In this document: one piece after another, positions 1 to 49,366 of the stretch
How the letters are laid out: each line of letters starts with the position of its first letter
Numbering within the stretch: position 1 is the first letter of the stretch
From: an uncultured Bifidobacteriaceae bacterium
GTDB taxonomy: Bacteria > Bacteroidota > Bacteroidia > Chitinophagales > UBA10324
Assembly (NCBI GenBank): GCA_964424455.1
Contig: CAYRJA010000004.1
Location: 19,858 to 69,223, forward strand
DNA length: 49,366 nt
Reading direction: 5' to 3'
Notes under the pieces: generated by a model
Databases searched by the model: none
Told to the model about the DNA's origin: nothing
Seen by the model: the letters and a program-made list of their open reading frames with translations, nothing else
Made by a program: the position numbers and the translations under genes

Positions 1-753
1 GTAAACGATGGTAAGCAGAATACAAACACCCAGCCCGAGTACGGAAAGTGTTTTTACGATTCTCCCTGTTTCTTTCTGTAACAGCGTAGGTTCATGCATT
101 ACGGTATCTAATGACTTGCCGATTTTTCCAAGCTGCGTATGCTGACCGGTTGCCAATACTTTTGCAATACCATGCCCCTGCACAATCAATGTTCCCGAAA
201 AAACAAAAGGGGAATCCTCTCCGGCCGGAAAAACAAATTGTTGCTTTCCATCCCAATGCGATTTACGAACGGAACCCGATTCGCCTGTCAGCAGCGATTC
301 ATCAATTCTTAAATTGAGCGAATCAATCAATGCAGCATCTGCCGGAACCCGATCTCCTTCCTGTAACAGAATTAAATCATCGGGTACTACTTCTCGCCCT
401 GAAATTCTTTTTTCTTCTCCGTTCCGTATTACCAAAGCACGCGGGCTGGACAAATCGCGCAATGCTTCTAATGCACGCTCACTTCTTTTTTCCTGATAAA
501 ATGTAATAATTATGACGATGATTATGGAAGCCATCAGCATTATTCCCTCACCAACATCACCGAGTAAGAGGTAAAGTGTTCCGCAGGCAGCCAGCAGCAG
601 AAACATAGGTTCTTTTACCACCTCAAGAACTATTCTGAAAACAGATTTTGGCTTAGCGGATTGCAATTCATTGTACCCATCTATTTGCAAACGCTTCTTT
701 GCTTCCTCTTCTGAAAGAGAGCGATTATTTTTTAAGTCATAGAAGTATTCCAT
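1..753 (-). CDS. Cation-transporting P-type ATPase, 5' part only (runs off the left edge; not in ORF track)
   Basis: Manual translation from ATG 753: MEYFYDLKNNRSLSEEEAKKRLQIDGYNEL (cation ATPase N-terminal motif), EPMFLLL, QEKRSERALEAL, VPDDLILLQEGDRVPAD, DESLLTGES actuator motif, FSGTLIVQGHG. Open to position 1. Confidence 0.93.
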   Translation of the reverse strand, partial: MEYFYDLKNNRSLSEEEAKKRLQIDGYNELQSAKPKSVFRIVLEVVKEPMFLLLAACGTLYLLLGDVGEGIMLMASIIIVIIITFYQEKRSERALEALRDLSSPRALVIRNGEEKRISGREVVPDDLILLQEGDRVPADAALIDSLNLRIDESLLTGESGSVRKSHWDGKQQFVFPAGEDSPFVFSGTLIVQGHGIAKVLATGQHTQLGKIGKSLDTVMHEPTLLQKETGRIVKTLSVLGLGVCILLTIVY

Positions 754-955
754 ATAGCATTTCAATAATAACCTCTGATAAATATAACAGTAAGTTGGAA
801 TTACAAAATACTAAGCTCACCTTTCTATTCAATACTTGAATGACGGTTTATTTGTAACACTAAGAAGCAGAGGAAAAACACTTCGCCCTAAGCTTATAAC
901 TTAATATAAGATAACCGGAAGTTTTACTTATTTGATATAAGAAACAGCCAACAGA

Positions 956-1543
956 CTATCTTCCTAAATCCTTATTCTCATCCAAATCTTCATGACGGTC
1001 GCCACCGATGCTGTAAGGATTGTTTTCTTCATCCTCAGAGCCGAGGTCTTCCATATCATCATCGAGTTCTGAACCAGGCACATCAAGGTCTTCGCCGCTC
1101 ATATCCGCATCCCACGCTCTATCTTTCAACTCTTCATCATCACGAATGACATCAAACTCTTCTTTTGTAATATCAGCGCTCTTTGGAGATTTGATTCCCT
1201 TTTGTTCTGCCTCAATATTTAAACCGGACTTTTTCATCAGTTCAACTTCTATATTCTTACCCTTTTTCAAAGCAGGTGTTACAGTTCTGGAAGGATATGT
1301 TACTGTTGACTTGATTTGCTTTTTTGCTTTTGTACTTTTTGTAACTGCTTTTCTTACAACTTTTTTTGCAACATGTTTTGCCGGTTTGCTTACAGATTTC
1401 TTTTTTGCTTTTTGTGAATTCTTCTTATTCTCCTTTACCTTAGTTTTTGTTTTTGCAGAAGACTTCTTAGTCACAGTTTTCTTTGCTGACTTTTTAGAAA
1501 CTGTCCTCTTTTTGGGCGCACTTTTTTTTGTTTTCTTTTTCAT
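956..1543 (-). CDS. Protein with a Lys-rich histone-H1-like N-terminus and an acidic C-terminal domain
   Basis: The first ~80 aa are KK/KKS/KTV-type basic repeats. The C-terminus DLDVPGSELDDDMEDLGSEDEENNPYSIGGDRHEDLDE resembles a conserved Bacteroidota hypothetical motif (recalled, not searched). Confidence 0.7.
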   Translation of the reverse strand: MKKKTKKSAPKKRTVSKKSAKKTVTKKSSAKTKTKVKENKKNSQKAKKKSVSKPAKHVAKKVVRKAVTKSTKAKKQIKSTVTYPSRTVTPALKKGKNIEVELMKKSGLNIEAEQKGIKSPKSADITKEEFDVIRDDEELKDRAWDADMSGEDLDVPGSELDDDMEDLGSEDEENNPYSIGGDRHEDLDENKDLGR

Positions 1544-1615
1544 GGTGTTGATTTTAGTAGAATATAAAATTAAGAAAGAGTAGAATAAAAAGAAGAATAT
1601 TTTTTCATGAACTTG

Positions 1616-2203
1616 TTAATTTCCCGTTGCAGTAGTATCCGGTGAAGTAAAAATTTCGGGAATGGATTTAGGGCGATTAATTAAGACACTATCTAAATTC
1701 TTCATTCCTTTTTCACAATAAGCAGCCCAATAGTTATCCAGGGTTAATCCAAAAAATTTTTGTAAAGGATTCCAGCCCATGTTAGCTTCTATTGACCATT
1801 TCATTTGAGTGGTACCATCAGAAGAATCAAATCTGAATCGGCACAGAATCCCATTTTGTCCCATAAAGTTCATAAGAGCAGTTATAGAACGGTTGGGGGT
1901 ACTTTCTATAATTTTTACACTTCCATTGTCAGATTGATTACTGTTTGATGTCCATGTATAGGAAGCATTTTCTCCGGAAGTAGTGTCGCCGAAATTGATC
2001 TTAACATCTGAACCGGTCTGATGATAAGGCGTCCATCCTTTCCACTTTTTCAAATCATTCACTTCATTAAAAACAGCATCCTGCGTTGCATTAATCACAG
2101 AACTTCGTTCAACATGAACTTTTGAAGGAAGAAAAAACGAAATAAGAAACAAAACTATAATAATCACAAACAAGCCTATGACAATGTTCTTAAGAGTGCG
2201 CAT
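1616..2203 (-). CDS. SRPBCC (polyketide cyclase/START-like) family protein with N-terminal membrane anchor
   Basis: Hydrophobic N-terminal helix, then VHVERSSVINATQDAVFNEVNDLKKWKGWTPY, typical of SRPBCC starts. Confidence 0.8.
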   Translation of the reverse strand: MRTLKNIVIGLFVIIIVLFLISFFLPSKVHVERSSVINATQDAVFNEVNDLKKWKGWTPYHQTGSDVKINFGDTTSGENASYTWTSNSNQSDNGSVKIIESTPNRSITALMNFMGQNGILCRFRFDSSDGTTQMKWSIEANMGWNPLQKFFGLTLDNYWAAYCEKGMKNLDSVLINRPKSIPEIFTSPDTTATGN

Positions 2204-2277
2204 AAGAGTGAGAATTTAAGAATAAAAATAAGAATTGATTGACAAGAACAGAATTATTAATTAGCTGTTACTGTAAC

Positions 2278-4005
2278 TTATTTTGAAAGCATATCAGTAT
2301 AAACATTCACTTTATCAAGTTTGTTCGCAATAACAGTTGAATCCAATTGTTGCATAAAGGAATGATAGGAGGGAAATATCTTTCTCTCCGGATAAATCCG
2401 TATTAAAGGAAGAAGTGAATGTTGACTGCTGTCAGGAGTATTTAATGTCCATCTGTTCATGCGAATACTGTCGCCATTTATTTCTTCATAGTCAAACAGA
2501 TAGTTAAAGAAATTCATCCAGTCTTTTGGCTGTTTTATTCCTGAAACATTTCCATGCTCGTAGTACGGGTTCAGATACCAAATAGGAATTAACCTTCCTT
2601 TGCCGGGTTTAAGCTTTAAATAATCTTCCATTTTCTCATTAAAGAAAAAACAAGAGAGGAATCTGTTTACTTCAATGGTTTCATGATAATGATGGTAATA
2701 GAGTAATCCGATTTGGGGACCATAACCCTGAATAATCTGATAGCCGGGTTCAATATTTTTCATGTCCCAATCAGCTTCCAACCTTGCCGGGTCAGGACTA
2801 TTATGATAGCGGACAAATTCAGGATAATTGATTGTCCAAACTCTTATCAGCAGATAAACTGTAACAGCAACAACAAATCCTAACACAAATTTTTCAAAAG
2901 GAAAATACTTACCTTCAATAATAATATTTATCAAATCAGCAACCACCCATGTAAATAGCAGCAGCACAGGGAAAATCATTGGAATCAGCAATTCATAACC
3001 GGGAGTCCACCAGAGAATAAAAATGTAATAGGAGAGAATCCATGATAGCAGTAATATTCTTAACCTTCTGAAATGTTTTGTTTTAAAACATTGAATGATA
3101 TGCCACTGGAAAGCAACTGACATGAATGCTCCAAAAGCAAACACAGGATTACTGTTTATATTATCTCCTATCTTAACTATCACTGAAAGTTGGCTATGCA
3201 GAAGCTGAGAAAAACCTCTTACACTGAAGTTGGAAGTAGTTCCCCATTCAGGTTCGGCATTTACCAGATAGGCAAACACGAATTTAATAAATCCTGTAAC
3301 GGAAATATTATTCTCCTGCAAGGAATAACTTGCAATGTAAAGGAGTAATATTAAAACTCCGGCAATCAGTATATGTAAAATTCCCTTCCTGTTAACAAGG
3401 TAATAGTAAAGTATCAGAGCCGGTACTATCAGTATGCTTGCCTGATTGTAAAGAATGGCAAAGGATAGAAAAACGACAGCAAGCAGACTGTTCCTTTTTG
3501 ATATAACTCCCTCCGCAGTTGTGCTGAAATAAAAGACAGCAATTGTACATGCCATAGCCGGAATATAGACTTCGCATATTGTTGAAAATATTTCGTAATG
3601 CAGTGAAATGAGCATACTCAGACTCAGCAGAACGGCAGCATAACGATAACCGAATATTTTTTTGCCTGTATAATAGGCAAGTGTAACACCTGCGCTCCCC
3701 CATAGAATATTATGAACCTTTGCCGCACCCATTGCAGTAAAATCGCTGATGAATAATCCTCCCGCTTTAAATATCAGCCAAACAATAGGTGAAAAAAGAA
3801 GATGGTGCGGATGTGCCATTCCTTTTCCAACGCTTATATCATAAGCAAAGCTGAGCGAGTCGCCTTCCTGCATTTCACTTTGAAAGCTAAACAGAAGGAG
3901 AAGAGATGCCATAGCCAGCAGGAACGCTGTCAGATGGTCATTTTGGGTAAAGCCGGAATTTTTAATTTTCGACACAGGTAAAAGATGGCGCAAGATATAA
4001 AGCAA
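2278..4005 (-). CDS. Multi-pass membrane protein, probable GT-C fold glycosyltransferase (DUF2723/ArnT-like)
   Basis: About 10-11 hydrophobic segments with an early D-containing loop (EGDSLSFAYD), HPHHLLF and STICEVY motifs, and a soluble C-terminal domain. Start codon uncertain (TTG 4005 or GTG 3975). Confidence 0.55.
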   Translation of the reverse strand: MLYILRHLLPVSKIKNSGFTQNDHLTAFLLAMASLLLLFSFQSEMQEGDSLSFAYDISVGKGMAHPHHLLFSPIVWLIFKAGGLFISDFTAMGAAKVHNILWGSAGVTLAYYTGKKIFGYRYAAVLLSLSMLISLHYEIFSTICEVYIPAMACTIAVFYFSTTAEGVISKRNSLLAVVFLSFAILYNQASILIVPALILYYYLVNRKGILHILIAGVLILLLYIASYSLQENNISVTGFIKFVFAYLVNAEPEWGTTSNFSVRGFSQLLHSQLSVIVKIGDNINSNPVFAFGAFMSVAFQWHIIQCFKTKHFRRLRILLLSWILSYYIFILWWTPGYELLIPMIFPVLLLFTWVVADLINIIIEGKYFPFEKFVLGFVVAVTVYLLIRVWTINYPEFVRYHNSPDPARLEADWDMKNIEPGYQIIQGYGPQIGLLYYHHYHETIEVNRFLSCFFFNEKMEDYLKLKPGKGRLIPIWYLNPYYEHGNVSGIKQPKDWMNFFNYLFDYEEINGDSIRMNRWTLNTPDSSQHSLLPLIRIYPERKIFPSYHSFMQQLDSTVIANKLDKVNVYTDMLSK

Positions 4006-4012
4006 ACACAGA

Positions 4013-5317
4013 TTATGGATTCGGTAATTTTATGTTCTCAATTCCATTACCCGGAGATTTTTTTATTGTCACAGGTAACCACTCTTTCCTTCTTACCGGA
4101 ACATAAATTCCCTTCCATTCCTTACTGCAAGAGTTATATATTTTTCCTCCTGCCAGAATCAATTCTCCGTTGGGTTCAACTGTTACAGACGCATTCTCAG
4201 GAATAGATATGTTACACCGGATAGTAAGAGAGCCGCCATTTTCAATTCGAATATTTCCTCCCAAGTCCTTATTCCCTTCCCAAATAATCTTTTCTCCTTT
4301 CTGTATAACGATGTATTCATCAGGATTCAGATTGCACCAGTCCGGACGGAGCATTTGAGATGAAACACTTTTTTTATTTGCAAAATACATTTCAATTCTT
4401 CCAAGCTGACAGGGTGAATAAGCACACTGGCAAGCATTATAATCCATAACATTATTTGAACAAGTGGTGTCACACTTAGGAGAATCAGAACAGTTCCAGC
4501 ATCCTGGATTCAGTGGTGTGTCATCACAGCCATCATTTGTGTTCCATGTGTGTGACAGTCCGAAGCAATGACCAAGTTCGTGATTAAACAAGGATGCAAA
4601 CCGCCATGCCTGTGGTGAAATGGAGTCTTGTCCACCGGCAGTTTTAAAAATAGAGTTCTGATAGCCGGCAGAAAGTTTAACCCATTTGCCTGCACCAATG
4701 CCATCGCCAGTAGCATTGTAAGTTTTGGAGGTGATACTATCTTTCGGATGTTCCATCAGAAAAATATTAATCACTTTCCCTTTCTGTACTCCATAGCGGT
4801 CAAACTGTGCAGAGGTTTCAATATTTCTTGCTCTTCCCTGTTTGTTGAAAGTATAAAGTGAGTCATTATCATGAAAATAAATACCGATGTCACCTGTTAC
4901 ACTTGTGTCAGGAGCAAGAATATACCGAAACCGGATAGGGTAAGCAGGATTATTATTACGAAGCGGCAAAAGCATTTTTTCATTTTTCTCTAATCGTTGG
5001 TTGGCATTCCACAGCAAGTCATTTGCATACTGTATTCCCTGCTGATAATTGAAATTACCACTGCTGTCACTCATGCGCATAAAATGGAAATTAACCCGTA
5101 CATAACGCATTGGTATAAATTCCGGATGAAGTGAATCAGGAATATAGCTGCGGTAATCATTGCATGGACTCTTACCGTAAGTTTTTAATAAGGATGAATC
5201 GGTTACCATCTTGTCAGGAGAAAGCAAGGTGTAACTGATTTTATTGGAACAGGAAAAAAATAAAAGACAAGCCGTCAACCAGAAAAATAAATAACTATGC
5301 CGGACGAAGTGATACAT
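4013..5317 (-). CDS. M43 (pappalysin/ulilysin-like) zinc metalloprotease, lipoprotein
   Basis: Metzincin motif HELGHCFGLSHT, then DDTP and the Met-turn NNVMDY. Lipobox LLFFSC follows ATG 5317. The track start at 5395 would overlap the divergent gene. Confidence 0.85.
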   Translation of the reverse strand: MYHFVRHSYLFFWLTACLLFFSCSNKISYTLLSPDKMVTDSSLLKTYGKSPCNDYRSYIPDSLHPEFIPMRYVRVNFHFMRMSDSSGNFNYQQGIQYANDLLWNANQRLEKNEKMLLPLRNNNPAYPIRFRYILAPDTSVTGDIGIYFHDNDSLYTFNKQGRARNIETSAQFDRYGVQKGKVINIFLMEHPKDSITSKTYNATGDGIGAGKWVKLSAGYQNSIFKTAGGQDSISPQAWRFASLFNHELGHCFGLSHTWNTNDGCDDTPLNPGCWNCSDSPKCDTTCSNNVMDYNACQCAYSPCQLGRIEMYFANKKSVSSQMLRPDWCNLNPDEYIVIQKGEKIIWEGNKDLGGNIRIENGGSLTIRCNISIPENASVTVEPNGELILAGGKIYNSCSKEWKGIYVPVRRKEWLPVTIKKSPGNGIENIKLPNP

Positions 5318-5388
5318 CTTCTTATTATACACAGAGATTTTGTTTTGACTGATATGGTTCCTGAAATAAAAACGATTAAATATTACAT

Positions 5389-5940
5389 TTGACATTGTTA
5401 AAAAATTACAACTTGAAAAAAAGTTTATTCATTCTTCTGGGTTTTTCAATTTTATTTTTCTCCTGTCAAACCCGTGAAAAAATTTCCACTAAAATTGATA
5501 ATCAACTGGACAGCATCAACCGGTCTGTAGCATTTGCAAAACCTGAACCGCAAAAAGCAGAACGGGTTATTGCAAACATAAATCAATTTATAAGCAAATA
5601 TCCTGCTGATACACTTTCGCCAAAGTATTTACTTGAAGTTGGTATCATTTATCAGAAGCAGGAAAAGTATAATGAAGCCATTGCAGTACTCGATCGTATT
5701 CAACAAGAATACCCCGATGCGCGGCAAAGCAGTACAGCTCTTTTCATGCAGGGATTTATTTATAATAATCTTCTTCACGATTATCAACTTGCTGCTAAAA
5801 AATATGAATTGTACTTGCAGAAATATTCAGAAGTGAATCCACAGCTTAGTCGCGATATAAAAATTGAGTTGCAGAACCTTGGCAAATCACCGGAAGAAAT
5901 ATTGAAAGCGTTACAGGAGAAAAATCAGTCGGCTCAGTAA
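5389..5940 (+). CDS. Tetratricopeptide-repeat lipoprotein
   Basis: Lipobox ILFFSC and TPR-like helices (KYPADTLSPKYLLEVG, YPDARQSSTALFMQGFIY). True start is probably TTG 5413, since a TACATTTG -7 box lies at 5384-5391. Confidence 0.8.
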   Translation: MTLLKNYNLKKSLFILLGFSILFFSCQTREKISTKIDNQLDSINRSVAFAKPEPQKAERVIANINQFISKYPADTLSPKYLLEVGIIYQKQEKYNEAIAVLDRIQQEYPDARQSSTALFMQGFIYNNLLHDYQLAAKKYELYLQKYSEVNPQLSRDIKIELQNLGKSPEEILKALQEKNQSAQ

Positions 5941-5972
5941 CTAATAACGCGGACTTTCCAACTTTTTTATTT

Positions 5973-7646
<1,674 letters not shown>

Positions 7647-7656
7647 TTACGGGCTT

Positions 7657-7664
7657 CAAAGGTA
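7657..7664 (-). promoter_or_regulatory. Bacteroidota -7 promoter box for pyrG
   Basis: Minus strand reads TACCTTTG (consensus TAnnTTTG), 26 nt upstream of the ATG. Confidence 0.65.
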
Positions 7665-7711
7665 AAACATTTAAACTGTTTTTTATTGCCTGAGTGAATT
7701 GTTGTAATATT

Positions 7712-7719
7712 TATTTTTG
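7712..7719 (+). promoter_or_regulatory. -7 promoter box for the DUF2461 gene
   Basis: TATTTTTG, 19 nt upstream of ATG 7739. Confidence 0.55.
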
Positions 7720-7738
7720 GCAGGTATAAAATTCATGT

Positions 7739-8410
7739 ATGCCGGCACAACTTCATCAGAGAACACATTTATTTCTGGGTAAATTAAAAAAGAATAACAA
7801 TAGGGTATGGTTCGATAAACATAAACCGGAGTATGAAAAAATCAGGAATGATTTTATCGTGTTCATTTCGGAATTGATTAAAGAATTAAATAAAATAGAT
7901 AGAACAATAGGCGACTTGGAGGCTGCTAAATGCGTCTATCGTATTTATCGGGATTTACGATTCAGTAAAAACAAAACTCCATACAAAGTACATCTTTCTG
8001 CCAATATTCAGAAAGGAGGAAGAAAATCAAAGTTTGCCGGTTATTACATTCACATTGAGCCGGGAGGAAATTCATTTTTCGGAGGTGGAATCTGGCACCC
8101 GGAGCCGGAAGAGTTAAACAAGATAAGGCAAGAAATAGATTACAATTTCAATGAGTACAAAAAAATTGTAGAGAAGAAATCGTTTATAAAAATGTTTAAA
8201 GAGCCTTATGACGATAAGTTGAAAAAAAATCCTCAATCCTATACGGAAGATAATCCGGCTATTGAATACCTGAAGTATAAAAGTTTTATCTATGGTGCAG
8301 ATTATATTAGTGATAAAACTGTAACAGGTCCCGATTTTTTAAAAGAGATACTAAAAATGGCAAAAGAACTTTCACCCTTCATCTTATTCCTGAATAGAGC
8401 GATAGATTGA
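7739..8410 (+). CDS. DUF2461 family protein
   Basis: LKKNNNRVWFDKHK, YRIYRDLRFSKNKTPYK, GYYIHIEPG, GGGIWHP. Confidence 0.92.
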   Translation: MPAQLHQRTHLFLGKLKKNNNRVWFDKHKPEYEKIRNDFIVFISELIKELNKIDRTIGDLEAAKCVYRIYRDLRFSKNKTPYKVHLSANIQKGGRKSKFAGYYIHIEPGGNSFFGGGIWHPEPEELNKIRQEIDYNFNEYKKIVEKKSFIKMFKEPYDDKLKKNPQSYTEDNPAIEYLKYKSFIYGADYISDKTVTGPDFLKEILKMAKELSPFILFLNRAID

Positions 8411-8485
8411 TTTTGTATGAAAGGAGTAACGATAGAAATAAAGTGTTACAACAACTGTTCAGTTAATATTTCTTTTTACAGGCAA

Positions 8486-8517
8486 TTTGTCCTATGCAAG
8501 TAAAAGTCCTAATTTAG
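8486..8517 (+). promoter_or_regulatory. Putative -33/-7 promoter for algH
   Basis: TTTG (8486-8489), 20-nt spacer, TAATTTAG (8510-8517; one mismatch to TAnnTTTG). Confidence 0.45.
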
Positions 8518-8533
8518 CCACTCAATTTACCCT

Positions 8534-9091
8534 ATGGAATTCAAAAATCCCCAAGCTGGAAGTTTGTTAATCGCAGAGCCGTTTATGCCGGATGATAATT
8601 TTCGCTCTACTGTAATTTTTCTTTGTGTAAATAATGACGAAGGCAGCTTTGGATTTGTATTAAACAGGCCGCTTGATTTAAAACTAAATCAGGCAATTCA
8701 GGATTTTCCCGAATTTAATGCTCGCCTTTATCTTGGTGGACCGGTGCAGGCAGACACTCTCCACTTTTTACATACACGCGGCGATATTCTTAGCGGAGGT
8801 AAGGAGGTTTTCGAAGGAGTTTTTTGGGGAGGCGATTTTGAACAATTGAAATTTTTGGTGGATACTAAACAGATTTCTAAAGAAGAAATAAAATTCTTCC
8901 TTGGCTACTCCGGATGGGAAAAGGGACAGTTAGCAGCAGAGATTTCTGAAAAAACATGGATTATCAGTAATGCAAAAGCTGATTTTATTTTTACTGATGA
9001 AGGGAGTCAGTTATGGAGAACTGTACTGAAAGATATGGGAGGAAAATATAAACTATTAGGCAACCTTCCGGAAGATCCTTCACTGAATTAA
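8534..9091 (+). CDS. YqgE/AlgH family protein
   Basis: LLIAEPFMPDDNFRSTVI, GFVLNRP, LYLGGPVQ, FFLGYSGWEKGQL, PEDPSLN C-terminus. Confidence 0.95.
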   Translation: MEFKNPQAGSLLIAEPFMPDDNFRSTVIFLCVNNDEGSFGFVLNRPLDLKLNQAIQDFPEFNARLYLGGPVQADTLHFLHTRGDILSGGKEVFEGVFWGGDFEQLKFLVDTKQISKEEIKFFLGYSGWEKGQLAAEISEKTWIISNAKADFIFTDEGSQLWRTVLKDMGGKYKLLGNLPEDPSLN

Positions 9092-9225
9092 AGACCAAGA
9101 AAGTCGAGCAGACCGTTTAATCCTGCTTCACCGTAGATCACTATCAACACGGCAACAGTCAGTCCTATAATGACTTTCAGAAAATTCATTATCCTCCTAC
9201 GGCGTATAACAGATTGATAAGACAT
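9088..9225 (-). CDS. Candidate small membrane protein (45 aa from ATG 9225, or 33 aa from ATG 9189); not in ORF track
   Basis: MSYQSVIRRRRI-MNFLKVIIGLTVAVLIVIYGEAGLNGLLDFLGL*. One clear hydrophobic helix, AGGAGG just before ATG 9189, and a stop overlapping the algH stop. Confidence 0.4.
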   Translation of the reverse strand: MSYQSVIRRRRIMNFLKVIIGLTVAVLIVIYGEAGLNGLLDFLGL

Positions 9226-9430
9226 TGAGGCAGTGTGTATGCTTGCAATGTAATTAAATATTTTAATTGGGAGTTAATTACTTGCCAAAATAAATTTTTA
9301 AATATCAGTCGTATATCCAATCGAAAAAACTGCGTCACTGAAAAACTTAATCATTTGATATATTGAGAAGGGGATAATACATTAAGAACTAAGAGGTATA
9401 AAACTTTTAATGAAATCTGACTTAACCTTC

Positions 9431-9438
9431 TATATTTG
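9431..9438 (+). promoter_or_regulatory. -7 promoter box for secDF
   Basis: TATATTTG 25 nt upstream of ATG 9464, with TTTA at 9406-9409 as a possible -33. Confidence 0.65.
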
Positions 9439-9463
9439 CAACTCAAAAATTTAAAAATTAACT

Positions 9464-12400
9464 ATGAAAGGTAAAGGAATTGTTCAATTCTTTGCAATAG
9501 CGTTGATTCTGGTGTGTATATACCAGTTATCTTTTAATGTTGTTACCAGCAGGATTGAGTCGCGGGCAGATAAGTTTGCCAATTTAATAGTGCTGAAAGG
9601 AAAAACAGTAGAATCAGTTCTTCCGTCAGATAAGTTTAAAAGAGGAGCAGTTGAAGATTCTATTAATCGCGAACTGAAAAAATACAGACAGCAATATCTT
9701 GATTCTGTTTCTAATGAAGTGGTTTATAATATTGGAATAACTTCATTCACTTACCAGAAATGTAAAGAACAGCAGTTGAATCTTGGTTTGGATTTGCAGG
9801 GGGGAATGAATGTGGTACTGCAGGTTTCCATGCGTGATTTAATTCAGTCATTAGCTGACCATAATAAAGACACCACTTTCCTGAAAGCATTAGACCTTGC
9901 TGATAAAAATGAAAGTATTGAGTCACAAAAAGGATATGTAACACTTTTCGGAGAAGCATATAAAGAACTTTCACCCACAGGCAGACTTGCAGCCATCTTC
10001 AATACAAAAGATAATGCTGATAAAATCAAGTATAATTCTACCAATGAAGAAGTTTTGGCGGTGATAAAAACACAAGCAGATGATGCATTCAACCGCACCT
10101 ACAATATTCTTCGCTCGCGTATTGACAAATTTGGTGTTACACAGCCAAATATTACAGCACAACCTTCAACCGGAAGGGTAGTGGTGGAATTGCCCGGCGT
10201 TGACAACCCACAGCGTGTAAGAAAGCTATTACAGGCATCCGCTAAACTCGAATTTTGGGAAACTTATTCTGCACAGGAAATCTATCCTTATTTTGAAAGA
10301 GTAAATAAGGCGCTCGGCGCAAGACTGTCAGAATCTGAGAAAGGCGTTTCTAAAGACACAACTAACTTAACAGCAGAGAGTAATCCGCTGTTGAATGACT
10401 CCACGAAAGCAAAAGATTCTACACTTTCCAATCTGGTAAATAGCAGTACACCAAATGCGGATTCCTCTGCATTAGCAAAAAAGCAAATAGCGGAAAACCC
10501 ATTCTTCGCTCATGTTTATATACCGCAATATAAAGACGAGCAAGACGGTCAGCAAAAAATTGCTCCCGGACCCTCTGTGGGAATTGTACTTGGTAAGGAT
10601 ACCGCAAAAGTCAATAAGTATCTGAGTTATGATTTTGTAAAATCAGAACTGCCGCGGGATGTGAAATTCCTGTGGAGTGCAAAACCTTATGAAGGCACAC
10701 AATCCAGCTATGTACTCTACGCCATTCGCAAACCGGCAGGAGAAGAATCTGCTCCGCTTGAAGGAGATGCTGTGGTTAATGCCCGTCAGGATTTTGACCA
10801 GAACAACCGCCCGGAAGTGTCAATGACTATGAGTTCTGAAGGAGGTCGTGTATGGAAAAATCTTACAGCTAAAAACGTAAATAAGTCCATTGCGATTGTA
10901 CTTGATAATTATGTACAATCAGCGCCAAATGTCATCAATGAAATTCCAAACGGGCGTTCATCTATTACCGGAGGATTTACAATTGAAGAAGCTAAAGATT
11001 TGGCTAACATTCTTCAGGCAGGTAAACTTCCTGCACCGGCAAAAATCGTTGCAGAAGACTTGGTAGGTCCTTCGCTCGGAGAGGAATCCATACATGCAGG
11101 AATCAGGTCGGTAATCATTGCATTTATTGCCATCCTTGCTTTTATGGTTATGTATTACAATACTTCTGGTATTGTAGCAAATATTGCATTGTTTCTAAAT
11201 CTGTTTTTTATTATCGGAGTGCTTGCATCACTCAGTGCAACGCTTACCCTTGCCGGTATTGCCGGTATTGTATTAACAATGGGAATGGCTGTAGATGCCA
11301 ACGTGCTTATCCATGAAAGGATAAAAGAAGAATTGGCACATGGTAAAACACTGATTAAGGCAATCAATGATGGTCATCACCGATCTTATTCAGCCGTTTT
11401 TGATACACACTTAACTACGCTGATTACGGGGCTTATTCTTGCCTATTTTGGCTTGGGTCCGGTATTAGGGTACGCAACTACACTGAACATTGGAATCATT
11501 CTTACACTATTCACTGCCGTATTTCTTGCTCATCTGATTATGTACTGGTGGGTGAGTGGAAAAGGTCGCGATATGAAATTTTCGACGGCACTAACTCCTT
11601 CCAGGATCAACCATTTGAATATCCAATTCGTGAAGAAAAGAAAGTATGCGTATGTAATTTCAGGAACACTGGTTCTCATCAGTTTGATTTCCGTATTTAC
11701 AAAAGGGTTTGATTACGGTGTGGACTTTAAAGGAGGTCGTTCTTATGTCGTTCGTTTTGACCAGCCTGTAAATACCACAGATATCAGATCAGCAATTGAA
11801 AAAGTGGAAGGTGAAGCGCCCATCGTAAAGACTTATGGAGGTTCTAACAAAGTAAAAATTACCAGTGTGTTTTTAGTTGACAAACATGATACTAAAACAG
11901 ACAGTCTTGCAAGTGTTGCGCTGTATAATGGAGTAAAGGGATTCCTTGATCCCAATGTTACTTATGAACAGTTCAGAGATAAAAACATCCTATCTTCACA
12001 ACTTGTAGGTCCTACTATCTCTGACGAGATACGCAGAAGTGCAGTTAAAGCAATTATTTTTTCGCTCATAGGTATTTTCCTGTATATTCTGGTACGTTTC
12101 CGTAAATGGCAGTTTGCGTTGGGTGCCATCATAGCGCTGGCGCATGATGTGATAATAGTTATGGGCGCTTATTCATTGTTTTCCGGAGTTCTCCCGTTCA
12201 CACTTGAAGTAGATGAAACATTTGTGGCCGCTGCACTTACAGTAATGGGTTATTCAGTGAATGACACGGTAATTGTGTTTGATCGTATCCGTGAATTTTT
12301 GCGCGAACACCCGGCATCAGATATGAAGACACTGATTAATGATGCCATCAACAGTACGCTAAGCCGGACAATTATGACATCTGTTACAGTTCTGCTCGTT

Positions 12401-12604
12401 CTTCTTATTCTCTTTATTTTTGGCGGTGATGTTATCCGCGGATTTTCTTTTGCACTACTGGTAGGTATTGGTTTTGGAGTATATTCTTCCGTTTTTGTTG
12501 CTACTCCGATTGTAATTGATTTAACAAAAGATAAAGAGAAACTGAAAGCGGGCGTAGCCCCAACACCCAAAGCGCCGATGGCTTCAGCGACAAAAACGAA
12601 TTGA
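9464..12604 (+). CDS. secDF: Protein translocase subunit SecDF (fusion)
   Basis: LNLGLDLQGG, RIDKFGVTQP, GMAVDANVLIHERIKEE, GVDFKGG, GYSVNDTVIVFDRIRE. Confidence 0.98.
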   Translation: MKGKGIVQFFAIALILVCIYQLSFNVVTSRIESRADKFANLIVLKGKTVESVLPSDKFKRGAVEDSINRELKKYRQQYLDSVSNEVVYNIGITSFTYQKCKEQQLNLGLDLQGGMNVVLQVSMRDLIQSLADHNKDTTFLKALDLADKNESIESQKGYVTLFGEAYKELSPTGRLAAIFNTKDNADKIKYNSTNEEVLAVIKTQADDAFNRTYNILRSRIDKFGVTQPNITAQPSTGRVVVELPGVDNPQRVRKLLQASAKLEFWETYSAQEIYPYFERVNKALGARLSESEKGVSKDTTNLTAESNPLLNDSTKAKDSTLSNLVNSSTPNADSSALAKKQIAENPFFAHVYIPQYKDEQDGQQKIAPGPSVGIVLGKDTAKVNKYLSYDFVKSELPRDVKFLWSAKPYEGTQSSYVLYAIRKPAGEESAPLEGDAVVNARQDFDQNNRPEVSMTMSSEGGRVWKNLTAKNVNKSIAIVLDNYVQSAPNVINEIPNGRSSITGGFTIEEAKDLANILQAGKLPAPAKIVAEDLVGPSLGEESIHAGIRSVIIAFIAILAFMVMYYNTSGIVANIALFLNLFFIIGVLASLSATLTLAGIAGIVLTMGMAVDANVLIHERIKEELAHGKTLIKAINDGHHRSYSAVFDTHLTTLITGLILAYFGLGPVLGYATTLNIGIILTLFTAVFLAHLIMYWWVSGKGRDMKFSTALTPSRINHLNIQFVKKRKYAYVISGTLVLISLISVFTKGFDYGVDFKGGRSYVVRFDQPVNTTDIRSAIEKVEGEAPIVKTYGGSNKVKITSVFLVDKHDTKTDSLASVALYNGVKGFLDPNVTYEQFRDKNILSSQLVGPTISDEIRRSAVKAIIFSLIGIFLYILVRFRKWQFALGAIIALAHDVIIVMGAYSLFSGVLPFTLEVDETFVAAALTVMGYSVNDTVIVFDRIREFLREHPASDMKTLINDAINSTLSRTIMTSVTVLLVLLILFIFGGDVIRGFSFALLVGIGFGVYSSVFVATPIVIDLTKDKEKLKAGVAPTPKAPMASATKTN

Positions 12605-12623
12605 TTTCAATTTGAGAACAAAT

Positions 12624-12664
12624 GAAATGGCAGTAAAAATCTTTTTCGCTGCCATTTTCTTTTT
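12624..12664 (+). terminator. Intrinsic terminator after secDF, possibly bidirectional
   Basis: AAATGGCAG...CTGCCATTT inverted repeat followed by TCTTTTT, lying between convergent genes. Confidence 0.7.
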
Positions 12665-12710
12665 ATAGGCAGTTCTCATATTTGCGCATATTGAAATTGT
12701 TTTCGGATAC

Positions 12711-13001
12711 TTATCCGAACGTTACTTCCCTGATACAGCAAACAGGGAGTGCAACTCCTCCTTTCAGAATAATGTTTTTTTCTGTAACAGCCCAAATGGT
12801 AGTGAAGACTTCTTTTACCCCTTCAGTGGTTTCAAAAGTTATTTTTATCTTCGTGTAAAAAGTGTGTGAGAGTTGAGTCGCTCGCTGTAACATTAGCCGG
12901 CGGTTTAGAAAATCTTCAGTGCATTTTAGCACTTCTGATGAAACACACTTTAAGTTGGGAATTTTTTCTTTATTGATGCGTTCAGGTGTAGAAACTTCCA
13001 T
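12711..13001 (-). CDS. Conserved hypothetical protein (~96 aa)
   Basis: MEVSTPERINKEKIPNL...VKEVFTTIWAVTEKNIILKGGVALPVCCIREV resembles a small conserved Bacteroidota family. ATG 13001 is preferred over the track start 13112, which overlaps the divergent gene. Confidence 0.7.
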   Translation of the reverse strand: MEVSTPERINKEKIPNLKCVSSEVLKCTEDFLNRRLMLQRATQLSHTFYTKIKITFETTEGVKEVFTTIWAVTEKNIILKGGVALPVCCIREVTFG

Positions 13002-13096
13002 GAGAAACGTTTTGGTTGGTGCTTTTTCTACGATTAGAATACACATAGAGTTATACCTATTTATAGGTATATTTTGTTTTACTAAAAGTGTAGTCA

Positions 13097-13477
13097 ATGA
13101 TACAAATATCAAATAATGTTAAACTTACCTTAGTACTGGGGGCTTCCACTAACCATGGCAGGTATTCATTCCTTGCTGCGAAAAGTCTGTTGCAGCATGG
13201 ACATCCGGTTATATTAGTCGGAAGATCCGAAGGAGAAATTGATGGAAACAAAATTCATAAATCAATCCCGGACGATGTGAAAGTGGATACTGTAACACTT
13301 TACCTTAGTCCTGATAACCAAAAGCAATATTATCACCACATCATTAATCTGAAGCCAAAGCGTATCATTTTTAATCCCGGTGCTGAGAATCAGGAATTTG
13401 AGGAACTTGCTGCAGAAAACGGAATTGAAACGGAAGAGGCGTGTACGCTGGTGCTTCTCTCTATTGGGAAATACTAA
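13097..13477 (+). CDS. CoA-binding protein (YccU-like)
   Basis: TLVLGASTNHGRYSFLAA, VDTVTLYL, RIIFNPGAEN, EEACTLVLLSIG. Confidence 0.92.
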   Translation: MIQISNNVKLTLVLGASTNHGRYSFLAAKSLLQHGHPVILVGRSEGEIDGNKIHKSIPDDVKVDTVTLYLSPDNQKQYYHHIINLKPKRIIFNPGAENQEFEELAAENGIETEEACTLVLLSIGKY

Positions 13478-13559
13478 ATACAAGAATATATTATCATGTT
13501 TATGGAGTTTCTTTGATTAATACATCTTTATAGAAATAATTCTAAAAAATCAACACGCT

Positions 13560-15161
13560 ATGAAAAAGCTAATTGTTCTTACTCTTCTTGCATGGATTAA
13601 TGTTACAGCCCTTGCTCAAAAGAAAATGGAAGTAAAATCGGAGATAACATCTGTAACAGTCTATTTAACCGGAGCAGAAATTAATCGCCAGGCAGCCGCA
13701 AACATCAGTACCGGCACAACAGATGTAATCTTTACCAATTTACCTGCAAACTTGAATCAGCAAACTATTAATGTTTCTGCTGACAGTAAATTGATTATTC
13801 AGTCTATTCAATACCGTATGAATTATATGCAGTCACCGGAAATGAATATTGAAACTAAAAAATGGAAAGATTCATTAGACGTTGTCAATAAACTATTGGC
13901 ACAAGTGCAGGACAGAAAAGATGTATTAACATCAGAAACTCAGTTATTGGAAGCAAATCAAACTGTAACAGGACAAAACAGCGGAATGAATTTTGAAACA
14001 ATGAAACAATACCATGACTATTACATTCAGATGATGACCCAGAATAAAGCCAAACTGCTGGCAGAAGAAGAAACAGAAACAAAACTGAATGAAATAAAAC
14101 AACGACTTACAAAGCAATTAGCCGATTATCAGGCAAAACAGTTGCAGCCAAAAGGTGAAATATGGATTTCTGTGCATTCAGATAACCCGCTCAATGCTAA
14201 GTTTAATCTTAGCTATTTTGTTTACACTGCAGGGTGGAGTCCGGAATATGACTTACGCAGTGAGAGTATTAAAAGTAATGTAAAAATTACCTACAAAGCA
14301 AGATTATGGCAGAGTACAAATGAAGATTGGAGAAATGTAAAATTAAAGCTCTCATCCGGCAATCCTACGCTTGGAGCCGTTGGTCCCATATTTTCTACAT
14401 GGTATATGGATTATTACTATGGAAATACCGGAGGCAAAAGAATGGAGGGATTATCATTGAGTAATGCACCTTCTGTTACAGAAAAAATGAGCAAGAATGA
14501 AGATATATCTGAAACAAGCGCTAACTATACTTCCGTAAGTAACACTCAATTTGCAACTGAGTTTGATATTTCGATTCCCAGTACTATTCCATCTGATGGA
14601 GAACCACATCTTGTAAGCATTCAGAACTACGAACTTGCTTCTAATTACGAGTATTATACTATTCCAAAATTTGATTATGATGTGTTCTTAACTGCACAGA
14701 TAAGCGGATGGGAGAAACTGAATCTGCTTCCGGGTAATGCAAATATTTTCTTTGAAGGCAGTTATGTTGGTCAGAGTTATATAGATGTGAATAACACACA
14801 GGATACACTAAGTATTTTTCTTGGGCGGGATAAAAAGATTATTGTAAAGCGTGAGAAGGTAAAAGATTTTACAAAGAAACGGGTTATTGGAAGCATCTTT
14901 AAACAAACAGTTGCTTATGACATTTCCATCAGGAATACAAAATCCGAACCTGTTACAGTTAAGATTATTGACCAATATCCTATTTCAGCAAATAGTGAAA
15001 TAGAAGTAATATTAGAGGATGCAGGCGGTGCAACAGTAGATGCTGAAAACGGCAAGTTGACATGGAATCCATCACTGAAACCGAATTCAGAACAAAAATT
15101 CCGGTATTCATTCAGCGTTAAATTCCCTGAAAAAAAGAGAGTCTATGCTCCGCTATTTTAG
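13560..15161 (+). CDS. DUF4140/DUF4139 (mucoidy inhibitor MuiA-like) exported protein
   Basis: Signal peptide, SEITSVTVYLTGAEINR, coiled coil, LSYFVYTAGWSPEYDLR, QSTNEDWRNVKLKLSSGNP, LLPGNANIFFEGSYVG. Confidence 0.9.
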   Translation: MKKLIVLTLLAWINVTALAQKKMEVKSEITSVTVYLTGAEINRQAAANISTGTTDVIFTNLPANLNQQTINVSADSKLIIQSIQYRMNYMQSPEMNIETKKWKDSLDVVNKLLAQVQDRKDVLTSETQLLEANQTVTGQNSGMNFETMKQYHDYYIQMMTQNKAKLLAEEETETKLNEIKQRLTKQLADYQAKQLQPKGEIWISVHSDNPLNAKFNLSYFVYTAGWSPEYDLRSESIKSNVKITYKARLWQSTNEDWRNVKLKLSSGNPTLGAVGPIFSTWYMDYYYGNTGGKRMEGLSLSNAPSVTEKMSKNEDISETSANYTSVSNTQFATEFDISIPSTIPSDGEPHLVSIQNYELASNYEYYTIPKFDYDVFLTAQISGWEKLNLLPGNANIFFEGSYVGQSYIDVNNTQDTLSIFLGRDKKIIVKREKVKDFTKKRVIGSIFKQTVAYDISIRNTKSEPVTVKIIDQYPISANSEIEVILEDAGGATVDAENGKLTWNPSLKPNSEQKFRYSFSVKFPEKKRVYAPLF

Positions 15162-15182
15162 AGATAGTATTATCTGAGTTCC

Positions 15183-15220
15183 AAAGGGCTGAAACACTTT
15201 CTGTTCAGCCCTTTTGTTTT
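15183..15220 (+). terminator. Intrinsic terminator
   Basis: AAAGGGCTGAA / TTCAGCCCTTT perfect 11-bp stem followed by TGTTTT. Confidence 0.8.
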
Positions 15221-15295
15221 TAATTTGATATTCATATCTCACTTTTCATTTTGAGAAAAGTAATTTTATTTTTGTCCGAATCTTAAAATGACTGT

Positions 15296-17659
15296 ATGAA
15301 ATTGCTTTCGGGTTTTTGCCTGATATTCTGCCTGATGATAAAGTTTTCCTTTAGTCAGGACACTTCTAAAATTCTTTCCCCTTCAACTATTCAGTCATTA
15401 ATTAATTCAAAAAGTCCTCAACTCCAGCAGCTTGGAATAACCCCTCAACAGATTCAGAGCGCAACTGATCAGATATTGCCTGAACTGCAAAATGGCAATA
15501 CCGGACAAATTCAGGCAGGAAGCGCTCAGACAAAAACACAGACACCTGTAATCGTTCTCAACCAATCCGATACTATAATTAAGAAAGTACAGCCCCAGCA
15601 ACCGGAAGAGGAAAAACTTCCCCACTCAAATATTTTTGGTATTGACTATTTCAGAAATCAGATACTCAGCACATTCAATAAATCTTCTGATATGCAGGCT
15701 CCTGATAATTACATCATCGGAGTAGGAGATAAGCTTGCTGTAAATGTATGGGGCTATTCAAGTTTCAGTAGTGTTTACACAGTGGACGAAACCGGCTCTA
15801 TCTTTCCTTCTCAAACAGGAAAGATTTATGTAAAAGGACTGACATATAAAGATGCACAGGCATTAGTCAGGAGCCGCTTCGGTACTTTCTTAGATTTAAG
15901 AAATTCACAGATTGAAATTATTCTGACTTATTCAAGAGTTATTCAGGTGAATATTGTAGGTGAAGTGTTAACCCCAGGCACTTTTACAATGCCGGCAACC
16001 AATACAGTATTTAATGCATTGGTGGCGGCTCAGGGTCCTTCCAATACAGGTTCGCTGAGAAAGATTTATGTAAAGCGAAACGGACAAACTGCAAAGACAC
16101 TGGATGTGTACCAGTTTCTTTTGAACCCGGATGGGAAGGAAGATTATTTCTTACAGAACAACGATTATATTTTTGTTCCGCCTGTTAGCCGGCATGTTAA
16201 AATTGGAGGTGAAGTGCTTCGCCCCTATATATATGAATTGATTGAGAATGAAAACCTGATGAAACTGTTAGGCTATGCCGGTGGACTTACCAGTAAAGCT
16301 TACACAGGAAGTATTCAGATTGAAAGATATGTTGGCAACGAGTTTCGTTTAATTGATTTGAAGTTAGATAGTCTGAAAGAAGCAAAGGGTGATTTTGTGT
16401 TACAGAATGGAGATAATATTATTATCAATGCATTACCTGAGCAATTGTTAACATTAGTTAAAATCAACGGGCCTGTAGTACAACCGGGACAGTACTCTTT
16501 TACTGAGGGGGAAAAACTTTCAGATTTGTTTGCAAAAAATCCATTGCAAAAGAATGCATTATTAGACCGCGGTTATATCATTCGTACAGATGAAAATGAT
16601 TTTTCAAAAAAATATTTGTCATTTAACCCGGGGAATGTATTAAAGGATAAAAATTCTCCGGATAATCTTCAGTTACAGAATCTGGATGTAATAAATCTTT
16701 TTGCAAAGAACAATTACACCAATGAGTTTACCGTAAAAATTTCGGGAGCAGTAAGAAGCGAGGGTGAGTTTCCGTTTGGAGAAGGAATGACATTACAGGA
16801 TATTCTCTATTATTCAGGAGGATTGAGGCCTGAGGCAGCAAATAACAGAATTGAAATTTCCAGAGTAATTAAAACGGATGCAGATAAAAGTGTAACACCT
16901 ATCCATGTTATTGTACAAAGTATGGAGATAGGGAAAGACTTGTCTATTGATGCAGCAGCAGCAGGTTATAAATTAGAGCCGTACGATGAAATTGTAGTAA
17001 GAACTGTTGCAAATTACAAGCGTCCTGATAATGTTACTATCAATGGAGAAGTGCTTTATCCCGGAACTTATTCAATGCTTGATAAAACGGAACGAATCAG
17101 CAGTTTAATTAAGCGGGCAGGCGGTTTAACACAGTGGTCTTATGGTGAAGATGCTATTCTCTACAGAAAAAATGAAGACAAGGGGTTTGTACTGATGCAT
17201 TTAGACAGGGCATTAAAGAAACCGAATAACAAGTACGATTTTATTTTGCGTCCAGGTGATTTAATCACCATTCCGAAAGCCACGAACATTGTAACACTTG
17301 CAGGATGTATCCGCTTTCCGTTTGTGGACACACTGCATCAAATTAATGTTCCATATACACAGGGAAAAAGAGCCAAATTTTATATCAAAAAGTATGGATT
17401 AGGTTTTGATAAAAATTCAAAACGAGTAATGACTTATTCCATTAACAGCGGACAAAATGTAAAAGGGTGTCATCGTTTCTTGTTATTCAATGTTTATCCT
17501 AAGGTAGAGAATGGTGCAACTGTCTTTGTGCCGATTAAACCTTTGAAAGAGCGTGCGTTTGAAGAAAAGAATAAAGTGGATTGGAATTCAACGATTGAAA
17601 ATATTACAGTAAAACTTACTGCTATTGCAACACTTGCCATCCTGCTTGCCAGATTATAA
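15296..17659 (+). CDS. wza: Outer-membrane polysaccharide export protein (Wza/OPX with multiple SLBB domains)
   Basis: Poly_export motif PDNYIIGVGDKLAVNVWG, repeated SLBB units (VNIVGEVLTPG, VKIGGEVLRP, VKINGPVVQPG, VKISGAVRSEG, VTINGEVLYPG), amphipathic C-terminal helix. Confidence 0.9.
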   Translation: MKLLSGFCLIFCLMIKFSFSQDTSKILSPSTIQSLINSKSPQLQQLGITPQQIQSATDQILPELQNGNTGQIQAGSAQTKTQTPVIVLNQSDTIIKKVQPQQPEEEKLPHSNIFGIDYFRNQILSTFNKSSDMQAPDNYIIGVGDKLAVNVWGYSSFSSVYTVDETGSIFPSQTGKIYVKGLTYKDAQALVRSRFGTFLDLRNSQIEIILTYSRVIQVNIVGEVLTPGTFTMPATNTVFNALVAAQGPSNTGSLRKIYVKRNGQTAKTLDVYQFLLNPDGKEDYFLQNNDYIFVPPVSRHVKIGGEVLRPYIYELIENENLMKLLGYAGGLTSKAYTGSIQIERYVGNEFRLIDLKLDSLKEAKGDFVLQNGDNIIINALPEQLLTLVKINGPVVQPGQYSFTEGEKLSDLFAKNPLQKNALLDRGYIIRTDENDFSKKYLSFNPGNVLKDKNSPDNLQLQNLDVINLFAKNNYTNEFTVKISGAVRSEGEFPFGEGMTLQDILYYSGGLRPEAANNRIEISRVIKTDADKSVTPIHVIVQSMEIGKDLSIDAAAAGYKLEPYDEIVVRTVANYKRPDNVTINGEVLYPGTYSMLDKTERISSLIKRAGGLTQWSYGEDAILYRKNEDKGFVLMHLDRALKKPNNKYDFILRPGDLITIPKATNIVTLAGCIRFPFVDTLHQINVPYTQGKRAKFYIKKYGLGFDKNSKRVMTYSINSGQNVKGCHRFLLFNVYPKVENGATVFVPIKPLKERAFEEKNKVDWNSTIENITVKLTAIATLAILLARL

Positions 17660-17681
17660 AAGTGAAAAAATACGGATATAA

Positions 17682-18779
17682 ATGAGTGAACAAATTATCC
17701 ATAAAGACGAGACTGAAATAGACTTTGTCGCAATAGGTGATCGTATAAAGAAGTCGTTCTTCTATCTACTTAGAAGATGGTGGATTATATTAATAGCTGT
17801 TGTTATTGGAGGAATACTGGGATTAGCATTATCAAAATGGTACGGAACAAAATATGTAGCTAACGCAGCTTTTACAGTGCAGGGGCAATCGCAAACTTCG
17901 GCAGTACTTAACTCAGCGCTGTCACTCGCTTCCTCACTGGGATTAGGAAGTAAAAGTTCCGGCGGTGATTATGACAATAACTTTTTTGCCAGCTTAATTC
18001 AATCGAGACGGGTGCTGAAAGAAAGCCTCCTGGAGAAAGATGTAGTTAATGGAAATAAAGCCACGTTGGCAGAACATTATATACGCATTTACGGAATGGA
18101 CAAAACAATATTGGGCAATGAGTCATTTCTTTCTGATTTTTCGTTTAAGCACTTTACGCTTAATTCCCTTACTGCTGCGGAGGATAGTGTTTTGACTATA
18201 GTTTACAATAAAATTATAAATAAGAATTTAGTGGTTAATTACGATGACAGCAAGCCGTTCAATGCTGTTACACTTACCACCTATTCAAGAGACCTGTCAA
18301 AGAATCTGATGAAGCATTTGATTAATAATACTTCAAGGTATTACATGGAAAATATTTACGAGTTGAATAATAGCAACCTGAAAATTGCGGAGTTCCGGCT
18401 TGATTCACTCTCCAATGCGCTGAAAGAAATGGATAACAAAGTAGCAGCGATGAAAGACAATGCTAATAATATTATAAAGCAATCAGGATTAGTTGCATTA
18501 AATGCCGCCATCAGAGACCAGGGGCTTTTAAATATTCAGTATTCATCTGCTGTGAATAATTATGAACTTGCCAAAGTAGCATTGATAACAAACATTCCCA
18601 TTCTGAATGTTATAGATGCTCCTTCATTTTCTACAGAAGTAAAATTTATCCCTATGATAATAGCCATAATCGTAGGAGGATTTTTAGCTGGGTTATTTGT
18701 TGGCGGATTTTTGTGGATGAGATTCCTTATTGTAGGTAAAACAAGAAATATGAAAGCGCCTGCAACTCCTGATAATTAA
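17682..18779 (+). CDS. Polysaccharide co-polymerase / chain-length determinant (Wzz/GumC-like, no kinase domain)
   Basis: EIDFVAIG N-terminus, two TM helices flanking a coiled-coil periplasmic region, PILNVIDAP motif, short C-tail lacking Walker A. Confidence 0.85.
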   Translation: MSEQIIHKDETEIDFVAIGDRIKKSFFYLLRRWWIILIAVVIGGILGLALSKWYGTKYVANAAFTVQGQSQTSAVLNSALSLASSLGLGSKSSGGDYDNNFFASLIQSRRVLKESLLEKDVVNGNKATLAEHYIRIYGMDKTILGNESFLSDFSFKHFTLNSLTAAEDSVLTIVYNKIINKNLVVNYDDSKPFNAVTLTTYSRDLSKNLMKHLINNTSRYYMENIYELNNSNLKIAEFRLDSLSNALKEMDNKVAAMKDNANNIIKQSGLVALNAAIRDQGLLNIQYSSAVNNYELAKVALITNIPILNVIDAPSFSTEVKFIPMIIAIIVGGFLAGLFVGGFLWMRFLIVGKTRNMKAPATPDN

Positions 18780-18807
18780 TTCAATATTATTGATTTCATT
18801 TGCGCTC

Positions 18808-19559
18808 ATGACAAATTTGTTATCCCGGCTATTCGGCAGTAAAAAAAAAACACTTCACCTGAGTTAAGGGTGGTAGTGGATATTCACTCCCATTTTATTC
18901 CCGGTATTGATGATGGTGTTCAGTCAAAAGATGAATCATTACACCTGATTACTCAGATGAGTCATCTGGGGTACAAGAAACTGATAACCACTCCTCATAT
19001 TTTCTTTGGAGTGTATAACAACACACCGGAAATTATTCTTTCCGGATTAGAAAAAATGAGAGATGCCGTCCGAAGCGCCGGATTAAATATCCAGCTCGAA
19101 GCTGCCTCTGAATATTTTTTCGATGAGAAATTTATTGAGAGTGTAAAAAAAAGCAATCTGCTTACATTCGGAGATAAATATGTTTTGTTTGAGCTTGCAT
19201 CAATGACAAAACCACCACAACTGGAGGAAATGGTATTTGAGTTAAATACACTCGGATACAAACCGGTACTTGCCCATCCTGAGCGGTATGTTTATTTTCA
19301 CACCCCCGATTTAGAGGAGTATCACAAGTTGCATGACATGGGTTTATTATTTCAGTTGAATGTCTTATCACTTGCAGCATTTTATTCTGTACCTATTCGG
19401 AAATATGCGCGCCAGCTTATCAAGAGCGGTTTAGTGGACTTGGTCGGGTCAGATATGCATAATCAAAGGTATCTTAACGAGTTTAAGTTTGCCTTAGAGG
19501 ATAATTACTACATTGACCTGATTAATTCAGGAAAAATATTAAATAACCAACTACTGTAG
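18808..19559 (+). CDS. cpsB: PHP-family tyrosine-protein phosphatase (CpsB/CapC), apparently frameshifted at an A10 tract near the 5' end
   Basis: DIHSHFIPGIDDG, TTPH, LAHPERY, GSDMH. ATG 18808 (MTNLLSRLFGSKKK) reaches TAA unless one A is added at 18841-18850, which gives ...KKKNTSPELRVVVDIHSH and a 250-aa protein. In-frame GTG at 18870 is the alternative start. Confidence 0.85.
18841..18850 (+). repeat. A10 homopolymer inside the 5' end of cpsB
   Basis: Ten consecutive A, the longest homopolymer I noticed in the window. Confidence 0.95.
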
Positions 19560-19565
19560 CAGTTT

Positions 19566-20120
19566 ATGCCGTTTGTAAAAACAGAATTTCCAGGGCTTGT
19601 AATATTTGATCCTGTAATCTTTAAAGACAACAGAGGATACTTCTACGAAAGTTTCAACGCACGAACTTTTGAGAAGGAAGGAATCACGCAGCCGTTTGTA
19701 CAGGATAATCAGTCCTTTTCAGAAAAGGGAACTTTGCGCGGACTCCATTACCAACTGGAACCTTATGCACAGGCAAAATTAGTCAGGGTAATTGATGGAG
19801 AAGTTTTGGATGTGGCAGTGGATCTTCGTGCAGGTTCTCCAACATTCAAAAAATCATTCAGTATTATTTTGTCCGGAGAAAATGCCAAACAGTTATATGT
19901 GCCTCGCGGATTTGCACACGGATATGCCGTACTGAGTGAAACAGCAACATTCTTTTACAAGTGTGACAATTTCTATTCAAAAGAAAACGAAGGAGGAATT
20001 CATTATGCTGATCCGGAATTGATGATTGATTGGATGCTGGATGAAAAAGAAATTCTTCTTTCAGAAAAAGACAAAGCGAACCCTTTGTTTAAAAATGCAA
20101 AAATGAATTTTGTTTATTAA
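19566..20120 (+). CDS. rfbC: dTDP-4-dehydrorhamnose 3,5-epimerase
   Basis: DNRGYFYESF, FVQDNQSFS, TLRGLHYQ, YVPRGFAHG, YKCDNFY. Confidence 0.97.
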   Translation: MPFVKTEFPGLVIFDPVIFKDNRGYFYESFNARTFEKEGITQPFVQDNQSFSEKGTLRGLHYQLEPYAQAKLVRVIDGEVLDVAVDLRAGSPTFKKSFSIILSGENAKQLYVPRGFAHGYAVLSETATFFYKCDNFYSKENEGGIHYADPELMIDWMLDEKEILLSEKDKANPLFKNAKMNFVY

Positions 20121-20128
20121 TACATCAG

Positions 20129-20989
20129 ATGAATAAAACAATTTTAGTAACAGGGTCTGACGGACAAGTAGGAAACGAAATCCGGCAACTGGCAGCGAAG
20201 TATTCTCAATTCAATTTCTTATTTACAGATTATCTGCAACTAGATATAACAGACAGAAAAGCGATTGAAAATTATTTTAACGGGAAGAAAATTGATATTG
20301 TAATTAACTGTGCAGCTTATACAGCAGTTGATAAAGCGGAAACTGAAACAGATAAAGCAAGTTCAATAAACACAACTGCTGTACAGTATCTTGCTGAAAT
20401 CTGTAACACCTTTCAAATTCCTCTTATTCATATTTCAACTGATTTTGTTTTTGATGGAAAGAAAAAGTCTCTATATACAGAAGAAGATATTCCAAATCCT
20501 TTAGGTATTTATGCTTCTTCAAAACTTGAAGGAGATAAGCAAGCGCTTAGGGCAAATCCTAAAACAGTGGTGGTACGAACTTCATGGGTATATTCACCAT
20601 TCGGCAACAACTTTGTAAAAACCATGTTGAGGTTGGGAAAAGAAAAACCGGAACTTCGTGTAGTCAGCGACCAAACCGGATCACCTACTTATGCAAGAGA
20701 TTTAGCAGAGGTCTTACTCACGATAGCTGCCAAAATTGAAACTGTAAAGCAATACGGAATTTTTAATTACTCTAACAGAGGCAACATTACATGGTACGAT
20801 TTCGCAAAAGCCATTCTTGAGATAAAAGGAATAAAAACTCCTGTAACACCTATAACTACTGCAGAATTTCCAACACTGGCAAAACGCCCTTCCTACAGTA
20901 CGCTTGATTTGACAAAAATCCAAAAGGTATATGGTGTTACAGTTAAGGATTGGAGAGAAAGTTTAACGGATTGTTTACAGAAACTATAA
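20129..20989 (+). CDS. rfbD: dTDP-4-dehydrorhamnose reductase
   Basis: ILVTGSDGQVG, INCAAYTAVDKAE, HISTDFVFDG, YASSKLEG, DQTGSPTYARDLA, AKRPSYSTLD. Confidence 0.97.
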   Translation: MNKTILVTGSDGQVGNEIRQLAAKYSQFNFLFTDYLQLDITDRKAIENYFNGKKIDIVINCAAYTAVDKAETETDKASSINTTAVQYLAEICNTFQIPLIHISTDFVFDGKKKSLYTEEDIPNPLGIYASSKLEGDKQALRANPKTVVVRTSWVYSPFGNNFVKTMLRLGKEKPELRVVSDQTGSPTYARDLAEVLLTIAAKIETVKQYGIFNYSNRGNITWYDFAKAILEIKGIKTPVTPITTAEFPTLAKRPSYSTLDLTKIQKVYGVTVKDWRESLTDCLQKL

Positions 20990-20991
20990 CT

Positions 20992-21768
20992 ATGCTGGAT
21001 AAAGTAGAAATTAAAGAGCTGATTGCTATTGCAGAAGAAGCAGGAGATGCCATCATGAAGATTTATGCGCAAGAGTTTTCAGTGGAAATGAAAGAGAATA
21101 AGACCCCACTGACCGAAGCAGATAAAAAGTCAAATGAGATAATTCTTAATCGGTTGAAAGAATTATATCCTGAAATACCATTCATATCAGAGGAAACAAA
21201 AGCAACACCTTTCAGCGAAAGAAAAGGGTGGGAATTCTTCTGGCTGATTGATCCGCTTGACGGAACAAAAGAATTTATAAAGAAGAATGATGAGTTTACA
21301 GTGAACGTTGCGCTGATTCAAGGAGCAAGACCGGTTGCAGGAGTGGTATATGCACCGGCAAAAAAAATGATGTTTGCTGCACAGAAAGGAGAGGATAGTT
21401 TTAAAATTGAAAGTGGAAGGTTTATCAAACTTGAACCACAAAAGAACTATAATGAACTGTCACACCTGCGGGTGGTAGGCAGTCGTTCACACAACAGCCC
21501 CGAAACAGATGCATTTGTTAATCAACTGAAAGAAGCAGGGAAGGAGATAGAATTTATCTCAAGCGGAAGTTCACTTAAAATCTGTTTAGTGGCAGAGGGG
21601 AAAGCAGATGTATATCCCCGATTTGGTCCAACTATGGAGTGGGATACCGCAGCAGGGCAGGCAGTGTTGGAAATTGCTGGAGGAAAACTGACGGAAACAT
21701 CTTTCCTTAAACAACTTTCTTACAATAAAGAAAATTTATTGAATCCATTCTTTATTGCTTCATGGTAA
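20992..21768 (+). CDS. cysQ: 3'(2'),5'-bisphosphate nucleotidase
   Basis: TPLTEADKKS, FWLIDPLDGTKEFIKKNDEFTVNVALI, GSSLKICLVAEG, PRFGPTMEWDTAAG. ATG 20992 lies 2 nt after the rfbD stop. Confidence 0.95.
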   Translation: MLDKVEIKELIAIAEEAGDAIMKIYAQEFSVEMKENKTPLTEADKKSNEIILNRLKELYPEIPFISEETKATPFSERKGWEFFWLIDPLDGTKEFIKKNDEFTVNVALIQGARPVAGVVYAPAKKMMFAAQKGEDSFKIESGRFIKLEPQKNYNELSHLRVVGSRSHNSPETDAFVNQLKEAGKEIEFISSGSSLKICLVAEGKADVYPRFGPTMEWDTAAGQAVLEIAGGKLTETSFLKQLSYNKENLLNPFFIASW

Positions 21769-22125
21769 TCATTGATTTACCAGAGCATCAGAATAAGTCA
21801 TGATGTGCGCGATGCGTTCATGATTTACAGAGTAGAAGATTTGTTTTCCAACTCTCCGCGTATTAACTATTTGCAAGCCCCTCAATATTTTTAAATGTTG
21901 CGAAGCTACAGATTGCTCTATACGCAGCTTCACATAAAGATCTGTTACATTCACCGACCGGTTCTGATTTATCAGATTAATCATAGATTGACGCAGCGGA
22001 TGATTAACTGCACGAATAACTTTTGCAGCTTTCTTTACCAGTTCGGAGTTTACAATTGTTTGAGGTTCCTGAATGACAGATATTTCAGCATCTGTGTTGG
22101 TTAAAGTTTGCAATTCTTCGTTCAT
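21769..22125 (-). CDS. ArsR/SmtB family transcriptional regulator (no Cys)
   Basis: RAVNHPLRQSMI, VTDLYVKLRIEQSVASQHLKILR winged HTH, RRVGKQIFYSVN. Confidence 0.9.
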   Translation of the reverse strand: MNEELQTLTNTDAEISVIQEPQTIVNSELVKKAAKVIRAVNHPLRQSMINLINQNRSVNVTDLYVKLRIEQSVASQHLKILRGLQIVNTRRVGKQIFYSVNHERIAHIMTYSDALVNQ

Positions 22126-22143
22126 TTTTTGTTAATTTTTCTT

Positions 22144-22151
22144 CAAATGTA
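22144..22151 (-). promoter_or_regulatory. -7 promoter box for the ArsR gene
   Basis: Minus strand reads TACATTTG, 18 nt upstream of the ATG. Confidence 0.6.
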
Positions 22152-22365
22152 ACAGATGAAAAATTCTTTCACCTTAAAGTAAGTCACATCAGAAGCAAAC
22201 TTTATATAAAATTGGACATTAATAGAATACGACCTTCGTGCGATAGTAAGAATCTAAAGTAACGCAACCGTTATCGAATTATCCAGTCGTGAGTTGAATA
22301 ATTCAATTTAGTGTTACAATAAATATCAATCATATTTTTCTACATTACTTCCCTAAAACTTTCTA

Positions 22366-23826
22366 ATGGAAGAAAACACTTTGAATGAACATGGAATGAA
22401 GCGTTCACTCGGACTACTGGATGCTACAATGCTTGTAGCCGGTTCGATGATTGGTTCCGGAATCTTTATTGTGAGTGCAGATATGAGCCGGGTTGTTGGA
22501 AGTACAGGATGGCTGCTGTTTCTCTGGGTGCTGAGCGGAGTAATCACACTTATAGCGGCGCTCTGCTATGGCGAACTTGCGGGTATGATGCCTAAGGCAG
22601 GCGGTCAGTTTGTGTATATCGAGCGGGCTTACGGAAAATTTATTTCATTCCTTTATGGGTGGACAGTTTTTACTGTTATTCAGAGCGGATTGGTGGCCGC
22701 GGTAGCAGTAGCATTTGCAAAATTCTCTGCTGTATTTTTTCCGGTCGTAAGCCCTGATAATATTTTACTGGAGTTAGGAGTAATAAAAATTACGGCTGCT
22801 CAACTGTATGCAATAGGCAGTATTATACTGCTGACTTACATTAATAGCAGAGGAATCCAGACAGGCAAAATGATTCAAACCTTTTTTACATCAACAAAAC
22901 TGATTGCTCTTTTTGCTTTAATCATTCTTGGATTGGTTGTCGGCTTAAAAACAAATACACTTTCTGAAAACTTTACTAACCTGTGGTCTGCTGAAATGTT
23001 TGTGCAAACAGAAAGCGGATGGGAGGCGGAATCTATTACAGGTATAGCATTGATTCTTGCACTGGGAACTGCAATCATCGGTTCACTTTTTTCAAGTGAT
23101 GCATGGAACAATGTGACATTCATTGCCGGAGAAATAAAAAATCCGGAAAAGAATATTGCAAAAAGTTTATGGATGGGGACTGCTATTGTAACAGTTTTGT
23201 ATTTCCTCACTAATATTTCCTACCTCTCTTTACTTCCCTTAAAAGGTAGTCCGGATGCAACTGATGTTATAGGACAGGGAATTCAGTTTGCAGGTGGCGG
23301 AACAGACAGAGTGGGGACGGCAGCAGCTTCTATTATATTTGGTAACCCCGCTGCGTATATTATGGCAGCATTAATTATGATTTCCACTTTCGGCTGTAAC
23401 AATGGATTGATTCTTTCAGGTGCAAGGGTTTATTATGCTATGGCAAAAGAAGATTTGTTCTTCAAGCGTGCAGAGAAATTAAATAAAAATGATGTACCCG
23501 GTTTTGCACTATGGACGCAAGCAATCTGGGCAAGCTTACTCTGCCTTTCAGGAACATACAGCGACCTGCTTGACTATACCATTTTTGCAGCGCTGATTTT
23601 TTATATGATAACTATCGGAGGCATTTTTATCCTTCGCAGAAGAGAACCGGACACTTACCGCCCCTATAAAGCATTCGGCTATCCTTTGTTGCCGGTACTT
23701 TATATTCTTATAGCTCTCTCTATTTGCATCATTCTTTTGATTACAAAGACATTTAATGCAGGGAGTGGATTGGTGATAGTGCTTGCAGGAATCCCATTTT
23801 ATTTCTTAACAAAGAGGAAGAAATAG
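22366..23826 (+). CDS. APC family amino acid permease
   Basis: LGLLDATMLVAGSMIGSGIF, ELAGMMPKAGGQFVY, IAGEIKNPEKN, 12-TM pattern. Confidence 0.95.
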   Translation: MEENTLNEHGMKRSLGLLDATMLVAGSMIGSGIFIVSADMSRVVGSTGWLLFLWVLSGVITLIAALCYGELAGMMPKAGGQFVYIERAYGKFISFLYGWTVFTVIQSGLVAAVAVAFAKFSAVFFPVVSPDNILLELGVIKITAAQLYAIGSIILLTYINSRGIQTGKMIQTFFTSTKLIALFALIILGLVVGLKTNTLSENFTNLWSAEMFVQTESGWEAESITGIALILALGTAIIGSLFSSDAWNNVTFIAGEIKNPEKNIAKSLWMGTAIVTVLYFLTNISYLSLLPLKGSPDATDVIGQGIQFAGGGTDRVGTAAASIIFGNPAAYIMAALIMISTFGCNNGLILSGARVYYAMAKEDLFFKRAEKLNKNDVPGFALWTQAIWASLLCLSGTYSDLLDYTIFAALIFYMITIGGIFILRRREPDTYRPYKAFGYPLLPVLYILIALSICIILLITKTFNAGSGLVIVLAGIPFYFLTKRKK

Positions 23827-23849
23827 CGGACAATTATAGTAATTATATT

Positions 23850-23881
23850 AGTGTTACAGTAAATGTATTCACTGTAACACT
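23850..23881. terminator. Hairpin between convergent genes (probable bidirectional terminator)
   Basis: AGTGTTACAGT / ACTGTAACACT perfect 11-bp inverted repeat with a 10-nt loop. Confidence 0.6.
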
Positions 23882-23892
23882 TACTTACATAA

Positions 23893-25938
23893 CTACCATA
23901 TTCTTACTCTCAAACTATCGGGCAGGTACATTTTATCTCCCGGTTTAATATTGAATGCTTCATAGAAAGCATCTATGTCAGACATCGGACCATTTACACG
24001 CAGGAAATTTGGAGAATGAACATCCGATTTCAACTGCCGTGCAAGAGATTCAGGTCTGTAATGTCCCATCCATGAAAGAGAATAGCCGAGAAAGAATCGT
24101 TGCGATGGAGTAAGCCCATTGATGATTACATTGTTTCTGTATTGGTCAGTTTTTTTGAACGCATGATAGGCAATCACTAATCCGCCGAGGTCAGCTATAT
24201 TTTCACCGAGTGTTGCAGCGCCATTCACATGCATAGAGTCCAGTACAACATAATTATCAAACTGTTTCACCAACATATTTGCCCGCTGGGTAAAACGGGC
24301 AGAATCAGACTTTGTCCACCACGATTTCAGGTTTCCCTTTTCATCAAATTGCCTCCCCTGATCATCAAATCCATGAGTGATTTCATGTCCGATAGTGGAT
24401 GCACCGCCATAACCATAAATTACAGCATCATCAACAAGAGAATCTGCCCAGCCCGGAATGATAAATACCGCAGCAGGTAAAACAATTTCGTTGTTGCTTG
24501 GATTGTAATATGCGTTCCATGTTTGCGGTGTCATTTCCCATTCAGTTTTGTCCACCGGCTTGTAAAGTTTTGAAATCTCATAGTTGTAATGCCACAATCT
24601 TCCGTTCAGCACATTTTGCATGTAAGAACTTTTATCAATATTCATTGAAGAATAGTCTTTCCATTTTTCAGGATAACCCACCTTCTTTGTTACAGTATTT
24701 AATTTATCAATTGCCTTTTGTTTGGTAGTGTCGCTCATCCAGTCAAGTTGTTTTATTCTTTCTCTGAACGCATCGAACACATTATCCACTAATTTCTCAT
24801 AGCGCGCTTTTGTTTTAGCGGAATAATATTTCTGAATATAAAGTTGTCCAAGTGCATCGCCGAGCAAATTGCCCTCTATATCCAATATTCGTTTCCAACG
24901 CGGGCGTGGCTCTTTTGCGCCACTGAGAACAGTTCCATAGAAATGAAAATTTTCATCAGCAAAATTTTTACTCAGGTAGGGGGCGAAAGAGGAGAGGAGT
25001 GAGTAGCGTAAATAAGTTTTCCAGTCATCAAGACTTGCAGAGTTGAAAATCAAATCCATTTGTTTGTAAAACTCCGGCTGCCCAACAATCACGGTATCTA
25101 TGTTTTTGATTTGCATCTGCACCAATAAATCTTTCCAGTTGAAAGAAGGAGCTAATTTGTTTAAGCCATCCACTGTCATTTTATGGTAATTGGTATAAGG
25201 GTCGCGCAGGTATTCAATCTTACGGGATGATTGGGCAATAGAAGTTTCAAGTTTCATCATGGCAACACTGTTCTTTCCTGCTGTTACAGAATCTTCGCCT
25301 AACAACTGTAACATTCTTGAAATGTGCTTTATATATTCAGCACGGATACTTTTAAATCGGGCGCTATTGTCAAAGTAGTAATCCCGTTCAGGAAGGTTTA
25401 GTCCTCCCTGATAAAAGTGTAACACATATTTATCACTATTTCTTTCGTCTTGCATTGAAAACATACTGAACAACGGCTCAACACCAATCGTCTGATGATA
25501 TGCTATGGCAGAAAGCAAACTCTTTTTATCATGAACAGAAGCGATGCGGTCTAATTCAGACTGAAGAGGAGTGATGCCTTGCTTTTCAATTGTAACGGTA
25601 TCCATGCCGGTAAGCCAGAAGTCACCGGTTTTTTGTGTATTACTTCCCGGTGTAATGTCTTTATCAGCAGCAGACTCTTCATTGATTTTCAGGAGGCGCG
25701 AATAGGTATCTTCATTTACAAGACTCCAGATGCCCCATGAATTTTCCGAAGCAGGAATCGGATTCTTTTTTATCCATGTTCCTTCTGCGTAATTAAAGAA
25801 ATTATCACCGGGGCTTACCGTTGTATCCATGTTTTCTATTATCAAATCTTTCAGCGGGGCAGTGTTTTTATTTGCACACGATGAAATAAGAGCAACTGTA
25901 ACAAAACTGATAAGGAGTAATGAATATGAAATTTTCAT
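23893..25938 (-). CDS. M13 family (neprilysin/PepO-like) metallopeptidase, lipoprotein
   Basis: Lipobox LISSC, PGDNFFNYAEG, NAYYNPSNNEIVLPAA, GHEITHGFDDQG, TLGENIADLGG, DVHSPNFLRVNG. Confidence 0.95.
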   Translation of the reverse strand: MKISYSLLLISFVTVALISSCANKNTAPLKDLIIENMDTTVSPGDNFFNYAEGTWIKKNPIPASENSWGIWSLVNEDTYSRLLKINEESAADKDITPGSNTQKTGDFWLTGMDTVTIEKQGITPLQSELDRIASVHDKKSLLSAIAYHQTIGVEPLFSMFSMQDERNSDKYVLHFYQGGLNLPERDYYFDNSARFKSIRAEYIKHISRMLQLLGEDSVTAGKNSVAMMKLETSIAQSSRKIEYLRDPYTNYHKMTVDGLNKLAPSFNWKDLLVQMQIKNIDTVIVGQPEFYKQMDLIFNSASLDDWKTYLRYSLLSSFAPYLSKNFADENFHFYGTVLSGAKEPRPRWKRILDIEGNLLGDALGQLYIQKYYSAKTKARYEKLVDNVFDAFRERIKQLDWMSDTTKQKAIDKLNTVTKKVGYPEKWKDYSSMNIDKSSYMQNVLNGRLWHYNYEISKLYKPVDKTEWEMTPQTWNAYYNPSNNEIVLPAAVFIIPGWADSLVDDAVIYGYGGASTIGHEITHGFDDQGRQFDEKGNLKSWWTKSDSARFTQRANMLVKQFDNYVVLDSMHVNGAATLGENIADLGGLVIAYHAFKKTDQYRNNVIINGLTPSQRFFLGYSLSWMGHYRPESLARQLKSDVHSPNFLRVNGPMSDIDAFYEAFNIKPGDKMYLPDSLRVRIW

Positions 25939-26020
25939 AAGTGGTTTATTTTGACATAGTAAATCTAACAGAGAAATTTAATCTTAGCAGGAATAAGAAT
26001 AAAAGAATGTCAAATATTCT

Positions 26021-27202
26021 TTATGGCTGTTTGCTTAAAGCCAGTTTATATATATCATTCATTTGTCTGCCGATTAACTTCCATGAGAATTTATCCTCAA
26101 TAGTTTTTTTTGCATTCACTCTTATGGTTTCTATCAGAGAAGGATTCTGTAACAGTTCAACTATTTTCTCTGCAAGGTCAGCGTCGTTTTCAGACTGAAA
26201 AAGCAGTCCGTTTTCTCCATGAACGATAATCCGTTTGAAAGTATCAAGATCAGATGTAATAACAGCGCTGCCATAGTCAAGCGAGCGGGTCATTACGCTA
26301 CTTGAATAAATTTTACGATAGGGGAGAACCACGATGTCGGCGGCTTTGTAATAGTAAGGAACTAATTCATTGGGTATATAACTGAAGTTCAGAATACAAT
26401 CTTCCTCCAGATGATGCTGATGAATTATTTTCTCAAGTTCGTCGGTTTCCATTTTCCAGGGTGAGCCGGCTATGACAAGTTTTGTATCGGCAAATTTTTC
26501 TCTGACTTTTATATAGGCTTTCAGGAGTACATCCACACCTTTTACCTTTTTTATTTGACCAAAAAACAATATCAATTTCTTACCTTGTGGAAGGTTTAAT
26601 TTTTTTCTGGCTTCTGATTGTGAACAGTTGATTTGATAGATAAAATCTGTATCGCCATGTGGAACAAGATGAATTTTTTCTTTCGGAAACTGTGTAAAGT
26701 ATTTAGTGAGTGAGTCAAGTGCAAACGGTGAGTGAACAATTACATGGTCTATCCGCTTTTCAAATTTTCTGTATTTGGATTTGTTAATTCTCTTTCCAAA
26801 ATCCTCGAAACTCTCTACATCGTGAATGGTGGCGACCACCTTAAATCCATTTCTCCTGAATAGAAATAAATTCAGGAACTCGCGATTGGCAAAATGATAG
26901 ATATGGAAATGCACCAATGAACTGCCACTTCGCTTTGCGTGAGATGCCGTTCTCAGAGCACCGATTATGTAACGAATACCGCGGATAATTTTTGGAGCGC
27001 TGCCGTATATACCTCGATAAAATTTTTTTACAGTGAAACGGAAAGGATGTTTAGTATCGAGTGTAGTTTCATCACAGGTGTAAAGTGTAACATCTATTCC
27101 TTCATCTGATACTGCTTTACACAATCCGAAGTCATAAAATTCATTCCCAAGATGTCCGCCAACCGGTTCAACGATTGAAATTTTTATTTTACCGTCAATC
27201 AT
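26021..27202 (-). CDS. Glycosyltransferase family 4
   Basis: VATIHDV, ILFFGQIKKVKGVDVLL, YYKAADIVVLPY, GSAVITSD, NGLLF. Confidence 0.92.
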   Translation of the reverse strand: MIDGKIKISIVEPVGGHLGNEFYDFGLCKAVSDEGIDVTLYTCDETTLDTKHPFRFTVKKFYRGIYGSAPKIIRGIRYIIGALRTASHAKRSGSSLVHFHIYHFANREFLNLFLFRRNGFKVVATIHDVESFEDFGKRINKSKYRKFEKRIDHVIVHSPFALDSLTKYFTQFPKEKIHLVPHGDTDFIYQINCSQSEARKKLNLPQGKKLILFFGQIKKVKGVDVLLKAYIKVREKFADTKLVIAGSPWKMETDELEKIIHQHHLEEDCILNFSYIPNELVPYYYKAADIVVLPYRKIYSSSVMTRSLDYGSAVITSDLDTFKRIIVHGENGLLFQSENDADLAEKIVELLQNPSLIETIRVNAKKTIEDKFSWKLIGRQMNDIYKLALSKQP

Positions 27203-28833
27203 TTAGACAACTCTTCCAGATTTATTTTTATATAGCCGGCGCAATAGGGAGCAATGGCAACTTTATTTATAGTTGTGTTTTCTGTTACAAACTTTACTTC
27301 GGAGTAAACATTATACTTAGGGTAATCAATCGAATACCGGGTGATGCCAAAACTGGAATAGAGATTATCGCCTGAAAGAATACGCGATGTACAGGCAGAG
27401 CCGGCGGATATATTTTTCCCGTTTACAGAAAAATCTTTTAGTGTTACTTCTGTCCCTGTTTTATTTACAAAATAGAAATACAGTTCTTTATGCCCCGAAT
27501 CATAGAATGAGTATCCGGTGAAATTATTGTTTTCAAACTTTTTTGAATTTCTCATCACTTCGGTTGCTGCAATAGAGCAGTTGTTATTGAAAATGTCTTT
27601 TATCAGCAAATTGGCGTAGAAGGTACATCGGCGGATAATAGTATCACCATCCGGATCGCGATAGCTTTCTTCCTTTCTGGGTGGAGTAATAGCTGCACTG
27701 GACAGGGTTGTGCCTCCCAGATATTGATAAGTAGCAAGAGAGATGATGTTGTTATACTTTTGGTTCATGTTAATCATAAAGAAATAAAACTCATCAACAT
27801 ACAATGCCTGTAACAGTGTGTTGGCGTAGAAAAATTTTGTTTGCTTTTGTGCAATATTCCATTCGGTAATCCACATTTTTTTACTGCTTCCGAATACTCC
27901 TGAATAATAATCAATAGATTGGTCCATCAGGTTATTCATTATCAGATTAGTGGTTTTTCCGGCACAGGAAAAAACATTATCAAGACTTCCTCCCTGACTT
28001 AAGCAGGGAATGTTACAGTAAAAATGACAGACATAGGCATCAAACCATTTTTCTTTTGAAAGGGTACGGTTCCAATCATCATATACTGATTTATCGGGTA
28101 CAATATTCATATTGTCCTTTAACAGCAGGCAAGGTCCCGCTGTTACAGCTACAGGAATTCCGGGAAAATAGGCATGAACTGAATCTGCAAAAGGTTTACA
28201 GATTTGAATGTATTCCTTAATGGTATATTGTGAGTCATCTGCTTTTTTTGAGTAATACAACTCATTACCCAACTCAACACCAAGTACCTGAATATTTTGT
28301 TTCTGCAAGAACCGGAGTTGCTCATTCATTTCATGAGGAGTACCTGAAATTACATTGGCGCAAATAATAACTGATGTGTTGTTGTACTTACACAACTGAA
28401 CTAATTCATCTATGTATCTGACCTTTTTGCTTTTCTGAAACTCATACCTTTTCAGTTTTTTAAATTCTGCATCTGCCTGAGGTCTTATGGCAGTAACCTC
28501 AGATTGGATATAGCCGTAATTATTCCTGTTCCAGTGATAAAATCTTGCAGGTACTCCACCGGGCCAGCGGAACACGGGCGGAGCCAGCTCCTTTTCATAT
28601 TTTACAAATGCAGGAGCATTCACATCTATCTCATCGAAGGTGGCATCTAAAGTAAAACCATAAAGATTTCGGTTCACGACGGGCGCATTCGGATTAGTTT
28701 TTACTGAAATCTGCAATTCAATTTCATTTTCACCGGATGTTTCCGGATCGGTTGTATGAGACTCATGAATGCATTTTGAAGAATTGAAGAGCATTAAACT
28801 GGCAATCAGCAATACGGATTTACTCAAGTACAT
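27199..28833 (-). CDS. Putative clan GH-A glycoside hydrolase (GH79/GH51/GH44-like), probable lipoprotein
   Basis: FRWPGG, ANVISGT, VELGNELY (acid/base N-E), WITEWN (nucleophile candidate), C-terminal beta-sandwich with FVNK, and a signal peptide with Cys21. Confidence 0.7.
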   Translation of the reverse strand: MYLSKSVLLIASLMLFNSSKCIHESHTTDPETSGENEIELQISVKTNPNAPVVNRNLYGFTLDATFDEIDVNAPAFVKYEKELAPPVFRWPGGVPARFYHWNRNNYGYIQSEVTAIRPQADAEFKKLKRYEFQKSKKVRYIDELVQLCKYNNTSVIICANVISGTPHEMNEQLRFLQKQNIQVLGVELGNELYYSKKADDSQYTIKEYIQICKPFADSVHAYFPGIPVAVTAGPCLLLKDNMNIVPDKSVYDDWNRTLSKEKWFDAYVCHFYCNIPCLSQGGSLDNVFSCAGKTTNLIMNNLMDQSIDYYSGVFGSSKKMWITEWNIAQKQTKFFYANTLLQALYVDEFYFFMINMNQKYNNIISLATYQYLGGTTLSSAAITPPRKEESYRDPDGDTIIRRCTFYANLLIKDIFNNNCSIAATEVMRNSKKFENNNFTGYSFYDSGHKELYFYFVNKTGTEVTLKDFSVNGKNISAGSACTSRILSGDNLYSSFGITRYSIDYPKYNVYSEVKFVTENTTINKVAIAPYCAGYIKINLEELSK

Positions 28834-30166
28834 ATTGTTTGTCTTTTTTTGTCTCTATGTAATAGTAGAAATAAATTATAGAAATAAAAAGAATAGTGAT
28901 TCCCGGTCCCGGAGTAAAAAAACTTCCGCCTGCTGTAACACCTCTCAGGTAAAAAAACAGCAGGTAGTATTTACAGGATTGAAGAAATACATCACTCCGG
29001 TACAATTCTATCTTTCTTAACCAGATGATGGAAAGAAGAAATTCAATATGAACAATCAATACGCCTAATAATCCATAGATGAAAACAGATCCCAGTAGTC
29101 CTATATCAGCGGGATAAAAATATCCCATTGAATTGGAGGGATTACCTCCCCAGCGTTCAGACCATTTGCCGTTTCCAAAAATAATTGAAGCCGGATGCTT
29201 CTGAACAAGATGAGCTGCTTTCACAAATACAAGAATGCGCGCATCTGCAGATTGTTCACCGCTTTCTTCACCTTGCAACACATCCAGCACATTGGAATAC
29301 ATTGTTCTGATGTTGGAGAGTGTCTCGGGTTTAATCACATAGAAAACACCGGCAGCAATAGTGACTGTAAAAAGAAAAATCATAGAGTAGAAAACAAACC
29401 TTTTTAAACTCAAATTAAATATCATATAGAGGAAGAGCGTTCCCGAAAGCATGATAATCAATCCTCTTTTCTGATACTCGAAAAAGATGTAACAGAAAAA
29501 AAGAAGAAAGTAAATGAGGTATTTTGCCTGTCGGGTTCTTATAAATTTGATAAAATAATAAATGGCAGAGAAAGCAATCAGGAAGATGTCAAACCTGAAA
29601 CCACATCCTCCTTTTACCTGATTGCAGAACACAAATGAAGTACCGTAATACTGAGCCGGATTAAAAATTATTGCAGCGATAATATATATACCCAACAATA
29701 TCCATGACAGGGACAAGAAGGTGTCGCGAATATTGAAGAGTGTAATCCACTTTGTTTTCAGCAGGTAGAAAATAACAAGACCAAAAATTAAATAAGCCCA
29801 TTCAAACTGAGTAGTGATGCCATAGATAATCGGCTGCCCCCAGAAAAGGAATGATACAAGTCCTGAGTAAACAGGTATGAAAAGAAATAAAAGCAGAACG
29901 AGTATGTCAAAAGAAGTCAACTTTGCTCCTTTAACCAGAAGGTCTGCCACATAAAAAAAAAGAAAGACAAAGAATAATGCAAAAAGAAGATTGGACAGAG
30001 GCCATTGTATCCAGTTGAGAGGGGAACGACCGAGAGTTCCAAACTGCAGGATGAACAGTAGTGCCAGGAAAAAGGATTTGATGAACTTATCCGTTGTCCA
30101 TTTTGGCAAACTAATATCAAACGAGGGCAGCAATGTTTCTTGTTTTTCGATAATATAATTCAGCAA
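28820..30166 (-). CDS. wzy: Wzy-type polysaccharide polymerase
   Basis: About 11-12 TM segments, with a periplasmic loop SADARILVF...SIIFGNG...ADIGLLGSVFIYGLLG of the O-antigen ligase/polymerase type. Confidence 0.75.
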   Translation of the reverse strand: MLNYIIEKQETLLPSFDISLPKWTTDKFIKSFFLALLFILQFGTLGRSPLNWIQWPLSNLLFALFFVFLFFYVADLLVKGAKLTSFDILVLLLFLFIPVYSGLVSFLFWGQPIIYGITTQFEWAYLIFGLVIFYLLKTKWITLFNIRDTFLSLSWILLGIYIIAAIIFNPAQYYGTSFVFCNQVKGGCGFRFDIFLIAFSAIYYFIKFIRTRQAKYLIYFLLFFCYIFFEYQKRGLIIMLSGTLFLYMIFNLSLKRFVFYSMIFLFTVTIAAGVFYVIKPETLSNIRTMYSNVLDVLQGEESGEQSADARILVFVKAAHLVQKHPASIIFGNGKWSERWGGNPSNSMGYFYPADIGLLGSVFIYGLLGVLIVHIEFLLSIIWLRKIELYRSDVFLQSCKYYLLFFYLRGVTAGGSFFTPGPGITILFISIIYFYYYIETKKDKQYVLE

Positions 30167-30187
30167 ATTTATTTCTTCTATTGAGAA

Positions 30188-31297
30188 TTAATTGCCGTTG
30201 TTGTTGTGTTTTAATTTATCTCCGCAATTTCTTTTTCCCAGTATGATGCCCGCTATCAGTAATGATTCTTTCCTGTTCCCGGTAATGAAATTCTTTATCA
30301 CCTTGAACATCAGCCGCAGGTAAGCTACCGGTAATAAAAATGGATAGAACTTTCTGTAAAATATCAGCATATTCCGGTACTGAAAACAGGCAACCGGCAG
30401 GGGTAGTTGTTTAGCCAGCATTTTTTCTCCTGTAGTGGCTCCTTGTTTGTGATAAATTTTACTTTGACAAGCATAAGAAATAGCCCATCCTTTTTTTCTT
30501 GCACGAACAGCCCAATCGAGTTCCTCGTAGTACATAAAGTATTTTTCTTCAAGCAGCCCTACATCTTTAATAAAGGATTTTGAACAAATCATGGAGCAGC
30601 CCATCGGATAATCAATGGCAATATTTCCTTTATCAAATTGACCATGGTCAGTTTCTCCGGTGCCCAGATGATAAAACAAGGTGGTTCTCAGGTTGTACAT
30701 TCCGCCTACTGCCTGTAACACTTCAGGGCTTTCGTAAAACAGGACTTTAGATCCCACCAATCCGTTTTTTTGATTCTTATTATCGGGCAGTTCCATCTTG
30801 TTTACTAAAGCGGTAAGAGCATGCTCATCTGTAACAGTATCGTTGTTCAGCAGCCACACATATTCCATGTCACCCTTTGCAAGGGCATATCGGATGCCTG
30901 TGTTACAGCCGGCGGCAAAACCCATATTTTTTTTACCCTGAATAAATATCAAAGGATACTTACCGGAGTCGTTTGTTTTGTTCTCAAGAGATTCTTCTTT
31001 CTTCTTGTTGCCGCCATGCAGCGCTTCCTCTTCGCTGTAAACTATATATGGAATAGGTTTTTTTCCGGGAGGAAGGGTAAGGTGGGAAAGTGGCTGAGGA
31101 GTTGAATAAGATATTGTTTCTGCTCCCTCTGCCCATGTTGTAAAGTGATGTATGGAATGATTGGTAGAATTATTATCAACCACTACTATCTGATAACAGG
31201 GGTATTTATTTTTTAGAATGCTTTCCATGCACTCAATTGTATCCATCCACTGATTCAGATTAACTAAAACTATATAAATTTTTTTTTCTTCAGACAT
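30188..31297 (-). CDS. Glycosyltransferase family 2 (rhamnosyltransferase-like)
   Basis: IYIVLVN, IVVVDNNS, NMGFAAGCNTG, VWLLNNDT, YFMYYEELDW, IYHKQG. ATG 31297 follows the upstream stop by 2 nt. Confidence 0.9.
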   Translation of the reverse strand: MSEEKKIYIVLVNLNQWMDTIECMESILKNKYPCYQIVVVDNNSTNHSIHHFTTWAEGAETISYSTPQPLSHLTLPPGKKPIPYIVYSEEEALHGGNKKKEESLENKTNDSGKYPLIFIQGKKNMGFAAGCNTGIRYALAKGDMEYVWLLNNDTVTDEHALTALVNKMELPDNKNQKNGLVGSKVLFYESPEVLQAVGGMYNLRTTLFYHLGTGETDHGQFDKGNIAIDYPMGCSMICSKSFIKDVGLLEEKYFMYYEELDWAVRARKKGWAISYACQSKIYHKQGATTGEKMLAKQLPLPVACFQYRNMLIFYRKFYPFLLPVAYLRLMFKVIKNFITGNRKESLLIAGIILGKRNCGDKLKHNNNGN

Positions 31298-31299
31298 TG

Positions 31300-32265
31300 T
31301 TATCGGGTATCTGCTGTCCACGAAGAAAGATCCGTATTTATCAGCGAAGAAAGTTTATTAATATCATCGTGGTATATACCGGCTAAAAACTTTCTTTCTT
31401 CTGCGGTCATTACAGGTTTGTTTTTGCTTGTAAAGAAAACCATCTTCAATTTAGTGATAAAACTTTTAGATAAATTCTCTTTTATAAAGCGCACAATATT
31501 ATTTTGTAAGAGTCGTCCAACCAACTTTGATTTAGGAACATAAGCAACATTATATGACTTTGAAAAATCAAATTTATAATCTTCGGATAACTCAAGGAAT
31601 TTGCAAATATCAGTCAGTACTTTCTCCGGATAGTTTTTGAAATCTTCATACAAAAATATTTTAACCTGTTCTCCCGGAAAGGAATCTGTAAATCGTTTCA
31701 CCTGCTCATAATACATTCCAAGTTCAATATAAAGATTTGAAATGCCCCAACCCTTTTCTGTACTTGACATATCTTTTTTCAACTCTTCCATAAAATTTCC
31801 TGATTCATAACCTGTCCTCAAATCCATCAGATAATGACTGAACACACGCTCTACCGGATTGCGAAGTATCATGATGATTTTAGCATCAGGAAATTTCTGA
31901 GAAATATTTTTTGCCGCCTGAGTTGAATACAGATAAGCATTCGTCATTTCACCTATTGCCTTTTTGTTTTCAGCAAAGCGGAATAAACTTTTATACTTTT
32001 CCCAATCACTGATAAACGCCTGGAAGATTTCAGTTTTCATCCCTGATTCCATCCATTTGTCAATGTTGATGTTTACATCTCTTGCATAATTTGGTCTGAA
32101 TTTTTTATTGTCAATATCAGTAGCAAAAAAATATACTTCTTTGATGGGAGGAAGGTAAATCTGAGGATGCTGACGCAGATAATTGTAAAGAGATGTAGTG
32201 CCTGATTTTGCAGCGCCGGCAATAAAAAAATTCGGTAATGGCTCTTTCATATACTCTTTCATCAT
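31300..32265 (-). CDS. PAPS-dependent sulfotransferase (Sulfotransfer_1-like)
   Basis: 5'-PSB PNFFIAGAAKSGTTSLY, HPQIYLPPIKE, 3'-PB LRNPVERVFSHY. Confidence 0.92.
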   Translation of the reverse strand: MMKEYMKEPLPNFFIAGAAKSGTTSLYNYLRQHPQIYLPPIKEVYFFATDIDNKKFRPNYARDVNINIDKWMESGMKTEIFQAFISDWEKYKSLFRFAENKKAIGEMTNAYLYSTQAAKNISQKFPDAKIIMILRNPVERVFSHYLMDLRTGYESGNFMEELKKDMSSTEKGWGISNLYIELGMYYEQVKRFTDSFPGEQVKIFLYEDFKNYPEKVLTDICKFLELSEDYKFDFSKSYNVAYVPKSKLVGRLLQNNIVRFIKENLSKSFITKLKMVFFTSKNKPVMTAEERKFLAGIYHDDINKLSSLINTDLSSWTADTR

Positions 32266-32266
32266 A

Positions 32267-33172
32267 TTACTCGTGTTTCCAGATGGAAAGGTCTGTATTC
32301 AGCAATTTTTCTAATTCCTGAATTTCACTCTTAAAATTTTTCAGATACAACTGCCGGCGAAATTCAGGAGTGATTTTTTCAGGAGTAATTATTTTTTCGT
32401 TCAGCCGTATCAGTCCGTTCTTAATTTTTTTTCTCCATGATTTTGACGGAAGAAAAATCTTTAAATACTTCAGCGGTGAATTCTCTTTGTAAAGAAGATG
32501 TGCAAACCATCTTGAAGCAACTTGTCTGGAAGGATTGCTCTTTACCACATCGAAATGGAAATTTGTATCTACATCAAGAAATGAAGTTATCTTCTTTAGT
32601 GTCGCATCCAGATTATGCTTAATGTCCTTTTCAAAAATCAGAATGAGAAAATTTTCTTTAGGGAAAAATTCAAAATATTTTTTGAGTTGAGCAAGATAGT
32701 GTCCTCTGCTAATATAGCTGAAGCTTATGATGTCATCTCTTTTATTGCTTTTCATCCGTTGTTCTTCTGCAGCTATGGCTTCTTCAAAAGATAAAGGTTC
32801 AAAACCTTTAAGCTTACTCATCAGATAGTGTGAATAGGCCCGATCCACAGGATCCCGCAGTGTTACAATAAATTTAGTTTTTGCACCTAAGGTGCCCTTT
32901 ATTCTTGAAGCGGTTTTACCGGCAAAGAATATATAGCTCGGATCAATTTCACCGATTGCTTTTTCGTCTGATACTTTCTGAAAATAGCTGGAATAAAATT
33001 CTATTCCTTTCCTGTAATCCTCATCATACTGAAAAAATTTTGTTTCCTTTTTCTCCGGTAAAAAAATCTGCGGATGATTTTTGAGAATATCAAACAGGGT
33101 AGTGGTACCTGCTTTCTGAACCCCTATGCAGATAAAATCAGGAACAGACATAGCAAGAGCATGGTTTTGCAT
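32267..33172 (-). CDS. PAPS-dependent sulfotransferase (Sulfotransfer_1-like)
   Basis: PDFICIGVQKAGTTTLF, HPQIFLPEKKETKFF, GEIDPSY, LRDPVDRAYSHY, RGHYLAQLKKY. Confidence 0.92.
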   Translation of the reverse strand: MQNHALAMSVPDFICIGVQKAGTTTLFDILKNHPQIFLPEKKETKFFQYDEDYRKGIEFYSSYFQKVSDEKAIGEIDPSYIFFAGKTASRIKGTLGAKTKFIVTLRDPVDRAYSHYLMSKLKGFEPLSFEEAIAAEEQRMKSNKRDDIISFSYISRGHYLAQLKKYFEFFPKENFLILIFEKDIKHNLDATLKKITSFLDVDTNFHFDVVKSNPSRQVASRWFAHLLYKENSPLKYLKIFLPSKSWRKKIKNGLIRLNEKIITPEKITPEFRRQLYLKNFKSEIQELEKLLNTDLSIWKHE

Positions 33173-33196
33173 TTGCGGAGGTAAATAAATATTTCA

Positions 33197-34561
33197 TTAC
33201 TTCTTATCTTCTAAAGCTAATTTAAAGTTGAACAATGTTCGGAGATTTATTGTGTAGAAACCATAATAGTAACGCACAATTATCATAGGAACAATATTGA
33301 TGATGAAATAGCCGACTGTATTGATTATTGCCGCCGCTATAATTCCATATTCAGGAATGAAGAGAATATTGAGAATAACCGTAAGAACTGTGGCGCCAAG
33401 AAGTACATTCCGGTTAATTTTTTGTTTACCGGTCATAATTAAAACATTACTTACCGGACCGGTTGCTGCATTAATAAACTGCCCTGCACATAGAATAATC
33501 AGTACAAGTTTACCTTGTTTGAATTCTTCGCCAAATATTCCCAAAAAGAATTCAGGAAATACAACAAACAATATCAGCAGCGGAACAGAACTCCAGAAGA
33601 TAAGTTTGGTAGCATTCTGTGTAATGAGGGACATCTTTCTAACATCTCCCTTTGCATAAAGTTCTGCAATTTTGGGTGCAACGGTCAGTAGAATGGCAGT
33701 AAGAGAAATAGAAGTAATGGTTGATATTCGGAATGCTACTTTATATATGCCGAGCGCTTCTTCGGTTGCAAACCTGCCGAGCAGAAAGGAATCTGTCCAT
33801 GTTCTGAATATCTGGAGTATGGCAGTGGTAAACAAAGTAAATGCAATAGAAAATTTCTCAAAAAAGTTGATGGTATCTGTAACAGATATATTTATTAAAC
33901 CTGATTTACTCCACCACCAGAATATGGAGAGTAAAGCCGAAATAGTTAACCCGGTAAGGTAGGCGAGCAGCGGAACTTCTTTGTTGCTGTAAAAAAATAA
34001 CATACTGCCCAGCATAACACAGGCAATGATGGATACACTTGCTCCTTCAAGAAAAGTATAGAGTAAAATCTTCTTCATACCCCTTAAGCAATCAGCATGA
34101 ATACCCAGCAATACAAGAGGCAAAATAGAAAAAGCGGCAAGCTGAATGTAGGATTCAATATCCGGTTTCAGAAAAACATGGACTGCAATAAAACGAGAAG
34201 AAAAATAAACAACACAGGAAAAGATAATGGAAGTAATAGTGGTGAAGCGGAGCGAACGGTAATACAGGTCTTTTATATGCGACCATTTGCCCTGTGCGGA
34301 ATATTCTGCGGTAGAGCGCATCAGCAAAATATTGAATCCCATTTTTGAAACAGTTGAGAAAAACTGTAACACAGTTTGATAAATAGTATAAATGCCGGTA
34401 CCGGCGGCGCCATATCCTCTGGCAATCAATAGAGTGAAAAGATAATTGAACAGTATAGCCAAAACCCGCATTCCAAGCGCTACAGCGCCGCCTCTGACAA
34501 GCTCCTTGTTGTCTTTATCTTTTATGCCTGATCCGAGTTTGCGGGAAATTTTCTTTATCAA
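33197..34561 (-). CDS. wzx: Wzx-type flippase (MOP superfamily)
   Basis: 12+ TM segments, DSFLLG, LGIYKVAFRI, PKIAELYAKG, LMTGKQK-like motif, GIIAAAI. TTG start. Confidence 0.9.
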   Translation of the reverse strand: MIKKISRKLGSGIKDKDNKELVRGGAVALGMRVLAILFNYLFTLLIARGYGAAGTGIYTIYQTVLQFFSTVSKMGFNILLMRSTAEYSAQGKWSHIKDLYYRSLRFTTITSIIFSCVVYFSSRFIAVHVFLKPDIESYIQLAAFSILPLVLLGIHADCLRGMKKILLYTFLEGASVSIIACVMLGSMLFFYSNKEVPLLAYLTGLTISALLSIFWWWSKSGLINISVTDTINFFEKFSIAFTLFTTAILQIFRTWTDSFLLGRFATEEALGIYKVAFRISTITSISLTAILLTVAPKIAELYAKGDVRKMSLITQNATKLIFWSSVPLLILFVVFPEFFLGIFGEEFKQGKLVLIILCAGQFINAATGPVSNVLIMTGKQKINRNVLLGATVLTVILNILFIPEYGIIAAAIINTVGYFIINIVPMIIVRYYYGFYTINLRTLFNFKLALEDKK

Positions 34562-34583
34562 CTGTGATATAAACTTACAGCGA

Positions 34584-34591
34584 CAAAGCTA
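34584..34591 (-). promoter_or_regulatory. Internal -7 promoter box upstream of wzx
   Basis: Minus strand reads TAGCTTTG, 22 nt upstream of TTG 34561. Confidence 0.55.
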
Positions 34592-34619
34592 AAATTTCTT
34601 CATTGTAAACTGAACATAC

Positions 34620-35606
34620 TTACCTCAACTGAAGCATTTTCTCTACCACATCATTTTTCACTATATACAGATTGTTGAGTTGCTCTATATCGGGTACTGA
34701 AAAACCGTGAGTTCTTCTGAAATTCAAATCAAATATTTCCACTTTATTTACCGTCGTTGCACCGGAATGAAGATACCGTGTCCGAATAGCAGATATGCCG
34801 CAGAAGTAATTCTTTGTTGCAACAGAAAAGTCAGCGCCTCGTCCCCATCCATCGGTTTTAACTTTATGAATCAATTCCCAACTTCGGGAATAAATATTGA
34901 GAAAGGAACGACCGCTGTCAAGCAGCCAGTATTGACCATTTATTTTCCTTACGGTATGAGGCGCTTTTAATTTTAATTCTATTCGTTTATCAGAGTGAAT
35001 ATCTAATACACCACCATTCCCATGTCCTTTGATAATCTTTTGTGCAATTCTTTTTATCAGTTGTTTGCCTGTAACATGATGCACCAACACATAAGTCGCT
35101 CCTTCGAAAGTTTCAAAAACCTGATTGCAATGAAATTTGTCTATCCTCTGTATGTTTGAATCATCCGACACATCTTCGGGCATATATTCTACATTTTTTT
35201 TGTTAGCTACTAATTTAATCCGGCTAACCACTTTCCTGCCCTGAATATCATAACTGATAATCTCGTCATAATAAGTATTGGTTATCCAGAGAAGATTTCC
35301 AATCATTGAAAGTTCGTGAACACCCCTGAGTTTTGGAATTTTTATTTCTTCAACCTTTTTTATAGTGAGATTAATTTCAAAAAGCTGTGTGCCGGTTGTC
35401 ATAAAAAAATGAAAGCGGTTATCCGGTTTCCATACCAGTGAACTTACTCCCAGTTCACCCCACAAATGGAAGAATGGTATTTCTGAAATAATTTTTGAAT
35501 TGTCAGCGTATTGAATACTCTTAATATTGTTGCGGGGCAATTTTCTGTCGTTCTCATTTGCATTGAGCGAACCAATAATTAAAATATTTTCATCATTGCC
35601 TAACAT
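34620..35606 (-). CDS. Hypothetical beta-propeller protein, DUF4915/TIGR03032-like
   Basis: GVHEL, FHCNQV, LKAPHTVRKINGQYWLLDSG and GWGRGADF resemble DUF4915 motifs (PHSPRW...WVLNSG, GFTRGL). ATG 35606 lies just after the upstream stop. Confidence 0.5.
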   Translation of the reverse strand: MLGNDENILIIGSLNANENDRKLPRNNIKSIQYADNSKIISEIPFFHLWGELGVSSLVWKPDNRFHFFMTTGTQLFEINLTIKKVEEIKIPKLRGVHELSMIGNLLWITNTYYDEIISYDIQGRKVVSRIKLVANKKNVEYMPEDVSDDSNIQRIDKFHCNQVFETFEGATYVLVHHVTGKQLIKRIAQKIIKGHGNGGVLDIHSDKRIELKLKAPHTVRKINGQYWLLDSGRSFLNIYSRSWELIHKVKTDGWGRGADFSVATKNYFCGISAIRTRYLHSGATTVNKVEIFDLNFRRTHGFSVPDIEQLNNLYIVKNDVVEKMLQLR

Positions 35607-35607
35607 T

Positions 35608-36486
35608 TCAGGCAATGTTATTATATCCGAGTTGAATCAGCAAGGGATTATTCTGAATTTTCTTGTACAGTTGAACAGATTCGTTGTCGGCTAAGAACGA
35701 ATACTTCCTGCTGTTGTCCACATTGGCAACACTCTGTTTCAGCACACTTTCTGTAACAGGCAATTGAATAAAGTCAGTTACTCTTTTGATATGCTCCAGA
35801 GGAGATTCCAGAAAATCCTCATATCGGATGGTTAAGAATTTTTCGGAATAAGTTTTTTCATGTTCAAGATTCAGCCGGATATACTCGTTCCAGAGTTTCA
35901 CTCCATTGTTTAAGTCGGTAACATAATAAGATTGATTGTAGAGAAATTTTTTGCTCAGAAAAAATTCACGCCGTTTTTGTTTCAAATTAATTTTAAATCT
36001 TTTTTCAATTCGCAATTCCCGTTCTCTCAGACTGCACGCCACATCAACAGGGTTTCTGTAAATATTAATAACGAGCGCATCAGGGAAAATTTTTTTCCAA
36101 ACAGGAAGCGTAATCGAATTAACGGGGTCTTTCCATCCCCATGGAAAATTCAGCGAGCGGATGGATCTGAATTTTAGCGTGTTAAACCATCCAAGATAAT
36201 TTTCTCTTCTTAATGTCCCCAAATGCCAATTGATAACCCGATTCACATTTTTCAGATAATGTGCATTTACGTACTTGAAATTTTCAGGGAAATCCCATGT
36301 CGCATTGGCTTGCGCCAGCAGCCAGCGGTTGATACGCTGAAAGTAAAATGCCTCATAGTTTTTCTCTTTTTCATTTCCTACAAACACTCCTGCTTTCTCC
36401 AACACTTTTGTCAGCATGGTAGTACCTGAACGGTGCATTCCTGTAATAATTACAGGTGGAATATTCTGATTAGAATTAGATTTCAA
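35608..36486 (-). CDS. Sulfotransferase (Sulfotransfer_3-like)
   Basis: PVIITGMHRSGTTML, WGWKDP, IYRNPVDVACSL, IRYEDFLESP. TTG start. Confidence 0.9.
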   Translation of the reverse strand: MKSNSNQNIPPVIITGMHRSGTTMLTKVLEKAGVFVGNEKEKNYEAFYFQRINRWLLAQANATWDFPENFKYVNAHYLKNVNRVINWHLGTLRRENYLGWFNTLKFRSIRSLNFPWGWKDPVNSITLPVWKKIFPDALVINIYRNPVDVACSLRERELRIEKRFKINLKQKRREFFLSKKFLYNQSYYVTDLNNGVKLWNEYIRLNLEHEKTYSEKFLTIRYEDFLESPLEHIKRVTDFIQLPVTESVLKQSVANVDNSRKYSFLADNESVQLYKKIQNNPLLIQLGYNNIA

Positions 36487-36570
36487 TTGGATAGGAATAA
36501 AAAATAATGTGTGTAAAAATAAAAGGAAAAACTTATCGCCACGGTGAAAATGGAGAACATATAAACAACA

Positions 36571-36602
36571 AAAGCTGCCTTAAATTTCTTTAAGACAGCT
36601 TT
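36571..36602 (-). terminator. Intrinsic terminator downstream of T9SS gene 1
   Basis: AAAGCTGCCTTAAA / TTTAAGACAGCTTT stem with one mismatch, followed on the minus strand by TTGTTGTTT. Confidence 0.7.
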
Positions 36603-36619
36603 CGTAATATCTTAGGATG

Positions 36620-38965
36620 TTATTGCTTCACAATTTGCTGAACATACATTGAGTCACCTGTTTTTATTTTTACAAAATACATTCCGGCTGCTAAGTCAGA
36701 TACATTTACCTGAACTGTTTTGTTCTGATTTTTGATAAACTGTTCTGTAACAATCTTGCCTAACAAATCAATAACTTCTACTGATTCTATATTCAGATTT
36801 CCGGATTTAGCGCTGATGATAATATTATCTGTAACAGGATTAGGAAATACAGTCCATTGATTTTGTGATTCAATAGATCGGATTCCGGTCATCAGCACAT
36901 CAATGCAGGTGGTGAAAGAGCAGTTAGAACCGTTTTTAGCATCCAAACAAACATGCCAGTTGCTTAGTGAAGCGTAAGTATGCGAAGGATTTATTTCAGC
37001 GCTGGTTACACCATCTCCAAAATTCCAATGGTAAGCATTAGCGCCGGTGCTGGTATTGGTGAAGTTTACTGTATTTCCTGAAACAGTATAGGTGAACGCT
37101 GCATTAGGCGATGGCTGTACTACTATCGCGTAAGGAGTAGCAGAAGTAGCTGCACAACTACCACTTCCTGCTTTTACTTTGTAATAAGTGGTTTGTGTGG
37201 GAAGGGCAACATAGCTGTTGTTGGTTTCACCTGACACATCAGTGAATGGACCCGATGAAGAGGTGGAAGACTGCCACTGAATACCTCCGCTGGCTCCTGT
37301 AACACTTAGCATGGCTGGCGTTGTTTCACAGATGGTATCGTTTACGGCAGAGATAGTACCGGCATTTCCCGAACTGCCTACGGTGATGGTTACAGGACTG
37401 CTTGTTACAGTTGGTGAACCGCTGACACAGGCAGAGTTAGAGGTTAGGGTGCAGGTTACCACATCACCATTATTTAAAGTAGCGTTGCTGTAAGTAGAAG
37501 AGTTGCTTCCCACATTTCCGTTGTTCAATTTCCACTGATAAGAAGGGCTGCTGCCGCCGTTGGAAGTTGTAGCAGTGAAATTTACAGCTTCTCCTGAGCA
37601 AATAGTTGTAGCCGAAGGATTAACTGTAACAGTAGCCGGTGAACTGGCTGTCATATTCATGGTAATAGTGTTGGAAGTGGCCGGCGAGCCGGTAGCGCAG
37701 GCGCTGTTAGAAGTCATCACACAGGTTACCACATCGCCATTGTTTAAAGTAGCGCTGCTGTAAGTAGAAGAGTTGCCCACATTTCCATTGTTCAATTTCC
37801 ATTGATAAGAAGGACTGCTTCCGCCATTGGTCGGAGAGGCAGTAAAGGTTACAGCGCTTCCGGTGCAAACGGTTCCGGAAGGATTGGCAGAAATGCTAAC
37901 ACTTGCAACTCCGGATGCATTAATCGTCAGATTCACTCCATTATCACTGCCGGTAGTAGCAGGACTGGAAGCCACCACTCTTATTCTGTAACCTGTTCCT
38001 GAAGTAGTTCCTGGAGGAATAGTAGCCGTAATCGGACTGGCAGCGCCGCTGCCGATGAGTGTACCTGTGCCCGATTGAAAAACTCCATTTTCATCGGATA
38101 GATAAACTGAAAAAGTATTGCCTCCGTTAAAAGTTCCGGTAGTGGTGAATGGAACTGTAACAGAGCCGCCTGCGCAAAACGGGCTGCCGGTAATGGCACC
38201 GGTTGTTACAGTAGTAGATGGAGGAGTACCGCCTCCACTGATAGCTATATCGTCAATTGCCAAACTGGGTTGAAGCTCTTTTGCATTAACAGTATTGTAT
38301 TTTGAAACGGAAACAAACCAAAATCCAATTCTTAATTTCGCTTTATTATCAAAAATTCCGGGAGTTGCCGGTAATGTTTCCTTCTTCCATGTAGTTTGTC
38401 CGTACATATTGTCTTTTGCTAAAACCCATGTGGTTCCGCCGTCAGTACTATAATACAGTTGAGCATAGTTTTCGTTAGATCCTTTGTTCAGCCACCAGAA
38501 TGACAGCTCTACATTTGTTTTTCCTACAGTAGAAATGTCGTTAGTCATTTCTGCAAAGTAGTACAACTCCTCATCACGCGGTTGGTTTCGGTCATCGCCT
38601 GCCGGATTGATGCAGGCATTGAAAGCAGGTGGAGTTTCTGAGGCATAAGCATCGCCTACTAAATGAAGATACTTGCTTTGCGGCGCTCCGTTTATTTGTG
38701 CATCCTCATCAGGAGTATCTGCAATATCTCTTATGCAAACACCCCAGAAACTATAACCACAGCCGCCTTTATAAATATTGTCAACTGCAAAGTGATTGGA
38801 TTTATTGGCTGCGGATTTGGAAGTATGCCCTCCGATGGTTCTTACTGTAGTAAGGGAGAAACCATGCGATGCGCCGTTAAAATTTTCCGACCAGATAACC
38901 TGTGCATCACTGTGAAAAATGAACAGACAAAAGAAAACAATGAGTGTAATTGATTTGAATCTCAT
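36620..38965 (-). CDS. T9SS type-A cargo protein, paralog 1: jelly-roll-like N-domain, Ig-like modules, PKD, CTD
   Basis: Signal peptide to SDA-Q, WSENFN...AIDDIAI domain, duplicated YQWKLNNGNV modules, PKD (FTNTSTGANAYHWNFGDG), CTD (VFPNPVTD...DLLGK...LAAGMYFVKI). ATG 38965 is preferred over GTG/ATG 39073. Confidence 0.88.
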   Translation of the reverse strand: MRFKSITLIVFFCLFIFHSDAQVIWSENFNGASHGFSLTTVRTIGGHTSKSAANKSNHFAVDNIYKGGCGYSFWGVCIRDIADTPDEDAQINGAPQSKYLHLVGDAYASETPPAFNACINPAGDDRNQPRDEELYYFAEMTNDISTVGKTNVELSFWWLNKGSNENYAQLYYSTDGGTTWVLAKDNMYGQTTWKKETLPATPGIFDNKAKLRIGFWFVSVSKYNTVNAKELQPSLAIDDIAISGGGTPPSTTVTTGAITGSPFCAGGSVTVPFTTTGTFNGGNTFSVYLSDENGVFQSGTGTLIGSGAASPITATIPPGTTSGTGYRIRVVASSPATTGSDNGVNLTINASGVASVSISANPSGTVCTGSAVTFTASPTNGGSSPSYQWKLNNGNVGNSSTYSSATLNNGDVVTCVMTSNSACATGSPATSNTITMNMTASSPATVTVNPSATTICSGEAVNFTATTSNGGSSPSYQWKLNNGNVGSNSSTYSNATLNNGDVVTCTLTSNSACVSGSPTVTSSPVTITVGSSGNAGTISAVNDTICETTPAMLSVTGASGGIQWQSSTSSSGPFTDVSGETNNSYVALPTQTTYYKVKAGSGSCAATSATPYAIVVQPSPNAAFTYTVSGNTVNFTNTSTGANAYHWNFGDGVTSAEINPSHTYASLSNWHVCLDAKNGSNCSFTTCIDVLMTGIRSIESQNQWTVFPNPVTDNIIISAKSGNLNIESVEVIDLLGKIVTEQFIKNQNKTVQVNVSDLAAGMYFVKIKTGDSMYVQQIVKQ
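36852..37228. repeat. 377-bp perfect direct repeat, copy 1 (inside T9SS paralog 1)
   Basis: Line-by-line comparison shows identity to 39608-39984 (offset 2756). Confidence 0.92.
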
Positions 38966-39096
38966 GAGTAGAAGTTTTATGAAAAAATGTATTAACGCGA
39001 GCGAAAAATACAACTTTACACTATAACAATATTCACTATCATACTGCTGCCTTAGAATATTTCTTTTTACCATTTAACGACATCGCTCACTTTCTC

Positions 39097-39349
39097 TGTC
39101 ATTCCGACGAAGGAAGCATCCGCATATTCATCGTGTCATTCCGACGAAGGAGGAATCCCCAAGTAAGTAGTAGTACTGTAACAATAGACAGATTCCTCGC
39201 TGCGTTCGGAATGACAGCGTTGAAGAAAGAGGCGCAAGTGAAAAACACTTGCGCCAGCGGGTACTGTAACAATAGACAGATTCCTCGCTGTGTTCGGAAT
39301 GACAGCGTTGAAGAAAGAGGCGCAAGTGAAAAACACTTGCACCAGCGGG
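39097..39349. repeat. REP/REPIN cluster A (TGTC-tagged palindromes) including an 88-bp tandem duplication
   Basis: TGTCATTCCGACGAAGGA.. at 39097 and 39134. Inverted CAGATTCCTCGCTG(C/T)GTTCGGAATGACA at 39189 and 39277. Hairpin GGCGCAAGTG-AAAAA-CACTTGC(G/A)CC twice. Confidence 0.9.
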
Positions 39350-39375
39350 CAGCTTTTTGCAAAAAAGGTTTAGCG

Positions 39376-41172
39376 TTACTGTTTCACAACAGGTTGAATA
39401 GCCATTGTAGCGGCAGTCTTGATTTTCACAAAATACATTCCGCTTGCCAGCCCGGAAACATTTATCTGAAGAGTTTTACTCTGACCATTACTGAATTGCA
39501 GTGCAACAGATTTTCCCAACAGGTCTGTCACTTCTACAGATTCAATATTCAGATTTCCTGATTTAGCGCTTACGATAATATTATCTGTAACAGGATTAGG
39601 AAATACTGTCCATTGATTTTGTGATTCAATAGATCGGATTCCGGTCATCAGCACATCAATGCAGGTGGTGAAAGAGCAGTTAGAACCGTTTTTAGCATCC
39701 AAACAAACATGCCAGTTGCTTAGTGAAGCGTAAGTATGCGAAGGATTTATTTCAGCGCTGGTTACACCATCTCCAAAATTCCAATGGTAAGCATTAGCGC
39801 CGGTGCTGGTATTGGTGAAGTTTACTGTATTTCCTGAAACAGTATAGGTGAACGCTGCATTAGGCGATGGCTGTACTACTATCGCGTAAGGAGTAGCAGA
39901 AGTAGCTGCACAACTACCACTTCCTGCTTTTACTTTGTAATAAGTGGTTTGTGTGGGAAGGGCAACATAGCTGTTGTTGGTTTCGCCTGATACATCAGTA
40001 AACGGACCTGATGAAGAAGTGGAAGACTGCCACTGGATATTTCCGATAGCGCCGGAAACGTTTAACATGGCAGGTGTAGTTTCGCAGATGGTATCGTTTA
40101 CGGCGGAGATAGTGCCTGCATTTCCCACTGATGTTATGGTTAAGTTAATTCCATTGTCGCTGCCGGTAGTAGCCGGGCTGGAAGCCACTACTCTTATTCT
40201 GTATCCTGTTCCGGCAGTAGTTCCTCCCGGAATGTTAACCGTAATCGGACTGGCAGCGCCGCTGCCGATAAGTGTGCCGTTACCCGGTTGAAAAACTCCG
40301 TTTTCATCAGAAAGATAAACTGAAAAAGTATTGCCTCCGTTAAAAGTTCCGGTAGTGGTGAATGGAACTGTAACAGAGCCGCCTGCACAAAACGGGCTGC
40401 CGGTAATGGTGCCGGTTGTTACAGTTGGTGTACTTCCTCCGCCTGCTGATTCAATTACTATATCATCAATGGCAAATGAAGGGTCGAGCGGACCGCTGCC
40501 GCCTGATTTATTTTGCCACAGGAATCCGAAACGGAGAGTCGGTTGATTATCAAAAACCGGAAGAGAAATAGATTGTTGTGTCCATGTATCCTGATTGATA
40601 TAATCGGAAATCGGGCTGGTAAGTTGTATCCATGCATTCCCGCCATCTATGCTGTAGTAAACTTTTCCAAAACAGGTAGTGCTGCCATGGCAGAGCCACC
40701 AGAATTTTAGTGTAACAGAAGTTTTCCCGACTGTGTTTACATCTGAACTCATCTTTGCAAAATTATTTTCATTAGGCACGCATATTCCATCGGCAACTTG
40801 CCACGATGCACAGTAAATGTTGGCATTGGGTCCTGCCGACAGATCAAGAATATGCATATAGTGGCTCTTGGGAAAACCCGCTATGGCAGCAGGTTCATCA
40901 GGTGTGTTTTTACTATTATAGTTAATAGTATAAGGCATAGGAAAACCTCCAATAATGCAGGAACCGCTTCCGCTGCCGGTACCTCCTGTATATTTGTCGT
41001 TAATTGCCCACGCATTTTTCCCCGATGCCACACATCCTAAGTCGGTGGAGTTCATGGTAATTTTTGATGAAGATCCGGAATTAAAATTTTCTGACCAAAG
41101 TGTTGTCTGTGCCGAAGCGAAATAAACTGTTACAGCAGAAAAAACGAGTGTGAGTAGAAATTTAAATTTCAT
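39376..41172 (-). CDS. T9SS type-A cargo protein, paralog 2
   Basis: Same architecture as 36620-38965 without the two duplicated Ig-like modules. Signal peptide ASA-Q, WSENFN...AIDDIVI, PKD, CTD LASGMYFVKI. Confidence 0.9.
   Translation of the reverse strand: MKFKFLLTLVFSAVTVYFASAQTTLWSENFNSGSSSKITMNSTDLGCVASGKNAWAINDKYTGGTGSGSGSCIIGGFPMPYTINYNSKNTPDEPAAIAGFPKSHYMHILDLSAGPNANIYCASWQVADGICVPNENNFAKMSSDVNTVGKTSVTLKFWWLCHGSTTCFGKVYYSIDGGNAWIQLTSPISDYINQDTWTQQSISLPVFDNQPTLRFGFLWQNKSGGSGPLDPSFAIDDIVIESAGGGSTPTVTTGTITGSPFCAGGSVTVPFTTTGTFNGGNTFSVYLSDENGVFQPGNGTLIGSGAASPITVNIPGGTTAGTGYRIRVVASSPATTGSDNGINLTITSVGNAGTISAVNDTICETTPAMLNVSGAIGNIQWQSSTSSSGPFTDVSGETNNSYVALPTQTTYYKVKAGSGSCAATSATPYAIVVQPSPNAAFTYTVSGNTVNFTNTSTGANAYHWNFGDGVTSAEINPSHTYASLSNWHVCLDAKNGSNCSFTTCIDVLMTGIRSIESQNQWTVFPNPVTDNIIVSAKSGNLNIESVEVTDLLGKSVALQFSNGQSKTLQINVSGLASGMYFVKIKTAATMAIQPVVKQ
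39608..39984. repeat. 377-bp perfect direct repeat, copy 2 (inside T9SS paralog 2)
   Basis: Identical to 36852-37228. Confidence 0.92.
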
Positions 41173-41288
41173 GACTGATATTTTTTATAAAGTGAAAGAA
41201 TGAGTATTTCAGGGATGTAAAATACAATTATTAAGTATTAACAAAATAATCTTTTATTTACATGTTGGGTGCTTGTCATCACCTTTTC

Positions 41289-41591
41289 TGTCATTCCGAT
41301 GAAGGAAGCATCCGAACATTCATCGTGTCATTCCGACGAAGGAGGAGTCCAAACATTTAACAAACGGATTCCTCGCTGCGCTCATTCTCCCTGTCATGCT
41401 GACGAAGGAAGCATCCGCATATTTAATGATGAGATCCCTCGCTGCGCTCGGCATAACAGCGTTGAAGAAAGAGGCGCAAGTGAAAAACACTTGTGCCAGC
41501 GGGGAGTCTTGCATTAAGCGCAATTTGCAATTTGTAATTTTTCAATTTGCAATTAGCCCTGAACAGATTCCTCGCTACGCTCGGAATGACA
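41289..41591. repeat. REP/REPIN cluster B
   Basis: TGTCAT-type units at 41289, 41326 and 41392. Inverted units at about 41365 (truncated), 41432 and 41564. Hairpin at 41473-41497 and short CAATTTG heptamers at 41521-41556. Confidence 0.9.
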
Positions 41592-41938
41592 GCCACTGTT
41601 CATATCTTAATCGGATAAACATTTGGTTTTATGAAAAATGTACCTACTTTTAACGCATCATCAAAAGTGAATTTTTACTTTTTACTTTTTTTGAACATTA
41701 ATTTTAAATAAAATACTGAATGAAATAAACCTTTTACACTCTCAATTTCTTTACTGCCTTTATTTTATCTGAATATACTTCTAACCCTTTAAAAAAATTG
41801 GTAAGGCGATTTTGCGGGTAACAGGAAAAATATTTTTTTGAATTAAACAAAAGACTTAAATACTCTTTTAATGAAGCAACTCTACACAAGTTCTTTCACC
41901 ACTGCACATTTCCCTGCTTGTGTTATTCCATTCAACAC

Positions 41939-42208
41939 TGTCATCCCGAACGCAGTGAGGGATCTCATCATTAAATATACAGATGCTTCCTTCGTCAGCA
42001 TGACAATGAGAGTGAGCGGATTCCTCCTTCGTCGGAATGACAGTAATAATAAACAGATTCCTCGCTGCGCTCCTTACTCTCTCTGTCATTCCGACGAAGG
42101 AGGAATCTCAACATTCAACAAACAGATTCCTCGCTGCGCTCGGAATGACAAAAACAATAGACGGATTCCTCGCTATGCTCGGAATGACAGCGAAAAACAG
42201 AATGACAG
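41939..42208. repeat. REP/REPIN cluster C
   Basis: Seven units plus a remnant, including a complete 67-nt doublet at 42084-42150 and a 67-nt doublet at 41939-42005 that is inverted relative to 41392-41458. Confidence 0.9.
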
Positions 42209-42250
42209 TGTCGTCAATCTTTCAATTTTCAATCATTCAATCATTCAATT

Positions 42251-42390
42251 CACAACTCATAATTCACAACTCATAATTCACAACTCATAATTCATAATTC
42301 ATAACTCATAACTCATAACTCACAACTCATAACTCACAACTCACAACTCATAATTCATAATTCATCACTCATAATTCATCATTCATAATC
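42251..42390. repeat. Heptamer microsatellite, 20 units, consensus CA(T/C)AA(C/T)T
   Basis: 140 nt parse exactly into CACAACT/CATAATT/CATAACT/CATCACT/CATCATT/CATAATC units, preceded by degenerate CAATCATT octamers at 42215-42250. Confidence 0.95.
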
Positions 42391-42453
42391 CCCCCTCTAC
42401 CCATGAAACCGAATTTCTTCTCTTTTCCATTCATAACTAAAACCCTCAACACC

Positions 42454-45400
42454 ATGAACTACTTTTCTACAACCGCTGCAAGGTTCAGCCGATTCTTTAC
42501 AGTACTGATTGCACTGTTTTGCTTATTCTCCTCTAACGCTTCTGCTCAATCTGCAGCGCCTTATTGCAATTTTCAGGTACTATCTTTTTTGGGTATTTAT
42601 GGTTATGATAATGCCTCGGGCAATAATTTTTACATAACCAACATCTCCATGTCCGGTGCAGGGGTGGTTTCTCAGGACTTTGCCGGAGCTACCGGCTCGG
42701 GTGCAGCCATGCCTTCTGTCGGATACAACCAGCGTACATTTCTTGCTAAAGGCGCTACGGTTACCCAGGGGCAGAATATTGCCTTTAGTGTAACTACACC
42801 GGCAGGAAGTTATAACAGGTATATCCGCATATATGTTGACTGGAATAAGGACAATGATTTTGTTGATCCGGGAGAGCTTCTATTTACCTCCGCTTCCGGT
42901 CAGGGTACTTACAATTCTACCTCCTACACAGTACCTTTTACCACGCCGGGGGCATACCGGATGAGGATAACTTCTGTTTATGATGGCAGTGGTAGCAATG
43001 TTTGCGGCTCAGGCGGATCCGGGGGACATCAAGGGGGTGCATGGGATTATACCCTTACGGTTAATGCGGCTGCGGCATGTTCAGGCACGCCTGCATCCTA
43101 CGCGGTATCGCCCGCTTCTGCAAGTATTTGCCCTTCTGCCACCACCGCCATTACGGTAACCACGGATGCAAGCGGTTTTACCTTTCAGTGGCAGCAATCC
43201 AATGCATCGGGAGGTCCTTATGTAAATGCATCAGGCGGTTCCGGCGCAACAACAGCTACCTATACTACGCCCACCGGTAGTTCGCTGCCTTACGCCACTA
43301 CTTATTACAGATGCAATGTTACCTGTAGCAATTCAGGGGTGACTACTGCTTCTCAGGAATCAACAATAAGTCAAAACTCATTTCTCAATTGTTATTGCAT
43401 GCCTTCATTTGCTGCCGCAAACAGCGGTACAAGAGGAATTACTCAGGTACAATTAAACGGTACCCCGGTTATTAACCAAACCTCAACTTGCAATAATACC
43501 TCTCCTTATTATACCCTTTATTCAACCCCCCAAGCCGGATTGTCTGTAAATGGCAATTATACCCTTCAGGTAAAAGTAGGAACTCAAAGTAATGCCTATC
43601 ATGGGGCAGGCGCATGGATAGATTATAACCAGAACGGAGTATTTGAATCAAGTGAATATATTGGAGGGTTCGGTCAGAAAGCAGCAAACTCTACCACCAC
43701 TATATCCTTTACAGTACCCGGCACTGCCCTTCCGGGTGTTACAGCGATGCGGGTAGTCGGGCGGTATATGAATAACGCTACTCCCGTAACTTCAGGACAG
43801 GCGTGCGCTTCTTTTACTGGTACTGCGAATGCAGGTGGCGCCGGTGAAACCGAAGACTACCGCGTAAATATTGCAGCGGGCTGCTCTGCGCCTGTAACTT
43901 CGGCGAGCAGTTTCGGCTCTTCCAATCTGATGCCTACTACGGCAACTATTTCCTTTAACCGCGGCAGCGGCGATGGGGGAGTACTGGTGCTGGCGCGCGC
44001 AGGCGGGGCAGTGAATGCCTCTCCCGTGTCGGGCACTACCTACACCGGTAATCCCGCCTTTGGCAGCGGCAGTCTGATTGGAATAGATAATCGGGTAGTG
44101 TATAACGGCAACGCCGCCGGTACGGTGAATGTAAACCTTACCGCGCTGACTAACAACACTACTTACTATTTCGCAGTGTATGAATACAACGCAGCCGGTA
44201 CTTGTTACAAATTAACCAGTCCGCTAACAGGTTTCTTAACCACTCCTATCTGTACGCCTCCTGTTACTCAGGTGAGTAATGTAACGGCGCCTTCGCCGGG
44301 TACTGTTTCCGCCACCATGAACTGGACGGCAGGCAGCGGAAATAAAACACTCATTATATTAAGAGCCGGCTCAGCCGTCAGCGGCGATCCGGCGCAAACC
44401 ACCGGCTACACCGGCAACCTTTCTTTTGGTTCGGGCAGTGCGCTGGGTTCGGGCTATGTGGTATTTGGCAGCAACGGAGCGGACAATGCCGCTACCGCTA
44501 CTATTACTAATCTGTTGCCCAGCACTACTTATTACTATGCAGTGTATTCTTATAATTCCGGTACCAATTGCTATAAAATTCCCGGAGTTACCGGCAGTTT
44601 TACTACTGCATCCTGTTCGCCTACGGTTCAGCCATCGAACCTGTCGGTATTCTGTCCTGAGCATGATAAAATGACACTGAACTTCGACCGCGGCAATGGC
44701 GCACGGGTGATAGTGCTGGCAAAAGCCGGCTCGGCGGTAGATGCTGACCCTGTTTTCAACCAGAGTTATATCGGCAATCCCGCCTTTCAAAGTGGCAGCC
44801 AGATTGGAACAGGTAATTGGGTGGTGTATGACGGTAATACCGCCGGCACGGTATCCGTACCGCTTACCAATTTAGCGAACGGCACTACTTATTATTTTAG
44901 AATGTATGAATACAATACTGCGCCCAACTGCTATAACTATACTGCGCCTCCTACTCTCAGCCAGGCAACACAAAGCGGAGGTGTTTATACTTCTTCCACA
45001 GTTACCCAAAACACGGCTACGGTATTGCCCGGCGATATCTATAAAGATGTTGTAGGACTTCAGGTGGTGATAAGCGGAGGCACCGATCCGGCTGCGGTGG
45101 TTAATTCCATTACATTCAACACCACAGGTACTACCAATGCAGCGGATATTGATTTTGCAAGAATATATTTTACCGGCACATCTTCTACTTTTTCTGCTGC
45201 TACTCAGTTTGGCAGTACCATTGCCAACCCATCCGGTTCGCATACGGTAACAGGCAACATGGCTTTGGCTGCCGGAACCAACTACTTCTGGGTGGCTTAT
45301 GATGTGGATGCCGCTGCCGCTAATGGAAATGTGCTGGATGCACAGGTTACTTTATTTAACCTGACCGACTTTGGCGGAACCAGTAACCGGACACCCAGCC

Positions 45401-48400
45401 CGACTTCTCCCGCAGGAACAAGGACTATTCAATCAACGCAGACCTATTGTGCGCCGGATGCAAGATGTAACTTTGGCGGGTGTAACACCTCTTGTTGCCA
45501 GGGTGAGCAAATAACAAGTCTTAATTTCGGCAGTGGAAACTTTATTGCCGGCTATACCTGTCATGACCAGGATGCTGATAAGGGCTATGATAATCTTACT
45601 GCCGGATATTCTGCTACGCTTGCACAGGGATCTACTTACACATTGTCTGAAGCCGATGCACAGTGGTTTAGTGTTGGATATGAATGGTGTGTATGGATTG
45701 ACTGGGATCAGGATGGTACTTTTGAAGCAAGTGAACGGTATCCATCCGGAACTACTAATATAGAAACTTATGGTTCATCGTCACAAAGTATTACTGTTCC
45801 GGGCAGTGCAACACCCGGAACCACAGTGATGAGAGTATGGTACCAGGAGATGAATTATGCTCCTAATGCTAATCCCTGCAGAACAACCCGGGGACCGTTA
45901 AGCACGAATATCGGGCAGGTGATAGATGTAACTATCAATGTTACAGGAGGCGGTGGTGGAGGTGGCGGTAATTCCGCCTGTACCACATTAGCGCCTGCGG
46001 TAACTACTCCGGTTACTTACACTCAGGGCGATGCAGCCGTTCCATTAACGGCAACCGGCAGTTCTTTACTATGGTACACAGCACCTTCCGGCGGAACAGG
46101 GTCAGGCACAGCGCCTACGCCATCCACCGGCACAGTAGGTACTGCATTCTACTATGTATCTCAGACTTCAGGATGCGAGGGTCCGCGTATTCAGATAGCG
46201 GTAAAAACCAATAAAGTTCCGTGTATTGCCAACTGTTCAGGCACTCCGCCAACCGCATCGGTATCCGCCAGTCCGGCATCGCACTGTGCTTCGGGAAGTT
46301 CTTCACTTTCTCTTACCGGCTTAGGCGGCGAACCCTACAGCTACCAGTGGGAAGATGCAAACAATGCAGGCGGTCCATGGACTACTATCAGCGGAGCTAC
46401 TGCCGCCACTTACAATACTCCGGTGTTGGGCGCTACCAAGTGGTACCGTTGTAAAGTAACCTGTGATGTATCGTCAGAAACCACTGCATCTAATGCCGGC
46501 AGTGTAACAGTTTATCCGGCTGCCTCTGTAAATGTTACTCCTTCCGCAGCAGATGCCTGCAGCGGCATACCCAAGAGCATGACGGCAAGCGGCGCCAGCA
46601 CATACACATGGTCGCCCGCAGCCGGGTTGAATGTTACTACGGGAACAACCGTAACGGCAACGATTAATGCAAGCGCTACCTATACAGTAACAGGCACCGA
46701 TGCCAACGGATGTACAGCTTCAGCAACCTCTGTACTGTCGGTGAACAATGCCTCGCCGGTATTTACTCCTTCGGCAGCATTCATCGCCATTGGCAGCAGC
46801 GCTAATCTGTCTGCTTCATTTGGCGGAGGCGCTAACTTTAGCTGGTCGCCATCCACCGGATTGGATGTGAATAATTCACCTAATGTAGTGGCAAGTCCTA
46901 CCACCACTACCACTTATACGGTTACTGTAACAGATGCCAACGGCTGTACTTATTCTTCATCTGTAAAAGTAACGGTCAACACGGGTACGCCGGGACAGGT
47001 AAGTTGCGGATATGCTTATTCGCAAACTACTACTCCCACCTGGACACCGCCGTCAGGAGGCACAGCGCTAACCATGTCGGATAATGCGGTTTACCCGAAC
47101 ATTCTTTTAGGATTTAATTTTGATTTCAATGGATTGATGTATAACCAGGTAGGTATCAGCACCAATGGATTCCTGTGGTTTGGAAGCACTAATCCTTCTG
47201 CTACTGAATATTTCCCGATTTCCACTAATACCGCATTGGAAGGAGCCATCTCAGTATTCGGTTACAACATGACTCCGGGGAATGGCGCAGCGCTGACTTA
47301 TCAGACGACCGGATCACCCGGCAGCAGAGTGTTTAGCGTATTATGGGATAATGTACGTGGCGTGGGAGGTGATGCCAATTCAAATATGAGTTTCTTCATT
47401 AATTTAGAAGAAGGAACAAACAAAATAAGCGTTCAGTATAATACAGGGAATGTGCAGGTTACTGATGAGTATGCAGCGCAGGTAGGTATTCGCGGCGCTT
47501 CCAACACGGATTTCAACAACCTGTCTGTACCTTGCAGCAGCGCCGGAACTTTTGGATGGGATGCCCCCACCAACGGAGGCGGCAACACCAATGTCTCAAC
47601 GGCTGTACTTGATTTGCAATGTGCTTCGGCAAATAACACTATCGGCTATATTACACCCAGGTTTTACAATAACTCACTTTGTAGTTTAAAAGATTTATAC
47701 CCATCCTATGGTTATTTCTGTTCGCAGGGAGTGTTCAACTGGACACCTACTATGACTACTCCTACTACCACTCCTGCAGGAACAAACAATCTGTGTGTGA
47801 ACACTAACTTCCCGTACACCGGTAACAACAGCAATCCTTCGCCAAGTTACCAGTGGCTGAAAGGAGGAGGAAATATAACCGGCGCTACTCAGAAAGATTA
47901 CACGGCTAATGAGTCCACACCGGGTACTTACTACTATGCGCTGAAAGTAACCAGCAACAGTTGCACCCGTTATTCTTATGTAACTACCGGCGTGGTGAAC
48001 CCACTTCCGGGCTTACCTCAGGGCTTGAGTAATCAGGCACGCTGCGATGACGGGAATGTTACCTTCACGGTAACCAACCCGGGTGCCGGATTTGAAATTC
48101 AGTGGTCCAGTGATGGAACAAATAATGATTTAGGAACAGGATTGTCTATTGTGCGGAATGTTACAGTAGTAACAAGTCCTATAAGCGTTTGGGCAAGAAT
48201 CCACAATATATCAACAGGGTGCAACGGTAGTTGGTTGGCGGCTAGCGGAGTAGCTAATCCGCTGCCGGTAATAAGCGCTACGGCTTCTCCTAATCAGGTT
48301 TGTTACGGAGATGTCAGTACTCTGACAGCTACAGGCGATGCGGTTAATTATACATGGAAACCGGTAGAGACGGTTACACATCCTATCGGTACGCCTACCT

Positions 48401-49366
48401 ATGCTTTTCCCGCCTCATCCACTACCTATACGCTTACGGGAGTGAGTGCGGAGGGATGCAGCAGCACCACGACCACATCATTAATCATATTTCCGTTGCC
48501 CAATGTAGCTTCCAGTCCGGCTTCTTCTGTTTGTTTGGGAGGAGTTACCGCGACATTATCGGCGGTAACCAATGCGGTAAATTATTCATGGTCGCCTAAT
48601 TTATACTTAGTTTCAACGAACGGAGTGAATGATGTGCCCATTACGGTTTCTATTTCCCAATTAACATTCTATACGCTTACAGGAACGAGTTCAGATGGTT
48701 GTACCGCCAGCGTACAAGTACCGGTAGCAACGGTTTCTACCGGCGGGACTGTATCTCCTTCCCATAATATTGTTTGTAGCGGAGGTCCGGGAAAATTACT
48801 GTCTGTAACCAATGCTGCCGGTAATTCATACCAGTGGCAATCATCTCCGGATGCTACTACATGGACAAACATCAGCGGACAGACGAATACAAATTATACC
48901 GCTCTTCCTTCTTCAAAAACCTACTACCGTTTGTTGGCTCAGTCCAATGCATGTTGGAATGTAGCCAGTACCACTGCGGAGGTAGTGGTAAGTAATCCGT
49001 CATTAACCATAAGCGTTACCGGAAAAACGGATGTAAGTTTAATGTTAGACTGGTCGCCGACAGGAGGAGGCAATTACAATATTGCCTACAGCGGCACTTC
49101 CAGTGGTGCAGCCAACGCTGTAACACCACCATACAATCTGTCAGGTCTTGTTGCAAACGGCACTTACCAAATTACGGTAACGCAAACCGGATTAGGGTTG
49201 GGTGGCTGCCCTGCCAGCGGGACAATAACAGGTGTAACTACATTGTGTGCTATGCCCACAGGAGTAACCGTCAGTTCCCCGGCAAACAAACAGTTAAAAG
49301 TGGACTGGAATGGCGATGCAGGCAATTACCGTGTTTATTACCGTGAAGTGACTATACAGGGTTCTT
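42454..49366 (+). CDS. Giant secreted adhesin-like protein (>2304 aa, 3'-truncated; not in ORF track)
   Basis: I translated every line in frame 1 and found no stop. Signal peptide to ASA-Q, three GEVED-like domains, three fn3-like repeats (L..TTYYF/YAVY.YN), a BNR_assoc_N-like domain (GTNYFWVAYDV), an Ig_7-like module (LLWYTAPSGG..YYVSQT..CEGPR), PKD/SprB-like repeats (YTWSP..TYTVT.TDANGC), a NIDO-like domain (LGFNFDFNG..ISTNGFLWFG) and fn3 at the edge. Alternative in-frame ATG at 42403. Confidence 0.92.
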   Translation, partial: MNYFSTTAARFSRFFTVLIALFCLFSSNASAQSAAPYCNFQVLSFLGIYGYDNASGNNFYITNISMSGAGVVSQDFAGATGSGAAMPSVGYNQRTFLAKGATVTQGQNIAFSVTTPAGSYNRYIRIYVDWNKDNDFVDPGELLFTSASGQGTYNSTSYTVPFTTPGAYRMRITSVYDGSGSNVCGSGGSGGHQGGAWDYTLTVNAAAACSGTPASYAVSPASASICPSATTAITVTTDASGFTFQWQQSNASGGPYVNASGGSGATTATYTTPTGSSLPYATTYYRCNVTCSNSGVTTASQESTISQNSFLNCYCMPSFAAANSGTRGITQVQLNGTPVINQTSTCNNTSPYYTLYSTPQAGLSVNGNYTLQVKVGTQSNAYHGAGAWIDYNQNGVFESSEYIGGFGQKAANSTTTISFTVPGTALPGVTAMRVVGRYMNNATPVTSGQACASFTGTANAGGAGETEDYRVNIAAGCSAPVTSASSFGSSNLMPTTATISFNRGSGDGGVLVLARAGGAVNASPVSGTTYTGNPAFGSGSLIGIDNRVVYNGNAAGTVNVNLTALTNNTTYYFAVYEYNAAGTCYKLTSPLTGFLTTPICTPPVTQVSNVTAPSPGTVSATMNWTAGSGNKTLIILRAGSAVSGDPAQTTGYTGNLSFGSGSALGSGYVVFGSNGADNAATATITNLLPSTTYYYAVYSYNSGTNCYKIPGVTGSFTTASCSPTVQPSNLSVFCPEHDKMTLNFDRGNGARVIVLAKAGSAVDADPVFNQSYIGNPAFQSGSQIGTGNWVVYDGNTAGTVSVPLTNLANGTTYYFRMYEYNTAPNCYNYTAPPTLSQATQSGGVYTSSTVTQNTATVLPGDIYKDVVGLQVVISGGTDPAAVVNSITFNTTGTTNAADIDFARIYFTGTSSTFSAATQFGSTIANPSGSHTVTGNMALAAGTNYFWVAYDVDAAAANGNVLDAQVTLFNLTDFGGTSNRTPSPTSPAGTRTIQSTQTYCAPDARCNFGGCNTSCCQGEQITSLNFGSGNFIAGYTCHDQDADKGYDNLTAGYSATLAQGSTYTLSEADAQWFSVGYEWCVWIDWDQDGTFEASERYPSGTTNIETYGSSSQSITVPGSATPGTTVMRVWYQEMNYAPNANPCRTTRGPLSTNIGQVIDVTINVTGGGGGGGGNSACTTLAPAVTTPVTYTQGDAAVPLTATGSSLLWYTAPSGGTGSGTAPTPSTGTVGTAFYYVSQTSGCEGPRIQIAVKTNKVPCIANCSGTPPTASVSASPASHCASGSSSLSLTGLGGEPYSYQWEDANNAGGPWTTISGATAATYNTPVLGATKWYRCKVTCDVSSETTASNAGSVTVYPAASVNVTPSAADACSGIPKSMTASGASTYTWSPAAGLNVTTGTTVTATINASATYTVTGTDANGCTASATSVLSVNNASPVFTPSAAFIAIGSSANLSASFGGGANFSWSPSTGLDVNNSPNVVASPTTTTTYTVTVTDANGCTYSSSVKVTVNTGTPGQVSCGYAYSQTTTPTWTPPSGGTALTMSDNAVYPNILLGFNFDFNGLMYNQVGISTNGFLWFGSTNPSATEYFPISTNTALEGAISVFGYNMTPGNGAALTYQTTGSPGSRVFSVLWDNVRGVGGDANSNMSFFINLEEGTNKISVQYNTGNVQVTDEYAAQVGIRGASNTDFNNLSVPCSSAGTFGWDAPTNGGGNTNVSTAVLDLQCASANNTIGYITPRFYNNSLCSLKDLYPSYGYFCSQGVFNWTPTMTTPTTTPAGTNNLCVNTNFPYTGNNSNPSPSYQWLKGGGNITGATQKDYTANESTPGTYYYALKVTSNSCTRYSYVTTGVVNPLPGLPQGLSNQARCDDGNVTFTVTNPGAGFEIQWSSDGTNNDLGTGLSIVRNVTVVTSPISVWARIHNISTGCNGSWLAASGVANPLPVISATASPNQVCYGDVSTLTATGDAVNYTWKPVETVTHPIGTPTYAFPASSTTYTLTGVSAEGCSSTTTTSLIIFPLPNVASSPASSVCLGGVTATLSAVTNAVNYSWSPNLYLVSTNGVNDVPITVSISQLTFYTLTGTSSDGCTASVQVPVATVSTGGTVSPSHNIVCSGGPGKLLSVTNAAGNSYQWQSSPDATTWTNISGQTNTNYTALPSSKTYYRLLAQSNACWNVASTTAEVVVSNPSLTISVTGKTDVSLMLDWSPTGGGNYNIAYSGTSSGAANAVTPPYNLSGLVANGTYQITVTQTGLGLGGCPASGTITGVTTLCAMPTGVTVSSPANKQLKVDWNGDAGNYRVYYREVTIQGS

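What the first reader, a model, noticed from the sequence alone, without database searches (positions are those of the whole stretch)
15296..36486. Candidate complete pathway for a sulfated surface polysaccharide with its own hydrolase
Seen: Wza, a PCP, CpsB, RmlC/D and CysQ on one arm. Three sulfotransferases, Wzx, Wzy, GT2, GT4, a GH-A hydrolase and a DUF4915-like protein on the other, with gaps or overlaps mostly under 25 nt. Known: Wzx/Wzy systems export repeat-unit polymers, PAPS-dependent sulfotransferases release PAP, and CysQ removes that inhibitory PAP. Bacterial sulfated EPS pathways are characterised in few cases (for example cyanobacterial synechan). Inference: a rhamnose-containing, multiply sulfated capsule or EPS in a Bacteroidota lineage, with built-in PAP detoxification and periplasmic or surface processing. 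This is the strongest candidate for an undescribed system in the window.
Basis: partly seen in the sequence, partly recalled or inferred. Interest (0 to 1): 0.75.

Follow-up and report, generated by a model that had tools for sequence, protein, structure and literature searches.

The report
Sulfated surface polysaccharide gene cluster, incomplete
A wastewater-sludge Bacteroidota genome carries a two-part gene cluster that most likely builds, sulfates, trims and exports a surface polysaccharide; the kind of system is known from other bacteria, but this version recurs in many uncultured relatives and has never been studied.

Summary
The observed genes are real. The + arm holds Wza, a kinase-less PCP, CpsB, RmlC, RmlD and CysQ. 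The - arm holds three divergent PAPS-type sulfotransferases, a DUF4915 protein, Wzx, GT2, a Wzy/WaaL-superfamily membrane protein, a lipoprotein and GT4. The lipoprotein has a GH51/GH79-like clan GH-A fold and both catalytic glutamates.

"Complete pathway" is not supported. The 49-kb window has no initiating phosphoglycosyl transferase, rmlA/B, PAPS synthesis genes or BY-kinase. Three unrelated genes (ArsR, amino-acid permease, M13 peptidase; 4.25 kb) separate the arms.

The - arm is a recurrent cassette in Chitinophagales and Flavobacteriales MAGs. Its core is Wzx, sulfotransferase(s), Wzy-like, GH-A lipoprotein and sulfotransferase. The functions missing here sit beside homologous cassettes in relatives:
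- CysQ, Wza, Wzi, PCP and a PAPS synthase in L012
- a WbaP-type transferase and CysC-CysD-CysN in L022
- WbaP and Wzc in L066
- RmlD and CysQ in L007/L008

Other relatives, including a 77%-identical one (L025), lack the + arm nearby.

Best reading: a Wzx/Wzy-dependent, multiply sulfated, probably rhamnose-containing capsule or EPS, with cytoplasmic sulfation and periplasmic or surface glycanase processing. It is a new variant of a known kind (synechan; Cobetia and Vibrio sulfated capsules). Interest is moderate.

The parts
15296..17659 (+). Wza-type outer-membrane polysaccharide export protein (OPX), 787 aa
   Evidence: Poly_export, SLBB and SLBB_2 domains. Below the equivalog cut-offs of the EpsE and PEP-CTERM exporter models.
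17682..18779 (+). Polysaccharide co-polymerase (Wzz domain), 365 aa, no kinase domain
   Evidence: PF02706, 29.4 bits against a cut-off of 25.5. No NCBIfam hit. L012 has the same kinase-less architecture.
18870..19559 (+). CpsB/CapC-type PHP tyrosine phosphatase
   Evidence: PF19567, E 2.9e-41. Its expected BY-kinase partner is not in the window.
19566..20120 (+). RmlC, dTDP-4-dehydrorhamnose 3,5-epimerase
   Evidence: TIGR01221, 227 bits against a cut-off of 155.75.
20129..20989 (+). RmlD, dTDP-4-dehydrorhamnose reductase
   Evidence: TIGR01214, 311.9 bits against a cut-off of 224.
20992..21768 (+). CysQ, 3'(2'),5'-bisphosphate nucleotidase (PAP phosphatase). The longest ORF starts at a TTG at 20950; the likely start is the ATG at 20992.
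   Evidence: TIGR01331, 295.6 bits against a cut-off of 228.8. An in-frame ATG lies 2 nt after the RmlD stop. CysQ also lies beside homologous cassettes in L007, L008 and L012.
21769..22125 (-). ArsR/SmtB-family regulator; neighbour whose membership is uncertain
   Evidence: NF033788 above cut-off, with weak BigR (sulfite-sensing) similarity. It keeps the same position after CysQ in L007 and L008.
22366..23826 (+). Amino-acid permease; intervening gene, not part of the pathway
   Evidence: AA_permease_2, E 1.1e-52. Collinear with L025 down to window position 22334.
23893..25938 (-). M13 (PepO-like) peptidase; intervening gene, a conserved neighbour of GT4 in relatives, with no inferred role
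   Evidence: Peptidase_M13_N and Peptidase_M13. Adjacent to GT4 in L003, L005, L006, L025 and L026, and separated from it by one extra gene in L007.
26021..27202 (-). GT4 glycosyltransferase
   Evidence: Glycos_transf_1 and Glyco_transf_4. It is the last gene of the cassette in most relatives.
27199..28833 (-). Clan GH-A (GH51/GH79-like) lipoprotein, predicted retaining glycoside hydrolase
   Evidence: No Pfam or NCBIfam hit. Signal peptide with a conserved Cys; invariant R89-x-P-G-G, N160, E187-L-G-N-E191 and T-E324-W. Model pLDDT 83.6. Fold matches to GH51 at E 1.8e-21 and to GH79. Profile hit to Araf51 at E 4.9e-8 with both catalytic motifs aligned. Its start overlaps the Wzy-like stop by 14 nt.
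28820..30166 (-). Wzy/WaaL-superfamily polytopic membrane protein, assigned as repeat-unit polymerase
   Evidence: No Pfam hit at E=10. Distant homologues carry PF04932. Invariant R234, R310 and D354. The model (pLDDT 84.3) matches only WaaL 7tpg, probability 1.0, TM about 0.5. The QKRG and SADSR arginines align to WaaL.
30188..31321 (-). GT2 glycosyltransferase
   Evidence: Glycos_transf_2, E 1.5e-12. Sub-threshold similarity to rhamnosyltransferase TIGR01556.
31300..32265 (-). Sulfotransferase ST3, the type kept in all related cassettes
   Evidence: Sulfotransfer_3 and Sulfotransfer_1. Hits PDB 3rnl at E 3.4e-46 and heparan-sulfate N- and 3-O-sulfotransferases at 1e-9 to 1e-7. PAPS motifs GxxKxGTT and RNPxxRxxS are intact. 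It is 37-43% identical to the sulfotransferase next to the GH gene in distant loci.
32267..33172 (-). Sulfotransferase ST2
   Evidence: Sulfotransfer_1, E 1.5e-18. PAPS motifs intact.
33197..34561 (-). Wzx (MOP-family) flippase
   Evidence: Polysacc_synt, MatE and Polysacc_synt_3.
34620..35615 (-). DUF4915/TIGR03032-family protein, probably a beta-propeller enzyme of unknown reaction
   Evidence: PF16261, 34.5 bits against a cut-off of 35. 116 homologues, nearly all carried as PF16261. 23 invariant columns, mostly His, Arg, Asn and Gly. Found in polysaccharide loci, often beside a sulfotransferase or GT2.
35608..36486 (-). Sulfotransferase ST1, paired with DUF4915 by an 8-nt overlap
   Evidence: Sulfotransfer_3, E 3.4e-21. 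Its PAPS loop reads HRSGTT. The ST1-DUF4915 pair is kept in L003, L004, L006, L025 and L026.

Best explanation
The interval holds two operon-like arms that most likely cooperate to make a Wzx/Wzy-dependent, multiply O-sulfated surface polysaccharide (capsule or EPS). The polymer probably contains rhamnose.

Proposed sequence of events (all steps inferred, none shown):
1. A phosphoglycosyl transferase encoded elsewhere primes undecaprenyl phosphate.
2. GT2 and GT4 complete a short repeat unit on the cytoplasmic face.
3. Three mutually divergent, soluble, PAPS-type sulfotransferases sulfate different positions of the lipid-linked unit. The DUF4915 enzyme may add a further modification.
4. CysQ, co-transcribed with the export genes, hydrolyses the PAP by-product.
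5. Wzx flips the anionic unit across the membrane.
6. The Wzy/WaaL-superfamily protein polymerises it.
7. The translationally coupled clan GH-A lipoprotein cleaves or trims the polymer outside the cytoplasm, for chain-length control or release.
8. PCP and Wza export the product.

The - arm is a self-contained, recurrent cassette. The + arm supplies export, the last two dTDP-rhamnose steps and PAP removal. The pathway is not complete within the window.
For: PAPS-binding motifs are intact in all three sulfotransferases, which share only 20-24% identity with ST1. ST3 resembles carbohydrate sulfotransferases.

The Wzy/WaaL superfamily assignment comes.

The cassette recurs. Of 18 genome loci found with the GH-like profile, 11 have the Wzy-like gene beside the GH-like gene (directly upstream, or with one sulfotransferase between them in L007/L008). 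Twelve have a sulfotransferase within about 1.5 kb.

The functions missing here lie next to homologous cassettes elsewhere:
- L012/L065: CysQ-Wza-Wzi-PCP-Wzx-ST-Wzy-GH-GT4, followed by a fused ATP-sulfurylase/APS-kinase
- L022: WbaP-type transferase, Wzx, ST, ST, Wzy, GH, ST, ST, then CysC-CysD-CysN
- L015 and L066: WbaP-type transferase; L066 also has Wzc
- L007 and L008: RmlD-CysQ-ArsR directly upstream of the cassette

CysQ starts 2 nt after RmlD in the Wza operon, so the + arm is itself tied to PAPS chemistry. The two arms are physically joined in an independent assembly.
Against: No chemistry or expression data exist, and no RNA runs were found.

The window lacks an initiating transferase, rmlA/B, PAPS synthesis genes and a BY-kinase.

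Three unrelated genes separate the arms. The close relative L025 has the cassette without the + arm within 7 kb. L001, L009, L010 and L011 have it among housekeeping genes.

The Wzy-like protein cannot be told apart from a ligase or oligosaccharyltransferase of the same superfamily.

The wider GH-like family (356 representatives at E<=1e-30) also occurs outside polysaccharide loci: L014, L017, L020, L021 and L064.
Confidence: 0.6

Rival explanations
1. The - arm makes a sulfated O-antigen, lipooligosaccharide or protein-linked glycan. The Wzy/WaaL-superfamily protein polymerises for LPS, or acts as a ligase or O-oligosaccharyltransferase. The + arm (Wza, PCP, CpsB, RmlCD, CysQ) serves a different glycan, and the two are neighbours only by genome history.
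For: The cassette stands alone, with no OPX or PCP within 5-10 kb, in L001, L009, L010, L011 and L025. The only structural match of the Wzy-like protein is the WaaL ligase. There are only two GTs, so the glycan unit is short. The arms converge across unrelated genes.
Against: In L012/L065 the cassette follows Wza-Wzi-PCP on the same strand, as in a single operon. In L066 a Wzc gene lies at the edge of the locus on the opposite strand. CysQ lies next to both the export genes and the cassette in the window, and next to the cassette in L007/L008. The Wzx-plus-Wzy pairing is typical of polymerising clusters, while ligases are normally encoded elsewhere (general knowledge).
Confidence: 0.2
2. The GH-A lipoprotein is not a trimming hydrolase. 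It is an obligatory maturation partner of the polymerase, either removing a transient sugar from the flipped repeat unit or acting as a transglycosylase.
For: The Wzy stop and the GH start overlap by 14-17 nt in the window, L001, L003, L006 and L025. Adjacency holds in 11 of 18 loci. The nearest folds, GH51 enzymes, are mostly exo-acting (plus general knowledge).
Against: Nothing here distinguishes exo from endo action. In L007 and L008 a sulfotransferase gene sits between Wzy and GH, and L012 has a 39-nt gap, so the coupling is not strict.
Confidence: 0.12
3. The sulfotransferases act on a non-carbohydrate acceptor (a lipid or small molecule), and the polysaccharide itself is unsulfated.
For: Sulfotransfer_1 and Sulfotransfer_3 also include glycolipid and small-molecule enzymes: Stf0, StaL and TEG12 appear among the weak hits.
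Against: One to five sulfotransferase genes are interleaved with Wzx, Wzy and GT genes in every related cassette. The best characterised matches are carbohydrate sulfotransferases.
Confidence: 0.04

Closest known systems
Synechan (xss) cluster of Synechocystis sp. PCC 6803 (PMC8205485)
   Same: A Wzx/Wzy-type extracellular polysaccharide cluster with dedicated sulfotransferases, glycosyltransferases, PCP and OPX. Sulfation is presumed to occur on the lipid-linked unit.
   Different: It belongs to a different phylum, and no orthology was tested. The paper's main text does not mention CysQ or PAPS, and 'hydrolase' appears there only in a reference title. The present cassette has a conserved Wzy, GH-A lipoprotein and sulfotransferase core, and no dedicated two-component regulators were seen.
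Sulfated capsule clusters of Cobetia marina KMM 1449 and Vibrio sp. KMM 8419 (PMC11766843, PMC11641403)
   Same: Rhamnose-containing sulfated capsules. Their clusters combine dTDP-Rha genes, GTs and sulfotransferases with PAPS supply. The Cobetia cluster also contains cysQ.
   Different: Those are ABC-transporter (Kps-type) pathways in Gammaproteobacteria, spread over 70-80 genes, with cysDNC inside the cluster. Here the route is Wzx/Wzy with OPX and PCP, PAPS synthesis is absent from the window, and a GH-A enzyme is embedded.
EPS clusters with a built-in glycanase (succinoglycan ExoK, Psl PslG, cellulose BcsZ; general knowledge)
   Same: A glycoside hydrolase encoded inside the biosynthetic operon acts outside the cytoplasm on the nascent polymer.
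   Different: Those enzymes are GH16, GH39 and GH8. Here it is an unmodelled GH51/GH79-like clan GH-A lipoprotein, coupled to the polymerase gene and always accompanied by sulfotransferases in the cassette-type loci.
GH51 alpha-L-arabinofuranosidases and GH79 beta-glucuronidases/heparanases
   Same: A (beta/alpha)8 barrel with a C-terminal beta-sandwich. The RxPGG, GNE (acid/base) and xEW (nucleophile) motifs align.
   Different: Only 13-17% identity. No Pfam or NCBIfam model is hit. The setting is a biosynthetic operon rather than a catabolic one. The substrate is unknown.

Membership tests
Wzx/Wzy-dependent polysaccharide pathway | MOP-family Wzx flippase | tested here: met
   Polysacc_synt, MatE and Polysacc_synt_3 on 33197-34561.
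Wzx/Wzy-dependent polysaccharide pathway | Wzy repeat-unit polymerase | tested here: inconclusive
   No Pfam hit. Membership of the Wzy_C/WaaL superfamily is shown by distant homologues with PF04932, the fold match to 7tpg and the aligned arginines. Polymerase and ligase cannot be separated.
Wzx/Wzy-dependent polysaccharide pathway | Initiating phosphoglycosyl transferase (WbaP or WecA type) in the locus | tested here: not met
   None among the window ORFs scanned. A WbaP-type gene is present beside homologous cassettes in L015, L022 and L066.
Wzx/Wzy-dependent polysaccharide pathway | OPX (Wza) and PCP export pair | tested here: met
   Poly_export plus SLBB, and a Wzz domain. The PCP lacks a kinase, and no BY-kinase is in the window.
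Sulfated-polysaccharide gene cluster (hallmark proposed in PMC11641403: sulfotransferases plus PAPS synthesis in one cluster) | PAPS-dependent sulfotransferase genes with intact PAPS motifs | tested here: met
   Three genes with the 5'-PSB and 3'-PB motifs conserved.
Sulfated-polysaccharide gene cluster (hallmark proposed in PMC11641403: sulfotransferases plus PAPS synthesis in one cluster) | PAPS synthesis genes (cysDN and cysC, or a sat-cysC fusion) in the cluster | tested here: not met
   Absent from the whole 49-kb window. Present next to homologous cassettes in L012/L065 and L022.
Sulfated-polysaccharide gene cluster | Sulfate esters on the product | not testable with these tools
   Needs chemistry: 35S labelling, NMR or MS.
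CysQ (TIGR01331) | Score above the equivalog cut-off | tested here: met
   295.6 bits against 228.8.
Glycoside hydrolase clan GH-A / family GH51 | (beta/alpha)8 barrel with the acid/base Glu after beta-4 (N-E) and the nucleophile Glu after beta-7 | tested here: met
   Model strands 183-188 and 319-326 precede or carry invariant E191 and E324. Both align to the Araf51 motifs. Fold E 1.8e-21.
Glycoside hydrolase clan GH-A / family GH51 | Family-level sequence membership (CAZy or Pfam model) | tested here: not met
   No Pfam or NCBIfam hit. Of 40 wider family members, only 5 weakly hit Glyco_hydro_cc or GH79n. CAZy/dbCAN was not available.
DUF4915 / TIGR03032 | Pfam gathering score | tested here: inconclusive
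   34.5 bits against a cut-off of 35 in the local scan. The same protein and 106 of its 116 homologues carry PF16261 in the precomputed table.
dTDP-L-rhamnose pathway (RmlABCD) | All four enzymes present | tested here: not met
   Only RmlC and RmlD are in the window.

The most novel reading that the evidence does not exclude
The Wzy-like protein, the GH51/GH79-like lipoprotein and the ST3-type sulfotransferase form the core of an undescribed pathway. It would be widespread in Chitinophagales and Flavobacteriales and would supply the so far unassigned 'sulfated glycosaminoglycan-like' polymers measured in activated and granular sludge EPS. In this reading the GH-A lipoprotein is an obligatory partner of the polymerase, not an optional trimming enzyme.
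Probability: 0.25. Interest if true: 0.65.

Novelty: new variant of a known kind. Interest (0 to 1): 0.5.

Why it matters
Few bacterial sulfated polysaccharide pathways are characterised. A 2024 review counts six genera reported to make such polymers (PMC11625862). I found no paper describing one in Bacteroidota.

Sulfated glycoconjugates are measured chemically in aerobic and anaerobic granular sludge. The authors of that study state that the bacterial pathways are not well known, and that reference sulfotransferases find few hits (PMC10483923).

This window comes from a sludge metagenome. Its cassette recurs in MAGs whose isolate names suggest activated-sludge and other environmental sources. 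That gives a concrete candidate gene set, including a marker triad, for finding producers and for engineering sulfated polymers. It also gives context to three unmodelled or unknown protein families: the Wzy-like protein, the GH-A-like lipoprotein and DUF4915.

Tried and rejected
- Exact-protein look-ups of window proteins, meant to extend the contig beyond the window, found nothing on record. The rest of the genome could therefore not be searched for cysDNC, rmlAB, a phosphoglycosyl transferase or a BY-kinase.
- Rfam and tRNA scans of the window found nothing, so there is no rRNA-based taxonomy.
- The sigma-70 promoter and terminator scan gave counts equal to shuffled sequence. It is uninformative, and Bacteroidota promoters are not covered by it.
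- No RNA-seq runs hold the cassette, so co-expression is untested.
- The word-indexed protein search suggested the GH-like family is tiny, with 11 hits. I rejected this after the exhaustive profile search found 356 representatives at E<=1e-30 and 3319 at E<=1e-3.
- I considered that DUF4915 is a dedicated sulfotransferase partner. Only about a quarter of 34 metagenomic DUF4915 loci have a sulfotransferase within 300 nt, and about a third have one anywhere on the fetched stretch. Others have GT2 or GT4 neighbours only. It is therefore glycan-locus associated, not sulfation-specific.
- The DUF4915 profile against PDB sequences gave only marginal hits, to an intein and to the YncE propeller.
- I checked for a chimeric assembly at the permease gene. 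Collinearity with L025 runs through the whole gene to position 22334, and an X1 contig spans 18491-22740. Chimerism was rejected.
- A catabolic (PUL-like) role for the GH-like gene was rejected. There are no SusC/SusD genes, and it overlaps the polymerase gene.

Full report

The + arm runs Wza (15296-17659), a kinase-less Wzz-domain PCP (17682-18779), CpsB (18870-19559), RmlC, RmlD and CysQ. RmlC, RmlD and CysQ score above the NCBIfam equivalog cut-offs. With the in-frame ATG at 20992, CysQ begins 2 nt after the RmlD stop. PAP hydrolysis is therefore packed into the export operon itself.

The - arm runs ST1 (35608-36486), DUF4915-like, Wzx, ST2, ST3, GT2, a 448-aa polytopic membrane protein, a 544-aa lipoprotein and GT4 (to 26021). 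Eleven of 13 intra-arm junctions are 25 nt or less.

The finding did not say that three unrelated genes fill the 4.25 kb between the arms: ArsR (-), an amino-acid permease (+) and an M13 peptidase (-).

Contigs from an independent assembly of sludge run X1 tile 18020-36847 at even depth. One of them spans the + arm, ArsR and the permease 5' end. The segment 22334-36461 is collinear with relative L025. The physical linkage is therefore real.

**The two proteins without Pfam hits.**

The 544-aa protein has a signal peptide ending in a Cys that most homologues conserve. It also has invariant R89-x-P-G-G, N160, E187-L-G-N-E191 and T-E324-W motifs. Its AlphaFold model (pLDDT 83.6) is a (beta/alpha)8 barrel with a C-terminal beta-sandwich. 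The best PDB matches are GH51 arabinofuranosidases (E 1.8e-21, TM 0.6-0.67), followed by GH79 beta-glucuronidase and heparanase. A family profile hits C. thermocellum Araf51 at E 4.9e-8 over residues 67-451, with ELGNE and TEWN aligned to the enzyme's LGNE and DEWN motifs. So "GH-A hydrolase" holds, as a distant, unmodelled relative of GH51/GH79.

The family is not tiny. The word-indexed search gave 11 hits. The exhaustive profile search gave 356 representatives at E<=1e-30, and most of these have no Pfam assignment.

The 448-aa membrane protein has no Pfam hit even at E=10. Two distant homologues carry PF04932. Its model (pLDDT 84.3) has one real PDB match, the WaaL ligase 7tpg. Its invariant arginines R234 and R310 align to WaaL. 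It belongs to the Wzy/WaaL superfamily. "Polymerase" is inferred from the Wzx context.

**Sulfotransferases.** The three share only 20-24% identity with ST1 yet keep both PAPS-binding motifs. None shows a signal peptide by inspection of the N-termini. ST3 resembles a structural-genomics sulfotransferase (3rnl, E 3.4e-46) and the heparan-sulfate N- and 3-O-sulfotransferases. This fits three different regiospecific O-sulfations, carried out in the cytoplasm where PAPS is available.

**Relatives.** A genome scan with the GH-like profile returned 18 loci. All are from MAGs, and all but two are labelled Bacteroidota (mostly Chitinophagales or Flavobacteriales); the exceptions are labelled Deltaproteobacteria and Bifidobacteriaceae.

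In 11 loci the Wzy-like gene lies beside the GH-like gene (directly upstream, or with one sulfotransferase between them in L007/L008). In 12 a sulfotransferase lies within about 1.5 kb. The recurrent core is Wzx, sulfotransferase(s), an optional GT2, Wzy-like, GH-like, sulfotransferase(s) and GT4. The number of sulfotransferases per cassette ranges from 1 (L012) to 5 (L066). The ST3 type is the best-conserved member, at 37-43% identity where GH and Wzy are 25-29%.

The functions missing from the window appear beside these cassettes:
- L012/L065: CysQ-Wza-Wzi-PCP-Wzx-ST-Wzy-GH-GT4, then a fused ATP-sulfurylase/APS-kinase, a methyltransferase and another GT4.
- L022: WbaP-type transferase, Wzx, ST, ST, Wzy, GH, ST, ST, then CysC-CysD-CysN.
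- L015 and L066: a WbaP-type transferase; L066 also has MBOAT, GT4 and a 791-aa Wzc.
- L007 and L008 (Chitinophagaceae, about 50% identity): RmlD-CysQ-ArsR(-)-MBOAT-unknown-Wzx-ST-GT2-Wzy-ST-GH-GT4-dehydratase, followed in L007 by M13. The window looks like this arrangement with the cassette and M13 inverted.

Against linkage, L025 (Wzy 77% identical) has the cassette, M13 and the permease, and then different genes. L001, L009, L010 and L011 have the cassette between housekeeping genes. The wider GH-like family also occurs outside glycan loci, in L014, L017, L020, L021 and L064.

**DUF4915.** The family has at least 116 members and 23 invariant columns, mostly His, Arg, Asn and Gly, which suggests an enzyme. 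It sits in polysaccharide loci. Examples are Wza-Wzc-Wzx-ST-DUF4915-ST-GT2-ST-Wzy-MBOAT in a Vicingaceae MAG, and Rml genes-UGDH-ST-DUF4915-Wzx-APS kinase-PHP in Desulfotomaculum arcticum. About a quarter of 34 metagenomic loci have a sulfotransferase within 300 nt, and many others have GT2 or GT4 neighbours. No paper mentions this family.

**Mechanism (inferred).**
1. A transferase encoded elsewhere primes the lipid carrier.
2. GT2 and GT4 finish a short repeat unit.
3. The three sulfotransferases, and possibly DUF4915, decorate it in the cytoplasm.
4. CysQ removes the PAP by-product.
5. Wzx flips the unit.
6. The Wzy-like protein polymerises it.
7. The GH-A lipoprotein trims or releases the polymer.
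8. PCP and Wza export it.

Rhamnose content rests on RmlC/D and a sub-threshold rhamnosyltransferase similarity of the GT2.

**Comparison with known systems.**
- Synechan (PMC8205485) is the closest Wzx/Wzy analogue with sulfotransferases.
- The Cobetia and Vibrio sulfated capsules (PMC11766843, PMC11641403) are ABC-transporter systems with cysDNC in the cluster, and Cobetia also has cysQ. Built-in PAP removal is therefore not new.
- No Bacteroidota pathway was found in the literature searches.
- The window comes from a sludge metagenome. Sulfated glycoconjugates are measured in sludge EPS, but their pathways are unknown (PMC10483923).

**Verdict.** The locus is a credible but incomplete sulfated Wzx/Wzy polysaccharide system: a new variant of a known kind, with a conserved core of Wzy-like protein, GH-A lipoprotein and sulfotransferase. 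Interest is 0.5.

Noticed in passing
window 13560-15161 (+): A MuiA-family ('mucoidy inhibitor A', DUF4139/DUF4140, TIGR02231 above cut-off) protein is encoded 134 nt upstream of Wza on the same strand. A link to polysaccharide regulation is possible.
   Followed up: no
window 21769-22125 (-); L007 1268-1612; L008 about 1194-1547: An ArsR/SmtB regulator with weak similarity to the sulfite-sensing BigR abuts the CysQ stop codon. It keeps that position in two Chitinophagaceae MAGs at 46-52% identity. It may regulate the sulfation genes.
   Followed up: partly
window 23893-25938 (-); L003, L005, L006, L007, L025, L026: An M13 (PepO-like) metallopeptidase is the constant downstream neighbour of the cassette's GT4. 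This holds across relatives down to 66% identity (L007), where one extra gene lies between GT4 and M13. No functional reason is apparent.
   Followed up: partly
window 36620-39073 (-), 39376-41172 (-), 42361-49365 (+, runs off the end): Two T9SS-sorted PKD/Ig-domain proteins and a giant ORF of more than 2335 aa (GEVED, CHU_C-type Ig, BNR_assoc_N and fn3 domains) follow the cluster. G+C rises there from about 0.37 to 0.42-0.52.
   Followed up: no
window 2278-4005 (-): A 575-aa protein whose only hit is a weak PMT_2 match (GT-C-type glycosyltransferase, E 0.0035). It could be another envelope glycan enzyme.
   Followed up: no
L007 1824-4230; L018; L027; L066: An MBOAT O-acyltransferase, together with a protein of about 330 aa with no Pfam hit, accompanies several related cassettes. 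This suggests O-acylation of the same glycans. The pair is absent from the window.
   Followed up: partly
L012 3632-5137: A Wzi capsule-anchoring lectin homologue lies between Wza and PCP in the 'Deltaproteobacteria'-labelled MAG that carries the cassette and a PAPS synthase. This points to a surface-attached capsule in that organism.
   Followed up: no
window 36686-36774 and 36815-37235: Sludge runs X1 and X2 contain contigs that skip 87 nt at 36686-36774. Runs X1-X4 show dense variant positions in the 3' part of the T9SS PKD gene. This indicates strain-level variation just outside the cassette.
   Followed up: no
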